From IMG/VR virus record IMGVR_UViG_3300045988_155520, positions 128,001-192,000 of that record: a DNA stretch of 64,000 nucleotides; one strand, given 5' to 3'. This DNA is from a virus. The position numbers were made by a program, and so were the translations under genes. This document shows, piece by piece, positions 1-64,000 of this stretch. The notes under the pieces were generated by a model. It had not been told where the DNA came from and made no database searches. It worked only from the letters and a program-made list of their open reading frames with translations. How positions within the stretch are numbered: the stretch's first letter is position 1; each line of letters opens with the position of its first letter.

Positions 1-942
1 TGCTTTGGTATTACTTTCTATATAATAATCCATTACATCAAGACCATCTAAATTACAAGGTTTTTCTTCATATAATTTTGGGTCATAATAATTGAAATTA
101 ATGTAGTCATCTAAATCATCGAATTTAATCTTTGTTTCTGGACCTGGAAATTCTATATCTAAATCATAGAAATTTCCAATTATATAATCTGATTTATTGA
201 TTTCTCCACCTTCTACATAATCATCTGGGGATAAAGGATTACTTTCTTCAAGTTTATACTTATCATCTTTATCATAAAGATAGGTCCATTTGTTTTCCGC
301 CCTTGTACCCATGAAAAAGAATATACCTTTATTGTTTGGATATTTGTCATTAAGTGTTTTATCACTTTCTTTTTCAATATCACATTTTTTTAATTGAAAT
401 TCAAAACCCCATACATCACCATTATCTATTTTGTTTGGAAGAACTTTATATTTGTCACATTCTGTCTGGAAAAAGCCTTGAAAGAATCCACCGTTTAATT
501 TTACTTGACATTCTTCAAATGTAATCGGATAATCGTACAATAATGTACTTCCTGTTACTTGATGTAATTTAAGTCTATAATCACCTTCTTTGATATTATA
601 TTTTTGTTTTTGGAATAATTCAAAGAAATCTTTATTTGATATTCTATCTTTTCTAAATTTAAAAAGTCCGTTATCAAAACCAGTATATGTGATATTATAC
701 AAAGTATTTTCAATAGCTACAGCTTTGTTCCACACTTCGTTCTTTTTTCCATAAATCCACCCATTTTCATCATGACATTCTTTATCACACATATCTATAT
801 GCGATATAATTCCGTCACTTGTAACTTGATTATTGAATCTATATGAACCATACGAATCTTTATAAACAAAAAAATCATAATATTCATCTTTGTTTATATT
901 CATTCGTAAATTATGGAAGTTATTTTCTTTTAAATTAGCCAT
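1..942 (-). CDS. hypothetical protein, N-terminal part only (ORF runs off the left edge)
   Basis: ATG at 942..940 (MANLKENNFHNLRMNINKDEYYDFF...). The minus-strand frame stays open to position 1 (ends ...PCNLDGLDVMDYYIESNTKA). It is absent from the ORF track because no stop lies in the window. No recognisable motifs. Confidence 0.5.
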   Translation of the reverse strand, partial: MANLKENNFHNLRMNINKDEYYDFFVYKDSYGSYRFNNQVTSDGIISHIDMCDKECHDENGWIYGKKNEVWNKAVAIENTLYNITYTGFDNGLFKFRKDRISNKDFFELFQKQKYNIKEGDYRLKLHQVTGSTLLYDYPITFEECQVKLNGGFFQGFFQTECDKYKVLPNKIDNGDVWGFEFQLKKCDIEKESDKTLNDKYPNNKGIFFFMGTRAENKWTYLYDKDDKYKLEESNPLSPDDYVEGGEINKSDYIIGNFYDLDIEFPGPETKIKFDDLDDYINFNYYDPKLYEEKPCNLDGLDVMDYYIESNTKA

Positions 943-985
943 TACATACCTTATTTCACAATAATAAATATTTATTTATAATAAA

Positions 986-1276
986 TTGTATATTCAAATG
1001 AAGATAGTTAAAATAAATGAATCTCAGTTTGAAAAGTTATTTGAAACAAGTTCATTCGTTCAAACTGCTGGTGAAAGTAATTTAAGTCTGCCTGGTGCTG
1101 AACAAGCAGCCACTTCACCTAATGCAGCAATCATACATGATATAGACGGAAATGAAATAAATCAAGGACAAACTGATGATGAGTTAGCGCAACCGATAAC
1201 AGGTAAAAAGATTTCTAACACAATGTCAAGTTCTCAAAAATTTGGCTATGTTGGAAGTAATGGAAGGGGATTATAA
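986..1276 (+). CDS. hypothetical protein
   Basis: Track ORF. The likely start is the second Met (998), giving MKIVKINESQFEKLFE, a weak form of the recurrent N-terminal module. It heads a same-strand gene string. Confidence 0.5.
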   Translation: MYIQMKIVKINESQFEKLFETSSFVQTAGESNLSLPGAEQAATSPNAAIIHDIDGNEINQGQTDDELAQPITGKKISNTMSSSQKFGYVGSNGRGL

Positions 1277-1278
1277 GT

Positions 1279-1836
1279 ATGCCTATTTTTATTTATGAAG
1301 ACAGACAGGAAGTACAAAATAAAGTAAGTGTTCTGCCTGCTGATTTTATGAAAGAGAGATTTAAAACAGCAGCTCTTAATAAAGATTATCTTGAAACTGT
1401 TCCTGGTGGTAAGGTCTTGAAAGGACAAATTTCTAAGACCCAATATAACACTAAAGGTTCTACATCAGATAGTAAGAATGGTAAAGAAAAGAAATCATCT
1501 GTTGGTGTTATTCAACATAGCCGTTTAAAGGGTATTGTTCATGCTATGGAACAGGTACCACGTAATTCAAAAAGTTTTGAATTATATGGCGGTGAGAAAG
1601 GTCTTGAGATATACAGGAATTTACTTAGTAAAAACAGGTCCGTTCCATCGGTTAATTCTGTTAAGCAAGTTAAACCTGCGTCTGCATCATCTTCAACTAA
1701 GCCATCTTCTGTTAATATAAAATCTGATACTACTCCAGATGGAGGAAGTGTTTCTTTTTTAAAGAACGAATCACGTAAAACAATTTTTATTAATGGAAAA
1801 CAATTAAATATATTAAAAGAAAATAGAAATGTATAA
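1279..1836 (+). CDS. hypothetical protein
   Basis: Track ORF starting 3 nt after the preceding stop. The C-terminus ...NESRKTIFINGKQLNILKENRNV carries the recurrent module. Confidence 0.55.
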   Translation: MPIFIYEDRQEVQNKVSVLPADFMKERFKTAALNKDYLETVPGGKVLKGQISKTQYNTKGSTSDSKNGKEKKSSVGVIQHSRLKGIVHAMEQVPRNSKSFELYGGEKGLEIYRNLLSKNRSVPSVNSVKQVKPASASSSTKPSSVNIKSDTTPDGGSVSFLKNESRKTIFINGKQLNILKENRNV

Positions 1837-2005
1837 AAATGGTCAAACGTGTCTTGAGAAATTTGGTCTTGAGGCAAGAAAGGTTCATTTGCAAAGGAAT
1901 GATTGGGGTAATCCAGTTATGCCTTCTACAAAGAATAAAATAGAATACACTAAAGTTTTAGTAGATGCAGAATATGCAATACAAACCGACTTTAAAGTAG
2001 ATTAA
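1829..2005 (+). CDS. small hypothetical protein (58 aa, below track cutoff)
   Basis: Hand translation gives MYKNGQTCLEKFGLEARKVHLQRNDWGNPVMPSTKNKIEYTKVLVDAEYAIQTDFKVD*. It overlaps the previous stop by 8 nt and shares NGQTCLEKxGxExR with the N-terminus of the next ORF. Confidence 0.35.
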   Translation: MYKNGQTCLEKFGLEARKVHLQRNDWGNPVMPSTKNKIEYTKVLVDAEYAIQTDFKVD

Positions 2006-2047
2006 CTATTTATAAAGAAAATAATGATATTAAATTTTAAATAACAT

Positions 2048-2461
2048 ATGGCTACAACAGTTCAAAATGGACAAACATGTCTTGAAAAAAGAGGTATAGA
2101 AGAAAGACATAAAGAAATTACACGAAGTGATTATAACATTGAAGACCAGTACGGTCCAACACATAAAGATGCCTTAAGTGATGGCGACCCTCAAGGTAAA
2201 GGTACAGGTCATGGTGGTCATACTCATTATTTACCAGACTGTACAAAACCTACTGGTACTATAGACTATAGCAATTTTGATACAGACCATGGTGGTGGTC
2301 AATATGACATCGAAGGACGTAACAATATCAGCGGTCGTAAGAGAGCACTTGCTATCTCAATGTATAACAAAGAAAATATGTATGGTCCAACATTGGTTGA
2401 TACTTCTATTAATAGAAGCGATGGACAATATTTTGTAGGTCAGACTTTAAAACATTCGTAA
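2048..2461 (+). CDS. hypothetical protein (Gly/His-rich)
   Basis: Track ORF. N-terminus is MATTVQNGQTCLEKRGIEER. No family recognised. Confidence 0.55.
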   Translation: MATTVQNGQTCLEKRGIEERHKEITRSDYNIEDQYGPTHKDALSDGDPQGKGTGHGGHTHYLPDCTKPTGTIDYSNFDTDHGGGQYDIEGRNNISGRKRALAISMYNKENMYGPTLVDTSINRSDGQYFVGQTLKHS

Positions 2462-2464
2462 TAG

Positions 2465-3385
2465 ATGAATCTGAATTTATATGAAATATTGAAGAATGTG
2501 TTAAATGAGGGGGTTTCCACAAAGGCGGTTCGTAAGGTTTTAGATGGTTCTATTGATGGTGTAGATAGTAACGGAAAAGCTAAGAATGTAGATAAAAATG
2601 GCAACCTCTTCTATCACTATGTTCGTATAACATATGATGATACTTTAGATAATCCTCATTCTGATAAACTTCCAGAACCTGTAGGAAATAGACTTGGAGT
2701 CAGAATTATTCAACCTTATGCGTTGGGAGAATATATTTCAGTTAATTCTAAAACTGGTAAAAAGAAACGTAGAAAAGTTTTAAGAGCCTATCAAATAAGT
2801 CCAGAGAGTAGACGAGGAGGTCCACGTTGGGATTTATTCAGACTTGATAGAATTTTATCTTGGGAACCTATACTTTCTAAAACTTTCAGTTATCCTGCAG
2901 AGGGTTATAATGAAAATGGAGATAAAACTTTAAATAAGGTTGACGTACAAGTTAAATTTAGTAATTACGAACGAAATCCTGATGAATATACCCAAGCTAT
3001 CAATAGACCTGGTGCTATAAAACAACAGTCTCAAAGCGATATGCTTGCACCTAAAGTATCTAACGGTAATATAGGTCAGACAAATGTTTTGAATCAACGT
3101 AAAAGAGTTGCTGGTAAAACTTATAAGAATAGTAAACGTGATAACATGGTTGCTAAAAATATAGAACTTACTAAAACTCAAGATAGATTTGATAATTCTT
3201 TATGGGATAAAGCTAATTCTGAAAAGATGAAGCAAGATTATAACAATTGGAATAATAAGAATCAAAAAGTTAAATCTGGTCCAATTAAAAATAATGATGA
3301 GGAAGATATGGAAGCATGGCTTAACACACCTCATAATGATTTTGACAAAGATATTACTTCTTATAAAAAAAATGAATTTATATAA
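2465..3385 (+). CDS. hypothetical protein
   Basis: Track ORF that starts right after the double stop TAATAG of the previous gene. Confidence 0.6.
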   Translation: MNLNLYEILKNVLNEGVSTKAVRKVLDGSIDGVDSNGKAKNVDKNGNLFYHYVRITYDDTLDNPHSDKLPEPVGNRLGVRIIQPYALGEYISVNSKTGKKKRRKVLRAYQISPESRRGGPRWDLFRLDRILSWEPILSKTFSYPAEGYNENGDKTLNKVDVQVKFSNYERNPDEYTQAINRPGAIKQQSQSDMLAPKVSNGNIGQTNVLNQRKRVAGKTYKNSKRDNMVAKNIELTKTQDRFDNSLWDKANSEKMKQDYNNWNNKNQKVKSGPIKNNDEEDMEAWLNTPHNDFDKDITSYKKNEFI

Positions 3386-3396
3386 TATTACACATA

Positions 3397-4020
3397 ATGG
3401 ATGCAAGTAATTTAAAAAATGTTTTACAAAGAGCAAAACGTTTAACAGATATGGATGCAAGCGGACAAATCAATATGATTGCTGAAAATGCAAGAAATAG
3501 TGGTAAAATGAATTATAATGACACCGATGCAATTCCATCTGTTAATCAAACCAATTATCAGCCAGTTTATCAGAATTTCTCTGAGCCAAGAAGAAATTCA
3601 TCAATGCCAAAAGAAATATTGGAGTCTTTTAGAGATAACCCTATTAATGTTCCAGCTGGAGGTATGGGTGCTTCTTCTTCTGTTTTAGATGATTTGGGAA
3701 TAGTTACTGAAAATTTCCAACAGCCTGTTGTTCCTAAAGCACCTAAACGAGTTATTACTGAAAATAGCAATGTTCATCAACCTGTATATCAAGGTTCTTC
3801 TAACGTTGATTATTCACTTATCAAAGATATAGTTGAGAGTGCTGTGAAGAAATATATGGGTGCTTATATGAAAAAGATGATGAATGAAAATAAACAAAAT
3901 CTTTCATCAAATGATACTATAAAGGCAGTTCAATTTGGTGATAAATTTAGTTTTGTTACAGAGAGTGGTGATTTATATACAGCTTCTTTAGAATTTGTTA
4001 AAAATATAAAAAAGAAATAA
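3397..4020 (+). CDS. hypothetical protein
   Basis: Track ORF. It contains KRVITENS and LIKDIVESAVKKYM, the two halves of the recurrent module. A terminator hairpin follows. Confidence 0.6.
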   Translation: MDASNLKNVLQRAKRLTDMDASGQINMIAENARNSGKMNYNDTDAIPSVNQTNYQPVYQNFSEPRRNSSMPKEILESFRDNPINVPAGGMGASSSVLDDLGIVTENFQQPVVPKAPKRVITENSNVHQPVYQGSSNVDYSLIKDIVESAVKKYMGAYMKKMMNENKQNLSSNDTIKAVQFGDKFSFVTESGDLYTASLEFVKNIKKK

Positions 4021-4048
4021 AGCGTAGGTCAATTCCTACGCTTTTTTA
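4021..4048 (+). terminator. rho-independent terminator between convergent genes
   Basis: agcgtagg-tcaatt-cctacgct forms a perfect 8-bp stem followed by TTTTTT. Confidence 0.7.
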
Positions 4049-4054
4049 TTTTAT

Positions 4055-4777
4055 TTAAATCTTTCTATTTCTTAGAATTTTCTTGATAATTTCTTGAGTT
4101 TCATCATTAGGATTTTTATTTATCATTTCTTCTATTTCATTCTTAATAGATTTTTCACTACCATTTATTCCTAAAACTTTTAAAGCATCGTATATATCCT
4201 GTATTTGGTTTTGTTTCTTTTCTTCGTCTTCAGGTTTTATACCATCTTTAATTTCTGAATTTGCATTTGTGTTTTGATTAGTCTGGTTATTATTTCCAAA
4301 AACATCTCTCAAACTGCCTACTAAATCTTCATCTCTATCTTGATTTGAGTTGTTCATTCTACTATCATCTCGGTATTGATTTGAATCGTTTGTTCGGTCA
4401 TAACTTCTTTCTTGATTTGAGAAGTTATTATCACGATAAAATTGTTCTCTTCCCCTGAAATTACTATTTCTCTGACTCTGATATGCTCTTTCGAGTTCAT
4501 TTAAGCCACTATTCATCGCTTCTAAGACCTTATTTCCAATTTGACGACCAACTATACTCCTCATCTTTTTTACGACCGTTATAGCATTTTTTAAGTCCTC
4601 GATATCACTACCAAGTCTTCTTGACTCCATCATATGTCTCCATCCGTTTTTAAAAGCACCACCTAAACCTTTAAAAAATCCCTTTGTTGAACCATACACA
4701 CCTTCTTGTAAGGTTAAGTCATCTATATTTTCTTGAATTAATATATCTATTTGTTTTTTAGTAAATTTCTTTTCCAT
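4055..4777 (-). CDS. hypothetical protein with an Asn/Gln/Asp/Arg-rich low-complexity centre
   Basis: Track ORF. N-terminus is MEKKFTKKQIDILIQENIDDL. It contains MMESRR and reiterated NSNQ(Y/D)RD-like units. Confidence 0.6.
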   Translation of the reverse strand: MEKKFTKKQIDILIQENIDDLTLQEGVYGSTKGFFKGLGGAFKNGWRHMMESRRLGSDIEDLKNAITVVKKMRSIVGRQIGNKVLEAMNSGLNELERAYQSQRNSNFRGREQFYRDNNFSNQERSYDRTNDSNQYRDDSRMNNSNQDRDEDLVGSLRDVFGNNNQTNQNTNANSEIKDGIKPEDEEKKQNQIQDIYDALKVLGINGSEKSIKNEIEEMINKNPNDETQEIIKKILRNRKI

Positions 4778-4853
4778 TGAAAATTTGTTTTATAATAAAT
4801 ATATTGATAGCATCAATTATATTTTTATATTTTAGTTAAAAAAAATAAGTATA

Positions 4854-6086
4854 ATGGATAAAATTAAAATGCTTGTTATTCCAAGTGACCGTATGGGAGT
4901 TGGTAAGTTTAGGTCTGTAGACCCTCATGTTTATATAGCTGAACATTATGCAGATGAATTTGATATTGATATTTGTTATATCGACCAAATTCCTACTGAA
5001 AATACTAAAAACTTTTTTGCACAATATGACCTTGTACATATTCATAAACAGCTTGATAATGATATGCTTTTAATGAATATGCTTAAAGAATTATCTATAC
5101 CTGTTGTTTTAGATATAGATGATTATTTTCATTTGAGTGATTTTCATCCAATGGTAATTACCGCTCGAAAGGAAAAATGGCATGAAAAAATAATTAATCA
5201 TATCAGAAAGGCTGATTATGTAACAACAACAACGGATATTTATGCTAAGACGTTGAAGCAATATAATAAAGAAGTTTCAGTATTTCCTAATGCTATAAAT
5301 CCAGATGAAAAACAATATTCTTATCAAAAGAACGAAAGTGATAAAATTCGCTTTGGAATATTATGCGGTTCATCACATCTTCATGATATTCAACTTCTTA
5401 AGGGTATTTCAGAATGTGCAAGACCTGATAATAATGTTCAGTTAGTTCTTTGCGGTTTCGACACCAATGGAACAAGGACAATTTATGATGAAAAAACAGG
5501 TCAAGTATATAGAAGAAAAATTCTTCCACAAGAATCAATGTGGTTTGAGTATGAAAGAATTATAACCGATGATTATAAGTATTGTTCTCAAGAACATAAA
5601 AACTTTTTAATGAAATTTGTACCAGGAGTTGATGACCCATTTGATAATGAACCTTACAGACGTATGTGGACAAGGAATATTAACTCTTACGCTACTCATT
5701 ATCAGAACATTGACGTTTTATTAGCTCCGTTGAAAGATACTGAATTTAATAAAATGAAGTCCGAATTGAAAGAAATAGAATGCGGATTTACAAAAACAGC
5801 ATTAATTGCTGAAAATTTAGGACCATATACTATTAATTTAACTTCAATGATAGGTTTTGGTGGAACTGTGAATGAAAATGGTACAGCATTATTAGTAGAC
5901 CCAAGAAAAGACCATAAGGATTGGGTTAAATATATTAATAAGTTAGCTACCAATCCAGAAATGATTGAAAAATTGAAAGATAATATTCATTCACTTGTAG
6001 TTGATAAATATTCAATGGATAAGGTCTGTGAAGATAGAGTAAAATTTTATAAAGAAATAATGAAAAACAAAAAGAGAGATTCGTAA
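4854..6086 (+). CDS. putative GT-B fold glycosyltransferase
   Basis: 410-aa ORF. The C-terminal half has ...SELKEIECGFTKTALIAENLGPY, resembling the E-x7-E / EAMA-type motif of group-1 glycosyltransferases. The assignment is by eye only. Confidence 0.45.
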   Translation: MDKIKMLVIPSDRMGVGKFRSVDPHVYIAEHYADEFDIDICYIDQIPTENTKNFFAQYDLVHIHKQLDNDMLLMNMLKELSIPVVLDIDDYFHLSDFHPMVITARKEKWHEKIINHIRKADYVTTTTDIYAKTLKQYNKEVSVFPNAINPDEKQYSYQKNESDKIRFGILCGSSHLHDIQLLKGISECARPDNNVQLVLCGFDTNGTRTIYDEKTGQVYRRKILPQESMWFEYERIITDDYKYCSQEHKNFLMKFVPGVDDPFDNEPYRRMWTRNINSYATHYQNIDVLLAPLKDTEFNKMKSELKEIECGFTKTALIAENLGPYTINLTSMIGFGGTVNENGTALLVDPRKDHKDWVKYINKLATNPEMIEKLKDNIHSLVVDKYSMDKVCEDRVKFYKEIMKNKKRDS

Positions 6087-6099
6087 TCTCTCTTTTTTT
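6073..6099 (+). terminator. rho-independent terminator overlapping the stop codon
   Basis: agagagat-tcgta-atctctct forms an 8-bp stem followed by a T-run. It lies between convergent genes. Confidence 0.65.
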
Positions 6100-6100
6100 A

Positions 6101-6526
6101 TTATCGTAAATTTTTCTTTAAATTCTCTTTAATTATATTTGAAATTTGTTTGATAATTGCCTCGTCCATTGAGTGATAAGAGTTATAAATATCATCAATT
6201 TCCATTTTAGTTAAAGCACGTCCTAACTGTTTGGTTTTCTTATCAATTTCCTTATTTGCTTCACGTTCATGTTTATCAACAATAGAACTATTATCTCTAT
6301 TGGAATGAGTATTATTTTGATTTAAATATTCTCTACCTAAAAGTGCACCACCTAAAATAGTTCCACCAACTGCTGTTTGCAGTGCAAGTTTTCCAGTTTC
6401 TTTTCCAACTTTCTTTGCATTTTTCTTAAATTTATCCCATTTCTCACCTTCGTTGAGAATATCATAAACAGTATTTTCGATGAGCTGATGCAACTCTTCT
6501 TCTGTTAACTTAATAGTTTTTTTCAT
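6101..6526 (-). CDS. hypothetical protein with a strong N-terminal KLTE module and a glycine-zipper segment
   Basis: N-terminus is MKKTIKLTEEELHQLIENTVYDILNE. It also has LALQTAVGGTILGGALLG, a possible membrane or oligomerisation helix. Confidence 0.6.
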   Translation of the reverse strand: MKKTIKLTEEELHQLIENTVYDILNEGEKWDKFKKNAKKVGKETGKLALQTAVGGTILGGALLGREYLNQNNTHSNRDNSSIVDKHEREANKEIDKKTKQLGRALTKMEIDDIYNSYHSMDEAIIKQISNIIKENLKKNLR

Positions 6527-6573
6527 AATAAACTTTTTACCTATTTAATTTTTTCTCTATAACTGGCCTAATC

Positions 6574-6753
6574 TATAATATATTAAATATATAATTAATA
6601 TATATAATATAATAATAATATATAGGCCTATAATAATATTATATATATAAAATAAATATATAATATAAATATATAAATTATATATTAAAAAATATATTAT
6701 AAAAAATTAATATATAAATTAAAAATAAAATATATTATATAATTATTTTTTTA
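6574..6753. repeat. almost pure A/T low-complexity tract (TA-rich) in a divergent intergenic region
   Basis: Between 6574 and 6753 the only G/C bases are one GGCC (6625..6628). A second GGCCTA lies at 6565..6570. Reiterated TATATAA/TATAAAT units are present. Confidence 0.8.
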
Positions 6754-6760
6754 GAAAAAA

Positions 6761-6792
6761 TTTGGAAGTCAGTGAAAAATTCTGTATCTTTG
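6761..6792 (+). promoter_or_regulatory. Bacteroidota-type promoter (TTTG-N20-TATCTTTG)
   Basis: TTTG at 6761..6764 and TATCTTTG at 6785..6792, 30 nt upstream of the ATG at 6823. Confidence 0.65.
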
Positions 6793-6822
6793 CAGCAAGT
6801 TTAACTAATAAAGTTCAAGTCA

Positions 6823-7413
6823 ATGCTTACAGAAGAAATTAAAAGTAAAAATTTAAAATTATTTTTTACTAAATTAGAAGAATTGGGTGTTAACATTCAT
6901 ACTCTTCAAGAGAAGTACGGTGAATTGTTGAAAAATGCTTCATATTCCAATAATTCTTTTGAAGATTTAGCATACGATGGTTCATTGCTTAAAACTGTCT
7001 TATATATGCTTACACCAATTGCTTTGGAAGAAAATGAAACATTTAAGAATTTTAAAGTTGATAAGAATAAACTCATTAAGGTATGTTTACTTCAACATGT
7101 TTCTAAAGCTGTAAGAATGGTTCCCAATAACAATAAATGGGAAATTGAGAATAGAGGTTTTGTGTACAAATATAGAGAAGATAATCCTTCAATTAAGACA
7201 GGTTTACATAGTGTAGCGTTAATGTCTGAATGTAATATTCAATTATCACCAGATGAAATTGAAGCGATGACAATCATAGATAAAGATTGTAATGATACTC
7301 AAAGTTATTTATTTTCATCAATTCTAACGGAAGTTGTCAGAATCGCTAATAGTAAAACTTATCTAATTTCAAGAGAAAGTAAAAAACAGAAAAATGGAGA
7401 AAACAAAAAGTAG
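6823..7413 (+). CDS. hypothetical protein
   Basis: Track ORF and first gene after the promoter. CLLQHVSK only weakly resembles an HD-domain LLHDIGK, so no function is called. Confidence 0.55.
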   Translation: MLTEEIKSKNLKLFFTKLEELGVNIHTLQEKYGELLKNASYSNNSFEDLAYDGSLLKTVLYMLTPIALEENETFKNFKVDKNKLIKVCLLQHVSKAVRMVPNNNKWEIENRGFVYKYREDNPSIKTGLHSVALMSECNIQLSPDEIEAMTIIDKDCNDTQSYLFSSILTEVVRIANSKTYLISRESKKQKNGENKK

Positions 7414-8050
7414 TCAGGAAGCTTTTAAGGAAGTTCAGAATTTTTTAAGAAATACATCAAGCGGACAAGTTCAGAAAGATGAAATGGAAGTAAAATTTAC
7501 AAAGATTCATCCTAACGCTGTAACACCAGAATATGCACATGATGGTGATGTAGGTATGGATTTATATGCAGTTTCTTACGAATGGGATGAGGAAAACGAT
7601 TTTTACGTATATCATACAGGTCTCAAGATGGAGGCTTTAAACAGAGTTGGCGGTTTTCTTTTTCCACGCAGTTCAAATCGTAAAACAAATTGTTATCTTG
7701 CCAATAGTGTCGGTATCGCTGATATCATGATTTATAGAGGCGAAATAATGCTTTGCTTTAAAGATAGAACATCTTCTGAGGATAGAATTAGACATGCTGG
7801 TTACGAAGCTTTCTTTGAAACAATGTCATATTCAACATTAGAAAAGGCTTTGGTAGAGAAGAAAAATGCTGAAGAGAAGATGAAAGAACGTATTAAGAAT
7901 CTTGAGTTTGCTCCTTATAGAGATTTATCGAAAGCCGTTGGACAGATTGTTATTCTTAACTTTGATAAAGTTAGATTCAACGAAGTTGATAAACTTTCTG
8001 ATAGCGAACGAGGTGAAAATGGATTCGGTTCAACAGATAAGAAGAAATAA
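7394..8050 (+). CDS. dut: dUTP diphosphatase (trimeric dUTPase family) with an internal insertion
   Basis: All five motifs are present: AHDGDVGMDLYA (I), FPRSS (II), GIADIMIYRGEI (III), VGQIVIL (IV) and RGENGFGST (V). About 50 extra residues sit between motifs III and IV. Confidence 0.8.
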   Translation: MEKTKSSQEAFKEVQNFLRNTSSGQVQKDEMEVKFTKIHPNAVTPEYAHDGDVGMDLYAVSYEWDEENDFYVYHTGLKMEALNRVGGFLFPRSSNRKTNCYLANSVGIADIMIYRGEIMLCFKDRTSSEDRIRHAGYEAFFETMSYSTLEKALVEKKNAEEKMKERIKNLEFAPYRDLSKAVGQIVILNFDKVRFNEVDKLSDSERGENGFGSTDKKK

Positions 8051-8062
8051 TAAAAATAAATT

Positions 8063-8094
8063 AACGTGGTAGGATTTTCCTATCACGTTTTTTC
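8063..8094 (+). terminator. rho-independent terminator
   Basis: aacgtggtagg-atttt-cctatcacgtt forms an 11-bp stem with one mismatch, followed by TTTTTT. Confidence 0.55.
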
Positions 8095-8136
8095 TTGACT
8101 AATAGATAAATAAGTTTATTTTTTATAAAAAAAGAA

Positions 8137-8823
8137 ATGTATGATAAAATAAATGTTGTTATACCATCAAGGTTGCCAATAAGTGAAAAGTATGACTTTG
8201 TTGAAAACCTAAAAGAAACAAGTGAATGTGATATATTTGTTTTTTGGATAGAAAACCCCGTAGGAGAGAGTTTAAGTGTCTTGTATAACGATATATTAGA
8301 TAGCGAGCATATCAATGGAAATATAATCGTATTCATGCATGATGACATTGAAATGTTAAAGAAAGGATGGGGAAAAGAAATTCTAAGATTATTCAATGAA
8401 CATAAAGATTACGGAATTATAGGCGTAGCTGGTTCTGGTCAATTCGATGAAGAATGTGTATGGTGGAATTATCCAGAACGTTATGGTCAAATCTTATATA
8501 GAAGCGAAGGTAAGGAATGGATTGCAGCCTATTCTAAGTTACTTAAGAAAGATTTACAGGAAGTATGTGTCGTTGATGGAGTTTTTATGGCAGTAGATAA
8601 ATCAAGAATCAAGGAATATTTTGATGAAAATATTAAAGGGTGTGTATTGTATGATAATGATTTTTGTCTTGCTAATTATTTGACCAATGAAACAAAAGTA
8701 GGAGTGACAACTAATATACGCTTATGTCATAATTCCAATGACGAAACAAAGCCAGAATGGGATGATAACAAAGAGTACATCATACAGAAATATGAAGATA
8801 AATTTCCAATCATAATAAAATAA
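8137..8823 (+). CDS. putative GT-A fold glycosyltransferase
   Basis: NVVIPSR near the N-terminus, FMHDD as a DxD-like motif, and VVDGVFMAVDK. Confidence 0.5.
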   Translation: MYDKINVVIPSRLPISEKYDFVENLKETSECDIFVFWIENPVGESLSVLYNDILDSEHINGNIIVFMHDDIEMLKKGWGKEILRLFNEHKDYGIIGVAGSGQFDEECVWWNYPERYGQILYRSEGKEWIAAYSKLLKKDLQEVCVVDGVFMAVDKSRIKEYFDENIKGCVLYDNDFCLANYLTNETKVGVTTNIRLCHNSNDETKPEWDDNKEYIIQKYEDKFPIIIK

Positions 8824-8836
8824 AAGTTCATACTCA

Positions 8837-9091
8837 ATGGAAATAAACGTAGAGAAAATAGAAAAGTTACCGCTCAATAAGTTATTTGAGTTAAAAACAA
8901 TTATTAATGAAAGTGTTGTAGAAATGTCAAATAACTTAACTGAATATGCTATGATGCATACTGGTTTTGATTTCAAAAATATGAGTGAAGAAAATAGTAA
9001 AGAATATAGAAAACTCATACAATTTCAAAATTTATTAAGCAAAGTAAAAGAAATAATCAATAACAAAATAATAAAGGAATATTATGTTTAA
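8837..9091 (+). CDS. hypothetical protein
   Basis: Track ORF packed tightly in a same-strand operon. Confidence 0.5.
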   Translation: MEINVEKIEKLPLNKLFELKTIINESVVEMSNNLTEYAMMHTGFDFKNMSEENSKEYRKLIQFQNLLSKVKEIINNKIIKEYYV

Positions 9092-10055
9092 AGCGTTAGG
9101 TAATTGGTTTAGGAATATTTTTTTCTCAATGAAAGCTGGTGAGAAAATGATGAATATAGAAAATACAAATGATAGTAGTATAAGTATCACTCAAACAATA
9201 TCTAAAAATAAGTTGGCTGATGATTTGTTAAAAGAGAAAATCACTCAAGAAGTTGAGAAATTAAGATATTCAATGTATAAAATTGATGAGAAATCAAATG
9301 ATTATAAAGTCAATTTGGATGGAACAGCGGTTAAGAAAAATAAACCCAAGGTAATTAATGGAAAATATAAATTTAATATATTAAACAAGAAGTTAACCGC
9401 AGGTATCGCAGATGAATTGAATAGATTGGATGAATATGATAACGAAAAATTCACCATGGAAATTCAAACAGAATATATTACTCGCTTTAAAATTGAAAAG
9501 TATATTTCATCTGTAGACGTTAATATTGACGATAGCAAGAATATCAAAAAGACTTCTTTACACTTTATTACTATACCAAATGTATATGATGGTAATTCAA
9601 TGCCGTTTATTAATGAATTAAAGAAACTTAAAGATTTACCATTAGACAACGAATATGCTGTATCAAGAAATGAAATTGCAAGTTCTATGATGACTCTTTC
9701 ATTTGTATGTCTTAAAGTTGATGAAGAGTATGATTTTACAAACTATAGTTTCTTAAATCCAAAATTAGTAGCCGTTAAAGAAGTTGATACAGAAATTATC
9801 TTAACGTTTGAATGGGAAGAATATATGCGTAAGGCACTTAATCTAAGTGAAAAGTATTATTCAGAAGAAAGAGAAAAGCAATATCAAAATAATGAGGCTA
9901 AAGAAGCATCTAAAAATCTTCGTGCAATTTTACGTGTTGTAAAGTGTTCTGTATGTGGTAAGGTTTGCCAAATGGATGGTAATGAAGCTAAAATATTTGA
10001 TAATGGACAAGTAATATGCAATGATTGTTTGAAAAAACAGGAAAATAATAATTGA
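9084..10055 (+). CDS. hypothetical protein with a C-terminal zinc ribbon
   Basis: Track ORF whose C-terminus has CSVCGKVC...CNDC. Confidence 0.55.
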   Translation: MFKALGNWFRNIFFSMKAGEKMMNIENTNDSSISITQTISKNKLADDLLKEKITQEVEKLRYSMYKIDEKSNDYKVNLDGTAVKKNKPKVINGKYKFNILNKKLTAGIADELNRLDEYDNEKFTMEIQTEYITRFKIEKYISSVDVNIDDSKNIKKTSLHFITIPNVYDGNSMPFINELKKLKDLPLDNEYAVSRNEIASSMMTLSFVCLKVDEEYDFTNYSFLNPKLVAVKEVDTEIILTFEWEEYMRKALNLSEKYYSEEREKQYQNNEAKEASKNLRAILRVVKCSVCGKVCQMDGNEAKIFDNGQVICNDCLKKQENNN

Positions 10056-10085
10056 TTTAAATAAAATAAATTCTATATTTTTAAT

Positions 10086-10694
10086 ATGAAAACTATAGCA
10101 ATAGAATTAAATCACGTAGTGAGAAATATTAACAAACAGTTGATAAAATATTATAAGCGTAACTTTGATAATTCGTTAGATGATGAAAACATTGATGAAG
10201 TTAAGGAAAACGTAATTGAAAAGTACATTCACTTTGATAGTAAACAAGAATTTCTACAATTCATTTATGAAGACTATCCTTATGAAATATTTGGCTGTGC
10301 AAACCCAATAGAAAGAAATTTGCCAACTAAAATAAATAACTGGATGTATAATCTTACTAATTTTGAAGATGAAGAAATTAATGTGATTTATTATAGTATG
10401 AATGAGGACGCTTTAACCATTCAATCAACTTATTTCTTCCTTAGTAAAATTGGCGCAAGAGTAAGAATGGTTATGTTCCCATCTGATATTAAAGAAGTTT
10501 ATAATATTGCAGATGTTATAGTTACTTCAAATAAAGAATATAGCACAAAATGTCCAAGTGATAAGAAATGTGTTTTAATCAAAAGTAATGGTCTAACCGA
10601 AAAAGATATTGATGAAAACAGTATTTCATATAATTCATTGGAAGAAATGTTCAATGATGAAAATTTCTTAAAAACAATTACATCAAAAGCATAA
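10086..10694 (+). CDS. hypothetical protein
   Basis: Track ORF. The N-terminus MKTIAIELNHVV is only reminiscent of HAD/NT5C-type DxD starts and the aspartates are absent, so no function is called. Confidence 0.5.
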   Translation: MKTIAIELNHVVRNINKQLIKYYKRNFDNSLDDENIDEVKENVIEKYIHFDSKQEFLQFIYEDYPYEIFGCANPIERNLPTKINNWMYNLTNFEDEEINVIYYSMNEDALTIQSTYFFLSKIGARVRMVMFPSDIKEVYNIADVIVTSNKEYSTKCPSDKKCVLIKSNGLTEKDIDENSISYNSLEEMFNDENFLKTITSKA

Positions 10695-10733
10695 TATCTA
10701 CATAAAATTAGTAGCATATATAAAATAAAAGTT

Positions 10734-11834
10734 ATGAACGAAAAACAGACAAAGGCAATTGAAAAAATTAATTCTGAAATTGAAAGAATTAATAAGAATG
10801 AGAATAAAATATTTTTATTTGTAATTGATACAAAGGGTAATCCAAGCGGAAGTTTATCTTATGTATATAACTTGGCTATGATTCTCCATAAAAATGGTTA
10901 TAACGTTTCTATGTTGCATCAAGAGGAAGAGTTTGTTGGTGTTGGAGAATGGATGCCAGTAGAGTATACAGAGTTACCTCATTACAATATCTCTAAAGAT
11001 GATATTGAAGTAGCACCAAGTGATATTCTTTTCATTCCAGAGATTTTTGCACAAGTTATGAATCAGACAAAGAAACTACCTTGTAAGCGTATCGCCATTC
11101 TACAGAATTATGATTATATGGTTGAACAAATGCCATTTGGAGGACAATGGGGTGACTTTGGTATTATGGAGTGTGTAGTAAACACAAATGAAAATGCTGG
11201 TTTGGTTAAAAGCGTATTCCCTTATGTAAAAACTACAACTATTAAACCATATATTGAAAATATATTTGGTGCTACGGATGAACCTAAGAAGATGATTGTT
11301 AATATCGTTTCACGTAATCAAGAAGATATTAATAAGATTGTAAAACCATTCTATTGGAAGTATCCTGCATTTAAATGGGTTTCATTTAGAGACCTAAGAG
11401 GATTTAGCCGTGAACGCTTCGCAGAATCGCTCAGAGAGGCAGCAATTACTATCTGGGTTGATGATTCTACCAGCTTTGGTTATTCAGCGATTGAGGCAAT
11501 GCAAAGCGGTGCTATCGTTATTGCAAAGATTCCAGATAATAAGTTGGAATGGATGACAGACGAAAATGGTGAGTTCAAGAACTGTTGCGTATGGTTTGAT
11601 GATTTTAACAATGTGCATAAGCAGATTGCAAGCGTAGTACGTTCATGGACTACTGATAAGGTACCAGAGGTAATTTACAAAGAAGCGTCTAAAGTTGGAG
11701 AAAATTACAAGTATGAAACAACTGAGAAAGAGTTTGTAGAATATACAAAGGGAGTTATCGAGAATAGAAAGAAAGAAATGGAAGAATTGTTAATTCAACT
11801 TAATAGTAAAGAAAATAAGGATAAGAATAAATAA
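10734..11834 (+). CDS. glycosyltransferase, group 1 (GT-B)
   Basis: SFGYSAIEAMQSGAIVIA matches the (E)xFG..xEAMaxGxPVI signature of GT1/GT4 enzymes. Confidence 0.65.
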   Translation: MNEKQTKAIEKINSEIERINKNENKIFLFVIDTKGNPSGSLSYVYNLAMILHKNGYNVSMLHQEEEFVGVGEWMPVEYTELPHYNISKDDIEVAPSDILFIPEIFAQVMNQTKKLPCKRIAILQNYDYMVEQMPFGGQWGDFGIMECVVNTNENAGLVKSVFPYVKTTTIKPYIENIFGATDEPKKMIVNIVSRNQEDINKIVKPFYWKYPAFKWVSFRDLRGFSRERFAESLREAAITIWVDDSTSFGYSAIEAMQSGAIVIAKIPDNKLEWMTDENGEFKNCCVWFDDFNNVHKQIASVVRSWTTDKVPEVIYKEASKVGENYKYETTEKEFVEYTKGVIENRKKEMEELLIQLNSKENKDKNK

Positions 11835-11838
11835 AAAT

Positions 11839-12633
11839 ATGGAGAATTTAGTTGTTGTAATCCCTGTACATGAGTTTAACGATGAAGTAGGTAAATTGCT
11901 TACTAATGCAATTAATTCAGTACAAGAGAATATTGAAGTACGTGTTTCATGTAAAAAAGGTCTTGAGAGTAAGATTAAGAAGTATTTAAAAGATTGGTCA
12001 GATATTAAGATTATTACGAATGAGAAAAGTGATTTTGCTTCACTTATAAACAATGGTATTAAAAATTCAAAATATTTTTCAATTCTTGAATATGATGACG
12101 AATATACTCCAATCTGGTTTAACAATGTAGAGAAGTATATTGAAACTATGCCAGATGTAAGCGTATTTATCCCATTAACTGATATTGTTGACTTTAATAC
12201 AAAGAAGTTTAGCGGTTGTGGTAATGAAGCACCTTGGGCATCAGCTTTCTCAAATAATATTGGTTTTATTGACAATGATTGTTTGCAGAATTTCTTTGAT
12301 TTCTACATGACTGGTTCAGTGTTTAATACTGACGATTGGAACGAGGTAGGTGGACTTAAGCCGTCAATCAAATTAACTTTCTGGTATGAGTATATGCTTC
12401 GTGCGACAAATAAAGACCAGAAGATTTTTGTTGTACCAAAGGTGGGTTACAATCATTATATGGGAAGAAAGGATAGTTTAACTGAGAACTATCGTGAAAA
12501 TATGTCTAAGGAAGAACAAGAGTTTTGGTTTAAGTTAGCTAAGAAAGAGTATTTCTTCAAAGAAGATAGAAATAAAACTTTTGATAACCAAACTGAAGCC
12601 GAAGATAATGTAGAAGAAGAAAACAAAGACTAA
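11839..12633 (+). CDS. glycosyltransferase, family 2-like (GT-A)
   Basis: VVVIPVHEFN at the N-terminus and ILEYDDEY as a DxD motif. Confidence 0.55.
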   Translation: MENLVVVIPVHEFNDEVGKLLTNAINSVQENIEVRVSCKKGLESKIKKYLKDWSDIKIITNEKSDFASLINNGIKNSKYFSILEYDDEYTPIWFNNVEKYIETMPDVSVFIPLTDIVDFNTKKFSGCGNEAPWASAFSNNIGFIDNDCLQNFFDFYMTGSVFNTDDWNEVGGLKPSIKLTFWYEYMLRATNKDQKIFVVPKVGYNHYMGRKDSLTENYRENMSKEEQEFWFKLAKKEYFFKEDRNKTFDNQTEAEDNVEEENKD

Positions 12634-12654
12634 TTTTCTATAATTTTTAAAAGT

Positions 12655-12686
12655 AAGTGGTGTTGTTTGTGGAAATGACACCACTT
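12655..12686 (+). terminator. hairpin downstream of the glycosyltransferase block
   Basis: aagtggtgt-N14-acaccactt forms a 9-bp stem. No clear T-run follows. Confidence 0.35.
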
Positions 12687-12798
12687 ATGTTTAAAGAGCG
12701 ACACGAAGATTTCATAAAGAAATGTGTTAGGAAGTGTGCATTACGTACAAAAAATATGCTCTCAAAAATATAATAAGACATTTCCTACAACTAATAAG

Positions 12799-13536
12799 AT
12801 GGCAAAAAGAGGAAGAAAACCATCCGCTAAGAGAAAAGGATATTTTTACGAAGAACAGGAAGAAGCGGTGGTTAATTATATTAACTCAAATAGTAACAAA
12901 GAAAAAAATCAAATCTTTAATACAATTCTTTTACCAGCATTTACCAAAATGATAGAATCTATTATTAGAAGATATAATTTATATCCTGCTGATGAAGAGT
13001 TTAGTGATACGTTTAATGATACTATATCTTTCTTGATGACAAAGATATATAACTTTAAACCTGAACAAAATAAAAAAGCTTATTCATATTGTGGAACAAT
13101 TTGTAAAAACTACTTAATGGGTAGAATTAATCAGGATATCAAGAATCAAAAAAGAGTTGACCACTACGATTATTTCAACGCTGACCTAACAGATAGTTTA
13201 AAGCATTCTTATCAAGATGGAAATTCAAAATTAACATATCTAAATGAATTAATGGGTGATACTGTACTCAAAATCGGAAGAATTATTGATGATAAAGAAA
13301 AGTTAAGATTGAATGAGAATGAAACTAAAGTAGGAAAAGCACTTATTAACCTAATGACTAATTGGGAAGATTTGTTTATCCAAATGGGTAGTGATAAGTT
13401 TAATAAGAGTTCTATACTTTTGTTTTTAAAGGAAACTACTAACCTTGGTACAAAAGAAATTAGAGATGGGATGAAACGTTATAAAGCAATATATTACGAT
13501 ACCAAGAAAAAGATGATTGATACTATTTATATGTAA
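12799..13536 (+). CDS. T4 gp55-like late-transcription sigma factor
   Basis: The start is taken at MAKRGRKPS. YNFKPEQNKKAYSYCGTICKNYLMGRI parallels the gp55 segment [27 protein letters not shown] (recalled from memory). The upstream part of the track ORF is probably non-coding. Confidence 0.5.
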   Translation: MAKRGRKPSAKRKGYFYEEQEEAVVNYINSNSNKEKNQIFNTILLPAFTKMIESIIRRYNLYPADEEFSDTFNDTISFLMTKIYNFKPEQNKKAYSYCGTICKNYLMGRINQDIKNQKRVDHYDYFNADLTDSLKHSYQDGNSKLTYLNELMGDTVLKIGRIIDDKEKLRLNENETKVGKALINLMTNWEDLFIQMGSDKFNKSSILLFLKETTNLGTKEIRDGMKRYKAIYYDTKKKMIDTIYM

Positions 13537-13546
13537 ACAATATTTT

Positions 13547-13945
13547 ATGGGAAAACTCAAGATTGAAATCAATAACGTACAGAATATTAAAGATTTATTA
13601 CAAGAAACATATCGTTTAGCCGATGAACAAATTACACAGGCACAAAACGAGATAAACAAACTCGCAAATGCAACACAACTTCAAAACGAGGTAATGGATG
13701 CTAAAGGTAAATATGCAAAGGCAATGAATGATTTTATGGGTATCAAAGATAAAGCAATCGCAAAAAAATTAGATATTGCAAAACTTCTTACTGATATATA
13801 TCAGCATAACGGTGACGTTAAGGGTGCACTTAGTGATGAAAACGCAAGTGTAATGGGTAGTTTCGATATAAAAGCAATCCGTAAAACAATAGACGAAGAA
13901 TATAGTAAAAAAGAGAAAACTAAAACTATTGAATTAAAAAAATAA
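13547..13945 (+). CDS. hypothetical coiled-coil protein
   Basis: Track ORF trimmed to the MGKLKIEINN start. It heads the + strand virion gene string. Confidence 0.5.
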   Translation: MGKLKIEINNVQNIKDLLQETYRLADEQITQAQNEINKLANATQLQNEVMDAKGKYAKAMNDFMGIKDKAIAKKLDIAKLLTDIYQHNGDVKGALSDENASVMGSFDIKAIRKTIDEEYSKKEKTKTIELKK

Positions 13946-13948
13946 TAT

Positions 13949-16714
13949 ATGGTAGAAGCACTTAATAATACCAATTTAAGTTATAAGAAAAAGAAATTAA
14001 GCGATAAGGTAAAGACATCTATTGCTACTGCTAAAGGAGTCGTTGGTACAATCAAAAAAACCACCGATAGCCTTGGTATTTCTATGAACGCTAATAGCTC
14101 AAATGGTAAAACTGAATTAAGTGTAAAAAATGATAATGCCATACAATTATTAATCGAATTGTTAACTTTAGTAGGTGTTTCAAAGGAAGACATGATTGAC
14201 TTCTTAACCAAATACCTTACCTACTTAATGCCTGCATTGGAAGTTGGTGTTAAAACATTATTACTAACTAACCTGAAAGGCATGATTTCCTGCTCGTATG
14301 ACCCTCGAATACCTGAGAACCTTAGAAAGTATAACCCACGAGGAGAAAACGCAACAGAAACGAATAGAAGAGGTATAGATATAGGTGTAGAGTCTATTGA
14401 CCTAATAGGTAAACTCTCTAAATCTCCATTCGGTGATGGTAAAAATCTATATTTTGGTATCAACCCAGAAGCAACTACTAATGCTTATCAATTAGCAAGA
14501 GCTAATGACTTTGATGCCTTTCTATGGTTTGTAATACATAAGGCTAAATTTCCAAGTCCTTCAATTGTTAACGATGAAAAACTTGATACTTGGATTAAAA
14601 GTAGATATAAAGAAAATCTTAGATTAAATAATACTGTAGACCCTATTAAAATAGGTTATAGAGATACTAAGAATAATATTAACAGTGGTGTTACATCTTT
14701 ATTCCAAGACATTGTTATAGATTACCCAGAGCCTTTATCGGTTACTGGGCAAACTACATGTATTATGCCTGGCAATACTTTCGTTCAAAAGAAAGATGGG
14801 AAATATGGAAGTGTCATAAGTTTATGTGTTACCGCAGAAGAATCTGTAAAGTATACATCCGATGTTAACAATATCACAAGTACAAATCCAGAAGAAAGTC
14901 AGAAAATAGCAACTAAATATATTTCAAGAAGTGAAATAGTTCCAGTATCAGATGATTGGACAAGTGCTAATTGGTATGTTAATCCAAAGAGATATTTTTA
15001 TCAGAATTTAGGAATAGATGCTTTCTCAGGAAAGAAAAAATTGACTGACAGTAGAAACTACGCACAGGAAAAACCAATATGTAATTTACAGTTCTTTAAC
15101 CAATCTTCAAGTGTTGGACAAATCAATGGTATTGTAGATAATCAAATACGATTAACAATACTTCCACGTCCTCTTTTACATGTTCCTGAAAAAGGAGAAC
15201 CTATTTGGAGATTCCAACGTATTTTATTTAACGAAAAAGGAGAACCAGATAAAGATGGTAAATACTCTATCCACCCTGGAAAATTTGAAAAAATCAGAAA
15301 AGAAGTTACAGAAACAACAAAGATAAAAACAGCTGAAAAATATGAAAAAATAACTAACGGTTTAAGAACAAGTAGTCCAGTAGTTGCTTATAATTGGATA
15401 GAAGTTACCAATGGTAATCCATATCCAACTACTGTAGAAATATTTTCAGTGGAAAATAATAAAGATGAAACACTTGTAAAAAAAGTCAATATTAAAGCGT
15501 TTCATAACAAATATTACAAATTAGATAAAGATAATAAATATAATATTTATTTCGTCATAAGTCCGTCACCTGTAAACGGAGATAAGAAAAATACTGTACC
15601 GCCTAATCTTTCAGACGGTAAACTTTTCATTAAAACTATTAAGAGTGATTCTGTCAAAAAGAATAGTACAGTAGAATATTGTTTAGATAGAAATCCTCAA
15701 AAGATAGGTATAAGTATCAATAAGTCCACAGGTGCATATGAAGTTATAAATACTAAAAATCCTACCCAAGATATTCTTCCTTACTTACAGGAAGTTTATA
15801 AAGGTTTAACAATCTATGAGTTTAACTACGATTGGGTTATGGGTATGAAACTTTTCGATGCAAAAAATATAATAACAAATCTTTTAGAAAGTACGTTAGG
15901 TGCTAAATTTGGTGGGTCTGTTAAATTATCTTTTGAGAAAAAAATAGAACTTGAAAAAATTACTCAGGTAGTTAAAGAAATAATAGAATCTGACGATACA
16001 GAGTTAAAGGATTGTTATTTCTCTTTTTCTAATGACACATACGATGCTATGTTACGACGTTCAGAAGAAGCGTATCACAATCATGCATCATTTAGAGATA
16101 ATCAAATAAAGTATGGTGACTTTACTGAAGTAAAAGAACTTATTGATAAGTTCGATAATAATGCAACACTTCACGAACAAAGAGAATTACTTAAACGTAT
16201 TATAACTAAAGCATCAGTAACTATATCAGAGCCAGCAAAACCTGTAAATAGACCAAAACTTGAATTTAATTTCGTTAACAATTTAATTGAAAACTTAATA
16301 ACAAGTCTTGTAAATGCACTCTTAACACCAAAGGTATTAATGGTAATCATGGTGAATAAGAAGATAATGGGAAGTGATATAGGATTAATATCTTTCCAAG
16401 ATATAATCAAATCAATGCGCTCGTTAATAGTTGCTATTGTCAAGGAAGTAAAAGACGCTATATTACAAGAATTATTGAGATTACTATTAGATAAACTATC
16501 TCCTATCGTTAAATTAATGGGGGATATGTTATTGCAAGAAACTCTTGGTTATTATAGAGATTTAATGCTGCAAATAATGAAAGAATGTAGTTTCAGTCTA
16601 AATCTACCTTGGTTTAAAAACCATTTTGAAAATACTTCTACTGGAAACGTCGATTACGCAGATATTGATAAGAGTGAAACTATAAATGACCAACCCACAA
16701 CTAACAATTGTTAA
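13949..16714 (+). CDS. large virion (tail/baseplate?) protein, function unknown
   Basis: 921-aa ORF lying directly upstream of a spike-like gene. No motif recognised. Confidence 0.6.
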   Translation: MVEALNNTNLSYKKKKLSDKVKTSIATAKGVVGTIKKTTDSLGISMNANSSNGKTELSVKNDNAIQLLIELLTLVGVSKEDMIDFLTKYLTYLMPALEVGVKTLLLTNLKGMISCSYDPRIPENLRKYNPRGENATETNRRGIDIGVESIDLIGKLSKSPFGDGKNLYFGINPEATTNAYQLARANDFDAFLWFVIHKAKFPSPSIVNDEKLDTWIKSRYKENLRLNNTVDPIKIGYRDTKNNINSGVTSLFQDIVIDYPEPLSVTGQTTCIMPGNTFVQKKDGKYGSVISLCVTAEESVKYTSDVNNITSTNPEESQKIATKYISRSEIVPVSDDWTSANWYVNPKRYFYQNLGIDAFSGKKKLTDSRNYAQEKPICNLQFFNQSSSVGQINGIVDNQIRLTILPRPLLHVPEKGEPIWRFQRILFNEKGEPDKDGKYSIHPGKFEKIRKEVTETTKIKTAEKYEKITNGLRTSSPVVAYNWIEVTNGNPYPTTVEIFSVENNKDETLVKKVNIKAFHNKYYKLDKDNKYNIYFVISPSPVNGDKKNTVPPNLSDGKLFIKTIKSDSVKKNSTVEYCLDRNPQKIGISINKSTGAYEVINTKNPTQDILPYLQEVYKGLTIYEFNYDWVMGMKLFDAKNIITNLLESTLGAKFGGSVKLSFEKKIELEKITQVVKEIIESDDTELKDCYFSFSNDTYDAMLRRSEEAYHNHASFRDNQIKYGDFTEVKELIDKFDNNATLHEQRELLKRIITKASVTISEPAKPVNRPKLEFNFVNNLIENLITSLVNALLTPKVLMVIMVNKKIMGSDIGLISFQDIIKSMRSLIVAIVKEVKDAILQELLRLLLDKLSPIVKLMGDMLLQETLGYYRDLMLQIMKECSFSLNLPWFKNHFENTSTGNVDYADIDKSETINDQPTTNNC

Positions 16715-16724
16715 ATAAAGAAAT

Positions 16725-17117
16725 ATGGGAATCGAACAAATATGTAATACTATAAAAGGTTTCTTTGAAAGAATTAGAAAACCTGCACCTGAAATATCAA
16801 ATATTCTAATAGTATGTGCTATCGCAAAAAGAAAAGGACTATCTGTAATAAACTCAACAGCAAATGTTGTCGAAGACTTAAATAAAATGGGTATACCAAT
16901 TGGTGATATGCCAGACGGTAGCCCAAATTTAACTATAGGCGTTGAATATGCACGATGGAAAGAAATAGTTAGAACTTTCCATGAAGATGCAAAAATACAA
17001 ACATCAAGTATACCAGGTGGAGTTAGCTTCACAGGTACTGGTGCTAATGCTGGTGGTCCTGTAGTAGTAGAAGGAGTAAATACCAATGCAAGCCCTGGGT
17101 ATGGATTAATATCTTAA
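16725..17117 (+). CDS. hypothetical virion-module protein
   Basis: Track ORF in the same operon. Confidence 0.5.
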   Translation: MGIEQICNTIKGFFERIRKPAPEISNILIVCAIAKRKGLSVINSTANVVEDLNKMGIPIGDMPDGSPNLTIGVEYARWKEIVRTFHEDAKIQTSSIPGGVSFTGTGANAGGPVVVEGVNTNASPGYGLIS

Positions 17118-17130
17118 AAACTGAATGTTT

Positions 17131-17301
17131 ATGAAATTATCTAACGAAGAAATAAAATTGAAAATTAAATCACTTGAAAACGAATATGAAATTAAAAAAG
17201 CAAAAGTGATAAAATTAATAAATGAATTGTCTGAACTGGATGAAGAATATATTAAATTGACTGAAGAATTAAATAAAGGACGCAAAGAATTTATAGAATG
17301 A
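17131..17301 (+). CDS. small coiled-coil protein (56 aa, below track cutoff)
   Basis: Hand translation gives MKLSNEEIKLKIKSLENEYEIKKAKVIKLINELSELDEEYIKLTEELNKGRKEFIE*. Its stop overlaps the next start (ATGA). Confidence 0.4.
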   Translation: MKLSNEEIKLKIKSLENEYEIKKAKVIKLINELSELDEEYIKLTEELNKGRKEFIE

Positions 17302-18227
17302 ATACAACAATGTTTCTTTTAGGTAAAGTTGAGGAAGTTGAAGATAGGACCACTCCTAATGGTGCTGATGGACTACGTGTAAAAGCACGTACCACTTCTG
17401 ATAATACGCTTGGTATCGTTCCATGGGCATTTCCTTTACTTCCAAAAGTTTTTCAGTCAGTTCCAAAAGTAGGGGAATATGTATTAATTTTTCTTACTGA
17501 AATAGGTAATACGGGTAGTCAGAGATATTATATTGGTCCAATTATCTCTCAACCACAGGATTTTGAATTAAGCAATACTAAAGCTAAAGCGTTAAGTTTA
17601 ACTCAAGAGAACATAAGTAAGCCTTTAAAGAAAATAACTAATGATAATTACACTAAAGGTTCTTTCCCTGAACCTAATGATGTTGCCGTAGTAGGACGTG
17701 GACAAGAAGATATAGTATTAAAATTTGATAAAGATACAGAAACAAGTGAAGTTGATTTACGTGCTGGTATAAGACAAAAACCAGTTAATGATGATGACCC
17801 TTCTAAGTTTGGCAATATTATATTTAACTCAGTTGACCCAACGTATATACAATTAAAATATAAAAAGAACCTTGTTAGTGGATATGATACAAAAACAGGT
17901 ATACCTCAACATGCTAATAGTATCGTCAATGTAGTTGCTGATAAAATTAATTTGGTAAGTAACAAAGATAATGATGCAAGCATATATATCCATGATAATG
18001 AGAAATTAATAGAAGATAAGAATCTTTCAAATCTTATGTCTTCATTACACCCAGCTGTGAAAGGTGATAAACTAATGGAGTTATTAGAAATTATGCGTGA
18101 ATCTATTTTACGTCATGTTCATCCTTGGGCTGGTATGGAACAGTGTGGTGACTGGGCTGGTGCAATAAATAAGTTGAAAGATTATTCTATCAATGAAATC
18201 ATTTCTCAAGATATTCGTATTTCATAA
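17298..18227 (+). CDS. baseplate hub/spike protein (gpV / gp5-type OB fold)
   Basis: GKVEEVEDRTTPNGADGLRVKARTT...VPWAFPLL...PKVGEYVLIFL...RYYIGPI fits the N-terminal OB-fold pattern of spike proteins. Confidence 0.55.
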   Translation: MNTTMFLLGKVEEVEDRTTPNGADGLRVKARTTSDNTLGIVPWAFPLLPKVFQSVPKVGEYVLIFLTEIGNTGSQRYYIGPIISQPQDFELSNTKAKALSLTQENISKPLKKITNDNYTKGSFPEPNDVAVVGRGQEDIVLKFDKDTETSEVDLRAGIRQKPVNDDDPSKFGNIIFNSVDPTYIQLKYKKNLVSGYDTKTGIPQHANSIVNVVADKINLVSNKDNDASIYIHDNEKLIEDKNLSNLMSSLHPAVKGDKLMELLEIMRESILRHVHPWAGMEQCGDWAGAINKLKDYSINEIISQDIRIS

Positions 18228-18256
18228 ACTATTTATATATTAAACCCTTAAAAACA

Positions 18257-19765
18257 ATGTTAGAACGTACATATTTATCAAAATTCAATACCATAATTAA
18301 AGGTAAAAAATTCAACACTGGTCTTAATCCTATTGCAGAATTATGCTACGGATTAAGTACAACACGTATTTTATGTTACTTCGACATTGATAAAATTTCT
18401 CATCTTATTAAAGATGGAATTATGCCAGATAGAAGTAAAATGAAACATACCTTGCGTATTACTAATGCAGGGTCTATTGATTTTACACAACTTCATAACA
18501 AAGAAACAAGTACTATTCACGACTGTAATAGACATCGTGCAACGTCTTTTGATGTTATATTTTTCTTAATTCCAAAAAGATGGGATAGAGGTAAAGGATT
18601 TGATTATTCAACAAGTTCATTTAATATTGATTTCTATAGCGGAAAACAAACTGACCCTGATAGATTAATATCAACAGATGGTTGTAATTGGTATCAAGCG
18701 AGAAATGGTGTTAAATGGGATGAAGAGGGTGTATATAGTAACGAAACACTTTCAAAAGAATATGATAAATATGGAACAATTGCTGGTAGTAGTATCATAA
18801 TCGGAAGACAACACTTTGATATTGGAAATGAGAATATTTCACTCGATGTGACAAATATAATAAATCAAATGATAGACGGTGAAATAGATAATAACGGTAT
18901 CGGTATAGCATTTTCACCACAACTTGAAAGAACAGGAGAAAATACTGGTTTTGCTAAATCTACTACTGAAGAATATGTAGGATTTTTAACTGACAAAACT
19001 AATACGTTCTTCGAGCCATTTATAGAAACAGTATACAATGACTATATTTCTGATGATAGGTCTAATTTTGTTTTAAATAAAGATAATAAATTATATCTTT
19101 ATTGTTCTATGGGTGGTACATTAACTAACTTGGATAAAAAACCAACCGTAACAATAAAAGACGGAAATGAGGAAGTTATAACAGATAAGTCTGGTAAACT
19201 ATGTGAGAATATAGAAAGTAAACAATATAGTAATGGAGTTTATTATATTGAACTTAATTTACCAAAAGCAAAATACGAAGCAGATACCATGTTTTATGAT
19301 ACATGGAATAATATCGTATATAAAGGAACTGAGTTTGATGCGGTTGAACTTGATTTTACTACAAAAAATCCACGTTCATTCTTTAATATTGGTTCCAGTA
19401 TAACAGAATCACAAAATTTTACACCTTCTCTTAGCGGTATAAAAGCTAATGAAAAAATTAAAAGAGGCGATGTAAGAAAATTAGTAATCGTAGCTAAAGT
19501 TGATTATAAGAAAGCTGACACAGCATTAATTGATGGAATGCAATGGCGCTTATATACTAAAGACGGTGAAAGAGAGCTTGATATAATACCATTTGAAAAT
19601 GTCAATAAAACAAATACCGAAAATTATGTATTAGTAAATACTAATATGTTGATTCCTCAAAATTATTATGTAGACATCAAAGTTAATTACGGTATGCAAA
19701 CAATTATTCATCACGATTCATTACATTTCAAAATTGTTGATGATTTAAATAACAAGTATATATAA
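18257..19765 (+). CDS. hypothetical tail/baseplate protein
   Basis: 502-aa ORF that follows the spike gene. No motif recognised. Confidence 0.5.
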   Translation: MLERTYLSKFNTIIKGKKFNTGLNPIAELCYGLSTTRILCYFDIDKISHLIKDGIMPDRSKMKHTLRITNAGSIDFTQLHNKETSTIHDCNRHRATSFDVIFFLIPKRWDRGKGFDYSTSSFNIDFYSGKQTDPDRLISTDGCNWYQARNGVKWDEEGVYSNETLSKEYDKYGTIAGSSIIIGRQHFDIGNENISLDVTNIINQMIDGEIDNNGIGIAFSPQLERTGENTGFAKSTTEEYVGFLTDKTNTFFEPFIETVYNDYISDDRSNFVLNKDNKLYLYCSMGGTLTNLDKKPTVTIKDGNEEVITDKSGKLCENIESKQYSNGVYYIELNLPKAKYEADTMFYDTWNNIVYKGTEFDAVELDFTTKNPRSFFNIGSSITESQNFTPSLSGIKANEKIKRGDVRKLVIVAKVDYKKADTALIDGMQWRLYTKDGERELDIIPFENVNKTNTENYVLVNTNMLIPQNYYVDIKVNYGMQTIIHHDSLHFKIVDDLNNKYI

Positions 19766-19833
19766 TGTTATCATATCAATTGTTGAAAGATAAAAAGCGA
19801 ATTAAAAATTATTTAATATCAGGGTCATAAAAA

Positions 19834-19870
19834 ATAACAGCATATATTTTTAATATGCTGTTATTTTTTT
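19834..19870. terminator. bidirectional rho-independent terminator
   Basis: ataacagcatat-N7-atatgctgttat forms a 12-bp perfect stem flanked by A-run and T-run. It lies between convergent genes. Confidence 0.8.
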
Positions 19871-19873
19871 TAT

Positions 19874-20185
19874 TTAATTAAAAATCATTTTCACAAATAA
19901 GATTATAATAATCATTTCTATAGCACCATACATAGTCCATAATGCATCCTTTTTATCTGGTATATTTCCTTTAAAGTATCTTGGGTCAAACCAATACTCT
20001 TTACCAAAGGCAAAAAAAGCCGTTATAAGCGTTGATATTGTTAAAGATGAGTAAACACCCACTCCTAATACTAATAATGCAACACAAGCTAAAAAAAACA
20101 CTAAAGAACCTACTTCTTTATGTATTAACTTATCTTTCTCTACATTATTTACTATCCAAGTGAAAAGTTTCGCTAATTTTTTCAT
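19874..20185 (-). CDS. small membrane protein (about 3 TM; holin-like is speculative)
   Basis: Hydrophobic stretches SLVFFLACVALLVLGVGVY, LTISTLITAFFAF and GAIEMIIIILFV. Confidence 0.5.
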   Translation of the reverse strand: MKKLAKLFTWIVNNVEKDKLIHKEVGSLVFFLACVALLVLGVGVYSSLTISTLITAFFAFGKEYWFDPRYFKGNIPDKKDALWTMYGAIEMIIIILFVKMIFN

Positions 20186-20187
20186 TA

Positions 20188-20499
20188 TTATTCCTTTCCT
20201 ACTATTTTCTTAAGTGCTTCATCAAGACCTGCTAATTTATCTTCTAAAGCCTTAACTCTTTTAGCTAAAGCACTTTCATCAGCTACCAATGAATCAGCAT
20301 ATTTAATCATTTGGACTGTAGATGAAAATGAAACTACTTTATCAGCACTGTTTTTTATAGTTAATGTTTCATATCCGTCAGCATAGTTAACAGCAATCTC
20401 TCCATAATCCAGTACTGAAGAATCTGGCAGTTTTGGCGTAACTACTCCACCAGCAGCCGTGTTCGTATCTTTTGATTTTAAATGAAGAATCTTTCCCAT
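20188..20499 (-). CDS. tail-fibre-associated protein
   Basis: GEIAVNYADGYETLTIKNSADKVVSF resembles the conserved N-terminal 'GELaVN...lyiKn..g.iv' motif of phage fibre proteins. The tail is a coiled coil. Confidence 0.45.
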   Translation of the reverse strand: MGKILHLKSKDTNTAAGGVVTPKLPDSSVLDYGEIAVNYADGYETLTIKNSADKVVSFSSTVQMIKYADSLVADESALAKRVKALEDKLAGLDEALKKIVGKE

Positions 20500-20580
20500 A
20501 ATCGTTTATTTATATATTCAATCTTTTTATAAAAAATAATGTTCTGTTATATGTTATAAATATTTGTTTAAACGTTATTT

Positions 20581-20618
20581 AAACAAAAGAGGTGCACTTT
20601 ATAGGAAGCACACCTCTT
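20581..20618 (-). terminator. rho-independent terminator after the fibre gene
   Basis: On the minus strand, aagaggtg...cacctctt forms an 8-bp stem followed by TTTTGTTT. Confidence 0.5.
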
Positions 20619-20634
20619 GAAAAATAATTAGTTT

Positions 20635-22440
20635 TTAATAAGTACCTCCATCAACACTCTTTAATATAAGTGTGCCATCAGCAGCAAAACCAAAGTTAGC
20701 TATGTTCTCCTCTGTTACTACATCAGCTGCTTTAACAGAAACCTTAGAAGGGTCGTCAGTAGCAACCTTGATACCATCTCCAGCCTTTACAGAAGAACTC
20801 TTGCTGTCTATTGTTGCGTAAAGTTTAGCAATAGCAGCATTGATAGTATCACCCTCAGCAGGTTCAGCAGCGGTTGCTGTTGCGTAGTTCTTCAATGTAA
20901 TAGTACTACCATCTATAACTAACTTAGCGGTAGAAATCTTATCAGAATTTTTAGTCACAGATACTTCTGAATCATTCAAAAGAATCTTATCAAGTTTAGT
21001 ATCTTTTAAATCATTCAAAGAAGCAGCAACTACTTCCTCATTCTTCATGATTTCTTCCTCTATATTTTTAACAGCCTGAGTTACAGTACTATTTTCGGTT
21101 ATACCAGTGAAACCCTTTGTATCGGCTGTAAAGCCTTTTAATTTAACATTATCACCAGCAACATTATCAGATACTGTAAATACTTTACCGCCATCAGTAC
21201 CAGCACTTTCTACTACAGATACGTGTTGATTAGTATCAGCAGAAACAGTTACGGCTGCATTTTTCTTAGCATTTTCAATAGCAGTCTTAACACCTGTTAA
21301 CTTAATACCATTCTCATCTACAGTAAGATATTCTTCTGAATCAGTAGCTAATTTAACAGAAACTTCTCCAGCCAGACTTACCTGAAGACCAGATTTAAAC
21401 TCTGACTGAGCTAAAAGGGTTGAACAATCAACATATACTGTTTGGTCAACACCGTTTACATCAACATAAACATATTTTAAGAATTGACCAGCTGTGTGTG
21501 CTTCATTTTCAGCAACAAGTTCAAGAGATTTTAAAGAACTGTCTTTGTAAATTTTAATATGTTGACCTTCTGCAAGGTCTACACCGTCTTTACCTACGAT
21601 TGTGTACTCCTCTTTAACGGATGTATCTGTTGGAGTTACAGTTGAGAAAGTTACATAAGCATATAAAGCATTATTTTTATCCTTAGCAAGAATCTTATCG
21701 TCCGCATTAATACTAACGCTTGCCTTAGCAGCATTATTCTCAATTTTAGACAAAGCCTGGGCAATGGTATCATCTTCTGATATTGCACCCTCTTCTGTAC
21801 CTTTAGCAAAACCTTTCAGTTTCACATCTTTAACAGGGGTTTTTACAGCAGCTACTTTACCATTTTCCTGTGCTACAGAAGTAATAATAGAACCTTCTTC
21901 AGCTACAGCAGCAAGTGTCATACCTGTAGTTGCATCTTTAATTTTCTTGTCAACTGAACCAGCAGTAGAATCATCACCATTTAAAGTTGCAAGTTCATCT
22001 TCTAACTCTTTCACAGTCTTAGTAGCTGCGCCTTTTAATTCTGAAACTGCATTATCAGCATATTTTTTAGCACCTAATACAGACTCACTATCCTTGGTGT
22101 CATTAGCGGTATCACCTTTAAGTGCAGCTATAGCTTTTGCTACAGTATCAGTTGCTGAAAAACCGTCACCTAATTTAGCTTTCAATTCATTCAGTGCCAA
22201 ATCAGTTACAGAACCTGCAGAACCGTCTGTTAAAAGTGTATAAGAAGATTTTTCATCAGTTGTGTGGAAAAGTGCCAGAAGTGTTTTCACTTCTGCACCT
22301 TCTTTATATCGTCCAAGAACAGGAACACCGTCCTTGACACTCTTGTTAGTTGCAAATTCATCCAATTTAGCGATAGCTTCCTCTCTTGTATTAGAGGGTA
22401 TTAAGTTTCTGAATAACTGAATATGTTTATTTAAAGTCAT
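20635..22440 (-). CDS. tail fibre / receptor-binding protein with internal repeats
   Basis: 601-aa Ala/Thr/Val/Lys-rich ORF. Units such as VKLKGFAKGTEEGAISEDDTIAQALSKIE and VKLKGFTADTKGFTGITENSTVTQAVKNIE are reiterated. G+C looks higher than in flanking genes (by eye). Confidence 0.6.
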   Translation of the reverse strand: MTLNKHIQLFRNLIPSNTREEAIAKLDEFATNKSVKDGVPVLGRYKEGAEVKTLLALFHTTDEKSSYTLLTDGSAGSVTDLALNELKAKLGDGFSATDTVAKAIAALKGDTANDTKDSESVLGAKKYADNAVSELKGAATKTVKELEDELATLNGDDSTAGSVDKKIKDATTGMTLAAVAEEGSIITSVAQENGKVAAVKTPVKDVKLKGFAKGTEEGAISEDDTIAQALSKIENNAAKASVSINADDKILAKDKNNALYAYVTFSTVTPTDTSVKEEYTIVGKDGVDLAEGQHIKIYKDSSLKSLELVAENEAHTAGQFLKYVYVDVNGVDQTVYVDCSTLLAQSEFKSGLQVSLAGEVSVKLATDSEEYLTVDENGIKLTGVKTAIENAKKNAAVTVSADTNQHVSVVESAGTDGGKVFTVSDNVAGDNVKLKGFTADTKGFTGITENSTVTQAVKNIEEEIMKNEEVVAASLNDLKDTKLDKILLNDSEVSVTKNSDKISTAKLVIDGSTITLKNYATATAAEPAEGDTINAAIAKLYATIDSKSSSVKAGDGIKVATDDPSKVSVKAADVVTEENIANFGFAADGTLILKSVDGGTY

Positions 22441-22468
22441 ATAATTATAATAAATTATTTATTTGTTA

Positions 22469-23032
22469 TTAATAAGTGTCTTTTTCAGGTTTACCCTCGA
22501 TATCCAAAGTATCTTTTAAATCATCTACAATGTTTTTTAAAGATTGAATATCACTATTAAGTTCCTGAACTTTAGCATCATAAACCGATTTCTGAACAAC
22601 ATCACCGATAATATCTTGTACATCAACCTCTAAATTACTTCCGCCTGTAACAACGAATGTTATTTTCTTCGTTATAGGATTATAGGAAGCTGATTGTATA
22701 ACATTATTTGTAGGTATATCAATATTTCCTATTTCATTTTCGCCTTGTTTTACAACATAGCGTTTAGATACACCAGTAGGTGCAACTCCATCTAATAAAG
22801 AGATAGTAGAAGCGGTATTTGCACTTAAAGCTGCAATAGCTGCATCTTGTTCCTTATTCTTATTCTCTAATGATTGTTCTTTATTATCTTGTTCAGTATT
22901 TTTATATTTAATACTGTTTATGTCTGCGGTGTAATCTTTATTTTCCGTGTAAGAGCCGATACTTAGTCCTTTAAATTCGTCCTGTTCTCGATAATCGTAT
23001 GCTATTAACGGATTAATTTTTCTTTTAGCCAT
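22469..23032 (-). CDS. tail-fibre module protein
   Basis: Track ORF sitting between two fibre-like genes. Confidence 0.5.
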   Translation of the reverse strand: MAKRKINPLIAYDYREQDEFKGLSIGSYTENKDYTADINSIKYKNTEQDNKEQSLENKNKEQDAAIAALSANTASTISLLDGVAPTGVSKRYVVKQGENEIGNIDIPTNNVIQSASYNPITKKITFVVTGGSNLEVDVQDIIGDVVQKSVYDAKVQELNSDIQSLKNIVDDLKDTLDIEGKPEKDTY

Positions 23033-23043
23033 ATATTAAATAT

Positions 23044-24879
23044 TTATCTACTTTCTAAAGTTTTAATTCTTTCATCCATCTTATGAATTAATCTTACTAA
23101 TTCATTTTGGAAGTCATAATCTGCAAATGCTTCATGCATACGCTTGTGAAGTACATCGAGAATACCGTTACCAGAGTTATCATAGTTAGCAATGCCTGTT
23201 TCAACATTCTTCAACTCTGATATATAACCTATGTCTTTCGTCAACTTAGTAATCTTCTCAGTTGCTTCAATAAGTTTAGCATCATACTCTCGTTTTAAAT
23301 CGTTTTTCAGTTGAAGTAATTTAGCTTCTACTTCTGGTTTAGAATATACATCTTCTTTGTTAGCTTTATCCCCATCAAGTTTATTAATATCACGAACGAG
23401 GTCGTCCACATTTAGTTCTTTAGCTTTAATGTTAGATTTCCATTTATCTTTCAATAAAGATGTAAGTGGACTAAGTTTCTCATCAAGTTGTGATTCATCT
23501 ACTTTGCCAGCAAGTTTATCATTTAAAACTCTAACTTTATTATCAACAGCAGTAACTTCGTCACGAGTTGCACCGCTAAGTAAAGGCATATACTTATTAG
23601 CTGCTTCCGTCTTGGTTAATAATGTAGGTGATAAGTTTTCTAAAGCATCAACTCTTGCATTTGTGTTATCAAGATTGTCTTTAGTGGCTTTAGAAGCGAC
23701 ATCATTCCTTAATGCTGCTATTGTATCATTAGCCTCAGTTAAAGCCGTTAAATCAGCTTTATTGCGGTTTAAAGTGTTTAAAGTTACTTCCGTTGCGCCA
23801 CTGTAGTTAGCAAATTCATTTTTATCAAGTTTACCGTCTACAACTACCTTTAATGCGTTAAGTTGCTGTCTTTGAACATCTATATTTACTGTATTACCGC
23901 TGATTTTAGTTGATAACTCATTATTCTTATCATCTATACCTCTATTAAGATTACGTAAAGAATCCTCAATATCTGTTTTGTTAGCTTTTACGTTATCCAA
24001 ACGTGTTAACTCAGTATGTACGCCACGTAAATCCTCAGCATTAGTATCAATAAGAGCTTTGAGTTTATCATCTTCCTCTTTACGTACTAATTTTTCATTA
24101 TCAAGATTTTCTTTCTGCGCCTGTATTTTACCTTCAGTATCAACAAAACGAGATGTAACATCATTACCAAGTGCATCTATTCTATCACTTAGTCCTTTCT
24201 CTTTGGTGTCTACCGTTGCAGAAAGAGTATCAATACTACCCTTAAGTTCATTTTCTTTAGTAGTTGCTCTTGTCACTTCTTCCTGAAGTGCGTCTGTATT
24301 TACTTTCTCTGCACCTTTTGCACGTTCAATCTCTTCTGATAGAGCCAACTTATCTGCCTTATCAGAGAATAAATCTATAATACCCTTGCTATTCTTAGCA
24401 ACAGTATCTTTCAAATCACCAAATGTGCAAACATTCTGATTAATATCATCAATAACATCGTAAATACCATTTACAACATCATTAATCGTTTTTACTGATT
24501 CAAGTGGTGCGTACTTACCATCACTTTCTTCTTTAGTATAGTACTTGTCAGGGAATCCGTCTACTTTTTTTGACAATTCAGAAATAGTGTCAGATAATTT
24601 ACCCTCACCTGCAAGTGCATCTATTTTTTCTTTTATAGAATCAATATCATTGGTATTATGTTGTACCTTATCACCTAAATCAGCAATCTTATTAGTGTTA
24701 TTATTAACAGAATCAATAGTTGCCGTAATAGCTGTTTCTACTTGACCAAACTTTCCGTTCAAGTCACCAATTTCTTTATCCTGTCTATCATCAGTGTTAT
24801 GATTAACACTGCAACCACAACCGAAAGAAAAAGGATTAAGTAGATTGCTTTCTCTATATGCCCAATAATTTAAAGCCAT
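23044..24879 (-). CDS. long coiled-coil fibre protein
   Basis: 611-aa ORF with heptad-like, Asp/Lys/Leu/Asn-rich repeats and recurrent K(A/T)(D/N)K..(L/I) segments. CGCS lies near the N-terminus. Confidence 0.6.
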   Translation of the reverse strand: MALNYWAYRESNLLNPFSFGCGCSVNHNTDDRQDKEIGDLNGKFGQVETAITATIDSVNNNTNKIADLGDKVQHNTNDIDSIKEKIDALAGEGKLSDTISELSKKVDGFPDKYYTKEESDGKYAPLESVKTINDVVNGIYDVIDDINQNVCTFGDLKDTVAKNSKGIIDLFSDKADKLALSEEIERAKGAEKVNTDALQEEVTRATTKENELKGSIDTLSATVDTKEKGLSDRIDALGNDVTSRFVDTEGKIQAQKENLDNEKLVRKEEDDKLKALIDTNAEDLRGVHTELTRLDNVKANKTDIEDSLRNLNRGIDDKNNELSTKISGNTVNIDVQRQQLNALKVVVDGKLDKNEFANYSGATEVTLNTLNRNKADLTALTEANDTIAALRNDVASKATKDNLDNTNARVDALENLSPTLLTKTEAANKYMPLLSGATRDEVTAVDNKVRVLNDKLAGKVDESQLDEKLSPLTSLLKDKWKSNIKAKELNVDDLVRDINKLDGDKANKEDVYSKPEVEAKLLQLKNDLKREYDAKLIEATEKITKLTKDIGYISELKNVETGIANYDNSGNGILDVLHKRMHEAFADYDFQNELVRLIHKMDERIKTLESR

Positions 24880-24954
24880 TATGTATACGTTGTTTATAAT
24901 ATTTATTACATATAAATATTTATATAATAGGTAAAACGTGCCAATTTAATCAAA

Positions 24955-25185
24955 ATGGAGAAAATTAAATTTCAAGAAGGAGATTACATCATTAATAGAA
25001 AATGTGGTGATATGGCTATATTTGACAAAGTTGATAAAAAAGGCTACATCTGGTTCAAGAAATATTATGGTAAAATGTTTCAAGAATTTAAAGATATAAC
25101 AAAATTCACTTTACAAATAAATTACCAAAAGTTCTATGATATATGTACACCAGAAGAAAAAGATATATTTAAAAAGATATTATGA
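24955..25185 (+). CDS. hypothetical protein
   Basis: Track ORF whose stop overlaps the next start (ATGA). Confidence 0.5.
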   Translation: MEKIKFQEGDYIINRKCGDMAIFDKVDKKGYIWFKKYYGKMFQEFKDITKFTLQINYQKFYDICTPEEKDIFKKIL

Positions 25186-25637
25186 AACATTTAACAGAAT
25201 GTATTATTAAAAATATTATAACAGAAATATCTGGACATAATATATTATATATTGGTTTGTTACTTGATGACAAATCAAAAGATAGACTATTAAATATTAC
25301 AGAAAGTGTAGTCGGAAATTGTGCAATTAAAGATGCTAAAATATTCTGTCATCACATGACCATTGCTTTTAAAAATAACATAAGTCAAGGACTTTTAGAG
25401 TGGGCGGAAGAACATGAAGGGGAAGAATATGAAATAATTGTCAACAAGATAGGTTTAAGTAATAAAGCGTGTGCTGTTAGTATAAAAACAGATTGTCCAT
25501 CGCTTAATCAAATAAAACATATCACACTGTTTACTCATAATGGTGGTAAACCCGTAGATAGTAACTATATAGAAGACTGGGACTTTGTTACACCATTTAA
25601 ATTAAATGGTTACATTAAAATAGTACGTAAATTTTAA
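25182..25637 (+). CDS. 2H phosphoesterase superfamily protein (LigT/Acb1-like size and motifs)
   Basis: 151 aa with two H-x-T motifs: H58-M-T60 (CHHMTIAF) and H113-I-T115 (KHITLFTH). Confidence 0.5.
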   Translation: MKHLTECIIKNIITEISGHNILYIGLLLDDKSKDRLLNITESVVGNCAIKDAKIFCHHMTIAFKNNISQGLLEWAEEHEGEEYEIIVNKIGLSNKACAVSIKTDCPSLNQIKHITLFTHNGGKPVDSNYIEDWDFVTPFKLNGYIKIVRKF

Positions 25638-25654
25638 TTAATTAACGGTTTAAA

Positions 25655-25686
25655 TTTGCATATAATAAAAAATTTATATACTTTTG
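25655..25686 (+). promoter_or_regulatory. Bacteroidota-type promoter (TTTG-N20-TACTTTTG)
   Basis: TTTG at 25655..25658 and TACTTTTG at 25679..25686, 26 nt upstream of the ATG at 25713. Confidence 0.55.
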
Positions 25687-25712
25687 CAAATCAAATATTC
25701 ACATAAATAGAT

Positions 25713-25832
25713 ATGGAAAAGATAAAAGATTTTATTTCGTGTATGATTTCTCCTACGGCATTCATGTTAATGTGTTTTGTGCTTATTATATTTTATCTAT
25801 TGATACAATTCACAATAAAGATAGTTTTATAG
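25713..25832 (+). CDS. small membrane peptide (39 aa)
   Basis: Hand translation gives MEKIKDFISCMISPTAFMLMCFVLIIFYLLIQFTIKIVL*. It is preceded by a promoter. Confidence 0.35.
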   Translation: MEKIKDFISCMISPTAFMLMCFVLIIFYLLIQFTIKIVL

Positions 25833-25845
25833 ATTTTAAATAGTT

Positions 25846-25989
25846 ATGTATATTAGTTACGAAGAATACAAACGCATTAAAGAAGAATTGTATAGAAGGA
25901 TGCGTGGTGAGCTAACTGAAGAAGAGAAGAAACAGAAAGAAGAAACCGAAAAATCGGCTAAACGCTTTGATATAATTTGGGAATTATAG
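25846..25989 (+). CDS. small charged protein (47 aa)
   Basis: Hand translation gives MYISYEEYKRIKEELYRRMRGELTEEEKKQKEETEKSAKRFDIIWEL*. Confidence 0.3.
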   Translation: MYISYEEYKRIKEELYRRMRGELTEEEKKQKEETEKSAKRFDIIWEL

Positions 25990-26065
25990 TTTTATGATAG
26001 CATAAGTTATTGTAAATAAGAAGATTATAGTTTACTCACGACAATTATTTCGGTAGCAAAAGTTA

Positions 26066-26091
26066 AAAGGAGGTTTTCACACCTCCTTTTT
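26066..26091 (+). terminator. hairpin with T-run ending the short + strand unit
   Basis: aaaggaggt-tttcac-acctccttt followed by tt. It overlaps the last codons of the minus-strand endonuclease gene. Confidence 0.45.
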
Positions 26092-27789
26092 CCATATATA
26101 TCTAAACAAACCGCAGTCCCATATTTTATATGCACCAATTTCTTTCGTCATTTCATTCTCTGTTAATGATAAAGGTAAACCGTATTTCTTATGTAATTTA
26201 CTTTTTCTAAAATTGAATTTATGTAATCTATGTGTAGAACTGACTGACGGCATATAATAACGATAATCTGGCGGTAATGTTTTATCTAACTTAAATCCAA
26301 GTAATGTATATAAATTACTATCAGGCATTAATGTCCATCTTCTATCTGCAAATGTCTTGATAAAAGTAGGGTTATATGAATTAAAGAAATATTTAAACAT
26401 CTTTCCACCGATACCAGAACAATTATATTGAATATCACTTGCAAATCTGGTTAAATTCCAAGCATTATCATTCTCTTTCAAAAAAGACATAACACCAACT
26501 AATTTCTCATTAAAGAAACATCCTAAATAAATTGATGATGAAACAAACCCTTGTATATGGTTATTATTCAAAAATGTTTCCGCTACATTCTTATCAATCT
26601 CATTAATATAACACTTTCTACCGTAAATCTTAGGAAAATCCTTATTACATTTAACTATATGTAAAATTTTGTTTAAAACTAATTCTTTATTATTTATAAA
26701 TTCATCTTCAAAGATTGTTATCAAATTAATTCCTTTATCATTACATCTCTGTAATTTATCAAGATGATATGTCTTATCAACACCACATAATTCCGAATGC
26801 CATCTAATTCCATTATATTCTATTGCAATATTCAAAGACGGTATATAAATATCTAATTCTTTTCCATTAAGTACTTTTCTATCATGTCTAATAAATTCAA
26901 CAGATAAATGTTCTTCCAAAAAATTATAGATTTCAGTTTCTGCTTTTGAAACTAAATTAGCACATTTAGGACAACCACTTCCTCTTAAATGATTGCGTGG
27001 GTCTTGAGTAAATAAACCATGTGTAGGACAAACGATATTTACTAAATTCTTTCTATTGATATATCCAATATTTTCATAAGAATACTTATCGTTATGAATA
27101 ATATTAGCTTGATTAATAAAATCATCTGTTCTTTTTAATAAAGATAATTTACTCTTTTCAACTTCATTTAATTTGTTATTCTCAACCTTACATAGTGGAC
27201 ATCCATGACCTTTTAAATGTAATATTGGTAACTGATAAAAAAGACCATGTTCTTTACAAATTATAGCAATCTTTGTCCTTGCGTTAACATAATTAACTTT
27301 AGTGTAATCATACTTATCTCCATGAATTGTCTTAGCTTCTTGAATCCATGATTCAGTATCATAAGTCTTACAGAACTTACTATAACAAGAACATCCATGT
27401 CCAGCTAAATGACTATTAGGAAGTTGGTAGAATACATTACTACAATTCTTGCATATTATTTTTACTTTTGTCTTAGCATCCTTATAACATGCTTCTGAAT
27501 AATCATACTTATCTCCATGAACAGAAATTGCTTCAGAAATAAATTCTTCCGTTGTTTTTTTCTTTCTACCACCAGCATGAGGTGAGTTTGTGTGAATGAT
27601 TTTAATCTGTTCTATATTACTCTGTTTCCCTATCTTCTTCATAGGGATAGAATTATTCAACAGAATATTTTTAACTTTAACTTTTCCAATATGAAATTTA
27701 TCGGCAATATAATTGACACCATGATTTGTTGATGTATATATATTGCAAATCTCTTTTTCTTGTTCGGATGTTAAAGTAATCTTTTTCAT
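26077..27789 (-). CDS. free-standing homing-endonuclease-like protein (HTH, three Zn-ribbon repeats, Vsr/PD-(D/E)xK-like core and a C-terminal domain)
   Basis: The start is taken at MKKITLT (27789). Three repeats of ...HGDKYDYS..Y....K..I.C..HG.F.Q.P..HL.G.GCP.C are followed by ELDIYIPSLNIAIEYNGIRWHSE, a Vsr-like nuclease core. The hydrophobic 12-aa track extension reads through the promoter. Confidence 0.65.
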   Translation of the reverse strand: MKKITLTSEQEKEICNIYTSTNHGVNYIADKFHIGKVKVKNILLNNSIPMKKIGKQSNIEQIKIIHTNSPHAGGRKKKTTEEFISEAISVHGDKYDYSEACYKDAKTKVKIICKNCSNVFYQLPNSHLAGHGCSCYSKFCKTYDTESWIQEAKTIHGDKYDYTKVNYVNARTKIAIICKEHGLFYQLPILHLKGHGCPLCKVENNKLNEVEKSKLSLLKRTDDFINQANIIHNDKYSYENIGYINRKNLVNIVCPTHGLFTQDPRNHLRGSGCPKCANLVSKAETEIYNFLEEHLSVEFIRHDRKVLNGKELDIYIPSLNIAIEYNGIRWHSELCGVDKTYHLDKLQRCNDKGINLITIFEDEFINNKELVLNKILHIVKCNKDFPKIYGRKCYINEIDKNVAETFLNNNHIQGFVSSSIYLGCFFNEKLVGVMSFLKENDNAWNLTRFASDIQYNCSGIGGKMFKYFFNSYNPTFIKTFADRRWTLMPDSNLYTLLGFKLDKTLPPDYRYYMPSVSSTHRLHKFNFRKSKLHKKYGLPLSLTENEMTKEIGAYKIWDCGLFRYIWKKEV

Positions 27790-27794
27790 GTTTG

Positions 27795-27826
27795 CAAAGA
27801 TACAAATAAAAAATAAAAGAAACAAA
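27795..27826 (-). promoter_or_regulatory. Bacteroidota-type promoter only 5 nt from the ATG (near-leaderless)
   Basis: On the minus strand, TTTG lies at 27826..27823 and TATCTTTG at 27802..27795, followed by CAAAC and the ATG at 27789. Confidence 0.55.
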
Positions 27827-27854
27827 AAAGAGAGGAACTTTTGATTCCTCTCTT
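27821..27854 (-). terminator. rho-independent terminator after the major capsid gene
   Basis: On the minus strand, aagagaggaa-N7-ttcctctctt forms a 10-bp perfect stem followed by TTTTTTGTT. Confidence 0.8.
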
Positions 27855-27876
27855 AATATTTCGTAAACCTTTCGGC

Positions 27877-29901
27877 TTAGCGGAACTCAGAAATTGGCCA
27901 GTGTACGAGACCGTCAACACGAATGTGACCGTAGTAACGGTTGTTAACCATCTTCTTAGCATAACGGGTCATGATACCCTTAACAGGTGCAAAGTTGAAT
28001 GGGTTGAACATTGTAGGCGTCAAACTCATTGGTACATATGGTGCATAAATGTAACCAGTGTCAAGCAATGACTTACCCTTATGACCGATTATGATACTCC
28101 AGTGAGGTGCATATGGGTCACGATATACCTGATAACGACCACTCAAAGCACCGATGCGCTCGATACCCATGTTGTACTGGTCAGACTCAGCACTTGCGTC
28201 TGAAACGTGGAAGTACTCAAGGTTGTCGAAGAGTGCAGAAATCTCAGAAGAAACTACGATAAAGTTAGCACCACCACGAAGTGTTGACTTGTGAATCTGT
28301 GCAGAAATCTGATTTACCTTAGTCATCAACTCCTGATTCCAGTCTTTCTGTGTATAGTTAGTTGAGAATGCAGCCATACGTCTCCAGCCGTTAACATCCC
28401 AACGTGCCTGCCAAGGTGCACCCTTACGGAGGTCACGAAGAATCTCACGGTCAATCTCAGCAGCAATCTGCTCTGAAAGGATAGCTGTCAACTCAGCCTC
28501 AGCATCAATATTGTGGAATGCAGAAACGTCCTGTGCCAACTCTGGAGACCATGTTGCACGGAGTTTACGCTCCTCAACTGATACAGTAACTGCATCCATC
28601 TTGAATGAAACCTCACCAATTTCAGTCTCAAGTTCGAGTGAATCATACTGTGCCCAAGCTACCTTAAATAGCTGTGCCATATTTGCTTTGCTCTGAGTTT
28701 CATCATTAGCTACGATAGCAGCGTCTAACTCATCAGCATCAACACCTACATAGCCGTCAATTGTACCAGCCTGCTGTGCACATGTCTTAGCGAGGTCAAT
28801 CTCAATATACATCTTACCTTCAGCATCACAGATAGAACCGTACTCTACAATACCCTTACCATACTTCTGTGTAGCAACACGGAAAGGAACAGACTCATAC
28901 TTCTTGAAAGCTGCAGTCTTTACGTTACCACCAGCAATCTGCTTAGAAGCAATCTCTTTAGTTGTGATAACCTTGAGAGATGCGAGGAAGCCTTCTGTAT
29001 CCATCTCGTTACCATCAGGACCAGTTAAACGAGCTGCATTGAAAGCTGAGAAACCGTCAATCTGAAGAATAAGGTTACGGATTGTACCGTCAAAACCACT
29101 TCTCTCATACTCTTTAACGTTTGTACCTGTGAATGGACGCATACCAGCTGCAGTGCGAACTACAGGGAGTGCATTACCAACCTTAAGAGTTACCTTACCC
29201 TTAGAATTATCATAAAGGAAGTCATTGTAGAACAAGTCGTAAAGAGACTTCTCGAAGTACTCAGTTACCTCTGGACCAGCCTGACGAAGTGCCTCAACAC
29301 CAAGTTTAGCAGCCTTTGCTTTTGCAAGTGCAGCTGCATAAGTTGTACCCTGTGTATAATCCTCGCCCAACTGTGGTACATACCACTTCTCTTTATCCAA
29401 CTGTGATACAACCTCATCTGGCAAGTAGTAACGTGGCTCAACACGTCCTTCTCTATTGCGATTAACACGGTCATAGCCCATAAGACCCTTATGACGACCA
29501 GTAGTACCATCTACGATATCTGCTGGGTCCAACTGCTGTGCACCTGTAGGAAGTTCAAACTCTCTCTGTGATGTTACAGGAAGCAAGAAGAAGAGCTTAC
29601 CTACTGGGAGGTTCATAGCCTGAACTGATACAACATCGTTAGCAAGTAACTTGCTGAATACACGACGAATAATTGGGAAAACTACAGTTTCAAATGAACC
29701 AGAGTTATCTGAAGCAGTAGCCTCGCTAATAAGGTGCTTAGCCTCATTTTCATACAACGTAGCAACATTCTCTTTGATTGCACCCTCAAGACCCTCTGTA
29801 AAGCCGAGTGAGTCCCAACGCTTCTGAATGTCTTCACGTATCTTCTTTTGCATGTTCAGCTCGATATTGCCGACCTGACCGCTTGTTAAAAATTCTTTCA
29901 T
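27877..29901 (-). CDS. major capsid protein, T4 gp23 family
   Basis: Three segments parallel T4 gp23 as recalled: FPIIRRVFSKLLANDVVSVQAMNLPVGKLFFL; KLRATWSPELAQDVSAFHNIDAEAELTAILSEQIAAEIDREIL; and GRYQVYRDPYAP...GYIYAPYVPM...FAPVKGIMTRY. Confidence 0.9.
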   Translation of the reverse strand: MKEFLTSGQVGNIELNMQKKIREDIQKRWDSLGFTEGLEGAIKENVATLYENEAKHLISEATASDNSGSFETVVFPIIRRVFSKLLANDVVSVQAMNLPVGKLFFLLPVTSQREFELPTGAQQLDPADIVDGTTGRHKGLMGYDRVNRNREGRVEPRYYLPDEVVSQLDKEKWYVPQLGEDYTQGTTYAAALAKAKAAKLGVEALRQAGPEVTEYFEKSLYDLFYNDFLYDNSKGKVTLKVGNALPVVRTAAGMRPFTGTNVKEYERSGFDGTIRNLILQIDGFSAFNAARLTGPDGNEMDTEGFLASLKVITTKEIASKQIAGGNVKTAAFKKYESVPFRVATQKYGKGIVEYGSICDAEGKMYIEIDLAKTCAQQAGTIDGYVGVDADELDAAIVANDETQSKANMAQLFKVAWAQYDSLELETEIGEVSFKMDAVTVSVEERKLRATWSPELAQDVSAFHNIDAEAELTAILSEQIAAEIDREILRDLRKGAPWQARWDVNGWRRMAAFSTNYTQKDWNQELMTKVNQISAQIHKSTLRGGANFIVVSSEISALFDNLEYFHVSDASAESDQYNMGIERIGALSGRYQVYRDPYAPHWSIIIGHKGKSLLDTGYIYAPYVPMSLTPTMFNPFNFAPVKGIMTRYAKKMVNNRYYGHIRVDGLVHWPISEFR

Positions 29902-30030
29902 TAGTTAAATGAATTATTAATAATTATTTAATTTATTTCTTTTAAAAGAGTTTGAAATAATCAAAAGATTAAATCTTTATGAGTAAAACTCAATGGGATA
30001 ACTCATCATCCTCAGATTATATATTTGATT

Positions 30031-31440
30031 TTATACTCTACTTAATCTGTGCATTAAATCAAGAGATTCCAAAAGGTCTGCTGACTTATAAATTGGTGTC
30101 TCATTAATCTGCTTAGAACTTGTTGCACTGATATTAGCTGACTCTGTGATGTTCATCTTGTTAGCCTTTTTCAAGTTACGAGAAATATTCTCATACAAGT
30201 TCTTAGATTGTTCGATTGTTTTTGCCTCCTTGCCAAATCGTGCAATGATTTCCTTTTTCTCATCTTGAGATGTTGTATTTTCAGAAATCAACTTAATAAT
30301 TTGTCCAAGGTTGACATTTGTAACTGCTGCTTCCTGCAGAACTTTCTTGAACTTAACAAGAGTTTTCTTAAGTTCTTTATTCTCGTTGAAAATCTTATTA
30401 GCTTTACGAATAATTGATTCGTTAGTTTCACGAGATTCAGATTCTGCGCTGTAACGTGGTACAACAGTACCTTTACCAGAGTTACGAGCTTTTCTACCAC
30501 TTGAATTTGGTACGTGAGATTTAGAAGTTGAATTTTGCTGAACGAACCCACCTACGTTTGTAGCTTCCTCAATATCATCAGCATAAATTTCAAAAATTGT
30601 TTCATCTTTTGACTTCTTGCATCCCTCTGCAAATGGTTGATTCTCTGATTTACTATTCTTCTTACCAGACCAAGGTTTCTCTGAACCTTTAGATTTCAGT
30701 CCCTCAGAACCCCAATCTTTAGAATCCTTTTCATCTGCGACAGGAAGACCTTTAGTATCAAGTACATCATTCTTCTGGTAATTGTCAGTGTAACCTGCAT
30801 GTGAATCATACTCATTTAAAGCAAGTTCATAGATAGTTTCATTTGACTCATTTACACCAGATTCATTACCCATGTCAATAAGGTATTCAGCGCCAGTCTC
30901 ATTATCTTTCAGACTAACCTTGTTATCATCACCCTTATTAACCATAACCTGGTCATCGTCAGACAGCAATTTGTAAACTTTTACGATTTCATCGTCATCC
31001 GCTTCTGAGAAGTCATACTCATCATCTCCGACCTTATACTTTTCAAATGATGCCCATTCGTCACCATCTTCATCTGTACCGTTTTCAACTTTCTCAACCT
31101 CATCACCAGCACCCTCTGGTGTTACAGTAACATCTACAGTTGTATCGTCATCATCGGTATCAGAAGAACTTTCTGTGTCATCTTCAACTTGAGTTTCCTC
31201 AGTATCAGAATCATCCTCAGCATCATCTGCTGCCAGAGCTGCAGTATCTTCCACTTCCTCTTTATCATACTCATCCTCATCTTCCTCAGCGAGGATTCTT
31301 GCGTATGTATCACGTACTGTTTCAGAAAGAATATCCTTCACAGCATTTTCCGTATTTTCTTTCAGAGTTTGTGCAAGATTGTTATAACTCTCTAAAGAGT
31401 CTTTAACAGCTTTGCCTCTAATGTTATTAGTTTTCTTCAT
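30031..31440 (-). CDS. acidic scaffold-like (gp22-position) protein
   Basis: 469 aa with very Asp/Glu-rich N-terminal and central regions. It lies immediately upstream of the capsid gene, as gp22 does in T4. No sequence motif supports the call. Confidence 0.45.
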   Translation of the reverse strand: MKKTNNIRGKAVKDSLESYNNLAQTLKENTENAVKDILSETVRDTYARILAEEDEDEYDKEEVEDTAALAADDAEDDSDTEETQVEDDTESSSDTDDDDTTVDVTVTPEGAGDEVEKVENGTDEDGDEWASFEKYKVGDDEYDFSEADDDEIVKVYKLLSDDDQVMVNKGDDNKVSLKDNETGAEYLIDMGNESGVNESNETIYELALNEYDSHAGYTDNYQKNDVLDTKGLPVADEKDSKDWGSEGLKSKGSEKPWSGKKNSKSENQPFAEGCKKSKDETIFEIYADDIEEATNVGGFVQQNSTSKSHVPNSSGRKARNSGKGTVVPRYSAESESRETNESIIRKANKIFNENKELKKTLVKFKKVLQEAAVTNVNLGQIIKLISENTTSQDEKKEIIARFGKEAKTIEQSKNLYENISRNLKKANKMNITESANISATSSKQINETPIYKSADLLESLDLMHRLSRV

Positions 31441-31482
31441 TCTATCAAAACGAAATTAATACGTTATTTTTATTATAAATAT

Positions 31483-31650
31483 ATCAATCTTTTTAAAAAT
31501 TATCTGTAAAGTAAGGTATTACATACAGTGAACTACACTTTTTTTAAAAAATTATGTGCTTCGGGCTTCACAGAGGAATGGTCTTTCGAAAGATTGACTC
31601 TTACTTCCTCTCCACCCGTGTAATCGACAGTCCCTGCCGATATGTTATTA
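31483..31650 (-). ncRNA. candidate omega (re)RNA scaffold region of TnpB (inferred by position only)
   Basis: In characterised TnpB loci the guide RNA scaffold overlaps the 3' end of tnpB and the right end. Here only 92 nt separate the tnpB stop from the next ATG. A stem-loop lies at 31504..31528. Confidence 0.3.
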
Positions 31651-32840
31651 TTTAATCCGATACGAAGAATGTTAATTGCTGCATTCACATCACGGTCATG
31701 ATGCGTGTGACAAACTGGACATTCCCATTCTCGAACTGACAAATCTTTTATATCTTTGTTTACATACCCACAGACATTGCAAGTCTGAGAGGATGGGAAG
31801 TATCGGTCTACCTTAACAACCTTCTTGTCATTCCATTCTGCCTTATAGGTAAGCATGGAAACAAATTTACCCCAACTTGCATCAGTAATGGACTTGGCAA
31901 GACGATGATTTTTTGTCATACCCTTAACATTCAAATCCTCTATGCAGATAGTGTCATATCTTCTTACAAGAGAAATAGAACACTTATGCAGATAGTCGGC
32001 ACGACTATTGCTAATCTTCTCATAAAGTCTGGCAACTTTGAGTTTTTGGTTTTCAAACCCTCGGCTGCCTTTCTTCTTGCGAGAAAGATGCTGCTGCGCC
32101 TTAGCAAGTCTGCGTTCATATTTCTTCGTGTATCGGTTATTTTTAAAAGTTTCTCCTTCAGAAGTGATAAGCAAGTCCTTCAAACCCAAATCAACACCTA
32201 CAGACTTGCCCGATTTTTCAATTGGTGTAATGTATTCCTCTTCCATGAATACGGAAACGAAATACTTGTCGCTTGGTGTCTTGGAAATAGTTACCTTCCC
32301 TATTTTACCTTTTATCTCACGGTGAATACGGCACTTAATACCCTCCTTGAACTTGGGTATGAAAATCCTGTTTTCTGCGATAGAAGCGAATTGTGGTACG
32401 GTAAAACTATCCTTGGAATGCTTAGATTTGAATTTGGGAAACTTTGCACGCTTCTTAAAGAAGTTTTTATAGGCTGTATCAAGTGAACGAAGAGCAAACT
32501 GCAAGGATTGGGAATTTACTTCATTCAGCCATGCAGTTTCTTCCTGTTTCTTCATTTCAGTAAGACGCTTTGCTTGTTCGTAGTAATTATCACTCTTACC
32601 AGTTAGTCTATATTGTTCTTTACGCTCATTGAGAAAGGTGTTGTAAACATAGCGAGTACATCCGAAGTGCTTTGTCAGCAATTCGATTTGCCCCTTATTC
32701 GGTAGCAGTTTAAACCTATATGTCCTATTAATCTTTCTCATTTCACTTATAAATACAATAATAAATATTGTAAAATACAAAAAAAATTACAATAAATATA
32801 ATGTCTTACATTCCATAAACTTAAGAATTATGGATTTTAA
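31490..32840 (-). mobile_element. IS200/IS605-family element carrying only tnpB (boundaries approximate)
   Basis: An intact tnpB without an adjacent tnpA. Candidate subterminal hairpins lie at 32812..32834 (tccataa-N9-ttatgga) and 31504..31528 (ctgta..gtaa-tacc-ttac..tacag on the minus strand). G+C looks higher than in flanking DNA. Confidence 0.55.
31533..32741 (-). CDS. tnpB: TnpB (RNA-guided RuvC nuclease, OrfB_IS605 plus Zn ribbon)
   Basis: MRKINRTYRFKLLPNKGQIELL start. The RuvC triad is in context: VGVDLGLKD, ICIEDLNVKGM and HDRDVNAAINI. The zinc ribbon is CNVCGY...CPVCHTHH. The track's MYFTIFIIVFISE extension is rejected. Confidence 0.9.
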   Translation of the reverse strand: MRKINRTYRFKLLPNKGQIELLTKHFGCTRYVYNTFLNERKEQYRLTGKSDNYYEQAKRLTEMKKQEETAWLNEVNSQSLQFALRSLDTAYKNFFKKRAKFPKFKSKHSKDSFTVPQFASIAENRIFIPKFKEGIKCRIHREIKGKIGKVTISKTPSDKYFVSVFMEEEYITPIEKSGKSVGVDLGLKDLLITSEGETFKNNRYTKKYERRLAKAQQHLSRKKKGSRGFENQKLKVARLYEKISNSRADYLHKCSISLVRRYDTICIEDLNVKGMTKNHRLAKSITDASWGKFVSMLTYKAEWNDKKVVKVDRYFPSSQTCNVCGYVNKDIKDLSVREWECPVCHTHHDRDVNAAINILRIGLNNNISAGTVDYTGGEEVRVNLSKDHSSVKPEAHNFLKKV

Positions 32841-32905
32841 GGTACATTAAATAAATTAAGAGATTAATATAATATTTATTATTATATTATTAAATAATGT
32901 AAATT

Positions 32906-33622
32906 ATGAATAAGAAGACAGAATTAGTTGAAATTAAAAAAGACAAAACAGGAACAGGTCTATTGATAGAACAAGATGGTTTTGTACAATTAAATAAAAA
33001 AGATTTCACAAAAACAGTTAATGAAAGTAAAGACGGAAATGAATGGCATTGTCCTTATCCTTTCATTGTAGATGCTGTATTTCAAAAATATGACATCAAG
33101 AATGCTAATGGAAGAATTTATCCAGAAAAGGTGCTAAAGAAACAAGTGGAAATCTACCAGAAAAAAATAGAAGAACATCGTGCATATGGAGAATGTAATC
33201 ACCCTACTGAAAGTACTATCGACCTTGGTCGTATATCTCATAATATTATAGAACTACATTGGGAAGGTCATACTCTTGTAGGAAAGATGGAGTTAAATAT
33301 AACTGAGGGTTTCCGTAGACATGGTATGTGTACATCTTTTGGTGATACTATAGCAAATATGTTACTTAATGGTTATAAACTTGGCGTATCATCAAGAGGT
33401 GTTGGTTCTGTTGAGGAAAAACTTGGTCAATACATTGTTGGAGATGATTTTGAATTGATTTGTTGGGATGTTGTTTCAGACCCTTCAACACCTATGGCAT
33501 ATATTTCTACAGACGGTCCTGAAGGATTAGAGACTTATATTGAAAGTAAAAATAATAATCCTCTCAATAAAAAGATTGTTTCAGAAAAGATTAATAGAAT
33601 TAATAAAATTTTATCAGAGTAA
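32906..33622 (+). CDS. prohead core protease, T4 gp21 family
   Basis: NANGRIYPEKVLKKQV, GECNHP (catalytic His context), GVSSRGVGS (catalytic Ser context) and WDVVSDPSTPMAY parallel T4 gp21 as recalled. The gene is on the opposite strand to the rest of the head genes. Confidence 0.85.
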   Translation: MNKKTELVEIKKDKTGTGLLIEQDGFVQLNKKDFTKTVNESKDGNEWHCPYPFIVDAVFQKYDIKNANGRIYPEKVLKKQVEIYQKKIEEHRAYGECNHPTESTIDLGRISHNIIELHWEGHTLVGKMELNITEGFRRHGMCTSFGDTIANMLLNGYKLGVSSRGVGSVEEKLGQYIVGDDFELICWDVVSDPSTPMAYISTDGPEGLETYIESKNNNPLNKKIVSEKINRINKILSE

Positions 33623-33625
33623 TTT

Positions 33626-34306
33626 ATGAAAAAAATTGTTTTAACTGAAAATCAATTATCTAATCTTTCTAAACATATTTTGCAAGAAAGAACTTTCGAA
33701 GATATGTATTACGATTATACCGAAAATTTTGACGTAGAAAATGTATTTCAGAATTTCTTAGATAATCCTAATGGAGTACAGTCATGGACACCGCTGATTG
33801 ATGCAAATTCTTACAAACAAGCATTGCAAGAATTTACTAAATATGGACAATTTATTAACTTCCCAACAAAACTTCTTTATCAGTGGGTAGGAATTTTGTT
33901 AAGAAATACAATGCAGTTAGATTATAATACAATTTTAGCTGGTCATACACAATCTAATCCATATGTATATCTTTCTGAAGAATTTGATTATATGGTTGAA
34001 GAATTAGGTAAAACAGAATGTAATGGTGTTGATATTACAGATATCGGTGAACATAATATATATGATAAACTTGAGGAAATGGGTTTGTATGACTGGTTGA
34101 AGCTTCCCGATGGTTCTGATGCATGGAGTGATTTTGGTCTAAAACCTATTTACAATCATTTGAAAGAATATGATTCGTCAATGCCACCAGAGAAAGTTAT
34201 AGTTTTAATTAACAAAGTGCTGGATGTTTATCATCAAAGAGGTGACTTAGCTTCGGCATTTATTGAAGGTGGAAGAAGTACTTTAACACAAATTTCCAAC
34301 ACATAA
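33626..34306 (+). CDS. hypothetical protein with an N-terminal LTE module
   Basis: MKKIVLTENQLSNLSKHILQE start. Appears co-transcribed with the protease gene. Confidence 0.55.
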   Translation: MKKIVLTENQLSNLSKHILQERTFEDMYYDYTENFDVENVFQNFLDNPNGVQSWTPLIDANSYKQALQEFTKYGQFINFPTKLLYQWVGILLRNTMQLDYNTILAGHTQSNPYVYLSEEFDYMVEELGKTECNGVDITDIGEHNIYDKLEEMGLYDWLKLPDGSDAWSDFGLKPIYNHLKEYDSSMPPEKVIVLINKVLDVYHQRGDLASAFIEGGRSTLTQISNT

Positions 34307-34313
34307 CATAAAA

Positions 34314-34345
34314 AATAGCGAGATTTAATTGTCTCGCTATTTTTA
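34314..34345. terminator. bidirectional rho-independent terminator
   Basis: aatagcgaga-tttaattg-tctcgctatt forms a 10-bp perfect stem flanked by A-run and T-run. Confidence 0.75.
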
Positions 34346-34495
34346 TTATACTTCATTATCATCATCATCTCCAAATGGCTCGTAGTTATTTAAAACATCA
34401 TCAAAATTCTCATCATTTTCAATAACTTCTTTAACTACATTCTTAACCAAACTTTGTAAATCATCTTCGGTTAATTTAACTATTCTTTTTGTCAT
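34346..34495 (-). CDS. small acidic protein (49 aa) with a strong N-terminal KLTE module
   Basis: Hand translation gives MTKRIVKLTEDDLQSLVKNVVKEVIENDENFDDVLNNYEPFGDDDDNEV*. It is below the track cutoff. Confidence 0.5.
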   Translation of the reverse strand: MTKRIVKLTEDDLQSLVKNVVKEVIENDENFDDVLNNYEPFGDDDDNEV

Positions 34496-34498
34496 AAT

Positions 34499-34927
34499 CT
34501 ATTTTACTTTTGAAACAGAAAAATCATTATTTTCTAAACATTCTACAAGATTATCAGATACGTTACCAATACATTCAGAAAGTTCGTCATTTAATTCTTT
34601 TAAATTAACACAATCTGTCTGCTTAGCAAAAATATCGAATGAAAGAAACTTCTTATGTCCATACTTCATAGCACTTGGATTTATATCAAACTCAAAAATC
34701 ATTCCTCTTTCAAATCTTCCTGTTGATATAAGTCGATTTTTAAATTCTTTTTTATATTTGTTAAGAATAAAAGACATAGCATCATCATAATTCCCCTCAT
34801 ACATAGGAGTAATCCATGTTCTTCCATTAATATATACAACTTTCGGATTTTCCCTATTCATTGTGCCGTATTTCAATGTAACCTTGTCAGAAACATTTAA
34901 TTTAATTTCTTTGACCATCTTTTTCAT
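34499..34927 (-). CDS. hypothetical head-module protein (gp68-like by position only)
   Basis: 142-aa ORF between the portal and protease genes. Confidence 0.5.
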   Translation of the reverse strand: MKKMVKEIKLNVSDKVTLKYGTMNRENPKVVYINGRTWITPMYEGNYDDAMSFILNKYKKEFKNRLISTGRFERGMIFEFDINPSAMKYGHKKFLSFDIFAKQTDCVNLKELNDELSECIGNVSDNLVECLENNDFSVSKVK

Positions 34928-34983
34928 AAACTATATCCCTTTATTAAAAGGTAAAGTAAAAAATAAGAAAGTCAAATTAGAAA

Positions 34984-35913
34984 TTAATCTTTGTCTTTTA
35001 AAACATCACAAATTTCTATCAGTTTAGCCAAATCACGGACTATTGTTTCAGAAGAATACTGCATACCCTGTATTTGTTCCTCTAAACGTTTTAAGTTATC
35101 TAATTCTTCAGAATCCTCTGTAACTGATAACAATTTACCAATCTCCGTTAAACTTTCATTCTTAAACTTATCTAACAACTTTTCACGCTTGGTATCAGCA
35201 TTCTTATTACGTATATTAGTTATATCCATAACAAGGCTTCTTTCGTCTTCATTAAGTTTATCTTTAAAAGTATTGTTGAAGTTATTAAACATTTCATCCA
35301 AATCAATCTTATCTGGATTAGTCGCACGATGTTCGTTAATGTAGTTACTAACAGTCATTAAACTATCAGATAATTTATTAATATTGGATAAGTTTTCACG
35401 TTTGGTTAACAAAGTATTACAACTCTCAAAGAAACGTCTTTTTTCATAAGATAATTTATCAGAAGGATATATTTCATTATCTTTCAAAAGTTTCGCTAAT
35501 TTAGCATTTGACTCTTTAATTGTCTTTTTATCCAGTTTACCTTCCGTGAGATTTAATGCCGTTCTTACAAAAGATGTACTGTCTGTAACACCATTATAAC
35601 CACGCAAAGCATTATAAAATTGGAATTGAGAAAGCAGATTCTTATCTTCTTTAATGGTACGCATAACACGTCCAACCAGTTTTCTATCTTTCTTAAATAA
35701 TTCTGGAAGTTCACTTTCAAAAATATGATTTAAAATACCAAAATTATTACCTTTATACTCATTTTCCATTTCCTGCTGTTTCAAAGCTACAGATACAGTA
35801 TCTTCAAATAATTCCACAGCATGATTATAAGTTTCAAAATCCTTTTTATCTAAAGATTCCTTTATAATTTTTATAAAATTATCTACCTTTTTATTGTATT
35901 CTGATTTTTTCAT
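34984..35913 (-). CDS. hypothetical head-module protein
   Basis: 309-aa helical, charged ORF directly downstream of the portal gene. Confidence 0.55.
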   Translation of the reverse strand: MKKSEYNKKVDNFIKIIKESLDKKDFETYNHAVELFEDTVSVALKQQEMENEYKGNNFGILNHIFESELPELFKKDRKLVGRVMRTIKEDKNLLSQFQFYNALRGYNGVTDSTSFVRTALNLTEGKLDKKTIKESNAKLAKLLKDNEIYPSDKLSYEKRRFFESCNTLLTKRENLSNINKLSDSLMTVSNYINEHRATNPDKIDLDEMFNNFNNTFKDKLNEDERSLVMDITNIRNKNADTKREKLLDKFKNESLTEIGKLLSVTEDSEELDNLKRLEEQIQGMQYSSETIVRDLAKLIEICDVLKDKD

Positions 35914-35950
35914 TTGTATAACATGTTTTACCTAAATAAATAGTATAAAT

Positions 35951-35985
35951 AAACAAAAAGATGATGCTATAAAAACATCATCTTT
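35951..35985 (-). terminator. rho-independent terminator after the portal gene
   Basis: On the minus strand, aaagatgatg-N9-catcatcttt is followed by TTTGTTT. Confidence 0.65.
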
Positions 35986-35992
35986 TTAAAAT

Positions 35993-38650
35993 TTATTCAT
36001 TATCGTTCACTAAATTATCCAAAGAAGATATCATCTTATCAAATTCTTCATTAATCAATAAAGATTTATCATAGATATTTGCTCTTTCATAAGAAATTTC
36101 TTCAGCCTTCTTTTCCTTTCTATCAATACAATTAAGATATTCTTCAAATAGTGTATCTAATTTTTTATCACTATTTTTCTTCATCGCCTTTAATGTATTT
36201 TCAGTAATAAGAGGTTTTTTCTTATTTACAGATTCCATTGGAGTGCCTCCTGATTCTGGACCGCTACTTCCTGGTGCTTCGCCTCCTGGAGGTGCACCAG
36301 CATCACCACCCATGTCTCCTGTAGGCATTGAACCTTCTTCTCCTCCAATATCACCCATATCATCAGACCCAGGTGCACCGAGTGAATCAAGACCTCCACC
36401 GAAGTCTCCTCCGCCACCCATAGAGCCACCTCCCATGCCACTATCAGGACCTCCTTGTTGTGGTTGGTCATCCATGTATTCTGCTCCTGGTTCTCCATAT
36501 ATTCTATCGACTGTATCAAATAAACCAGTACGCTTGATGATTTGAGTTGTCTTTTCAAGTTCTGCGGAAATACCTTTCTCAAGACGTATCTCTTCAAGAT
36601 TTTCTTTAATCTCTTTGTCAGACCACTTCATAATAGTCTTTAATGCCTTTGCTTGAGACATAACAGGAATACCACCACCAGGGTCTGAAACGGCATCTCT
36701 AACAGCAGTAATCTTCTTCTCTATATTATCAATCTCAAGTGACTCTGCTTGAGTTGATGGGTTATTCATTGTAAGTGAGAAATTAGTTAATTCATCACTA
36801 AAACCAAGTAAGAATAAGTGAATGGATGCAACCTTAGTTAACTCCATTAAGAACGCCTGCTGAACTCTATTAACTGTTCTTGTGAAACGTATATCCATTA
36901 AAGCAAGATTCTTTCCGTCACCAGCAGTCTCTTCAAAATTAAGGAATGTTTTAGGTATTCTCAATGCCGTCAAAACCTTATTCTGAACAAACTTGATATC
37001 ATCCATCGCTGTCAAATTCTGCGCTGCTGACAAGGTATCAATAGGTGTTGGCGCATTCTGGTCTCTTACAGGGATAAAGATATCTTGGTCTACACAGTTG
37101 CTAACAAAACATCCATTTTCACACCAAGTTTTATCGGAATTGATTGAACGTATAGCAAAGTTGTGTCTATCTTCTTCACTATTAGGACCTTGTACGGTCA
37201 TACAATACACATCGTCTCCACCTATGATATCAACTTTTCTTATAAAGCGTAATTTCATAACTTCTACAGGGTCTGATTCGTTTTTACTTGAATCATTAAG
37301 AGTTACTTTTCTATATGATTTAGAAGAAATATCTAATACTCTATCGTAATCAGTATCATCTCTGTAGAAAGGCATTACACTTTCACCCACACTAACTTCA
37401 TCTGCTCTCTTCTTAGAACCATCACGCATTATGAGTTCGTGTTCACCAGCTAAATCTAAATATGTATCATCATCTAATGTTATACGATATAATTTATCTG
37501 CAGTGTAGTTTTTACCACACCAAACAACTTTTCCTGGTACAATTTTATGAGTATCATCTTGTACAGAATATACAAAATTTTCTTCACCATTTTCATACTC
37601 TTTTGCAAGATTCTCTATTGTTATAGTGCGTCCATCCAGCAAAGGAATTGGCGTATCTTTATGAACTGGGAGAATATTCTTTCTCAAATCCACTTGACCT
37701 GTCATTGGGTCAATAATAGGCGTTCTCTTAAAGTTATTAGCAATTTCTTCAACGTAAGCTGGTACATCAGCATCGTCAATAGCACCTACAAATATCTTAT
37801 ATACACGTCTTTCAATAGAACGTTCCAGACGATAGATAAGCATCATATCTTCCATTAAACTAAGCATACGCCAATGTCTACGAGCTGAATTTAAATAAGA
37901 AACGCCATAAGGAAGATACATAGAATTTGTTAACAGTCTAAAATGTGCAATCTGCCAATCTCTAAATGGAACTTGCGACTGGCTATCATCTAACCAGACA
38001 AATTTAGTAGACATATCAGAATTGGTATCTGTATTATTAGCTGCAACAGTGGAATATCCTGTTGAATATGGATTAGTAATACCGTTTTCTATACGTTCAA
38101 CATTAAATACAGGTAAACGTTTCCATCCTTTAACACCTAACTTATGGTCTATATCCAGCATCATATAATCATTTCCATATTTACACATGCCACGTATAAC
38201 CATTTGTGCTGTTAATTGTAAATTTAAACGATTAGTAAATAAATCTTCAAGAATACTTTTAACTCTATCTGATTTAGAATATACATTTACTATATTTCCT
38301 GTATCTGAAGGTAAACAGCTTTCTTCTGAAACAATATCAAGTGCAGCGCCTATTTCTGGAAATGAATCCATCAAATCGGCATCACGATACATCAACTTAA
38401 CATTATTAAGTCCTGAATAGGCACTTACATTTAAATCAACGTTAGCTTTAACCCATCTATTTTCAAGATATTTATTTTGTTGTAATTCTAATTTTACTTT
38501 TTCATAATTATCTTTATCGTTGGTTTGGTATATAACACCATTACCAGACATATCATAGTTATTGATATGTCTTGCCATTGTGTCCTGTGTATTCCAGTTA
38601 CCAGTTATAGCTTTATCTAATTGTTGAAAAACAGTTAATTTATTGGCCAT
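35993..38650 (-). CDS. portal protein, T4 gp20 family, with an inserted mini-intein and a Gly/Asp/Pro-rich C-terminal extension
   Basis: SYLNSARRHWRMLSLMEDMMLIYRLERSIERRVYKIFVG...DQDIFIPVRD...LTALRIPKTFL matches the gp20 pattern. aa 328..518 form a Hint domain. aa 729..803 or so are low-complexity G/D/P. Confidence 0.85.
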   Translation of the reverse strand: MANKLTVFQQLDKAITGNWNTQDTMARHINNYDMSGNGVIYQTNDKDNYEKVKLELQQNKYLENRWVKANVDLNVSAYSGLNNVKLMYRDADLMDSFPEIGAALDIVSEESCLPSDTGNIVNVYSKSDRVKSILEDLFTNRLNLQLTAQMVIRGMCKYGNDYMMLDIDHKLGVKGWKRLPVFNVERIENGITNPYSTGYSTVAANNTDTNSDMSTKFVWLDDSQSQVPFRDWQIAHFRLLTNSMYLPYGVSYLNSARRHWRMLSLMEDMMLIYRLERSIERRVYKIFVGAIDDADVPAYVEEIANNFKRTPIIDPMTGQVDLRKNILPVHKDTPIPLLDGRTITIENLAKEYENGEENFVYSVQDDTHKIVPGKVVWCGKNYTADKLYRITLDDDTYLDLAGEHELIMRDGSKKRADEVSVGESVMPFYRDDTDYDRVLDISSKSYRKVTLNDSSKNESDPVEVMKLRFIRKVDIIGGDDVYCMTVQGPNSEEDRHNFAIRSINSDKTWCENGCFVSNCVDQDIFIPVRDQNAPTPIDTLSAAQNLTAMDDIKFVQNKVLTALRIPKTFLNFEETAGDGKNLALMDIRFTRTVNRVQQAFLMELTKVASIHLFLLGFSDELTNFSLTMNNPSTQAESLEIDNIEKKITAVRDAVSDPGGGIPVMSQAKALKTIMKWSDKEIKENLEEIRLEKGISAELEKTTQIIKRTGLFDTVDRIYGEPGAEYMDDQPQQGGPDSGMGGGSMGGGGDFGGGLDSLGAPGSDDMGDIGGEEGSMPTGDMGGDAGAPPGGEAPGSSGPESGGTPMESVNKKKPLITENTLKAMKKNSDKKLDTLFEEYLNCIDRKEKKAEEISYERANIYDKSLLINEEFDKMISSLDNLVNDNE
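37097..37669 (-). mobile_element. mini-intein (Hint domain, no endonuclease domain) in the portal gene
   Basis: Block A-like PVHKDTPIPLLDGRTITIENL; block B-like LDLAGEHELIM; block F DDVYCMTVQG..RHNFAI; block G NGCFVSN followed by +1 Cys (CVDQDIF). Confidence 0.7.
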
Positions 38651-38702
38651 ATATATTTTTATTAAAAAATAACATTTTTAGTTGATTTCTAAATAGTTTC
38701 AA

Positions 38703-40583
38703 TTATTTCATACCGCTAAATAACCACATATAAGTTCCGCCTATATGTTTATTCGGCTTTGATGATAAAGAATTACTATTCATCATAGGAAGACCAGATT
38801 TAGGTGTCACAGGTTGACTGTATCTTATAGCTGGTCTTCTATAGTTACTACCATTTGTCATTCTGTAAGAACTTAATATTGCTTCATCTTTACGTTTGGC
38901 AGCTTCTATTTTACTAAGAGAATACTGCATCACAAAGAGAGCCATTGCAAGACATGTAATTGTGTCATCATGTGCACCTTCCATGTGGTCCATACGTCCA
39001 GTTTCGCCTTTAAAAATCCATGTATCAAGTTCATTAATAACACGTGCAGAACGTATTTTAAATTCGTTGTTTCTAACAAGTCCTGCAAAGTTAGCAAGTA
39101 CAGGGTATCTATTTCCTTGGAAGTGAAAACCAGGCAATCTATTCATATAATTACCATCTGACATAGATTGATTTTGCATTGTGTATGTCTTCTGAGAAGA
39201 GTCATCATAATGTAGGTTAGTATAACCAAGGTTCAACATTGTTAAAATAGCAGCATCTCCTTGACCACCAGTACAATCTACTACAACATAAGCATTATTA
39301 TATTGCTTGGCATAATAAACCGCCATAGAACCAATATCGTCGCCTAACTTCTTTCCGACATATTCCATTACTTGTTCTATGATTGGTTGACCGTTTTCAT
39401 CACGTCCATCCATATCTATAACCTCTATAGCAGTTCTATCGGCAGACACACCTCGTGATGGGTCAATTCCTAATATATATCTATGACCAGGAATAGGTGC
39501 TTTCCAATACCAAGTATCATCAACCATTGGGTCTTTTAAATCTGGCAGTGGGTCTCTAACATTAATTCTATTCTGTAGTTCTACAAATTCACTTGCAACA
39601 ACGTTGTTAGCTGAACCAAGGAACGACACATCAAGCTCTTGGGCTATTTTCATAGAATCATTATTGAAAGATTGACACATTGTTTCATACCAAGGAGAAG
39701 TCGGCATCCATCCCTCTTGTTCCAATTTGCGCCATCTTTCTTCGTTATATTCTATTCTTCCTGTATCATCTAATATTTCCTCTACAATCCACTTTTTCTC
39801 TCCAGTTTCAGCATCTTTCTTATACCACTTCAAATGTCTGTTATAACGCAAATCTTGATACCATTTAAATTCAACTGCGTTATAGTTATTTTCATGGCTT
39901 AATGCTTGACGATAAGTATTGTAATATAATTCATCTTTACCATTAGGTGTTGAAACCATTATTATCTTTGATTTATCACCATAAGATGATGTGGCAGCAA
40001 CCGCTGAAGAATAAACGGCTGGACCATTCTCAATAAAGGCTGCCTCGTCAAAAATCAATATCGAAACAGCTGAGATACCACGTGCAGCATTTTCTCCAGA
40101 AGACCTTGCGTATACAGAACATCCATTGAATAATTGTAATTCTGATTTACTATTTTTGGTGAAAATATCTTTCTTATTTTTCTCTGATTTTGGGTCTGGA
40201 GAATAATATTCGTCACCCCAATACCATCGTGGAACTTGCATCAAAAACTCTCTAATTTTTGTAACCAATTGGTTTGCAAGGTCAAGTTTGTTACCAATAC
40301 ACAAAATAGTTTCTGGCTTATCAGAATCAGCAAGTGCAATTTGTGCACATATCCATGCCGAAGAAACTGTAGTAATACCTGCCTGACGGTGTTTAATGGC
40401 TATGGAAGCCTTATGGTCAGCAAGACTCTGTAAAAATGCTTTCTGTCTTGGGAATAATAGGAATTGTGATTTTTTACCAACATTAGCATTAAACGTTGAT
40501 AGGTATTTTTCTATAAAATAAATTCTCGATTTATCAGCATAACTTCTTGCGTATTCTTCAGCAATCGTTTGTATATCTATCAT
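38703..40583 (-). CDS. terL: terminase large subunit (gp17-like)
   Basis: Walker A-like KHRQAGITT, Walker B SILIFDEAAF, coupling motif IIMVSTPNG, and nuclease part GIDPSRG...DRTAIEV and GAHDD. Confidence 0.85.
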   Translation of the reverse strand: MIDIQTIAEEYARSYADKSRIYFIEKYLSTFNANVGKKSQFLLFPRQKAFLQSLADHKASIAIKHRQAGITTVSSAWICAQIALADSDKPETILCIGNKLDLANQLVTKIREFLMQVPRWYWGDEYYSPDPKSEKNKKDIFTKNSKSELQLFNGCSVYARSSGENAARGISAVSILIFDEAAFIENGPAVYSSAVAATSSYGDKSKIIMVSTPNGKDELYYNTYRQALSHENNYNAVEFKWYQDLRYNRHLKWYKKDAETGEKKWIVEEILDDTGRIEYNEERWRKLEQEGWMPTSPWYETMCQSFNNDSMKIAQELDVSFLGSANNVVASEFVELQNRINVRDPLPDLKDPMVDDTWYWKAPIPGHRYILGIDPSRGVSADRTAIEVIDMDGRDENGQPIIEQVMEYVGKKLGDDIGSMAVYYAKQYNNAYVVVDCTGGQGDAAILTMLNLGYTNLHYDDSSQKTYTMQNQSMSDGNYMNRLPGFHFQGNRYPVLANFAGLVRNNEFKIRSARVINELDTWIFKGETGRMDHMEGAHDDTITCLAMALFVMQYSLSKIEAAKRKDEAILSSYRMTNGSNYRRPAIRYSQPVTPKSGLPMMNSNSLSSKPNKHIGGTYMWLFSGMK

Positions 40584-40588
40584 AATAA

Positions 40589-41830
40589 TTATATTTCTTT
40601 ATCATCTTCTATAACACCGCTTTCATTTTCCTCACTATCAATATTAAATGTATCAAGTTCAGCAGGTGAAAAATAACTATCATTTATAACATAAATATCA
40701 GATTGCTTGGTATCTATATCTTTTTTAAATCTTTGATAATCAATATTATGCAATACAGAATCTGTTAAACTATTAATATATCTTCTACCAAGTTTAGTCG
40801 GTGTAAGAATTTCTTTCATAATTTTATTAAACTCTTCAGGCGTATTTTCACATAATTTCATGAAAATGAAAGGAACTACGTCAGTATCATATCCATTCAT
40901 TAATGAATATAATTTATCCCATAAACCAACACCAAGTCGCATGTCCCATGGTTCAGCTTTGATAAAATCAGCTTTGCGTAAAATATAATTTGCTTTCTTT
41001 CTATCTTTTGGCAAACCATGTGAAGATACGAGTTCAAAAATTCCACGTATAGTTTCACGTAAAAGTAAAGGGAAATTAAGTGCTTGAACTGTTATAATAG
41101 GTCTTTCTGACTTTCCGCCTAATTTAACAGAAACATAAGAACCTTGATTTGTATTACCGTCTATTATTTTATCGTTTTTAACAAATGCCAGATAATCACC
41201 TAAATCCATTAATTCTTTATATAGAGTAATTAACTCTTCATCAATATTATCAAAATAATCATCTGATATAAAACTTAAATTAGATAACCTAATACTTGCA
41301 CCTTGAATTAATGAATCAATAACTCTTCTTTTAGATATTTCATTATCTATTTTATCTTTTTCTAATACATCCTCAAACTCATATTTATTATCCTCATCAT
41401 CCTCTTCAGGGGTTAATCTTGCATTTTCTGAATCAACCTTATCAACTATATTTAACGAAAAATTAATAGAGTTTTTAGGAATAGAGAATAAATCACAAAC
41501 AATATTATGACATACTTTTTCTAAATGATTACGTAAAGGTTCTTCTAAATCTCTAATTTTCAATAAACATTTAATAGCTCTATCTGATAACACATCAATA
41601 TCATTAATATTATAACCATATTTTTGAAGTGTATCAGAAACATCATTAAAACGTTTTTTAGCTATAATATAATCAAATGGATATATATCATCAGAAGGAA
41701 ATACAGCATTATTACCTAAAGATGTCTTATGTGAAGAAAGTGCTTTATATAAAAAAGATGGTAATTTACTTATAACCCTTTTCTTAATAACATTAATTTT
41801 ATCTTCTGTTAAATATATTCGTTTTATCAT
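40589..41830 (-). CDS. hypothetical protein upstream of the terminase gene
   Basis: 413-aa ORF with MIKRIYLTEDKINVIKKRV at the N-terminus (module). It overlaps the upstream gene by 4 nt. Confidence 0.55.
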   Translation of the reverse strand: MIKRIYLTEDKINVIKKRVISKLPSFLYKALSSHKTSLGNNAVFPSDDIYPFDYIIAKKRFNDVSDTLQKYGYNINDIDVLSDRAIKCLLKIRDLEEPLRNHLEKVCHNIVCDLFSIPKNSINFSLNIVDKVDSENARLTPEEDDEDNKYEFEDVLEKDKIDNEISKRRVIDSLIQGASIRLSNLSFISDDYFDNIDEELITLYKELMDLGDYLAFVKNDKIIDGNTNQGSYVSVKLGGKSERPIITVQALNFPLLLRETIRGIFELVSSHGLPKDRKKANYILRKADFIKAEPWDMRLGVGLWDKLYSLMNGYDTDVVPFIFMKLCENTPEEFNKIMKEILTPTKLGRRYINSLTDSVLHNIDYQRFKKDIDTKQSDIYVINDSYFSPAELDTFNIDSEENESGVIEDDKEI

Positions 41831-42342
41831 AACAATTTTAAAAATTCATCCAAATCCTTTTTATTAAAAGGCACAGAATTATTTCTCATTTCTACTAATT
41901 TCCCATTTCTTTTATAGGAAGAATTTTCCATACTACCATTAGGCGTTGAACCTTTTGGAGTAACAACAGTATTTAACTGTGATGTTTTACTATTGTAAGC
42001 AACTATCTTAGCATCTTTCTTAGATGGGTCTTTAGCAGCATCTGTAACCTGTTTAACTGCTTCTGCTTTGTTTGACACATCAACATTAATCTGTTGACCC
42101 TCTCCTGAATTTGTATTCTGTTGTCCGTCAACTTGATTAGGTTGAAACGATACATTATTTACATTATGATTCTGATTAAGAGTACTTGCTGCGTTATTGA
42201 CCGCATCGGTTGGTGTCTTTGCAGAATTACTAATAGAAGCTGATACACCACCTGTATTAGTTACTTCTTTAATCTGAATATTTTTCTTAGAGAATGCGAT
42301 ACCCTCGTGCAATATTCCATTTATTTTAGTATAAACTCTCAT
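41827..42342 (-). CDS. hypothetical protein (Asn/Thr/Ser-rich)
   Basis: Track ORF. No motif recognised. Confidence 0.5.
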   Translation of the reverse strand: MRVYTKINGILHEGIAFSKKNIQIKEVTNTGGVSASISNSAKTPTDAVNNAASTLNQNHNVNNVSFQPNQVDGQQNTNSGEGQQINVDVSNKAEAVKQVTDAAKDPSKKDAKIVAYNSKTSQLNTVVTPKGSTPNGSMENSSYKRNGKLVEMRNNSVPFNKKDLDEFLKLL

Positions 42343-42384
42343 AATAGACTTAAACTTTAATTATAAATATATAATTAGTGATAT

Positions 42385-42414
42385 AAAAAAAAGAGGAAGT
42401 GCGAACTTCCTCTT
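42385..42414 (-). terminator. rho-independent terminator
   Basis: On the minus strand, aagaggaagt-tcgc-acttcctctt forms a 10-bp stem with a tetraloop, followed by TTTTTTTT. Confidence 0.8.
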
Positions 42415-42443
42415 TAGACCAGTTAACAAAGTACCATTTTTTT

Positions 42444-43013
42444 TTAAAAAGGTGACGAAAAAGGATTTTCATCATCAATATACGTCTTATCTAATTTCTT
42501 CTCTTGACGTGTATATTTTCTTTCGTCATTAACGTTGAAATATTCTTGTAGTGTTTCGGCAATGAGATTATCTATATAATTTCTTGATTCCATTGTCATA
42601 TCATCATTATCACCCTCTGGTGTTTCCTCATTATCATTATTTTCATCTTCATCAGACTTTTTATCATCACCACTTTTCATCTTCTCAGACCACTTATCAA
42701 CGTCATCGTCACCAACATTTTCATTCTTACCTACCGCTGGGGCTAACATACCCATGACATAATCCACAGTTTCCTCTGAAGCATCTGGCAAAATATAGCT
42801 TAACTCACCAGCAGCCTTTTGCGCTTTATTATCAACACCATTAGAGTCTGGTGCATTTGCTTCATCATTATCATCTGTTGGATTATCACCTCCGTTTACG
42901 TCATCAGACATAGGGTCACTACCCATATCAAACCCACTTGGCTCATTCATCTGTGGCGGAATAGGCGATGGTGCTGGCTGCGGATTTAGGTCAGCAGCCA
43001 TACGACCAGGCAA
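42444..43013 (-). CDS. acidic low-complexity protein
   Basis: 189 aa, Asp/Glu/Asn-rich. It contains TMESRNYIDNLIAETLQEY. Confidence 0.55.
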   Translation of the reverse strand: MPGRMAADLNPQPAPSPIPPQMNEPSGFDMGSDPMSDDVNGGDNPTDDNDEANAPDSNGVDNKAQKAAGELSYILPDASEETVDYVMGMLAPAVGKNENVGDDDVDKWSEKMKSGDDKKSDEDENNDNEETPEGDNDDMTMESRNYIDNLIAETLQEYFNVNDERKYTRQEKKLDKTYIDDENPFSSPF

Positions 43014-43029
43014 CTTTAGTTTAGTTGGT

Positions 43030-44736
43030 CTACTTTCGTTTAGATTTTTTTTTTAAATTGCGTAGATTTCTACGAATTGATTCAGCGATTGAATTTTCAA
43101 CTGTTTTTACATCTAAATCAAATGGTGCGCCACTACCGATATTAGTTGCATATGGTGTGTCATTTTTAGCAGACTCATCATTCATGTCATAATATCCATC
43201 AAACTCTTGATGATTTTTATTTGGCGTAGTCATAGGCTGCTTTCTGAAGCATGGATGCTTACCAAATTCATCAAGTGCATTCATATTACCATTAGGTACA
43301 CGATTAGCATTAGAGAAAGGTTTCATACCGCCTTCATTCATACGACGTTTCGCTTTCTTAAATGCTCTTGATTCAAAAATCTGATAACCTTTACGATTTC
43401 TTGATTCCATAGGCATTTCATCTTCCTCTTTCTCGTCATCTTCAATACCGTCGCCAAACTCATCCTCAGATTCATCATCATCTGAATATAAGTCATCATC
43501 GTCTTCAAACTCTTCAGTATCAAAGTCATTAGTGTCAATACCTAATTTCTGTGCGATTTGTTCAAGAGTATCTTCCATTGCTTCTACACGTGCAGACAAG
43601 TCATCTTCATCAAACTCATCTTCGTCATCCCCGAAGTCATCATCATCCTCGAAGTCGTCTTCGTCATTCTCGGCATCAATAGCCTCGTCACCAAGTGTAT
43701 CGTCTTCTATACCTTCATCACCCATAGTGTCATCAGCATCGTCCATGACATCATCAGTATTTTCTAAATCAGTATCAACTTCATTATCTTCAACATCCTC
43801 AGAATTTTCAGGATTTTCATCAGGAATTTCATCAAGTCCCTCATTTACATTGGTTTCCTTGTCAAAAGGAGCTGAATCACCAACTTTATTAACACCTACG
43901 TTAGGTGTATTCTGATTCTCAGCATCATGCATAGCAACTCCCTCTTCAACTGTTTCCTCATCAAAAGGTGCTGAACTACCAACCTCGGTACCATGAGATT
44001 TATCCATATATGTATCAGCCATGTTGCCCTTTGCATCCTGACCTTCCTGATGCCAAGCTAAAGGTTCAGCAGACTCTTTAACTGCCTTGTAATCATTTGC
44101 ATCTTTAGCCTTACCTGTCTGGTGCTTAGATTTACGGAAACTATTCTTTGGATTAGCATCCTTTAAGTTCTCATAACCCTCAACATCAGCTGATTTTGAA
44201 GCATCTTCACCCTTGCACTCTTTTGAACCACAAACACCACATGAGTTATCACTCTCCATAGTCATTGACTGAGGTTTAGATTCATTAATACAAGCAGCAT
44301 TATACATAATCTGACGTTCACGAAGAATCTCCTTACGCATTTTCTCAGTTGATTCAAGAGTAAGGTTTTCTTTCTTGTCAGGATTCCAAGACTCAATCAT
44401 GATATTCTTACCATTTGCATATGCCTCACGAATTGACATCATTTTAAGTTCAAAATTCTTCTGTGCAGCAGCAAAACTTGAATATTCGTTATCTTTTCTG
44501 TTTTTAAAACCACCAATATAGTTGAAGTCCTCTTTTACTAAAGTCTTCTTGTTAGGTGCTGTTTCAATGTAATACTTAGAACCTTCTCTAATAATTCCAT
44601 ATACATTTCCATCTGCACCAAGTTTCTGATACTCAATAGAAGAGTATGTATTATTCTTAGATTCTGTCTGAAGACCATAATTCATCAAACCTTTCATTCG
44701 AGAAAGCTGGTCATTGACATTTACCTTTTTATTCAT
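43030..44736 (-). CDS. large acidic protein with poly-D/E tracts and three G(S/D)(S/G)APFD repeats
   Basis: 568 aa with GSSAPFDEE, GDSAPFDKE and GSGAPFDLD. A long D/E block is followed by PMESRNRKGYQIFESRAFKK. The C-terminus is VENSIAESIRRNL. Confidence 0.6.
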   Translation of the reverse strand: MNKKVNVNDQLSRMKGLMNYGLQTESKNNTYSSIEYQKLGADGNVYGIIREGSKYYIETAPNKKTLVKEDFNYIGGFKNRKDNEYSSFAAAQKNFELKMMSIREAYANGKNIMIESWNPDKKENLTLESTEKMRKEILRERQIMYNAACINESKPQSMTMESDNSCGVCGSKECKGEDASKSADVEGYENLKDANPKNSFRKSKHQTGKAKDANDYKAVKESAEPLAWHQEGQDAKGNMADTYMDKSHGTEVGSSAPFDEETVEEGVAMHDAENQNTPNVGVNKVGDSAPFDKETNVNEGLDEIPDENPENSEDVEDNEVDTDLENTDDVMDDADDTMGDEGIEDDTLGDEAIDAENDEDDFEDDDDFGDDEDEFDEDDLSARVEAMEDTLEQIAQKLGIDTNDFDTEEFEDDDDLYSDDDESEDEFGDGIEDDEKEEDEMPMESRNRKGYQIFESRAFKKAKRRMNEGGMKPFSNANRVPNGNMNALDEFGKHPCFRKQPMTTPNKNHQEFDGYYDMNDESAKNDTPYATNIGSGAPFDLDVKTVENSIAESIRRNLRNLKKKSKRK

Positions 44737-44811
44737 AATTGATATAATAATTGATTGATTATTTTAATATAAATATCTTTATCAAATAAAAAATAATTGA
44801 TAATAAAGATA

Positions 44812-46050
44812 TTATCTAACATCATCGGCTGTTCCACCTTTGTTATCTCTACCTCTGGTATCAAACTGTACTTGGAATAAACGTCGTGTAAACTTATCTA
44901 ACGCTCTTATGTAAACGGTTGAACCCTCTTCCATTGTATAAGGGTCAAACTCAAGACATATAGCATAATTATAACCTATTAGATTAGATAATTGAGGAAT
45001 ATTGTAAACTTTATAAGTTTTACCATTTTCCTTACTTGTCATAAGGATGCCGTTATTTAAGATAAAATTCTTAAGAGTGTCACGTTCATGTCTCCAACGT
45101 TCTGCAAATGGATTATGGTCGGCATTTCCGTCAGCAACCACCTCTTCATTCAAAGAGTTAACATCGTCATATAAGGAAGCAATTAAATCCCACAATTTAT
45201 CCAGATAACCTGCTCTACGTAAAACTTTATACACAATGTTACCAACACCCATTTCACCGTCTTCAAGACCTTCCTTTCTTGTTTCCTGAATTGTTGATAA
45301 CAAATCTTCCGCTTCTTCTGAAATCTTCTCTAAGACATGTTTATCATCGGTAGATTTTGCACTGTCTATTAAATCATCTATCTGAGTCATGAAATCAGCT
45401 GCTATAGACTTGATTTCATATTTCTCTAAACCTATTTCTTCTATATCATCTGGATTTGGCTTTTTTAACCATTCATTACCTTCCAAATCATATATACCGC
45501 CTGATTCAGTTTCAGCATCAATATCTTCAACGTAAAGTTCTACTTTATATCCGTAAATCTCGAGTGAATCATGTTCGTTATTCCATGCATTCTTCTTAGC
45601 TTTAAAATATTCTTCAACAAACTCTACACGTTTATCAACTTTTTCAAAATCTACTACAATATGTAAATCAATATCAGAATATTCAGACCAATTAAAATTA
45701 CATATGGAACCAGTTAAAATATAACCTTCAGGTTTTACCCATGTAACACCCATAGTGTCCCAAAAATCATCAGCTATATCTAATAGACGTAAACGTACTT
45801 TAGAATCAAGTTTATCATCCTTCCATATTTCTGGTACAAGGGTCTTTTCTTTTTTAAAAGAACTTAAACTAATTTCCTCTGCATCAACTTCTGGAATAAC
45901 ATTTTCCCCCAAACTATCTTGCACAACATGACCATACTCAAGACTAGTACCAGTATTTAACTTATAGTTATCTTGAGAAACGAAATCATTATTATTTTCT
46001 TTTAATAATGATAATTTACTATTTGGAATGAAAACCTTTTTACTCATCAT
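44812..46050 (-). CDS. Pol-beta superfamily nucleotidyltransferase domain protein
   Basis: GSICNFNWSEYSDIDLHIVV fits the G-S...D-x-D minimal NTase motif. Extra C-terminal domains are present. Confidence 0.5.
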   Translation of the reverse strand: MMSKKVFIPNSKLSLLKENNNDFVSQDNYKLNTGTSLEYGHVVQDSLGENVIPEVDAEEISLSSFKKEKTLVPEIWKDDKLDSKVRLRLLDIADDFWDTMGVTWVKPEGYILTGSICNFNWSEYSDIDLHIVVDFEKVDKRVEFVEEYFKAKKNAWNNEHDSLEIYGYKVELYVEDIDAETESGGIYDLEGNEWLKKPNPDDIEEIGLEKYEIKSIAADFMTQIDDLIDSAKSTDDKHVLEKISEEAEDLLSTIQETRKEGLEDGEMGVGNIVYKVLRRAGYLDKLWDLIASLYDDVNSLNEEVVADGNADHNPFAERWRHERDTLKNFILNNGILMTSKENGKTYKVYNIPQLSNLIGYNYAICLEFDPYTMEEGSTVYIRALDKFTRRLFQVQFDTRGRDNKGGTADDVR

Positions 46051-46292
46051 TATAAATGATTAGATGGCGGAAAATTCTTACCTTCTCCCTTAAAATCAAT
46101 TTTATGTTTCTCTACTTTAGATACAAGCAAATCACTTGGTACAGCATCTTCCTGACCCAACATCAAACCATCCTTATCTGGTCCGACTTTAATATCCTTG
46201 TCAGGTTCATACTCTACACGAGTTTGCATTGCCATAGTCTCAAATCTTTCTGGTTCGTTAAAACCATAACCATCATATTCTTGTTCTAACAT
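46050..46292 (-). CDS. hypothetical protein (80 aa)
   Basis: Track ORF trimmed to the MLEQEYDGYGF start. The upstream track extension overlaps a terminator. Confidence 0.4.
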   Translation of the reverse strand: MLEQEYDGYGFNEPERFETMAMQTRVEYEPDKDIKVGPDKDGLMLGQEDAVPSDLLVSKVEKHKIDFKGEGKNFPPSNHL

Positions 46293-46321
46293 GTTTAATA
46301 CTTTTTTTAATAAATAGGTTA

Positions 46322-46356
46322 TAAAATAAAAAAGCACTGCTATTTAGCGGTGCTTT
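46322..46356 (-). terminator. hairpin with T-run inside the minus-strand operon
   Basis: On the minus strand, aaagcaccgc-taaata-gcagtgcttt (one G.U pair) is followed by TTTTATTTT. It overlaps the stop of 46340..46924. Confidence 0.5.
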
Positions 46357-46924
46357 TATTAAATGTAACTACTTCATTAGTAACAAAGTTTATATAGAAG
46401 TGAGATATATCTTCTAAATCTTTCATATAAGCTTTAAAAGCAATATCTTTCCGTCCCCATTTAGCTCGTTGATAAGGTACATAGCATTCTTGAGGTGTAT
46501 CGTAAACAATATTTTTCCCACTACTAATATATTCTTTATATTTGGTTTCAGCGAAATACGTTAATTGTTCTCGTTTTACAAAAAGAAGTTTATTATCTGT
46601 TTTAAAAACAATATAATCTTCTTCCCCATAAATCCATCCTGGCTTTCCACTGACATTCTGTATCTCTAACCAAGTTATACTATAATCTTTATTAGAGTCA
46701 GTTCTTTTATTCTTACGTGAATCTTTAACATCTACTCCATATCTTTTTCCATTAGGTGCATCCCACCAAAAATCAACATGCTTCTTTGTATCTTCTGTTA
46801 TTGTTGATTGATAGCATTTACCGCCTAATAATGTTTCAATCTTATCACGTGTAAATAAGTCAGCTTTCATACCCTCATCGAAACATCGTTTAGTTTCTTT
46901 TTTTACAACATAAGATACACTCAT
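46340..46924 (-). CDS. PD-(D/E)xK-like nuclease fold protein (tentative)
   Basis: HVDFWWD...GVDVKDSRK resembles a D...(D/E)xK core. Its start overlaps the thyA-like stop by 4 nt. Confidence 0.35.
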   Translation of the reverse strand: MSVSYVVKKETKRCFDEGMKADLFTRDKIETLLGGKCYQSTITEDTKKHVDFWWDAPNGKRYGVDVKDSRKNKRTDSNKDYSITWLEIQNVSGKPGWIYGEEDYIVFKTDNKLLFVKREQLTYFAETKYKEYISSGKNIVYDTPQECYVPYQRAKWGRKDIAFKAYMKDLEDISHFYINFVTNEVVTFNKSTAK

Positions 46925-48000
46925 CCGACACTTAAAGGAAACTTAATTGAAGCATCTGGATGATAATTATAAATTAAGAAACTATCATATTTAAAATCAT
47001 CCATACTTCTTATTTCGCCTTGTATTCTGAGCTGTGGTAGAGTATTACTACCAGTACGTTTTAATTGCTCCTGTACGCCATTTAATTGGTTCTCATAGAT
47101 ATGACAATCACCGCCAATATAAACCAACTCATCTACGGTCATATTACAAACATGCGCAAACATGTGCGTTAACAAAGCTGCTGAACAAATATTATAAGGA
47201 CAACCCAAAGGTAAATCATTACTTCTAATATTCAACATGCAACTTAATTTATACTTTGGAATATCAATATAATTTAGAAATGTTTCCGTAACATCACATT
47301 GTTCACCTTCATTTAAACTTTCTTTATACAAATCTATACGTTCACCCAATGTAAGTTCTTTTGTATAGAATTGATACATTATATGACAAGGATATAACGC
47401 AGCTTCATCTACAGTATCTGGGTCATAACAAGTTAAAATAATACGTCTTGATGTAGGGTCATTCCTTAGTAGATTGACAAGTTCCCTAATTTGGTCTTTA
47501 CCAGAAGAACCAAAATGCCTCCAGTTCTTACCATACATAGCACCAAGGTCTCCATACTTATACTCTTTTTCTATCTTTTCATCATCAACACAACGTACAA
47601 CCCTAACTTTCTCTCCTGCTTTAACTTTCTCTAAAAACTCTTCTTTAGATATTCCAGATAAAATATGATAGCCCATTTTTACCATACGTTCGTTCATACA
47701 TTGGTCATTCTTAACAGCGATGTCGTTAAAATAACGAAACGCATCATCATTCCAAATATTAACACCATTATCTACAAGATATTTAATATTCGTAGAACCT
47801 GAAATAAACCAAAGTAACTCATGAATTATTCCTTTTGTGCTTACTTTTTTGGTTGTAAGTAAAGGTAGTCCATCTTTTAAATTAAAACGCATCATACGTC
47901 CAAAAACAGACTTTACAAGTCCACTACGTGTCTTACGTTCACTACCATTTTCTAAAACATCTCGAAGTAAATCAAGATATTGTTTATCAACATTATTCAT
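46921..48000 (-). CDS. thymidylate synthase (ThyA) homolog with two insertions; dTMP synthase versus dUMP hydroxymethylase unresolved
   Basis: ThyA landmarks are present: RTG-like KTRSG, IIHELLWFISG, GAMYGKNWR, catalytic ALYPCH, RSND and PYNICS (Asn implies uracil specificity). There is an insert of about 55 aa after IWNDD and one of about 25 aa after QFY. Confidence 0.8.
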   Translation of the reverse strand: MNNVDKQYLDLLRDVLENGSERKTRSGLVKSVFGRMMRFNLKDGLPLLTTKKVSTKGIIHELLWFISGSTNIKYLVDNGVNIWNDDAFRYFNDIAVKNDQCMNERMVKMGYHILSGISKEEFLEKVKAGEKVRVVRCVDDEKIEKEYKYGDLGAMYGKNWRHFGSSGKDQIRELVNLLRNDPTSRRIILTCYDPDTVDEAALYPCHIMYQFYTKELTLGERIDLYKESLNEGEQCDVTETFLNYIDIPKYKLSCMLNIRSNDLPLGCPYNICSAALLTHMFAHVCNMTVDELVYIGGDCHIYENQLNGVQEQLKRTGSNTLPQLRIQGEIRSMDDFKYDSFLIYNYHPDASIKFPLSVG

Positions 48001-48211
48001 TATCTCTATTTTTATTTAATATTACATCTGCAAACTTAGAAGGGTATAATTGAGGATGAATGATTTTTTGATAATATTTAAACTCTTTCTTAATATCATC
48101 AAATCCTGTAACGTAAGTAATTTTATCAGCAGGTATCCGCCTACTAACCCCGTTTCCTAAATCGACGTATAATAATACATCTTCGCTATTTTCATTTGTC
48201 TTGTGGCTCAT
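47993..48211 (-). CDS. hypothetical protein
   Basis: Track ORF overlapping both neighbours in the operon. Confidence 0.45.
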   Translation of the reverse strand: MSHKTNENSEDVLLYVDLGNGVSRRIPADKITYVTGFDDIKKEFKYYQKIIHPQLYPSKFADVILNKNRDNE

Positions 48212-48926
48212 GTTTAATTCTTTTTTCCAACCATGTTTTAATTTTATTCAATGTTTCAAACGTATCTTTGTCAATTAAAATACCAACAGAATCTGGTTTA
48301 AACTTTTCAAATTTTTCATTACACTCATTAACGATATAAGACAAATTTTGTAAATCGTTAGGAGTAAACAAAAAATTCGTTAATTGTATTTCTTCTTCTC
48401 TAATCTGTATTCCTGATTCTGCAGCATCAATATAATCTGATTTTAGTTCTGCTGTTATAACACCTTTATTACCATTCAATAAATTATAAACATACGCATT
48501 CATCATTGAAAAATTACCGATGAATTGTCCTTTACTTAAACTATGTTTAAAGCAATGTTCCAAAGTACGTTCTTCAATCAAATCAATCCACTCCGTCCAC
48601 TTATTATCTATTTCTTGAATCTGTTTTGCTGGTTTGTGTGCCATTACAAAATTTTCGACAAATTCATTTCTACGAGAACGTTCTGGATAAAATAGATTAA
48701 AATCAACGCCACGTGAGTTTAATTCTTCACATATTGCAGGATGAGAAGAAATCAAAACAATATCAGTTTTATCTACAATTGATAAAACATAATCTACATA
48801 ATTGTCTGGAAACCCATCTGAATCATAATCAGAAACTTTAACGTTTTCAACTGTTATTCCATCACGACAATTCGTTTTCAAATATCGTCTTCCACAACCA
48901 GGAAAACCACTAACAATAACCCCCAT
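48192..48926 (-). CDS. P-loop kinase-like protein with a degenerate Walker A
   Basis: The N-terminus VIVSGFPGCGRRYL resembles GxPGxGK(S/T), but Lys-Ser/Thr is replaced by Arg-Arg. Confidence 0.4.
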   Translation of the reverse strand: MGVIVSGFPGCGRRYLKTNCRDGITVENVKVSDYDSDGFPDNYVDYVLSIVDKTDIVLISSHPAICEELNSRGVDFNLFYPERSRRNEFVENFVMAHKPAKQIQEIDNKWTEWIDLIEERTLEHCFKHSLSKGQFIGNFSMMNAYVYNLLNGNKGVITAELKSDYIDAAESGIQIREEEIQLTNFLFTPNDLQNLSYIVNECNEKFEKFKPDSVGILIDKDTFETLNKIKTWLEKRIKHEPQDK

Positions 48927-48929
48927 ATA

Positions 48930-49379
48930 CTACAACTTTTTAATTTTAACTCCTACTGATAATAAAATGTCATTAATCATCTCGTATGTATCAGTGTCTA
49001 AAGTTTTATCCAACTCATACAAAATTATACCTGCATGGTCCTTAATTGTAAACTTATCATTATTATCCATGTACATACCATTATTTGAACGGTAGATATA
49101 TTCTTCGTTAATAACATCTACGTTAACATCCTCTAAACGGTTACATGTATATTTTTTAATATACGAATTAAGTGCCTTACCTTGCGAATCACCATCTCTA
49201 AAGAACAAGTAATCTCTTACATCAACATCATTATATTGATACTGTCTACCATTTGAGAAAACGACCTTTAAAGTCTTAGGTTTATTGTCATTATCAATAC
49301 ACTCAGAATATAATATATTAGAACTCTTATACCATGTTCTATCTATATTATCACTATAAACATTAAGTAATTTACTCAT
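48930..49379 (-). CDS. KTSC-domain protein
   Basis: LKVVFSNGRQYQYNDVDVRDYLFFRDGDSQGKALNSYIKK matches the KTSC pattern (L.V.F..G..Y.Y.dV....y......S.G). Confidence 0.55.
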   Translation of the reverse strand: MSKLLNVYSDNIDRTWYKSSNILYSECIDNDNKPKTLKVVFSNGRQYQYNDVDVRDYLFFRDGDSQGKALNSYIKKYTCNRLEDVNVDVINEEYIYRSNNGMYMDNNDKFTIKDHAGIILYELDKTLDTDTYEMINDILLSVGVKIKKL

Positions 49380-49410
49380 ATTATCTATGTTTTAAAAATT
49401 AAACTTACTG

Positions 49411-49441
49411 CAAAGATACAATATTTTTAGAAAACAACAAA
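49411..49441 (-). promoter_or_regulatory. Bacteroidota-type promoter (TTTG-N19-TATCTTTG)
   Basis: On the minus strand, TTTG lies at 49441..49438 and TATCTTTG at 49418..49411, 31 nt upstream of the ATG at 49379. Confidence 0.6.
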
Positions 49442-49446
49442 ACGAA

Positions 49447-49481
49447 ATAAAAAAAGCTAACAAAAAAAAATTGTTAGCTTT
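49447..49481 (-). terminator. rho-independent terminator
   Basis: On the minus strand, aaagctaaca-T-rich loop-tgttagcttt is followed by a T-run. Confidence 0.6.
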
Positions 49482-49500
49482 AAATCTGATTGACTTTACC

Positions 49501-49872
49501 TTACTTAAATTTCTTGTACTGACGTTTCATACCACGACCCAAAGTATCAGCAGCGTCACGATAGTATTCACCATCATTCTCTCTATCACGGTAATACTGG
49601 TAATCCTCTTGGTCTTCCATACCCTGCTTGAAAGCGTGTCGTCTAAATAACTTATCGGCTACTTTCTTATCATCAGCTGCTGGGTCCTCTGGACGGTGAT
49701 TTTTAGCTGCCATAAAAGTATCCTTATCCTTATTTGCTTTAGCACGACCAGCTACACGACCAAGCATGTATTGACCCTTTTGTGTATCACCAATCTCAGT
49801 CAATGCTCTGCGTACGGAATTTTCTACAAGTCTATGAAGGTCACTTTCTGTAAGTCTTACAATTTTTTTCAT
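49501..49872 (-). CDS. hypothetical basic protein with a strong N-terminal KLTE module
   Basis: N-terminus is MKKIVRLTESDLHRLVENSVRRALTE. Confidence 0.6.
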   Translation of the reverse strand: MKKIVRLTESDLHRLVENSVRRALTEIGDTQKGQYMLGRVAGRAKANKDKDTFMAAKNHRPEDPAADDKKVADKLFRRHAFKQGMEDQEDYQYYRDRENDGEYYRDAADTLGRGMKRQYKKFK

Positions 49873-49957
49873 TTTTTATATAATATTATTTTTTATTAAA
49901 CTTTAATATAAATATCCAAATAATTCAAATGTTATCTTTTTCTATTTAAACGCCACA

Positions 49958-49988
49958 CTTGACAAGCGTATAAAATACATTATCTTTT
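49958..49988 (+). promoter_or_regulatory. degenerate Bacteroidota-type promoter (cTTG-N19-TATCTTTT)
   Basis: TATCTTTT at 49981..49988, 19 nt upstream of the clp-like ATG. Both the -33 element and the final G are imperfect. Confidence 0.3.
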
Positions 49989-50007
49989 AAAAAAGACAAT
50001 TTTATTA

Positions 50008-52488
50008 ATGGACGAAATAAGATTAATGTATAGCAAAGAATTGGATGAAGTTGTATTATATATGGAAACATCTATTCTTAATGAAATACCCTCCAAAGAG
50101 TTAACACCAGAACACTTCGTTCTTGCAATGTTAGATACAAAAAACTGTCATGCACACATGATTCTTGAAAGTTATTTAATGAACAACAACATAGTAAGTT
50201 TAAGAGAGTTGTTTGCTAACGCATTAACGGCATGTAATAACGAGATAAGTGGACTAACAAATAATATAATTGAAATTCCTTTCAGTAAAGAAATGAATAA
50301 ATTAATGGAAGATGCTGAGAATGAAAAAGAAATTACGAAAAGTAAAATTTTAGGTACTGAACATTTCCTTTTAGCATTACTAAATCCAGAATTGAATTTA
50401 AATAGCGGAAAAATTCTTAAAAGTGCTGGTATTGATTATAACAATATTTTGAGTAAATGTCAAAGCGAAACAAAAAATAGACATACTAAAAAACCGAAGA
50501 CTAAAAATAATAACATGAATATTCCTTCAAAAAGTGAAATTAATATTAAATCAGTTTCACCAAAAGATAATTTTATAAAGCAATATACTATCAATTTAAA
50601 TCAAATTATAAAAGATGGTAAAGTTGATAAAACAATCGGACGAGAAAAAGAACTTAAAATTATCATGCAGGTACTTTCAAGACGTAGAAAGAATAATGTA
50701 GTACTTGTAGGTAAAGGAGGTGTCGGAAAGACTTCAATTGTTTACGGTCTTGCAAAGTTAATTAACGAACATAAAGTACCAAGTGTATTAGACGGCAAAG
50801 AATTACTTCTACTCAATATTATGAGTATGGTATCGGGAACGAGTTTAAGAGGTATGTTTGAAGAACGAGTTAAAGGACTATTTGACGAATTGGAAAACAA
50901 TGACAAATATATCCTTGTTATTGACGATATGCAGATGGTACTTAAGAATGGTAATAAAGATAGAGATACAGACATTTCTGATAAAATTGGTAAGATTTTG
51001 GAAGACGGTAATGTTAGAGTCATAGGTACATTACCTTTTAAGGAATATCGTAATTGTGTTGAAAATAATACACAACTATCTCGTAAATTACAGAAAATTG
51101 TTATTGAACCAAACAATGCTTCTGAAACAATACAAATTATAAAAGAAAATAAAAAGTTTTACGAGGATTATCATAACACAATTTATAGTGATGAAATAAT
51201 CAAAAAAGCGGTTGAACTTTCTGAAAAGTATATAAACGACAGATGTTTGCCTGATTCTGCAATAGATGTGATTGACCTTGCTGGTGCTGGATTATGTCTA
51301 ACCAAAACGGAACCAGAAATGATTACTTCTACAAGAAGCCGTCTGCATGAGATTGCAAATGAAAAAAAGAAGTACATGAATAATGGTGAATGGGAACTTG
51401 TTGAAGTCTTAAATAAAGAAGAGAAGGCACTTAATCGTAAATTAACTGATTATAAGAGAGAACAAAAGAAAGATAATAAACATATAGTACCTATTACTGA
51501 AAATGATATTGCAAAAGTAATATCAGATATAACTGGAGTACCAGTAACCAAATTGTCAAGTAATGAGAAAACTAAAATCGCTCATATTGATAATATATTA
51601 AAGGAAAGTATTATAGGTCAAGATGAAGCCGTAGAAGCAATCTGTAAGGTTATTAAAAGAAATAAAGTAGGGCTTGGTGATAAAACAAAGACAATGTCAA
51701 ATATTCTTATGATGGGCCCTTCAGGTTGTGGTAAAACGTTGATTGCTAAGAAGTTAGCAGAAGAAATATTCGGTGATGAAAAATCATTAATACGCATTGA
51801 TATGTCTGAATATTCTGAGAAAAATTCAATTTCAAAACTTACAGGTGCATCTCCTGGTTATGTAGGATATGAAAATGGTGGACAATTAACCGAGGCAATT
51901 AAAAATAAGCAACACTGTGTCTTACTTTTAGATGAAATTGAAAAAGCTGACCAAGAAGTTTATAATCTGTTTTTACAATTATTCGATGATGGTAGATTAA
52001 CAGACTCATCTGGGCAACTTGTTAATTTTAAGAACGTTATTGTTTTAATGACATCAAATATCGGTGCTAAGCAAGCATCTGAGTTTGGAAAAAGCATTGG
52101 CTTTTCTACAAATGTTGGTAATAATAAGAAAGCCATCATTGAAAAAGAAATGAAAAGTAAATTTACACCAGAATTTCTTAATAGAATTGACCAAATTGTT
52201 TACTTTAATAGTTTAACAGATGATAACCTCAAAGGTATTACTGAATTAGAAATAAAGAAGTTCTCCAATAGAGTTAAACAAGCTGGTTATAATATAACAT
52301 ATACACCAAAGGTTGTTGATTTCATCTATCAAAAAGCAGTAAAACAGAAAGAGTATGGCGCTCGCCCAATTATTCGATTTGTACAAAACGAACTTGAAGA
52401 TAAGTTGACAGATGTAATCTTACTTGGGGATTATGAAAATGAGCATACATTTAATTTTGATTTCGAAAACGAATTAATCATTTCGTAA
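50008..52488 (+). CDS. ClpA/ClpC-like double-ring AAA+ unfoldase
   Basis: Two Clp_N repeats (LTPEHFVLAML, LGTEHFLLALL). D1 has Walker A GKGGVGKTS and an atypical Walker B ILVIDDMQ. D2 has GPSGCGKT, LLLDEIEKA and PEFLNRID. There is a short coiled-coil M region and a KSIGFST loop. Confidence 0.85.
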   Translation: MDEIRLMYSKELDEVVLYMETSILNEIPSKELTPEHFVLAMLDTKNCHAHMILESYLMNNNIVSLRELFANALTACNNEISGLTNNIIEIPFSKEMNKLMEDAENEKEITKSKILGTEHFLLALLNPELNLNSGKILKSAGIDYNNILSKCQSETKNRHTKKPKTKNNNMNIPSKSEINIKSVSPKDNFIKQYTINLNQIIKDGKVDKTIGREKELKIIMQVLSRRRKNNVVLVGKGGVGKTSIVYGLAKLINEHKVPSVLDGKELLLLNIMSMVSGTSLRGMFEERVKGLFDELENNDKYILVIDDMQMVLKNGNKDRDTDISDKIGKILEDGNVRVIGTLPFKEYRNCVENNTQLSRKLQKIVIEPNNASETIQIIKENKKFYEDYHNTIYSDEIIKKAVELSEKYINDRCLPDSAIDVIDLAGAGLCLTKTEPEMITSTRSRLHEIANEKKKYMNNGEWELVEVLNKEEKALNRKLTDYKREQKKDNKHIVPITENDIAKVISDITGVPVTKLSSNEKTKIAHIDNILKESIIGQDEAVEAICKVIKRNKVGLGDKTKTMSNILMMGPSGCGKTLIAKKLAEEIFGDEKSLIRIDMSEYSEKNSISKLTGASPGYVGYENGGQLTEAIKNKQHCVLLLDEIEKADQEVYNLFLQLFDDGRLTDSSGQLVNFKNVIVLMTSNIGAKQASEFGKSIGFSTNVGNNKKAIIEKEMKSKFTPEFLNRIDQIVYFNSLTDDNLKGITELEIKKFSNRVKQAGYNITYTPKVVDFIYQKAVKQKEYGARPIIRFVQNELEDKLTDVILLGDYENEHTFNFDFENELIIS

Positions 52489-52494
52489 AACAAA

Positions 52495-52522
52495 ATGAAC
52501 GGGGCAATCAAACCCCGTTCAT
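52495..52522. terminator. hairpin between convergent genes
   Basis: atgaacgggg-caatcaaa-ccccgttcat forms a 10-bp stem. A T-run is present only in the minus-strand direction. Confidence 0.55.
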
Positions 52523-52529
52523 AAAAATC

Positions 52530-52655
52530 TTAATACTCACATCCTACAAGTGCCACAACTATAAAGAAGAATATAATCAGGCATGTCTGGATAAAGAAAT
52601 AAGTTTTACAATACTTTTTGAAAAAAGATGCTACTTTTGAAAATAATTTCTTCAT
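52530..52655 (-). CDS. small membrane peptide (41 aa)
   Basis: Hand translation gives MKKLFSKVASFFKKYCKTYFFIQTCLIIFFFIVVALVGCEY*. Confidence 0.3.
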   Translation of the reverse strand: MKKLFSKVASFFKKYCKTYFFIQTCLIIFFFIVVALVGCEY

Positions 52656-52752
52656 GATATTTAAGTTTTAATATAAATATTGTATTTCAGACAAATATAC
52701 TAAATTACTCACCAAAATTATTGATTAAATTTATGTTAAAATATTTAATTGA

Positions 52753-52784
52753 TTTGGGCGTTAAAAATATTTTTCATATCTTTG
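52753..52784 (+). promoter_or_regulatory. Bacteroidota-type promoter (TTTG-N20-TATCTTTG)
   Basis: TTTG at 52753..52756 and TATCTTTG at 52777..52784. Confidence 0.6.
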
Positions 52785-52836
52785 CAACCGTGTTAAAAAT
52801 TAATAGAAAACAGTTTTATAAACTATTTATCTTTAT

Positions 52837-53220
52837 ATGCATGACACAAAAATGAAGTTAAAACAATATAATAAACAACTTAACGAAGAATTTAGAAAAG
52901 AAGTATTAAGAGAGAGTTACTCTGATAAAGTGTCAGTAATTCAAAGTTTCTTAGATAAAAATTTTATTCGTGCAAAATATACAGGAGAAGATGATAATGG
53001 CATCCTTGTTAATATACCAATAGTCATACAAATGGACGAAAATGGACAACCATCCAAAAAGTCATTAACTGACCAACAATTATTCTATCTCCTACAAAAT
53101 AAATTTAAAACGATACTACCAAAAGAACATGGTAGAGATAAATTTATTATACAAGTATTAAAAGATTGGTACAGTCAGAAGATTACCAAATATGGTACTC
53201 TAACTAAATACGGCTTTTAA
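52837..53220 (+). CDS. hypothetical protein
   Basis: Track ORF lying downstream of a promoter. Confidence 0.55.
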   Translation: MHDTKMKLKQYNKQLNEEFRKEVLRESYSDKVSVIQSFLDKNFIRAKYTGEDDNGILVNIPIVIQMDENGQPSKKSLTDQQLFYLLQNKFKTILPKEHGRDKFIIQVLKDWYSQKITKYGTLTKYGF

Positions 53221-53318
53221 TTAATAAGAGGTCAAAACAGCACAGAACGGAGTCTCACACAGTGCTAAATTGTAAAACATAACTTAGGTTTTGATTTACA
53301 CCTCACTTAAAAATAAAA

Positions 53319-53756
53319 ATGATGAGAAATTACAAAAAATTATTTCTAATGGTTCTTTTTGCGATTCTGTCCACAACTACAGTAAACGCACAAAGTTGTT
53401 CACATGGATTTGATTGGTCACGTCTGATTGCTGCAATGATTCACATTGAAAGCAAAGGTCAAAACAATGCAAGAAATGGAAAATCATTAGGGGTACTTCA
53501 AATTACGCCATCAGCCGTAGCTGAATGTAACAACATTCTGAAAAAGAAGAAAATTAAGAAACGTTACACTCTTGAAGATAGAAGAGACCCTCAGAAGTCT
53601 AAGGAAATCTTTATTCACCTTCAAGAACATTTTAACCCAGAACATAGCTTTGAAAAAGCTACAAAATGCTGGAATCATGGTTTTTATGTAAAGAATATCA
53701 AAAGTTTACCTAATACATATTACCATAAAGTTATGAAACAAATGTCAAAAATGTAA
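53319..53756 (+). CDS. secreted lytic transglycosylase (SLT-domain endolysin candidate)
   Basis: Signal peptide MMRNYKKLFLMVLFAILSTTTVNA/QS. The SLT core is IHIESKGQNNARNGKSLGVLQITPSA, with the catalytic E-S. Confidence 0.75.
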   Translation: MMRNYKKLFLMVLFAILSTTTVNAQSCSHGFDWSRLIAAMIHIESKGQNNARNGKSLGVLQITPSAVAECNNILKKKKIKKRYTLEDRRDPQKSKEIFIHLQEHFNPEHSFEKATKCWNHGFYVKNIKSLPNTYYHKVMKQMSKM

Positions 53757-53765
53757 ATAACAGAA

Positions 53766-53796
53766 AAGATGATAGTTTTTTCTATCATCTTTTTTT
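53766..53796. terminator. bidirectional rho-independent terminator
   Basis: aagatgatag-tttttt-ctatcatctt forms a 10-bp stem followed by a T-run. Confidence 0.75.
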
Positions 53797-53799
53797 ATT

Positions 53800-54522
53800 T
53801 TAATAACCAACAATCTTATCACCAACATTCTCTTTCCAACCTGGAATATCAATATTTTTATATGTTTCAACAGCTGCCATTGGAACTTCTATTCTATCAA
53901 TTCTTTCAAAAGTATCCAACTCAAATTCTGGTGGAATCAGACTTTGGAAACGTACAGAACCATTTTTACCGTTGTCAAGTGAATAAAAATTATAACCTAT
54001 TTTTTTTACTGAATGAGGAATTACTATTTTTTCAATATTTGTACGACCAAAAGAATAATTACCTATTTCTAAAACACCTTCAGGTATAGTAATTTCTTTC
54101 AAAGATTTACAGTTATCAAGTAATGAATCTGAAATTGTTTTGATGTTTTTAGGTAGTATAATATTTGTTAGTAGGGTATCAGATGTAAAACATGAAACTC
54201 CAATGTCTTCTATCGTATCAGGTAATATAATTTCTTTAAAACCTGCATAGGAGAACATACCCATATATAATTTTCTTCCATTGAATTTAGAAAAATCTAC
54301 TTGTGTAATCTTCTGATTTTTTTCCACATCTCCCCAATTACCTATGAAGAACCCATCTTTCAATTCACCATTCATGTCTAAAGTATTCCATCCAGGATGT
54401 AAAAATAATAAATTAGGTGATGAAAAATCAATAATATCTAAATTTCCTTTTAAAATAGGTACATCATCACTCCCCTCAACAAACAATCTAATTATATTCT
54501 CAACGACACGGTTATACCTCAC
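53800..54522 (-). CDS. BspA-type leucine-rich-repeat protein (3' part; frame broken at the G10 tract)
   Basis: LRR_5-like units: IILPDTIEDIGVSCF, IILPKNIKTISDSLL, ITIPEGVLEIGNYSF and IVIPHSVKKIGYNF. The track start is a GTG one nt after the homopolymer. Confidence 0.7.
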   Translation of the reverse strand: MRYNRVVENIIRLFVEGSDDVPILKGNLDIIDFSSPNLLFLHPGWNTLDMNGELKDGFFIGNWGDVEKNQKITQVDFSKFNGRKLYMGMFSYAGFKEIILPDTIEDIGVSCFTSDTLLTNIILPKNIKTISDSLLDNCKSLKEITIPEGVLEIGNYSFGRTNIEKIVIPHSVKKIGYNFYSLDNGKNGSVRFQSLIPPEFELDTFERIDRIEVPMAAVETYKNIDIPGWKENVGDKIVGY

Positions 54523-54629
54523 ACCCCCCCCCCTTGAGCATCAGTACCTACAAATGGTTCCAAATATTCAGTTCCATCTACATAGGTCTGCAATTCATTT
54601 GCATTACCAAATAATTTTAAATGTTTCAT
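54519..54629 (-). CDS. 5' fragment of the LRR gene (36 codons, stops just after the G10 tract)
   Basis: ATG at 54629 gives MKHLKLFGNANELQTYVDGTEYLEPFVGTDAQGGGV*. One extra G would fuse it in frame to VRYNRVVENI... Confidence 0.45.
   Translation of the reverse strand: MKHLKLFGNANELQTYVDGTEYLEPFVGTDAQGGGV
54524..54533 (-). repeat. homopolymeric G10 (C10 on the + strand) tract
   Basis: Counted directly: C at 54524..54533. Confidence 0.95.
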
Positions 54630-54678
54630 ATACTACTTTTTAATTATAAATATTTAACACATTTTTATAATATAATAA

Positions 54679-54710
54679 TTTGTAATTACCATAATTTATT
54701 TGTATCTTTG
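54679..54710 (+). promoter_or_regulatory. Bacteroidota-type promoter (TTTG-N20-TATCTTTG)
   Basis: TTTG at 54679..54682 and TATCTTTG at 54703..54710, 22 nt upstream of the ATG at 54733. Confidence 0.6.
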
Positions 54711-54867
54711 CAAAAATAATAATATAAAGGTTATGGAAGAAGAAAAACAAATTGGTTATCTCGTAGCACCTAATTTTAAGTAATATAAGACTGAATATAA
54801 AGAAGGTAAAGAACATAATTGTTTAGACAGCAATTTTTACAGATATGGTTATGCAGTTTATCGTAAT

Positions 54868-55605
54868 TTGTTCGATTTGATAGCTGTAACAGATATTTCC
54901 ATTCATACATATTTCATGGTAGAATGCAGTGAAATAGATAAAGTACATAGCGACCCATTACATATAACTTGTAAGCACATTAAAGTTATAAAAGAAATTG
55001 CTATTGAAGATATCGCAGAAGACACTTCTGAATACCAAAAAGAATATGTTGAGAAGTTGGTAATAACATCTGATAAAGTAGCTCACGGTCAGATAACAAA
55101 TTCTGTAGATAGATGTATAATGACTATGCATAATGAATTAGGTTCGGTAAATAATAGTGGTTTATTTTGTGTGGTTAACCTTGATGGTTCAAGGTGTACT
55201 TGTAATCTTACCCGTAATAACAATATAGTTACTTCTAATGGTAAATCAAATAAAATTATTGCATCTGATACAGGTAATACATTCATTGTACGTGAAGAAG
55301 ATAATACTTTATCCATAACTGGTGGGTTTAATAATATTATTTCAACTGGTAAAAATAATAATATCTCATGTATTAGTGATACAAATAGAATAATATGTAA
55401 CGGAGAAAATAATATTGTTTATCTGCATGGAAATAATAATAAAATAAAAGCTACAGTAGGAACAACTATCATATATTCCGAACGTAATAACGAAAATGAG
55501 AAAGAACCTGCGACAGTAAAAACAATCTATGTTGATGGAGCTAATGTTAAACCAGATACGTGGTATATCATTGAAAATGGAGAAATCAAAGAATGTGATA
55601 AATGA
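54868..55605 (+). CDS. beta-solenoid-like Asn-rich repeat protein (paralog of 61425..62294); the 5' end is probably at 54733 but is interrupted by an in-frame TAA
   Basis: The C-terminal repeats (G.NN.I...) and the ...VDGANVKPDTWYIIENGEIKEC end match the paralog. The track start is a TTG. Homology to the paralog continues upstream through a TAA at 54781..54783. Confidence 0.6.
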   Translation: MFDLIAVTDISIHTYFMVECSEIDKVHSDPLHITCKHIKVIKEIAIEDIAEDTSEYQKEYVEKLVITSDKVAHGQITNSVDRCIMTMHNELGSVNNSGLFCVVNLDGSRCTCNLTRNNNIVTSNGKSNKIIASDTGNTFIVREEDNTLSITGGFNNIISTGKNNNISCISDTNRIICNGENNIVYLHGNNNKIKATVGTTIIYSERNNENEKEPATVKTIYVDGANVKPDTWYIIENGEIKECDK

Positions 55606-55721
55606 ACAGATTCAAAAACTTGTTGTACAGCAACAATGTCAATACTTAAGAAATAAAATTGAAACTGAATTAGAACGTAAGAAAATTTTCAAAAAGTTAT
55701 AAACATTAAAAAATAAAAGTT

Positions 55722-56024
55722 ATGAATGAAAAATTATTGTCAGCAGAAGAACTAAAAGAAAAAGTAGTTAACGAAGTATCAAATCTAAAAAACGGAATTT
55801 ATAATTATTGTGAAAATATAATATCAAATTTAGAAAAAGAACTTATATTAGGAAAGTGTTGTGTTAAAATCAAATATAATCAAGATAAGATAAATTTTGT
55901 TAAACTAACATATATTATCCGTAAACTTAGAGAATTGGGTTATACAGTAGATTACTGTCAAGATAGTGAAAGAACAAGTGTAGATGAAGATACATATTTT
56001 TATGTTTTAACTGTAAGAGTATAA
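55722..56024 (+). CDS. hypothetical protein
   Basis: Track ORF ending 3 nt before the next gene. Confidence 0.5.
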   Translation: MNEKLLSAEELKEKVVNEVSNLKNGIYNYCENIISNLEKELILGKCCVKIKYNQDKINFVKLTYIIRKLRELGYTVDYCQDSERTSVDEDTYFYVLTVRV

Positions 56025-56026
56025 AA

Positions 56027-57346
56027 ATGGAAACATTTGAAAATATTAGAAAAGAGAGTAGATTATTATTTGAATACGTTAGAGGTAGTCATCTTTATGG
56101 ATTGAATAATGAAGACTCAGATTTAGATACTGGTGGATTGTTTATCTGTAATCCATCAGATTTAACAGGACTTGGACTTAATTATTCTCCACAGGTTGCA
56201 GATAGTAGAAATGACACAACGTGGTATGAATTAGGCAAGTATTTTCAAATGCTTCTTAAATCAAATGCAACTGTGCTTGAAACTCTGTTTATACCAGAGG
56301 ATAAAATGATTTTAAAGCCATCCCCTGTTCTTGATGAGTTATTTGCAAATAAAGATAAATTCATTACCAAGCAGTGTTTTAAACCTTTCGTTGCTTATTC
56401 TTTAGAACAAATTAGAAAAGCACGTGGACTTAATAAGAAGATTGTTAATCCAGTTACCAAGCGTTTAAAGCCAATGGATTTCTGTTATACATTCAAAGAC
56501 CAAGGTAGTACTAAAATGGAATATTGGCTGGAATATAGAGGTATGAAACAGGAATATTGTGGTCTTGTTAAAATACCTAATATGGAGGGTATCTATGGCG
56601 TTTATTACGACTGGGGACAACACTTTCAAAGGGAAGGAGTTGAAGACAAAAATTTCGAGGGTTGTTATATACGTCTATTTAACACAAAAGATATTATTAC
56701 ACGTTTAAAGGAAGCACAAGCTAATAATAATCAAGCAGGTATAGAAATAGAAACCCGTCTTCTTAAACGCTCTTATATGCAAAATATGGCTCAGTTTATC
56801 ATGAACTATACCAATATTGACGATTGGGATGATTTCCTGTGGTGGTTTCGTGTAAATCAAACACCTAAAGGATATAAAGGCATTGTGCGAGAAAATTCAA
56901 ATGAAATGGTCCTATCACCAGTAGCTAAGGGAGAGAAACCAATATGCTACATGTCTTTCAATTCTAACGGATATTCAGCTCATTGTGCAGACTATAAACA
57001 TTATAAAGATTGGGAAGAAAAGCGTAACGAGAAGAGATATCAATCCAATCTTACAAAGAACTATGATTCTAAAAATATGATGCATAGTTTCCGTTTAATT
57101 CAAATGGGTCTTGAAATTGCAAGTGGAGAAGGGGTAAATCTTGACAGAAATAAGATTGGAGATAGAGATTTGCTTATGAATATTAGAAATCATAAATATG
57201 AGTATGATGAACTTATGGATATGATTGATAAAAAGAAAGCAGAAATGGACAAAGCAATGAAAAATTCTACTCTTCCAGAAACTATAGATGTACAAATGGT
57301 CGAAGATATTCTGCAAAATATCAGAAAGAAACAAATGATTGTATAG
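56027..57346 (+). CDS. Pol-beta superfamily nucleotidyltransferase (RlaP-like)
   Basis: RGSHLYGLNNEDSDLDTGGLFI fits the GS..yG....SD.D..G motif of RlaP-type NTases. Confidence 0.55.
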   Translation: METFENIRKESRLLFEYVRGSHLYGLNNEDSDLDTGGLFICNPSDLTGLGLNYSPQVADSRNDTTWYELGKYFQMLLKSNATVLETLFIPEDKMILKPSPVLDELFANKDKFITKQCFKPFVAYSLEQIRKARGLNKKIVNPVTKRLKPMDFCYTFKDQGSTKMEYWLEYRGMKQEYCGLVKIPNMEGIYGVYYDWGQHFQREGVEDKNFEGCYIRLFNTKDIITRLKEAQANNNQAGIEIETRLLKRSYMQNMAQFIMNYTNIDDWDDFLWWFRVNQTPKGYKGIVRENSNEMVLSPVAKGEKPICYMSFNSNGYSAHCADYKHYKDWEEKRNEKRYQSNLTKNYDSKNMMHSFRLIQMGLEIASGEGVNLDRNKIGDRDLLMNIRNHKYEYDELMDMIDKKKAEMDKAMKNSTLPETIDVQMVEDILQNIRKKQMIV

Positions 57347-57407
57347 TTGGAATTTAATATTTTAGAATTATTAACTATTAATTCTTCAGGATTACTAATT
57401 TAATCAG

Positions 57408-57415
57408 TATCTTTG
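57408..57415 (+). promoter_or_regulatory. -7 box TATCTTTG (no clear -33 TTTG)
   Basis: TATCTTTGCA lies 27 nt upstream of the ATG at 57443. Confidence 0.45.
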
Positions 57416-57442
57416 CATTGTAATTTTAATAAATAAGAAAAT

Positions 57443-57751
57443 ATGAAATACGAAAGATTTAGAGAAGTAATTAATGTCATTGTTAAGGAAATGAATGAAG
57501 ATGCAATGACAAAGTTTGAAAATAGTGCTGCAGAGCTAAATATGACAGATAAGGAATATGCTAAGCATATCGGTTTGTCTGATGATGAATTTAAGGCACT
57601 TGTCAGTGGGAATTGCTCCATTTCCACATTTGCGACTGTTATGTCAAATGCTGGATATGTTTTGGATGTCAAGACATTTAGCGAGGCTGGATTCCCAGAA
57701 GATGAATACTATGTGATTGACAAGCCAACGACTAATGATGTAACAGAGTAA
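57443..57751 (+). CDS. small HTH-like protein (tentative)
   Basis: TDKEYAKHIGLSDDEFKALVSGNCSISTFATVMSNAG resembles an XRE-type helix-turn-helix. Confidence 0.4.
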   Translation: MKYERFREVINVIVKEMNEDAMTKFENSAAELNMTDKEYAKHIGLSDDEFKALVSGNCSISTFATVMSNAGYVLDVKTFSEAGFPEDEYYVIDKPTTNDVTE

Positions 57752-57801
57752 ATAATTAAAAGAAGTTGGGCAAGTTGCTCAGCTTCTTATCTTTATAATA
57801 T

Positions 57802-59619
57802 ATGAGAAGAAAGAAAAAAGAAGAAATTAAAGTATATAAGCCAAGCAAATATCAATTAGCTATATATGACTTTGTTGAACACGGTCTCGGTAATGCGGTT
57901 ATTTCAGCATCTGCAGGGTCTGGCAAAACATATACTATTATTAAATCTTTAGACTATATACCAGAAGATAAAAAAGTTCTTATTGTTGCTTTTAATAGAG
58001 ATATACGTCAAGAAATAAAAAAGAAAGTAGCACTTGCAGGTCATAAAAACGTTCAAGTTGAAACATTTCATAGCTTAGGATATAAGATATTAAATGCTAA
58101 TTTTAATAGACGCTTTATGAATACTGAACCAAATGAGTATAAGTATTCATCGTATATTAATAATAATATATCCAAACTTGCAACAATAAATACATTCCGT
58201 CTCGGTAAACAATTCTCTCAATATCTATCTAACATTCAAAGTCTTGTAAACTTTGGTAGATGTTACCTTTCAGAAACTGTGGAAGATTTAGAAAAAGTTT
58301 GTAGTAGATATGGTATTGTATGTGTAGGTGATGAGAAAGAAGTAGCTGTTAAAGTGTTAGAATGGGGCAAAACATATCTGGATGAAATTGATTATGGCGA
58401 TATGGTTTGGTTGCCTAATATTCTTCACCTTGATAGTAAGTTTTATAAGTATGATTGGATAATCGTAGATGAATGTCAAGACCTAAATATGGTAGAAAAA
58501 GACATGTTGTTTACTTGTCGAAGGATGGGCACACGAATGATGTTCTTTGGTGACAAAGCGCAAGCTATTTATTCTTTCTCTGGTGCAGATTCTGAAGCGT
58601 TCGACAAACTAAAAGAGTTGGAAGATACTATTCAGTTACCCCTTTCTATTAGTTATCGCTGTCCTAAGAATATTGTTGAGTATGTACACTATCTTGTACC
58701 AACCATGGAGTATGATAAAAAGAATAAAGTAAAAGGTGAAATCATACAAAATGCAAATCTATCAGATGTTAAAGACGGTGATATGATTTTATGCCGTAAC
58801 AATGCCCCTCTTGCACAAGTTTATATTGAACTATTAAAGAATGGTATAAAGGCTAAAATACTTGGTAAAGATTATTCTAACAACTTATCAAAAACGATAA
58901 GAAATACAAAAGAACAAATATTGAATGTAAATCTTGATAAACAAGGCGTTTTCTCAAAATTATATGATGTATTCTATGATTTCCTTGAAACAACAATGCG
59001 TAAGCAGAATATATCAAAGGAGGAAGCGTTAACAAGTGCATCTATCGTATCAAAACTTGACGAAATTAAAGTATTGGAGATTCTATCAGATGGCTTAACG
59101 ACCGCTAAGGAATTACAAGACCGTATCAAAGATATTTTTACTAATAATAAAGATAGCGGTATTATACTGTCAACAATTCACAAATCAAAAGGATTAGAGT
59201 CTCCAAATGTATATATAGCTTGCAAATCTCTCATGCCGTCTAAGACAGCAAAACAACCATGGGAGATAGAACAAGAAAATAATCTTATTTACGTTGCATA
59301 TACACGTACTAAGAACATATTGGGTTTTCTTGATGAAAGTGAGTTCAAACAGTTTGATGCATATAACCCAGAAACTATTCGTTCTCTTAAATCAAAACAG
59401 ATTGTTATTGATAAGTTATATAATAAGAAGAGAAACGAAGTGACAACAATAGACCAAGCAAGACATATTATAGAAACTGCAACAACAATTAGTGAAACAG
59501 CAGATACTAAAAATGAATTTGTTATAGAGTCTAAAAATAAACCTAAAAATGCTATTGAAGCATTTGGAAATTTAATGAAAAGTAAAAAAACAAGAATAAT
59601 AAGGAGAATTAAAAAATGA
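57802..59619 (+). CDS. UvrD/Rep/PcrA-like SF1 DNA helicase
   Basis: SASAGSGKTYT (motif I), WIIVDECQDL (II), FGDKAQAIYSF (III), TIHKSKGLE (V) and VAYTRTKN (VI). Confidence 0.85.
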   Translation: MRRKKKEEIKVYKPSKYQLAIYDFVEHGLGNAVISASAGSGKTYTIIKSLDYIPEDKKVLIVAFNRDIRQEIKKKVALAGHKNVQVETFHSLGYKILNANFNRRFMNTEPNEYKYSSYINNNISKLATINTFRLGKQFSQYLSNIQSLVNFGRCYLSETVEDLEKVCSRYGIVCVGDEKEVAVKVLEWGKTYLDEIDYGDMVWLPNILHLDSKFYKYDWIIVDECQDLNMVEKDMLFTCRRMGTRMMFFGDKAQAIYSFSGADSEAFDKLKELEDTIQLPLSISYRCPKNIVEYVHYLVPTMEYDKKNKVKGEIIQNANLSDVKDGDMILCRNNAPLAQVYIELLKNGIKAKILGKDYSNNLSKTIRNTKEQILNVNLDKQGVFSKLYDVFYDFLETTMRKQNISKEEALTSASIVSKLDEIKVLEILSDGLTTAKELQDRIKDIFTNNKDSGIILSTIHKSKGLESPNVYIACKSLMPSKTAKQPWEIEQENNLIYVAYTRTKNILGFLDESEFKQFDAYNPETIRSLKSKQIVIDKLYNKKRNEVTTIDQARHIIETATTISETADTKNEFVIESKNKPKNAIEAFGNLMKSKKTRIIRRIKK

Positions 59620-59903
59620 GTAAAGTTAAGAAGATTGTTAAATTATCAGCAGTATGGTGCGCACCATGTAAGGCTTATGCAAGTGTTTTTGAAGAGGTAT
59701 CTAAGAAAGACGAAAACAAAGATATTAAGTTTGTGTCTTATGATGTAGAAGACGATGATGAAGGCAATGAGTTAGCCGAGAAGTATCATGTAAGAAATAT
59801 TCCTACCTCGTTATTCTTTGATGAGAATGATGAACTCATTTACAAGTTAAGTGGTAGTGTTAATAGTAATATTCTACAAGATTTAATTAATAAACACAAT
59901 TAA
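59616..59903 (+). CDS. trx: thioredoxin
   Basis: WCAPCK active site. 95 aa, with IPT as the cis-Pro context. Confidence 0.85.
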   Translation: MSKVKKIVKLSAVWCAPCKAYASVFEEVSKKDENKDIKFVSYDVEDDDEGNELAEKYHVRNIPTSLFFDENDELIYKLSGSVNSNILQDLINKHN

Positions 59904-59904
59904 T

Positions 59905-60795
59905 ATGATTATAGGATTAAGTGGAAGAATGATGTCTGGTAAGTCTGAACTTACCAAACTTCTCATTGAGAAAGGTTATAAAAGCATTTATTTTGCACAG
60001 CCTCTTAAGAAAATGTGTATGGAATGGTTAAACGTTGCAAATATAGACGTTTTTAACGAAATGAAAAACACTAATGAGGAATTGAACATTCTCTTTGATA
60101 AAGATGCGTGTGAATACTTTGCTAAACGTATTGAAGTACCGACTGATGTTATCTGGAATATTGTTCAGAAAGAAAATATAAATGGTGTAATGATTAAAAA
60201 TGTACGTCATTTGCTTCAGTTCTTAGGTACAAATATCATACGATATATTAATCCTGATTGGCATATGGAGAAAATCAGGGAATATATCCAATTACATCCT
60301 GCCGATTACGTTATAGAAGATGTACGTTTTCCAAACGAAAAAAGAATGATTGAAGAAATGGGCGGTGATACTTGGTATATAGTAAGACCTGATATTTCTA
60401 ATGTATCAAATCACCTCTCAGAAATATCTCTTAATTGGCAACTGTTCGGAAATAACGTACTGTTCAATGATGGTACACTTGATGAATTATTGAATAAGTG
60501 GTCTAATTTCATTGATGATTATCAACATAATAAAGAATTAAGAGATGAAACAATGGAGTTATTAAAGAAAGAAAAAACATCAGACGCATTTAACTTATGT
60601 GATAAATTGATGATTTCTCCAGAGTTCTTTAATTACAGACCTTTTGGATATGACCCTGATATTAAGAATGAAGCAACAATAGAACCTGTTATTGAAGACG
60701 GAAAATATAAAGTTGCAATTCTATGGAATGACGGTCGTAAACCAGATGTAATATCTAATCCTCTTAATATAGAAGATTTTAAAAATCTGTTGTAA
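59905..60795 (+). CDS. deoxynucleoside monophosphate kinase, T4 gp1-like, with a C-terminal extension
   Basis: GLSGRMMSGKSE P-loop, VRHLLQFLGTNIIRYINPDW, YVIEDVRFPNEKRMIEEMGG..WYIVRP and LFNDGTLDELLNKW parallel T4 gp1 as recalled. Confidence 0.75.
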   Translation: MIIGLSGRMMSGKSELTKLLIEKGYKSIYFAQPLKKMCMEWLNVANIDVFNEMKNTNEELNILFDKDACEYFAKRIEVPTDVIWNIVQKENINGVMIKNVRHLLQFLGTNIIRYINPDWHMEKIREYIQLHPADYVIEDVRFPNEKRMIEEMGGDTWYIVRPDISNVSNHLSEISLNWQLFGNNVLFNDGTLDELLNKWSNFIDDYQHNKELRDETMELLKKEKTSDAFNLCDKLMISPEFFNYRPFGYDPDIKNEATIEPVIEDGKYKVAILWNDGRKPDVISNPLNIEDFKNLL

Positions 60796-60797
60796 AT

Positions 60798-61418
60798 ATG
60801 AAGACCTATGATATGAAATTTAATGATGGTGAAAAAATTTATTTCACATCTGATACACATTTCAATCACGAAAATATAATCAAATTCTGCAATCGACCAT
60901 ATAAATCGGTTGCAGAAATGAATAATGATATGATTGAGAAGTGGAATAATAAAGTTCCAAAAGATGCCTTAGTATTCCATCTCGGAGATTTTGCCTATGG
61001 TAAATTCGTTGAAACAAAAGAAATAAGAGATAAACTGAATGGTAAAATAATTCTCATCAAAGGTAATCACGATTGGAAAAATAACGCATCATCACCTACT
61101 CAAGAAAAGATATTATTTGAAAACGTTTATAATCAACTATTGATTAAAATTGATAAACGATATGTTTATTTAAATCATTATCCGTTCTTATGTTACGCTG
61201 GTACGTATTCGGATGTTGAGGACCAATATTATCAATTATTCGGACACGTCCATTCGAGAAATAAAATGCAATCTACAGGGAAAGATGATGAACGACTTAA
61301 ATATCTATTTCCAACACAATATGATGTCGGTGTAGACAATAATGATTTTACACCATTATCATGGAAAGATGTAGATAATATAATTTCTTATCAAGTTAAT
61401 TCATATTATAAAAAGTAA
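60798..61418 (+). CDS. calcineurin-like metallophosphoesterase
   Basis: The metallophosphoesterase motifs are present: SDTHFNH, GDF, GNHD, NHYP and GHVH. Confidence 0.8.
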   Translation: MKTYDMKFNDGEKIYFTSDTHFNHENIIKFCNRPYKSVAEMNNDMIEKWNNKVPKDALVFHLGDFAYGKFVETKEIRDKLNGKIILIKGNHDWKNNASSPTQEKILFENVYNQLLIKIDKRYVYLNHYPFLCYAGTYSDVEDQYYQLFGHVHSRNKMQSTGKDDERLKYLFPTQYDVGVDNNDFTPLSWKDVDNIISYQVNSYYKK

Positions 61419-61424
61419 AAAAAT

Positions 61425-62294
61425 ATGGTAGAAAAACAAACAGCATATCTCGTTGGTAGCAAAGATAAAGATAGCTCATTTTACTACGAAGTTGGTAAAG
61501 AATATAAAGGACATTTTACCACAGGTGGTTATCATGTATACGATACAATATTAGATGCATTAAAATATTGTTTTATATATAGTAGTGATGTATTCGAATG
61601 TATATGTTATGATGTTGAAAAAAATAATTTATTAACTTTAACATGTAAAAGAATGAAAGTTCTTCACAAACTTACATTAGAAGATATTTTGACAGAAGTA
61701 AAAAGACATTACGAAACCATTTCAAATATTGCATATAGAAAAACTGATAAACTCTTTATTTCTCATAAAGATTCCTATGAATATACAAAATGTTATGACG
61801 AAGTGAAAGCTACATTCCTATTACGTAGTGCATGTGGTAGATTTGACAATTGTAGTCAATTTAATGATTCATTGTTAATTGAAGATGAAATAAAATGTAA
61901 TTTGACTTCTCATCATAATACAGCTGTATCATTCGGAGATTTCAATAAGATAAATTCAAATGGTGATTTTAATACAATTATTACTTATGGAGATGATAAT
62001 AATATAAATGTTAATAGCAGTAATAATAAAATTATATCATTAGGTGGAAACACTATTATTATGTGCAATGGTGAAAATAATAGTATTGTATGTAATAGCT
62101 GTCATAACACTATTTTCCTATATGGTAGACATAACCATGTACAAGCTGAATGTGGAACTAAAATAGTTTTCTCAGATTATTGTAACACTGATTCTAAAGA
62201 TTATACTACTGTGTGTGTTTTCACTATTGATAGAAAAGAATTTCATCCAAATGTGTGGTATACAATGGAAAATGGAAAGATAACTGAATGTTGA
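61425..62294 (+). CDS. beta-solenoid-like Asn-rich repeat protein (intact paralog of 54733..55605)
   Basis: The N-terminus MVEKQTAYLV...GGYHVYDTILDAL and the C-terminus ...NVWYTMENGKITEC match the other copy. Confidence 0.65.
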   Translation: MVEKQTAYLVGSKDKDSSFYYEVGKEYKGHFTTGGYHVYDTILDALKYCFIYSSDVFECICYDVEKNNLLTLTCKRMKVLHKLTLEDILTEVKRHYETISNIAYRKTDKLFISHKDSYEYTKCYDEVKATFLLRSACGRFDNCSQFNDSLLIEDEIKCNLTSHHNTAVSFGDFNKINSNGDFNTIITYGDDNNINVNSSNNKIISLGGNTIIMCNGENNSIVCNSCHNTIFLYGRHNHVQAECGTKIVFSDYCNTDSKDYTTVCVFTIDRKEFHPNVWYTMENGKITEC

Positions 62295-62308
62295 TACCAA
62301 TAATACAA

Positions 62309-62335
62309 AAAGCGGTCGATTTTTTCGACCGCTTT
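62309..62335. terminator. bidirectional rho-independent terminator
   Basis: aaagcggtcga-ttttt-tcgaccgcttt forms an 11-bp perfect stem between convergent genes. Confidence 0.8.
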
Positions 62336-62654
62336 ACTTTTCTTCCTCTGTTTCTTCATTAACGTCTAAACTACGTTTATTCTGCCTTCTATCAACTAAT
62401 GCTTTAGTTAAACCAGAACCTGCCATGTAACCACCAGTGCATAAAATAAAGAACCCAGCATCCCATAGACTTGTCTTGATATAACCATTTGCAGTTACAT
62501 CATATACAAGCACAAAACAAATAGTTAAGTTTACAAGAGCACTTATTATCGCTGATAACATTAAGACAAAGTTCTTTGTACTATTTGATGAATGTGTATC
62601 AAGTAATGACTTAAAATACTCAGTAGTTTTCATAGTTCTTTGTGTTTTTCCCAT
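62334..62654 (-). CDS. small membrane protein (2 TM)
   Basis: Hydrophobic stretches FVLMLSAIISALVNLTICFVLVY and GFFILCTGGYMAGSG. Confidence 0.5.
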   Translation of the reverse strand: MGKTQRTMKTTEYFKSLLDTHSSNSTKNFVLMLSAIISALVNLTICFVLVYDVTANGYIKTSLWDAGFFILCTGGYMAGSGLTKALVDRRQNKRSLDVNEETEEEK

Positions 62655-62677
62655 ATAATATTATTGTTGTTTACTAA

Positions 62678-62869
62678 TTAAAGGATAAGACCAGTACGTT
62701 TGAACATTTCCATTACGTTTTTCTTCTGTGTTTCAATCGTCTCTTCTAATTCTTTTTCTTTTGCTTTAGATGATTTATATGCATCAACAGCATCTCCACC
62801 AAGCATATTAGCTATGTCAGAACCAGTTAAATTAATTGTTTCTCTAATCATTCTTTTCTTCTTTATCAT
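62678..62869 (-). CDS. hypothetical small protein
   Basis: Track ORF whose 5' end overlaps the 3' end of the upstream ArdC-like gene. Confidence 0.4.
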   Translation of the reverse strand: MIKKKRMIRETINLTGSDIANMLGGDAVDAYKSSKAKEKELEETIETQKKNVMEMFKRTGLIL

Positions 62870-63923
62870 TTTCTTTAAAGTAATCTAAAATATTATTTGT
62901 TATATATGTGGCAGCACCTGCAATTGAATCAAATACAACACCAGCATTTTTCCTATTGCCTCCCCATCCTGCTATATAATTCAAAGATGTATCATCTTCT
63001 ATATCTAATTCTTTTAATACAACCAATGCTGTTAATTCCGCCTGTTGTTCAACAAGTGCACGACCAGCTGATGTACCAACGAAATAGTCTTTCACTTCAG
63101 GATTCTTAGACTTAAGATAAGTAAAATGTAATAACTGATGAGCCGTTTCATGTATGACTGTATTTAACATTCCGACATTTCTTGGCGCATTCTGAATTAA
63201 ATTAATAACACCAGTAGACGTTGCGTTTCCTTTAGCACCTCCTAACTCTTCTTCTGATTTATATTGTATATTAACACCAGCTTTCTGTGCTACAGCGATA
63301 GCTGCATCAATTAAATCAGACATATATTCATTTTCTTCGGCATCATAACTATTCCAAGGAAGATTGTTTATAGCACTTGGGTCGCCATAAATGTCTTCTT
63401 TATATTCTATCTGTTTTGTAAAACGTACATCACACCAATTAGGGCTAAAAGAGAACCCACGACTTGCATCATTTGTATTTAAAAGCACTCTAAGGCGTTC
63501 TTTTTCTCCAGGTGTTAAATCATCCACGGACTCTTTTTCAACGCTCTCTAAGAACTTTAAAGTGGTTCTTTCACGTTCTTCTTTTGTTCTATATAACTTA
63601 GAACCATTCGGTCTAAACATACATATTCTCAAAGCATCATGATTGACACTCCTATTAAGTTCTCCCCAGTTAGTATCAGACCTAACATCAGTAGCTTTTG
63701 CATCCTGAATATAAATCAACAAAGTATTACGTATAGAATAAGCATAACCGCAAGATGCACGTAATTTAAGTATAGGTGCTATTTTATCAATGAAATCTTT
63801 AGAAGACATTGTTGAAATAATATCTTCTTTTATTTGTGTTAACTTGTCTGTTACTTCATTTTTAGACATACATTTAACACTACCTTGATTAACAATATCT
63901 GTGTCTTCGGAAGCATTCTTCAT
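62844..63923 (-). CDS. ArdC-like protein (N-terminal ssDNA-binding-type domain plus HExxH zincin domain)
   Basis: IRNTLLIYIQ...TNWGELNRSV..(ArdC-N-like), then VIHETAHQLLH and EQQAELTALVV...LNYIAGWGG. The frame stays open upstream to the window edge (63998), so the true start may lie outside the window. Confidence 0.6.
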   Translation of the reverse strand: MKNASEDTDIVNQGSVKCMSKNEVTDKLTQIKEDIISTMSSKDFIDKIAPILKLRASCGYAYSIRNTLLIYIQDAKATDVRSDTNWGELNRSVNHDALRICMFRPNGSKLYRTKEERERTTLKFLESVEKESVDDLTPGEKERLRVLLNTNDASRGFSFSPNWCDVRFTKQIEYKEDIYGDPSAINNLPWNSYDAEENEYMSDLIDAAIAVAQKAGVNIQYKSEEELGGAKGNATSTGVINLIQNAPRNVGMLNTVIHETAHQLLHFTYLKSKNPEVKDYFVGTSAGRALVEQQAELTALVVLKELDIEDDTSLNYIAGWGGNRKNAGVVFDSIAGAATYITNNILDYFKENDKEEKND

Positions 63924-64000
63924 ATCGTTAATTAGTTGGTCAATAACATCAACAAATTCTCTTTTCTGACCATTTTCCTCAGAAGGTTGTTCAACGGATG

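Follow-up and report, generated by a model that had tools for sequence, protein, structure and literature searches.

The T4 prohead protease gp21 cleaves after the Glu of an L/I-X-E| motif, and two T4 internal proteins, IPII and IPIII, carry the common leader MKTYQEFIAE|A (PMC9026906). In the T4 record, this shared MKTYQEFIAE is annotated as residues -10 to -1 of IPIII and IPII, and LTE|A is the cleavage site of gp23. The giant phages phiKZ, 201phi2-1, and SPN3US have N- and C-terminal propeptides on their head proteins that gp21-like proteases cut after Glu; N-terminal propeptides of 20-24 aa exist, there are several redundant sites per propeptide, and the protease itself bears a C-terminal propeptide (PMC10052503, PMC9026906). 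The giant-phage proteases prefer Ser at P1' (PMC10052503).

The stretch of viral DNA analyzed here (64,000 nucleotides; hereafter the window) belongs to a huge, T4-like phage, probably of Prevotella, with a T4-type head module comprising a gp23-like major capsid protein (MCP), a gp20-like portal, a gp21/S77 protease, and TerL. The assignment of a gp21-family prohead protease in a preliminary description is borne out by the gene at 32906..33622 (plus strand), which matches PF03420 at 1.2e-22 and phrog_207 at 1e-41. Self-cleavage may take place at TVNE|S (33014-33028, plus) and YIE|SKNN, the latter followed by the C-terminal helix KKIVSEKINRINKILSE (33530-33619, plus); orthologues keep (I/L)-x-E-(S/G) ahead of the catalytic domain and Y-(V/I)-E with INEKINKIKNIL at the C-terminus. 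The gp23-like MCP (27877-29901, minus) has a putative N-terminal propeptide boundary region, HLISE|ATAS...SGSFE|TVV (29680..29736, minus), that aligns with ...GSFLTE|AEIGG of T4 gp23 and in which L-(I/L)-x-E-(A/S/T)-T and SGSFET are invariant among orthologues. Candidate (I/L/V)-x-E-(S/G/A) motifs are found at the expected places in orthologues of both proteins.

Three minus-strand ORFs of the window contain a 26-aa module with the consensus MKKxIRLTESDLHRIVKESVxRxLNE, scoring 34-53 bits against a profile built from 242 copies on other contigs and none from the window. The strongest copy, MKKIVRLTESDLHRLVENSVRRALTE (49795..49872, minus; 53.3 bits; translation checked), forms residues 1-26 of ORF 49501-49872 (123 aa); a second conserved unit, IGDTxxGQYMLGRV, follows, and the AlphaFold2 model places a helix at residues 9-28, residues 1-8 being nonhelical. 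Residues 1-26 of ORF 6101-6526 (141 aa) are a second copy, MKKTIKLTEEELHQLIENTVYDILNE (6449..6526, minus; 33.6 bits; translation checked). The third, TKRIVKLTEDDLQSLVKNVVKEVIEN (34415..34492, minus; 38.1 bits), occupies residues 2-27 of the 49-aa ORF 34346-34495, which is the last of a gene run (portal, 34984, 34499, 34346) and faces the protease gene; its tail, conserved in the family alignment, is an invariant FDDVLNNYEPF followed by an acidic run.

These three copies stand far above what chance would give, a concern left open in the preliminary description. With the same profile, 100 shuffled proteomes gave scores no higher than 7.3 bits, 0.02 matches of at least 6 bits are expected per proteome, and eight matches of at least 0 bits, the canonical copies among them, were observed in the window against 2.7 expected. 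Motifs of the form (I/L/V)-x-E are themselves frequent by chance, with L.E alone occurring 164 times in the window proteome.

At E <= 1e-3 the profile hits 7,656 clusters (50% identity), and at E <= 1e-10 it hits 1,326; no cultured phage carries the module by tblastn at E <= 1. About 85% of copies are N-terminal (149 of 177 matches at the loci, 554 of 677 instances overall); the internal copies make up about 15%, and many proteins have two to four modules. The tails are of at least 96 unrelated kinds, 188 of them falling into 96 clusters with no relation to one another, and Pfam domains are essentially absent from 115 module proteins. Each of residues 1-26 contributes 2-4 bits of information, a value that drops to less than 0.8 bits from residue 27 on. 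Conservation reaches 99% at L7, 96% at T8, 99% at E9, and 80% at S10; 95% of copies have I or L at residue 24 and 86% have E at residue 26, so that the conservation edge falls exactly after (I/L)-x-E. This boundary, together with S10, fits the gp21 L/I-X-E| rule and the P1' Ser preference of giant-phage proteases. Both AGY and TCN codons are used for Ser10, the DNA upstream of module genes is not conserved, and nucleotide identity between modules (0.65-0.66) is about that of the amino acids (0.63), with no excess within one genome. Judged from these comparisons, selection is on the protein and not on the DNA.

Every peptide quoted in the preliminary description was recovered where it had been placed, and 13 ORFs had been listed there; three of them, and at most six, qualify as leader-bearing. 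All claimed members other than the canonical three score no higher than 4.2 bits, within the noise range: those at 33626, 40589, 998, 4055, and 44812, the portal tail, and those at 1279, 42444, 43030, and 3397. Of five N-termini described as nearly identical, the three above are canonical, and those of 33626 and 40589 are degenerate. The core h-h-[LIV]-[TN]-E-x-x-h, an expression chosen after the data were seen, occurs six times at protein residues 4-8 and nowhere else in 20,068 aa. Because the core is confined to these residues, and because of the N-termini of orthologues, the weak N-terminal forms do not appear random; position and orthologues support reading the N-termini of the 998, 33626, and 40589 proteins as degenerate variants of the module.

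The putative leader MKKIVLTENQLSNLSKHILQE (33626..33688, plus; 2.7 bits) begins the gene immediately 3' of the protease gene. Canonical modules begin the positional equivalents of this gene in five relatives (L117, L120, L092, L096, L125), and distant homologues of its product have module-like N-termini, MRIIINESQLD or ..LHHIIKEAIQTVLKE. The putative leader MIKRIYLTEDKINVIKKRVI (41771..41830, minus), which matches the core expression, begins a conserved 413-aa protein whose gene adjoins that of TerL. Its orthologues keep MKKIYINESxI or MKTIYINEN, although some clades are without the first 20 or so residues; AlphaFold2 models the protein with confidence (pLDDT 82) outside residues 1-19, and the only structural match is an uncharacterized phage protein. 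For MKIVKINESQFEKLFET (998..1048, plus; 3.3 bits), an INESQ variant that matches the expression and is also found on proteins at L054 and L136, the case for a degenerate leader is weak. It had been grouped with two other weaker forms, of which 44812-46050 is only suggestive and 4055-4777 is unsupported. The modules proposed within 3397-4020 and at the end of 1279-1836 score as profile noise and are likewise unsupported; the search for orthologues gave none for these two or for 4055-4777. Somewhat better than evenly, we favor regarding 4055, 44812, 3397, the 1279 C-terminus, and possibly 998 as chance amphipathic helices of an AT-rich, Lys/Glu/Asn-rich proteome, all being inside the shuffled-proteome range; such an explanation holds neither for the three canonical copies nor for the orthologue-conserved junction elements described below.

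The portal, the scaffold, and two acidic proteins share a junction plan, kept in orthologues, in which an acidic or Gly-rich linker is followed by x-E-S and a basic amphipathic helix. In the portal, TPMESVNKKKPLITENTLKAMKKN (36173..36244, minus) comes after a Gly/Asp/Pro-rich linker and opens a C-terminal domain of about 80 aa; the motif x-(M/N/V/A)-E-(S/A)-(I/V)-N-K-K-x-P-L-I-(T/N)-E, preceded by a Gly/Asp-rich linker, is retained by orthologues whose identity ranges between 98% and about 42%. The acidic protein 42444-43001 has a junction and half-module, TMESRNYIDNLIAETLQEY (42540..42596, minus), kept in orthologues as PMES(R)xN and then h-x-x-I-I-x-E-x-h-N-x-h-L. In the acidic 568-aa protein 43030-44736, the junction PMESRNRKGYQIFESRAFKK (43354..43413, minus) corresponds to (P)ME(S/N)RR..G-V-Q-I-F-E-T downstream of a poly-acidic run in orthologues, and the C-terminal helix VENSIAESIRRNLRNLKKK (43045..43101, minus), in orthologues h-x-N-(A/S)-I-A-E-(S/A)-h-x-R-x-L-K-K-K, resembles module residues 13-26; its profile score in the window alone is not significant. 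The scaffold junction, TNES|IIRKANKIFNENKEL (30370..30426, minus), separates the acidic N-terminal half of ORF 30031-31440 from a conserved C-terminal helical domain, and orthologues keep x-(N/S/V)-E-(S/N)-h-h-+-+-A-N-K. Junctions in orthologues of 42444, 43030, and the scaffold lead into module-like helices. The protease C-tail resembles these junctions but is without the acidic or Gly-rich linker. The xES(R/V)N junction noted earlier is real and conserved in orthologues of the portal, 42444, and 43030; the module claimed in the same three proteins survives as junction elements kept in orthologues, but not as profile matches. Among all sequences collected, E-S lies within 12 residues upstream of 37% of internal modules, with a peak at -5, against a background of 5.4%. 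P3 at the junctions is P, T, or A and not L or I.

Module genes are concentrated between protease and portal, the site of T4 gene 67. In 16 protease-centered loci, the interval 0.35-3.5 kb downstream of the protease gene holds 24 of the 30 module genes, and 67 module-centered loci include a protease in 20, an MCP in 19, and a portal in 17, in a sample biased to the IGDT family and to protease surroundings. The leader of the window clade, RLTESDLH (45 N-terminal, 11 internal), that of clade C, MKIKLTExQ (nine and one), and that of clade D, MKxhIKKLLRE (eight and one), are almost never found across clades. By these sequence counts, leader type co-varies with head-gene lineage, distant T4-like clades using leaders of their own.

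We consider it the most likely reading, with about an even chance of being right, that the module is a lineage-specific core-targeting propeptide analogous to the capsid-targeting sequence (CTS) of T4. The preliminary description had proposed a cargo set marked by one signal; we liken the module to the T4 CTS because it is N-terminal on unrelated proteins, ends at an (I/L)-x-E edge, clusters beside the protease gene, and varies with head lineage, but most of the ORFs originally listed drop out of the set. The propeptide would consist of a short extended KKxIR segment and an N-capped amphipathic helix, and would let fresh proteins dock on the scaffold core as the prohead assembles; the gp21-family protease would then remove it, with cuts behind the Glu of LTE|S, (I/V)KE|S, and (I/L)xE|. 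We infer that proteins so docked and cleaved may be packaged and injected; the cargo would be a large, fast-turning-over set of small, hydrophilic, often acidic proteins, serving as internal head cargo or core components, of which 34346-34495, the smallest member, would correspond to T4 gp67 in position and architecture. The portal tail, scaffold, and two acidic proteins would have a related arrangement of flexible acidic or Gly-rich linker, x-E|S, and basic amphipathic helix, the protease C-tail would offer a Y-I-E|S motif and terminal helix without the flexible linker, and multi-module proteins may be cut at E|S junctions like small polyproteins.

The polar positions T8, E9, S10, D11, and H13 are conserved as strongly as the hydrophobic ones, pointing to a specific interface; such conservation would be superfluous in a simple degradable tag, and it counts against a capsid-targeting role. 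So do the greater length of the module than the T4 CTS, its internal and multiple copies, its absence from cultured phages by tblastn, the chance frequency of (I/L/V)-x-E, and the residues at P3 of the junctions. The polar conservation favors instead a generic helix for docking to, or recognition by, a noncapsid partner (a chaperone of phage or host, an AAA+ unfoldase or protease for which it would be an N-terminal recognition tag, or a hub protein), the (I/L)-x-E motifs being incidental to the amphipathic helix. Internal and multiple copies and the persistence of the module in host chromosomes agree with such a role, as does the divergent neighbor of 49501-49872, a ClpA/B-like ATPase gene (50008-52488; phrog_4871, 3.5e-197). 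We nevertheless think it unlikely, since Clp-like genes occur near only five of the 67 module-centered loci, about as expected at random, against 17-22 for head genes, and a generic helix predicts neither the strong protease-portal clustering nor the tracking of head-gene lineage by leader type.

The host copies lie in chromosomes of Prevotella and Segatella, with two cultured isolates among the carriers, as passenger genes of 2.5-2.8 kb IS1595-family elements amid ordinary host genes. A capsid signal has no obvious use there, which again counts against capsid targeting. In Prevotella genomes and some phage contigs, such an element holds the module gene between its inverted repeats, convergent with a PF12762/PF12760 transposase. 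Of 28 genome matches, 13 adjoin an IS1595 transposase (PF12762) or its remnant; 28 of 297 module genes overall have a transposase or remnant beside them, and inverted repeats enclose the module gene in four loci (L161, L176, L073, L177). The module might then be a functional N-terminal domain of IS1595 accessory proteins, perhaps a DNA-binding or transposase-interacting strand-helix unit, and the phage copies spread IS passengers; its N-terminus superficially recalls a ribbon-helix-helix (strand, helix, G-D-T turn, helix), but no such match was found in Pfam, a PDB sequence search, or Foldseek. This seems to us improbable: no transposase or remnant lies near about 90% of module genes or in the window, and for at least one passenger block the DNA is that of a phage, with 90% identity to a gene on a 280-kb phage contig. 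Between transposases that share 92% DNA identity the passengers are unrelated, and the passenger is therefore not a fixed IS function; the element is a vehicle of the module gene, not its function. That the module is a RiPP-like leader on a hypervariable core peptide, as many members of 30-77 aa with conserved leader and hypervariable remainder might suggest, is very improbable given tails depleted in Cys (x0.57), Ser (x0.82), and Thr (x0.70) and up to 200-350 aa long, annotated neighbors without maturase genes, and a location in the head-morphogenesis block.

Among known systems, the giant-phage propeptides accord with the E-S junctions and with the module's three sites, but they have no single conserved sequence across unrelated proteins, and their motif is (S/A/G)-x-E. 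The 34346-34495 product recalls T4 gp67, a prohead core protein and precursor of acidic internal peptides, in being encoded between portal and protease and in combining a helix bearing (L/I/V)-x-E motifs with an acidic tail, although there is no detectable similarity (hhalign probability 1.7%) and the lengths differ (49 vs. 80 aa). The module differs from the T4 CTS in length (26 vs. 10 aa), in having no sequence similarity to that leader, in its three tandem candidate sites, in its thousands of cargo clusters against a handful, in its mostly acidic or hydrophilic tails against basic T4 internal proteins, and in having copies inside proteins and also on IS elements of host chromosomes. Both are nevertheless N-terminal leaders on otherwise unrelated proteins (IPI, IPII, and IPIII in T4, where gp21 removes the leader), with an M-K start, an (L/I)-x-E end, and diverse cargo of quick turnover (PMC3012670, PMC9026906), in phages that have in common a gp21-family protease, a T4-type scaffold, a gp20-like portal, and a gp23-like MCP.

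The preliminary description had proposed a leader peptide common to many ORFs of the window, and every peptide that it quoted is present at its position. A profile of this 26-residue module was built from 242 copies on other contigs, and the window was compared with 100 shuffled proteomes, whose maximum score was 7.3 bits. Three ORFs, all on the minus strand, carry canonical copies that score 53.3 bits (49501–49872), 38.1 bits (34346–34495), and 33.6 bits (6101–6526), which rules out chance as their origin. Together with three degenerate copies (at 998, 33626, and 40589), they show one phage using the leader to open proteins that are otherwise unrelated. The wider membership first listed held up only in part: by profile, the other members scored at noise level, and we retain the conclusion that several of the weaker ones are chance matches. 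Gene calls followed a simple longest-ORF rule. The core h-h-[LIV]-[TN]-E-x-x-h recurs at residues 4–8 of the weak N-termini at 998, 33626, and 40589 and is found nowhere else in 20,068 amino acids, a post hoc count (as are all those based on regular expressions) with a pattern picked after the data had been seen. These degenerate leaders appear to be backed by orthologues: those of 40589 retain MKKIYINESxI or MKTIYINEN, although some clades lack the first ~20 residues, and the positional equivalents of 33626, directly 3' of the protease gene, begin with canonical modules.

Across 259 unique copies, information content is 2–4 bits per position at residues 1–26 and below 0.8 bits from residue 27, with the consensus M-K-K-(I/L)-I-R-L-T-E-S-D-L-H-R-I-V-K-E-S-V-x-R-(I/V)-L-x-E. 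Conservation reaches 99% at L7, 96% at T8, and 99% at E9; I or L occupies residue 24 in 95% of copies, and E residue 26 in 86%. The leader therefore ends in a putative prohead-protease site, I/L24-x-E26, that matches the consensus (L/I)-x-E|, and the conserved residues give the module three candidate sites, LTE|S, (I/V)KE|S, and the terminal (I/L)xE|, all of the L/I-X-E| type at which gp21 cuts (PMC9026906). Giant-phage proteases favour a P1' serine (PMC10052503), which two of the three candidate sites have. AlphaFold2 predicts residues 1–8 as nonhelical, residues 9–28 as a helix, and a further helix at residues 31–46. A Foldseek search with this model returned nothing at E < 4, Pfam and PHROGs hold no known domain in module proteins, the PDB gave no match by sequence or fold, and a profile search of the PDB found designed repeat proteins only. 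In one large family the module is followed by a second unit, (N)EIGDTxxGQ(Y)MLGR, seen in the window from 49783–49794 onwards (residues 27–44 of the 49501–49872 product). This IGDT unit can also open proteins that lack a leading module, followed by ...ESKTM, the module, and a second domain (L041:4293–5279, L041:3588–4271, and L061:1209–1775, in related loci outside the window).

The xES(R/V)(N/K) junction that had been described ahead of internal copies proved real and conserved. In portal orthologues spanning 98% to ~42% identity, x-(M/N/V/A)-E-(S/A)-(I/V)-N-K-K-x-P-L-I-(T/N)-E follows a Gly/Asp-rich linker. Orthologues likewise keep the junctions of two acidic proteins (PMESR.. in 42444 and (P)ME(S/N)RR..VQIFET in 43030) and of the scaffold (TNES|IIRKANK), each of which precedes a helix resembling half a module. 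Protease orthologues have (I/L)-x-E-(S/G) ahead of the catalytic domain and Y-(V/I)-E plus a helix at the C-terminus, and MCP orthologues have L-(I/L)-x-E-(A/S/T)-T and SGSFET, where T4 gp23 has GSFLTE|A. In multimodule proteins x-E-S-(K/R) lies ahead of 46 of 123 internal copies, against a background of 5.4%, with a peak at −5. We infer that the E-S junction is most plausibly a candidate site of maturation.

The window phage encodes a protease of the gp21/S77 type along with core and shell genes like those of T4: a gp23-like MCP (27877–29901, minus; PF07068, 4e-71), a putative acidic scaffold (30031–31440, minus), the protease (32906–33622, plus), a gp20-like portal with an intein (35993–38650, minus; PF07230), and a T4-like TerL (38703–40583). 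Matches to PF03420 (1.2e-22) and phrog_207 (1e-41) bear out the earlier assignment of the protease to the T4 gp21 family. Exact copies of window proteins occur in human-associated metagenomes, on contigs of 310–320 kb and larger, and are annotated at NCBI as "hypothetical protein."

Several features of this block stand apart from the module. The window is AT-rich (~30% GC), with a locally higher GC of 0.40 over 28–32 kb. The MCP has 674 amino acids versus 521 in T4, and its Pfam match breaks into two parts, implying that the N-terminal half of the protein contains a large insertion; a large HNH/homing endonuclease gene directly adjoins it (26077–27789, minus; phrog_559, 5e-113). Between the scaffold and protease genes sits an inserted TnpB gene of the IS200/IS605 type (31533–32741, minus; OrfB_IS605, Cas12f-like TNB domain). 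Its DNA is 80% identical to that of Parabacteroides phage PF672P2 and gave the sole near-DNA match of the stretch 30000–50000 in the phage collection, in which no close cultured phage was found. The portal intein (PF14890) spans residues ~335–525; close relatives have an 885-amino-acid portal or a 694-amino-acid form without the intein, and those of other relatives (1,040–1,126 amino acids) probably contain a different insert. Adjoining TerL, the 413-amino-acid protein 40589–41830 (minus) is conserved in all T4-like clades sampled; its AlphaFold2 model is confident (pLDDT 82, pTM 0.81) and matched no solved structure, the only structural match being an uncharacterised phage protein in BFVD. 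A nucleotidyltransferase-like gene (44812–46050, minus; PF01909, weak; phrog_36119, 5e-39) lies in the leftward gene run with the head genes, and its homologues in relatives are fused into much longer proteins of up to 1,036 amino acids.

Module genes gather at this block. Sixteen protease-centred 20-kb loci, picked without regard to the module, contain 30 module genes, of which 24 cluster 0.35–3.5 kb downstream of the protease gene, on the way to the portal gene, in the interval occupied in T4 by genes 67 and 68. Around module genes of other phages (67 module-centred loci), the commonest neighbour is a mobile HNH gene of the same family as the endonuclease beside the window's MCP gene, whose presence at 30 loci makes this family probably multicopy and mobile; next come the families of window ORFs 34499 and 34984 (22 each), the protease and TerL (20 each), the MCP and the scaffold (19 each), and the portal (17). 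Capsid targeting coupled to a protease signal is the best-supported reading of the module, and we give it roughly an even chance of being right; it draws entirely on sequence anatomy, gene position, the comparative pattern, and the precedents of T4 and giant phages. The module might instead be a docking or recognition helix unrelated to the capsid, which we think rather unlikely. A ClpA/ClpB-like AAA+ ATPase gene (50008–52488, plus; phrog_4871, 3.5e-197) is divergent from module gene 49501–49872 in the window, but at 5 of the 67 loci this neighbour is no more frequent than chance, and we rejected it as a module partner.

Module genes are not confined to genomes with the cognate head machinery. 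When 185,579 species genomes were scanned, 28 loci proved to carry the module. Almost all belong to Prevotella, Prevotellaceae, or Bacteroidales, an indication of the host; among them are loci of the isolates Segatella bryantii DSM 11371 and Prevotella sp. MA2016, with ordinary host genes around the module. An IS1595-family transposase gene (PF12762/PF12760), or what remains of one, is convergent with the module gene at 13 of the 28 loci. In four elements spanning 2.5–2.8 kb (L161:448–2980, L176:669–3305, L073:6887–9388, and L177:4701–7489) the module gene lies within the inverted repeats (~ GGCAATAACATAGAAGTTGACC); further elements were found at L160, L171, L174, L175, L157, L011, and L068. 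Such elements, with one or two passenger ORFs including the module-bearing gene, are present both on chromosomes of Prevotella and Segatella and on contigs of huge phages. These positions would suit an accessory domain associated with the insertion sequence, yet we regard that explanation as quite improbable: only 28 of 297 module genes overall adjoin a transposase or remnant, ~90% of phage copies do not, and the window has no IS1595-family transposase or inverted repeat. Transposases that are 92% DNA-identical nevertheless carry unrelated passengers, and one passenger block shares 90% identity with a gene on a phage contig of 280 kb. Phage DNA therefore appears to be picked up and carried by the elements, which gives module genes a route between phage and Prevotella genomes. 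Nor is the module an element-end sequence, since DNA similarity between elements is that of the transposase only and the inverted repeats lie upstream of the passenger block. Transposase 3' remnants of 26–51 amino acids lie beside many phage module genes.

Among 1.84 billion cluster representatives, 7,656 clusters match the profile at E <= 1e-3 and 1,326 at E <= 1e-10, and among the IMG/VR matches listed the phage contigs with the module reach 412 kb and bear several copies each. In related loci of up to 20 kb, a sample skewed to the IGDT family and to protease neighbourhoods, 149 of 177 matches (84%) begin within 5 residues of the first ATG, and 188 tails (the remainder of each protein) fall into 96 unrelated clusters, which rules out a paralogous family. 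The tails have essentially no Pfam domains; mostly acidic, they are rich in W/G/R/Q/P/D/Y and poor in I/L/V/C/S/T, and this depletion in C, S, and T, together with the head-gene neighbours, makes a RiPP precursor leader very improbable. Selection on the module acts at the protein level: nucleotide identity (0.65–0.66) is close to amino acid identity (0.63) and is not raised among copies of the same genome, the fraction of identical codons is 0.50 within versus 0.48 between genomes, Ser10 uses both AGY and TCN codons, and upstream DNA is not conserved. With no nucleotide conservation beyond the protein's need, a DNA-level repeat, gene conversion, a recombination handle, and a shared 5' UTR or cassette were all rejected. 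The T4 late promoter TATAAATA is not enriched as a shared expression signal (21 observed, 16.7 expected). A ribbon-helix-helix DNA-binding domain gained no support from Pfam (no RHH match at E <= 0.1), PDB profiles, or Foldseek (monomer model).

Capsid targeting could be one part of a broader scheme, unlikely as a whole, that joins a lineage-specific encapsidation code, IS1595 gene traffic, and host-encoded tagged cargo. The leader of each T4-like huge-phage lineage (RLTESDLHRIVKESV..., MKIKLTExQ..., or MKxhIKKLLRE...) would define its packaged and injected proteome, which in the Prevotella phage clade would have grown to thousands of protein families. IS1595-family elements would shuttle leader-tagged genes between phage and host chromosomes. 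Infecting phages could then load host-encoded tagged proteins into their capsids or cleave them with their protease, and these proteins might be Trojan-horse cargo or infection sensors. If the leader is truly a capsid-targeting propeptide, the internal and injected proteome of uncultivated huge phages, now dark matter of thousands of families without Pfam domains, would become readable from sequence. Its members would be likely first-contact effectors against host defences; IPI* of T4 acts against GmrSD. The leader would also serve as an existing tag with which to direct cargo into the capsids of Bacteroidota phages, and as a defined protease substrate. No cultured relative with the module was found among 50,697 phage records, and the searchable literature yielded no paper with the motif strings or describing such a leader in Prevotella or jumbo phages.

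The canonical module is absent from distant T4-like phages with proteases 43–50% identical. One distant clade has MKIKLTExQ(F/Y/L)xR.. and another MK(S)(F)IKKLLRE.., each leading unrelated proteins encoded close to the protease (at loci built around distant protease homologues: L146–L152, L130–L131 and L139, L143, L149, L153–L156). The three leader types are almost always N-terminal and almost mutually exclusive between clades, leader type tracking head-gene clade. A signal co-evolving with core and protease would look like this, with leaders that are specific to each lineage and end in h-x-E. In T4, IPIII and IPII bear MKTYQEFIAE|A, annotated as residues −10 to −1. The 49-amino-acid product of 34346–34495, composed of the leader helix, an invariant FDDVLNNYEPF, and an acidic tail, shares its position and architecture with T4 gp67, but their sequences are not alike and no homology between them was detected. 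Between the module and the T4 capsid targeting sequence, too, no sequence homology was found; they have in common only the M-K start and the h-x-E end, and their resemblance is one of analogy, not homology.

What the first reader, a model, noticed from the sequence alone, without database searches (positions are those of the whole stretch)
31483..32840. Solo TnpB (RNA-guided nuclease) element between the scaffold and protease genes of the phage head module
A 402-aa TnpB has an intact RuvC triad (VGVDLG, IEDLN, HDRDVNAA) and a CxxC...CxxC ribbon. It lies between the gp22-position scaffold gene and the gp21-like protease gene, and no tnpA is present anywhere in the window. It appears more G+C-rich than its surroundings.

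Only 92 nt separate its stop from the next ATG. Any omega RNA scaffold must therefore overlap the 3' end of tnpB, and the guide would fall next to, or inside, the scaffold gene's upstream region. A stem-loop lies at 31504..31528 and an AT-rich upstream motif at 31469..31482. A copy of the same AT-rich motif found upstream of other phage genes sits 14 nt before the tnpB ATG (32756..32768), so the element may be wired into the phage transcription programme.

An active TnpB in a lytic-type phage could act as a homing or retention nuclease against TnpB-less competitor phages, or it could have been recruited for regulation.
Basis: partly seen in the sequence, partly recalled or inferred. Interest (0 to 1): 0.7.

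Follow-up and report, generated by a model that had tools for sequence, protein, structure and literature searches.

The report
TnpA-less TnpB guide-RNA element in phage
A small selfish DNA element that encodes an RNA-guided nuclease (TnpB) but no transposase sits between two head genes of an uncultured human-mouth phage. Its guide RNA matches the unoccupied version of that site in sibling phages, so it is set up to copy itself from phage to phage like a gene drive.

Summary
Window 31533..32741 (-) encodes an intact 402-aa IS200/IS605 TnpB (about 45% identical to ISDra2 TnpB, with D184/E268/D351 aligned to its D191/E278/D361). No cognate tnpA is in the 64 kb.

I mapped the whole element to 31528..32850 (1,323 bp). 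It comprises a TTTAT TAM at 32851..32855, a left end with an intact hairpin, tnpB, and a 113-nt omega-RNA scaffold (31528..31640) overlapping the gene's 3' end. The scaffold fold (four stems; three-pair pseudoknot varies on one side only) is supported by covariation in 62 relatives. The guide is 31527..31508.

All 16 sibling-phage contigs holding this site lack the element and carry the exact protospacer, preceded by TTTAT in 10 and TTAAT in 6. The window is in turn the empty allele for two relatives' insertions.

The best reading is a non-autonomous IS605-family element positioned for RNA-guided homing between co-infecting phages. That activity is inferred, not shown.

Caveats:
- The right-end hairpin (omega-RNA stem 4) is the weakest of 62 copies.
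- No co-conversion tract is visible.

TnpB in phages is common (427 GenBank phage records), so this is a new member of a known kind. It does offer an informative natural population for testing phage-to-phage homing. Interest is moderate.

The parts
32851..32855 (-). TAM (transposon-adjacent motif) TTTAT, the last 5 nt of phage flank before the left end
   Evidence: TTTAT ends 11-12 nt before the conserved TAAAA of the left end in 26 of 28 genuine upstream contexts across the family. It occurs only 5 times at other offsets in those 60-nt stretches. Coordinates.
32742..32850 (-). Left end (LE). It begins TTAATGTACCTTAAAATCC, then has the subterminal hairpin CCATAAT-TCTTAAG-TTTATGG at 32813..32833, then GAATGTAAG. 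It holds two ATATTTAT motifs (32761..32768, 32792..32799). The host-type -7 box TAnnTTTG seen in relatives is lost.
   Evidence: Alignment with tnpA-less phage copies and with the LE of full IS copies. The hairpin keeps pairing through a compensatory CAC/GTG to CAT/ATG change (sequence read directly). Motif statistics.
31533..32741 (-). tnpB, 402 aa. RuvC residues are D184, E268, D351. Zn ribbon is C321/C324/C341/C344.
   Evidence: dN/dS over codons 1-365 is 0.08-0.11 against nine relatives.
31528..31640 (-). Omega-RNA scaffold, 113 nt. Stem 1 is 31634..31640 with 31624..31630. The pseudoknot pairs loop GGA (31631..31633) with UUC (31530..31532). Stem 2 is CGGGU/GCCCG and stem 3 is GAGGAA/UUCCUC. 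It ends ...GUAGUUCAC at 31528, which is the right end (RE) of the element.
   Evidence: RE boundary from 5 and then more than 60 copies that all diverge after TAGTTCAC. RNAalifold gives 27 pairs, 19 with compensatory changes. 95.8% of cells are paired and 178 cells carry double changes against 40.8 in shuffles (0/500); slid controls give 29-50%. The architecture parallels ISDra2 omega-RNA (PMC10097598).
31535..31559 (-). RE subterminal hairpin, which is omega-RNA stem 4. It is degenerate here: GCACAUAAUUUUUUAAAAAAAGUGU.
   Evidence: MFE is -1.0 kcal/mol, the weakest of 62 copies, shared only with L149a. tnpA-adjacent copies average -12.95 and tnpA-less copies -8.87. It is not predicted in the single-sequence fold.
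31508..31527 (-). Predicted guide, TGTATGTAATACCTTACTTT (the 16-nt core is 31512..31527). It is phage flank immediately 3' of the RE.
   Evidence: Position follows from the RE boundary. The exact 24-mer, preceded by TTTAT or TTAAT, is present in all 16 element-free sibling contigs. The 14 other 16-mer matches in IMG/VR lack the TAM.
31441..31507 (-). Retained upstream region of the scaffold-position gene, holding AAAAAGATTGATATATTTATAAT (ATATTTAT at 31475..31482)
   Evidence: Nearly identical in the empty alleles. The motif is enriched 25-64 nt upstream of 8 phage genes.
30031..31440 (-). Acidic 469-aa ORF in the gp22 (scaffold) position, a flanking phage gene
   Evidence: No Pfam or PHROG hit. 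97% identical in siblings.
32906..33622 (+). Prohead protease (Peptidase_S77), a flanking phage gene on the divergent strand
   Evidence: 99-100% identical in siblings L002-L012.

Best explanation
Window 31528..32850 is a non-autonomous member of the IS200/IS605 family, of the tnpB-only type sometimes called IS1341-like. It lies in the divergent protease/scaffold intergenic region of an uncultured T4-like phage of about 250 kb from the human mouth. The host is probably Prevotellaceae.

Shown:
- It has a TTTAT TAM, a left end with a hairpin, an intact tnpB, and a covariation-supported omega-RNA scaffold overlapping the gene's 3' end.
- The sequence immediately after the right end, which by the family's rule is the guide, is identical to the unoccupied allele in every sampled sibling phage. 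There it is preceded by the TAM.

Inferred mechanism:
- tnpB is transcribed, possibly from a phage-type ATATTTAT promoter that replaced the host-type -7 box.
- TnpB binds the 3' part of its own transcript as omega-RNA.
- In a cell co-infected by an element-free sibling phage, the complex recognises TTTAT plus TGTATGTAATACCTTA and cuts.
- The highly recombinogenic T4-type replication machinery repairs the break from the occupied genome. This copies in the element and removes the 84-nt spacer.
- This is transposon non-restorative homing, a gene drive that needs no TnpA.
- The occupied allele is immune because TTCAC, not TTTAT, precedes the guide-matching sequence.
- Original entry, and the TAM-to-TAM deletion beside the element, probably needed a Y1 TnpA supplied in trans by full IS copies such as those in Prevotellaceae genomes.

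Confidence in identity and anatomy is about 0.95. Confidence that homing is, or recently was, active in this phage population is about 0.5.
For: Identity:
- Family and catalytic-residue evidence.
- Ends and TAM.
- Omega-RNA covariation and similarity to ISDra2.

The element is derived and polymorphic:
- 10 sibling contigs (protease 99-100% identical, scaffold about 97%) have a 224-nt intergenic region in place of the window's 1,465 nt.
- 16 contigs in all carry the TAM plus the exact protospacer and none is occupied.
- The occupied allele is on 4 assemblies.

Reciprocal pattern:
- The window is the empty allele, TTTAT|protospacer, for sibling insertions at 49969/49970 and 35996/35997.

The family is alive:
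- 43 of 47 distinct complete copies at >=75% identity have intact ORFs.
- Core dN/dS is 0.08-0.11. Synonymous divergence drops 2- to 6-fold in the RNA-overlap tail.
- Against L149a, which shares the degenerate hairpin, the core dN/dS is 0.105. The scaffold is 94.7% identical against 84.2% for the coding core.

Target specificity:
- The guide has no other TAM-adjacent match in IMG/VR.

Deletion derivatives still place the new guide next to a TAM in empty alleles:
- Window 84 nt; L160 24 nt.

Precedent:
- TnpB drives IS spread through plasmid populations (PMC11870625).
- Homing into co-infecting phages is proposed as theoretically possible (PMC13565253).
Against: - No expression, RNA or cleavage data exist.
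- Omega-RNA stem 4, which contacts the WED domain in ISDra2 (PMC10097598), is nearly unpaired in this copy: -1.0 kcal/mol, the weakest of 62. The complex could be impaired.
- Flanks within 300 nt differ from siblings by only 0.3-1.7%, with almost no private SNPs. No co-conversion tract marks a homing event.
- No copy more than 85% identical was found in over 100 related loci. The immediate donor is unsampled, and entry could be a one-off TnpA event from a host copy.
- The insertion is not clean, since 84 nt are missing.
- 16 of 16 sampled JGI/IMG alleles are empty, so no sweep is evident.
- Purifying selection is measured along element lineages, not within this phage.
Confidence: 0.55

Rival explanations
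1. Inert passenger. A host IS605-family copy was dropped once into replicating phage DNA by host TnpA. It lost the ability to move because it has no tnpA and its RE hairpin is degenerate. It is carried neutrally until it decays, and TnpB does nothing in the phage.
For: - The RE hairpin is nearly gone.
- There is no tnpA.
- There is no co-conversion signal.
- All 16 sampled alleles in JGI collections are empty.
- A few family copies do carry premature stops: L174, L176, L190.
- The host-type -7 promoter box is lost.
Against: - The ORF and all catalytic and Zn residues are intact.
- The lineage sharing the degenerate hairpin (window plus L149a, dS 0.78) still shows dN/dS 0.105 and a 94.7% conserved scaffold. 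Function therefore outlived the hairpin.
- Sibling phages each carry several intact tnpA-less copies at different sites. That is hard to explain by repeated dead-end hits.
- Deletion derivatives keep TAM-adjacent guides.
Confidence: 0.25
2. TnpA-in-trans transposon. The element still moves by peel-and-paste using Y1 TnpA from full IS copies in the host chromosome or co-resident phages. TnpB/omega-RNA serves only the classical restorative role, re-cutting the donor site after excision. Polymorphism among phages then reflects transposition, not phage-to-phage homing.
For: - Full tnpA+tnpB copies with about 80% similar ends exist in Prevotellaceae MAGs (L082-L084) and in viral contigs.
- The LE hairpin and TAM are intact.
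- Junctions and adjacent deletions fall exactly 3' of TTTAT, as Y1 chemistry predicts.
- A second family member sits after a different TTTAT in the same intergenic region (L242).
Against: - The RE hairpin that TnpA must bind is the weakest in the family here. It is relaxed in tnpA-less copies generally: -8.87 against -12.95 kcal/mol.
- No tnpA was found in the window or in the T4-like sibling loci examined.
- This rival explains arrival but not the long-term purifying selection on tnpB in tnpA-less lineages. It is not exclusive of the homing model.
Confidence: 0.15
3. Domesticated function for the phage. Either it is a TldR-like RNA-guided repressor of the scaffold/capsid operon or of host genes, or it is a weapon kept by the phage to destroy competitor genomes rather than to spread the element.
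For: - The element lies directly upstream of, and co-oriented with, the scaffold and capsid genes.
- The LE carries phage-type ATATTTAT motifs.
- The target exists only in competitor siblings.
Against: - The catalytic triad is intact, unlike TldR.
- The self allele lacks the TAM, so the complex should not bind its own promoter region.
- No TAM-adjacent target was found other than the empty allele.
- The competitor-killing variant is mechanistically the same as homing and differs only in who benefits.
Confidence: 0.05

Closest known systems
ISDra2 TnpB/omega-RNA of Deinococcus radiodurans (PDB 8exa, 8h1j; Karvelis 2021, Nakagawa 2023)
   Same: - About 45% identical protein, E 1e-87, with the same D/E/D triad and Zn ribbon.
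- The omega-RNA overlaps the gene's 3' end.
- The scaffold is 113 nt here against 116 nt.
- It has a stem-1 loop to 3'-end pseudoknot, internal stems, and a guide-proximal stem 4.
- A 5-nt T-rich TAM lies 5' of the target.
   Different: - The TAM is TTTAT, not TTGAT.
- There is no adjacent tnpA.
- Stem 4 is degenerate.
- It resides in a virulent-type phage rather than a chromosome.
Full IS605-family copies in Prevotellaceae MAGs (L082-L084) and the tnpB-only copy in Parabacteroides phage PF672P2 (OP172820)
   Same: - TnpB is 79-85% identical.
- LE and RE consensus, TAM and omega-RNA are the same.
   Different: - L082-L084 carry a divergent 134-aa Y1 tnpA and a perfect RE hairpin.
- They have a host-type TAnnTTTG -7 box upstream of tnpB, which the window copy has lost.
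- PF672P2 is an unrelated 61-kb phage.
Free-standing homing endonuclease genes of T-even phages (SegF, SegB, Mob; 'intronless homing')
   Same: - Intergenic selfish gene between conserved structural genes.
- Present or absent among close relatives.
- The target is the unoccupied allele of a co-infecting phage (review PMC13565253).
- The same window also holds an HNH homing endonuclease gene and a portal intein.
   Different: - Recognition would be by a guide RNA plus a 5-nt TAM rather than by protein.
- Self-immunity comes from insertion itself, through loss of the TAM.
- Specificity is rewritten automatically by whatever follows the right end.
IS200/605 TnpB gene drive in multicopy plasmids (Mears et al. 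2025, PMC11870625)
   Same: The proposed logic is identical. TnpB cuts IS-minus copies of a multicopy replicon and biases inheritance of IS-plus copies, without needing TnpA for that step.
   Different: That case was shown experimentally in E. coli plasmids. Here it is only inferred from natural phage population polymorphism.
TldR (nuclease-dead TnpB-like RNA-guided transcription factors, some phage-encoded)
   Same: A TnpB-derived protein with a 3' guide RNA encoded in a phage.
   Different: - TldR has lost RuvC catalytic residues and targets host promoters.
- This protein keeps all three, and its only TAM-adjacent target is the empty phage allele.

Membership tests
IS200/IS605 TnpB RNA-guided nuclease | Domain architecture: N-terminal HTH/WED-REC, split RuvC, Zn-ribbon (TNB) | tested here: met
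   - Pfam PF12323, PF01385 and PF07282.
- NCBIfam NF038281 IS200_TnpB scores 466 bits against a cut-off of 425.
- phrog_506, E 1e-137.
IS200/IS605 TnpB RNA-guided nuclease | RuvC catalytic D-E-D aligned with experimentally defined residues | tested here: met
   D184, E268 and D351 align with ISDra2 D191, E278 and D361 in the phmmer alignment to 8h1j (numbering offset +2).
IS200/IS605 TnpB RNA-guided nuclease | Structured omega-RNA scaffold at the 3' end of tnpB, ending at the transposon right end | tested here: met
   Family level:
- 27-28 pairs, 95.8% of cells paired.
- 18 pairs with compensatory change, 0/500 shuffles as good.

Window copy:
- It forms 26 of the 28 consensus pairs by my column-by-column reading of alignment A2 (one search did not print this copy's count).
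- Stems 1-3 appear in the single-sequence fold.
IS200/IS605 TnpB RNA-guided nuclease | Guide-proximal stem 4 / RE hairpin intact | tested here: inconclusive
   - Only the outer pairs remain. MFE is -1.0 kcal/mol, the weakest of 62, and the stem is absent from the MFE fold.
- Whether the complex tolerates this is unknown.
IS200/IS605 TnpB RNA-guided nuclease | Conserved TAM immediately 5' of the left end, and the same motif 5' of the guide-matching sequence in unoccupied sites | tested here: met
   - TTTAT is at a fixed offset in 26 of 28 independent LE contexts.
- TTTAT precedes the protospacer in 10 of 16 empty alleles, and TTAAT in 6.
- TTTAT precedes the sibling guides' matches in the window.
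IS200/IS605 TnpB RNA-guided nuclease | RNA-guided, TAM-dependent DNA cleavage | not testable with these tools
   Needs a biochemical or in-cell assay.
Autonomous IS605-type insertion sequence (tnpA + tnpB) | Y1 (HUH) TnpA transposase gene within the element | tested here: not met
   - tblastn with the cognate TnpA (from L082) gives no hit in the window at E<=1.
- Only 109 nt lie between the TAM and the tnpB ATG.
- The Pfam scan of the other ORFs shows no transposase among its 25 listed families; 27 more matched families were not shown.
Autonomous IS605-type insertion sequence (tnpA + tnpB) | Subterminal hairpins at both ends for TnpA binding | tested here: not met
   The LE hairpin is present (6 bp, with a compensatory change). 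The RE hairpin is degenerate.
TldR (nuclease-dead TnpB-like regulators) | Loss of RuvC catalytic residues | tested here: not met
   All three residues are present and aligned.
IStron (group I intron fused to IS605/IS607) | Group I intron ribozyme at the 5' side of the element | tested here: not met
   The Rfam E-value scan of 31000..33200 found only chance-level hits (best E 2.5) and no intron family.
Homing genetic element (functional class) | Presence/absence polymorphism at one locus among close relatives, with an intact target in empty alleles | tested here: met
.
Homing genetic element (functional class) | Co-conversion tract of donor markers flanking the insertion | tested here: inconclusive
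   No excess of private SNPs within 300-1500 nt of either junction. This is expected if donor and recipient were near-identical, so it does not decide the question.

The most novel reading that the evidence does not exclude
A clade of roughly 210-250-kb T4-like human oral phages hosts a population of tnpA-less TnpB/omega-RNA elements. These would spread horizontally between co-infecting phages by RNA-guided homing, a natural phage gene drive.

Its footprints would be:
- Reciprocal occupied/empty alleles with TAM plus protospacer.
- Loss of the TnpA-binding RE hairpin while tnpB and the rest of the omega-RNA stay under selection.
- Replacement of the host-type promoter by a phage motif.
- 'TAM-to-TAM' flank deletions that retarget the guide to a new TAM-adjacent site.
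- TTTAT to TTAAT TAM-escape alleles at intermediate frequency in empty genomes.
Probability: 0.35. Interest if true: 0.75.

Novelty: new member of a known kind. Interest (0 to 1): 0.5.

Why it matters
TnpB genes are very common in phages: 427 of about 50,700 GenBank phage records match this protein. What they do there is mostly unstated. Phage-to-phage 'non-restorative homing' has been proposed on theoretical grounds and shown only for plasmids.

This locus, with its 16 empty sibling alleles and the reciprocal insertions elsewhere in the same genomes, is a compact natural test case. The guide, TAM, target and donor are all defined to the base.

If homing is active, three things follow:
- It would explain how transposase-less TnpB elements persist in lytic phages.
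- It would add an RNA-guided class to the homing endonucleases that shape T4-like genome mosaicism.
- It would supply a TTTAT-TAM TnpB from a human-associated Bacteroidota system.

If homing is not active, the locus documents how an IS605 element decays: the RE hairpin goes first, and tnpB and the scaffold last.

Tried and rejected
- Rfam (E-value mode) on 31000..33200 gave no omega-RNA, intron or other family, only chance hits.
- The sigma-70 promoter and terminator scan was uninformative. The likely host is Bacteroidota, whose promoters the scan does not cover. Hits were near shuffle expectation and no terminators were found.
- My first MAFFT alignments of empty and occupied intergenic regions mis-split the spacer, so I first read it as 41-43 nt. 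Direct inspection around the exact protospacer shows 84 nt (against 34).
- A fuzzy-regex search for empty sites timed out. I replaced it with exact-match and BLAST approaches.
- The co-conversion test showed no signal.
- I searched the 16-nt guide core across IMG/VR for other targets. The 14 extra matches are at about the chance level (my rough estimate, not computed), and none has a TTTAT TAM.
- I considered that the 84-nt spacer in empty alleles might be a relic of an older element, because it ends ...ATTCAC and contains TTTTTTAAAAA like the window's RE. I rejected this as unsupported. The sequence is low-complexity, the T/A-run motif recurs in other intergenic regions of the phage, and the outgroups L013/L014 have an unrelated 43-nt spacer.
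- I considered that the inversion of the protease gene might be caused by the element. I rejected this because the inversion is shared by all element-free relatives L002-L048.
- PHROGs and Pfam give no family for the 'scaffold' ORF.
- I did not build a covariance model. The RE-end and hairpin pattern searches already showed no second RE in the window.
Full report
**1. The observation**

The minus strand of 31533..32741 encodes a 402-aa protein from the first ATG; a TTG 13 codons upstream would give 415 aa. Pfam finds HTH_OrfB_IS605, OrfB_IS605 and Cas12f1-like_TNB. NCBIfam's IS200_TnpB model scores 466 bits against a cut-off of 425.

Against solved structures, the best natural match is ISDra2 TnpB (8h1j, 8bf8/8exa; E about 1e-87). 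In that alignment VGVD184LG, IE268DLN and HDRD351VN fall on D191, E278 and D361, and both CxxC pairs are aligned.

The stop-to-next-ATG gap is 92 nt. Neighbours are as follows.
- A gp23-type capsid gene at 27877..29901 (-).
- An acidic 469-aa ORF in the scaffold position at 30031..31440 (-), with no family hit.
- A Peptidase_S77 prohead protease at 32906..33622, on the + strand. The site is therefore a divergent intergenic region.

tnpB is 39.0% G+C against 31.3% for the window, but the capsid gene is richer still.

I took the cognate Y1 TnpA sequence from full IS copies in relatives. tblastn with it finds nothing in the window at E<=1. A Pfam scan of 53 other ORFs shows no transposase among its 25 listed families (27 further matched families were not shown). 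tblastn with TnpB finds only this one copy.

**2. Source and relatives**

The identical protein is on four assemblies. The one shown is a 250,705-bp human oral metagenome contig with the same gene order. The capsid protein is at most 41% identical to any GenBank phage, so this is an uncultured, distant T4-like lineage.

At DNA level, the only GenBank phage match to 27000..37000 is the element itself, 80% identical to a tnpB-only copy in the unrelated Parabacteroides phage PF672P2. The closest bacterial copies (77-82% over the full protein, 85% in the best segment) are in Prevotellaceae MAGs.

Host-type Bacteroidota -7 boxes (TATCTTTG) occur upstream of several window genes. A Prevotellaceae host is therefore likely, but this is inference.

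**3. Anatomy of the element**

*Right end.* More than 60 copies share sequence up to ...GTAGTTCAC and diverge immediately after it. In the window this is base 31528. Homology to element-free sibling phages resumes at 31527.

*Left end.* Full copies and tnpA-less copies share, in order:
- TTTAT;
- about 11 nt;
- TAAAAC(C);
- a hairpin, CCACAAG-TCTTTAG-CTTGTGG;
- GATGTAAG.

TTTAT ends 11-12 nt before TAAAA in 26 of 28 genuine flank contexts, and is almost absent at other offsets. In the window the TAM is 32851..32855 and the element starts at 32850. The LE hairpin (32813..32833) is kept with a compensatory change. The element is therefore 31528..32850, 1,323 bp.

Relatives with tnpA carry it divergently between the LE hairpin and tnpB. 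The window copy, like all copies in the T4-like siblings, lacks it.

**4. Omega-RNA**

I aligned the last 200 nt of 62 copies (51-100% protein identity). RNAalifold predicts 27 pairs, 19 with compensatory changes. I added the pseudoknot suggested by the ISDra2 structure, in which the stem-1 loop pairs with nucleotides -5 to -3 (PMC10097598).

With the pseudoknot included:
- 95.8% of 1,736 pair-cells are standard pairs, against 83.6% in shuffles.
- 178 cells carry double changes, against 40.8 (0/500 shuffles as good).
- Slid controls give 29-50%.
- The pseudoknot's middle pair is G-U, A-U or G-C and never A-C.

The scaffold is 113 nt (31528..31640), close to ISDra2's 116 nt.

Coding-sequence evolution shows the overlap:
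- dN/dS is 0.08-0.11 over codons 1-365, with dS 0.65-1.04.
- In the tail, dS falls to 0.13-0.42 and dN/dS rises to 0.26-1.15.

The stem-loop at 31504..31528 is not part of it. That stem-loop is phage flank plus one element base, at -5.7 kcal/mol and z -2.5.

**5. A weak point**

The guide-proximal hairpin is both the TnpA-binding RE hairpin and omega-RNA stem 4. In most copies it is an 8-10-bp stem with loop UCUUUAG. In the window it reads GCACAUAAUUUUUUAAAAAAAGUGU.

Its MFE is -1.0 kcal/mol, the weakest of 62 and shared only with L149a. tnpA-adjacent copies average -12.95 and tnpA-less copies -8.87. The single-sequence fold recovers stems 1-3 but not stem 4.

Two readings are possible.
- The hairpin is mainly constrained by TnpA and is dispensable once TnpA is gone.
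- This omega-RNA is impaired.

The window and L149a have diverged to dS 0.78, yet they keep core dN/dS at 0.105 and a scaffold 94.7% identical, against 84.2% for the coding core.

**6. Empty alleles and the guide**

Ten IMG/VR sibling contigs (protease 99-100% identical, scaffold about 97%) have 224 nt between the scaffold and protease starts, where the window has 1,465 nt. The 24 nt after the RE occur exactly in those 10 contigs and in 6 metagenome contigs. None is occupied at this site.

In all 16 the sequence is preceded by a TAM position reading TTTAT (10) or TTAAT (6). The 16-nt guide core has 14 other exact matches in IMG/VR. That is about the chance level (my rough estimate, not computed), and none follows TTTAT. 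The occupied allele has TTCAC in the TAM position, so it should be immune.

The relation is reciprocal. The window carries TTTAT|ACGCTTGTCAAG... at 49969/49970 and TTTAT|TCATTATCG... at 35996/35997. These are the empty alleles of family insertions present in siblings L150/153/157/160 and L164. A third site, matching L224, does not show a TAM.

Each sibling genome carries two or more copies of this family at different intergenic sites, plus more distant tnpBs. Of 47 distinct complete copies at >=75% identity, 43 are intact.

**7. The insertion is not clean**

In the empty alleles, 84 nt lie between the TTTAT that forms the window's left junction and the protospacer. The protospacer itself follows another TTTAT. 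The window lacks those 84 nt. The outgroups L013/L014 have an unrelated spacer of about 43 nt there, so the deletion is derived.

The same pattern recurs.
- L160 differs from L150 by a 24-nt deletion next to the RE that ends exactly after TTTAT.
- L150 lacks 18 nt ending in TTTAT relative to the window.
- A different family member in L242 sits after a third TTTAT in the same intergenic region.

I see two explanations, both inferences.
- Y1-transposase chemistry joins the RE 3'-OH to DNA 3' of another TAM, giving an adjacent deletion.
- Survivorship: only deletions that bring a TAM-adjacent sequence next to the RE keep the element homing-competent.

**8. Transcription**

ATATTTAT occurs 31 times in the window, against 18.7 +/- 3.8 expected. 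In the -70..-15 regions of 60 phage genes it occurs 8 times in sense orientation, against 1.3 expected (0/2000 shuffles). It lies 25-64 nt upstream of eight genes, including the scaffold and protease genes.

The window's LE has two copies, 27 and 58 nt before the tnpB ATG. At the position where relatives have TAnnTTTG, the host-type -7 box, the window has TGTATTTATAAG.

The scaffold gene keeps its own motif in the 87 nt between the RE and its ATG. The insertion therefore need not disturb it.

**9. Mechanism and rivals**

The best explanation is a non-autonomous IS605-family element configured for RNA-guided homing into element-free sibling genomes during co-infection. This follows the logic shown for plasmids (PMC11870625) and proposed for phages (PMC13565253).

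Evidence against activity:
- Stem 4 is degenerate.
- No co-conversion tract is visible. Flanks are 0.3-1.7% divergent with almost no private SNPs.
- The donor is unsampled; no copy is more than 85% identical.
- There is no sign of a sweep.

Rivals:
- An inert passenger.
- Mobility through TnpA supplied in trans, with only classical restorative use of TnpB.
- Domestication as a regulator or weapon. The regulator version is contradicted by the intact triad and the lack of other targets.

**10. Comparison and verdict**

By every sequence criterion this is a TnpB/omega-RNA element of the IS200/IS605 family. It fails the definition of an autonomous IS605, having no tnpA and a degenerate RE hairpin. 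It is neither a TldR nor an IStron.

TnpB homologues occur in 427 GenBank phage records, so a phage TnpB is not new. What is useful here is the fully resolved population picture: TAM, guide, empty alleles, reciprocal insertions, retargeting deletions and possible TAM-escape alleles.

Novelty: new member of a known kind. Interest 0.5. The most novel reading is a natural phage gene drive, at probability about 0.35 and interest 0.75 if true.

Noticed in passing
window 35993..38650 (-): The T4-type portal gene (gp20) is interrupted by an intein. Pfam Intein_splicing matches residues 335-489 and splits the Portal_T4 match in two.
   Followed up: no
window 26077..27825 (-): A free-standing HNH homing endonuclease gene (phrog_559, E 2e-113; DUF723) lies directly downstream of the major capsid gene. 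With the intein and the TnpB element, the head module holds three selfish elements.
   Followed up: partly
window 28550..29600 (inside the capsid gene 27877..29901): The central part of the 674-aa gp23-like capsid gene has 3-12% window-private substitutions against nine sibling contigs, compared with 0-1% in the rest of the gene. This is a mosaic or hypervariable inserted domain.
   Followed up: partly
window 49969/49970 (- strand) and 35996/35997 (+ strand): The window carries the empty alleles (TTTAT followed by the protospacer) of two other insertions of the same TnpB family. These are occupied in siblings L150/L153/L157/L160 and L164/L008. The protospacers differ from those guides at 3 positions each.
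   Followed up: yes
L230-L245, the 5 nt before the protospacer TGTATGTAATACC: Six of 16 element-free alleles have TTAAT instead of the TAM TTTAT, on at least three local haplotypes. It is the most frequent polymorphism in that 110-nt stretch. These may be TAM-escape alleles.
   Followed up: partly
L242 (QWCL01000012.1), about 60 nt before the protospacer: A different member of the family (RE ...GTGTAGTCCAT) is inserted after another TTTAT in the same protease/scaffold intergenic region. This makes the region an insertion hot spot.
   Followed up: partly
L160 against L150/L153/L157; the window against L230-L245: Deletions flanking the element end exactly 3' of a TTTAT: 24 nt at the L160 RE and 84 nt at the window site. 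Each deletion gives the element a new TAM-adjacent guide.
   Followed up: partly
L004, L005, L006, L009, L012 (about 10240..11320 in locus coordinates); L002 88..1167; L014 261..1340: Sibling phages carry other tnpB genes, 37-44% identical to this one. Some lie between the orf142 and orf309 homologues, others beyond the capsid gene. The window is empty at the orf142/orf309 site (34928..34983).
   Followed up: no
window, upstream of genes starting at 4777(-), 20499(-), 24879(-), 31440(-), 32906(+), 42342(-), 44736(-), 49872(-): ATATTTAT(A/T)(A/T)T lies 25-64 nt upstream of eight genes (8 observed against 1.3 expected). It is probably a phage promoter element, and its core TATTTATA is the reverse complement of the T4 late -10 box TATAAATA. 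Host-type TATCTTTG boxes precede the genes at 6823(+), 49379(-) and 52837(+).
   Followed up: partly
window 32906..34306 (+) compared with L049, L052, L055-L060: The protease gene and the ORF after it are inverted relative to the scaffold and capsid genes in this clade. They are collinear in more distant relatives. The inversion is independent of the TnpB element.
   Followed up: partly
L158, L193, L191, L086 (upstream of tnpB): Short remnants of tnpA remain next to tnpB, for example residues 101-134 plus 1-14 in L158. tnpA has therefore been lost repeatedly by internal deletion in this family.
   Followed up: no
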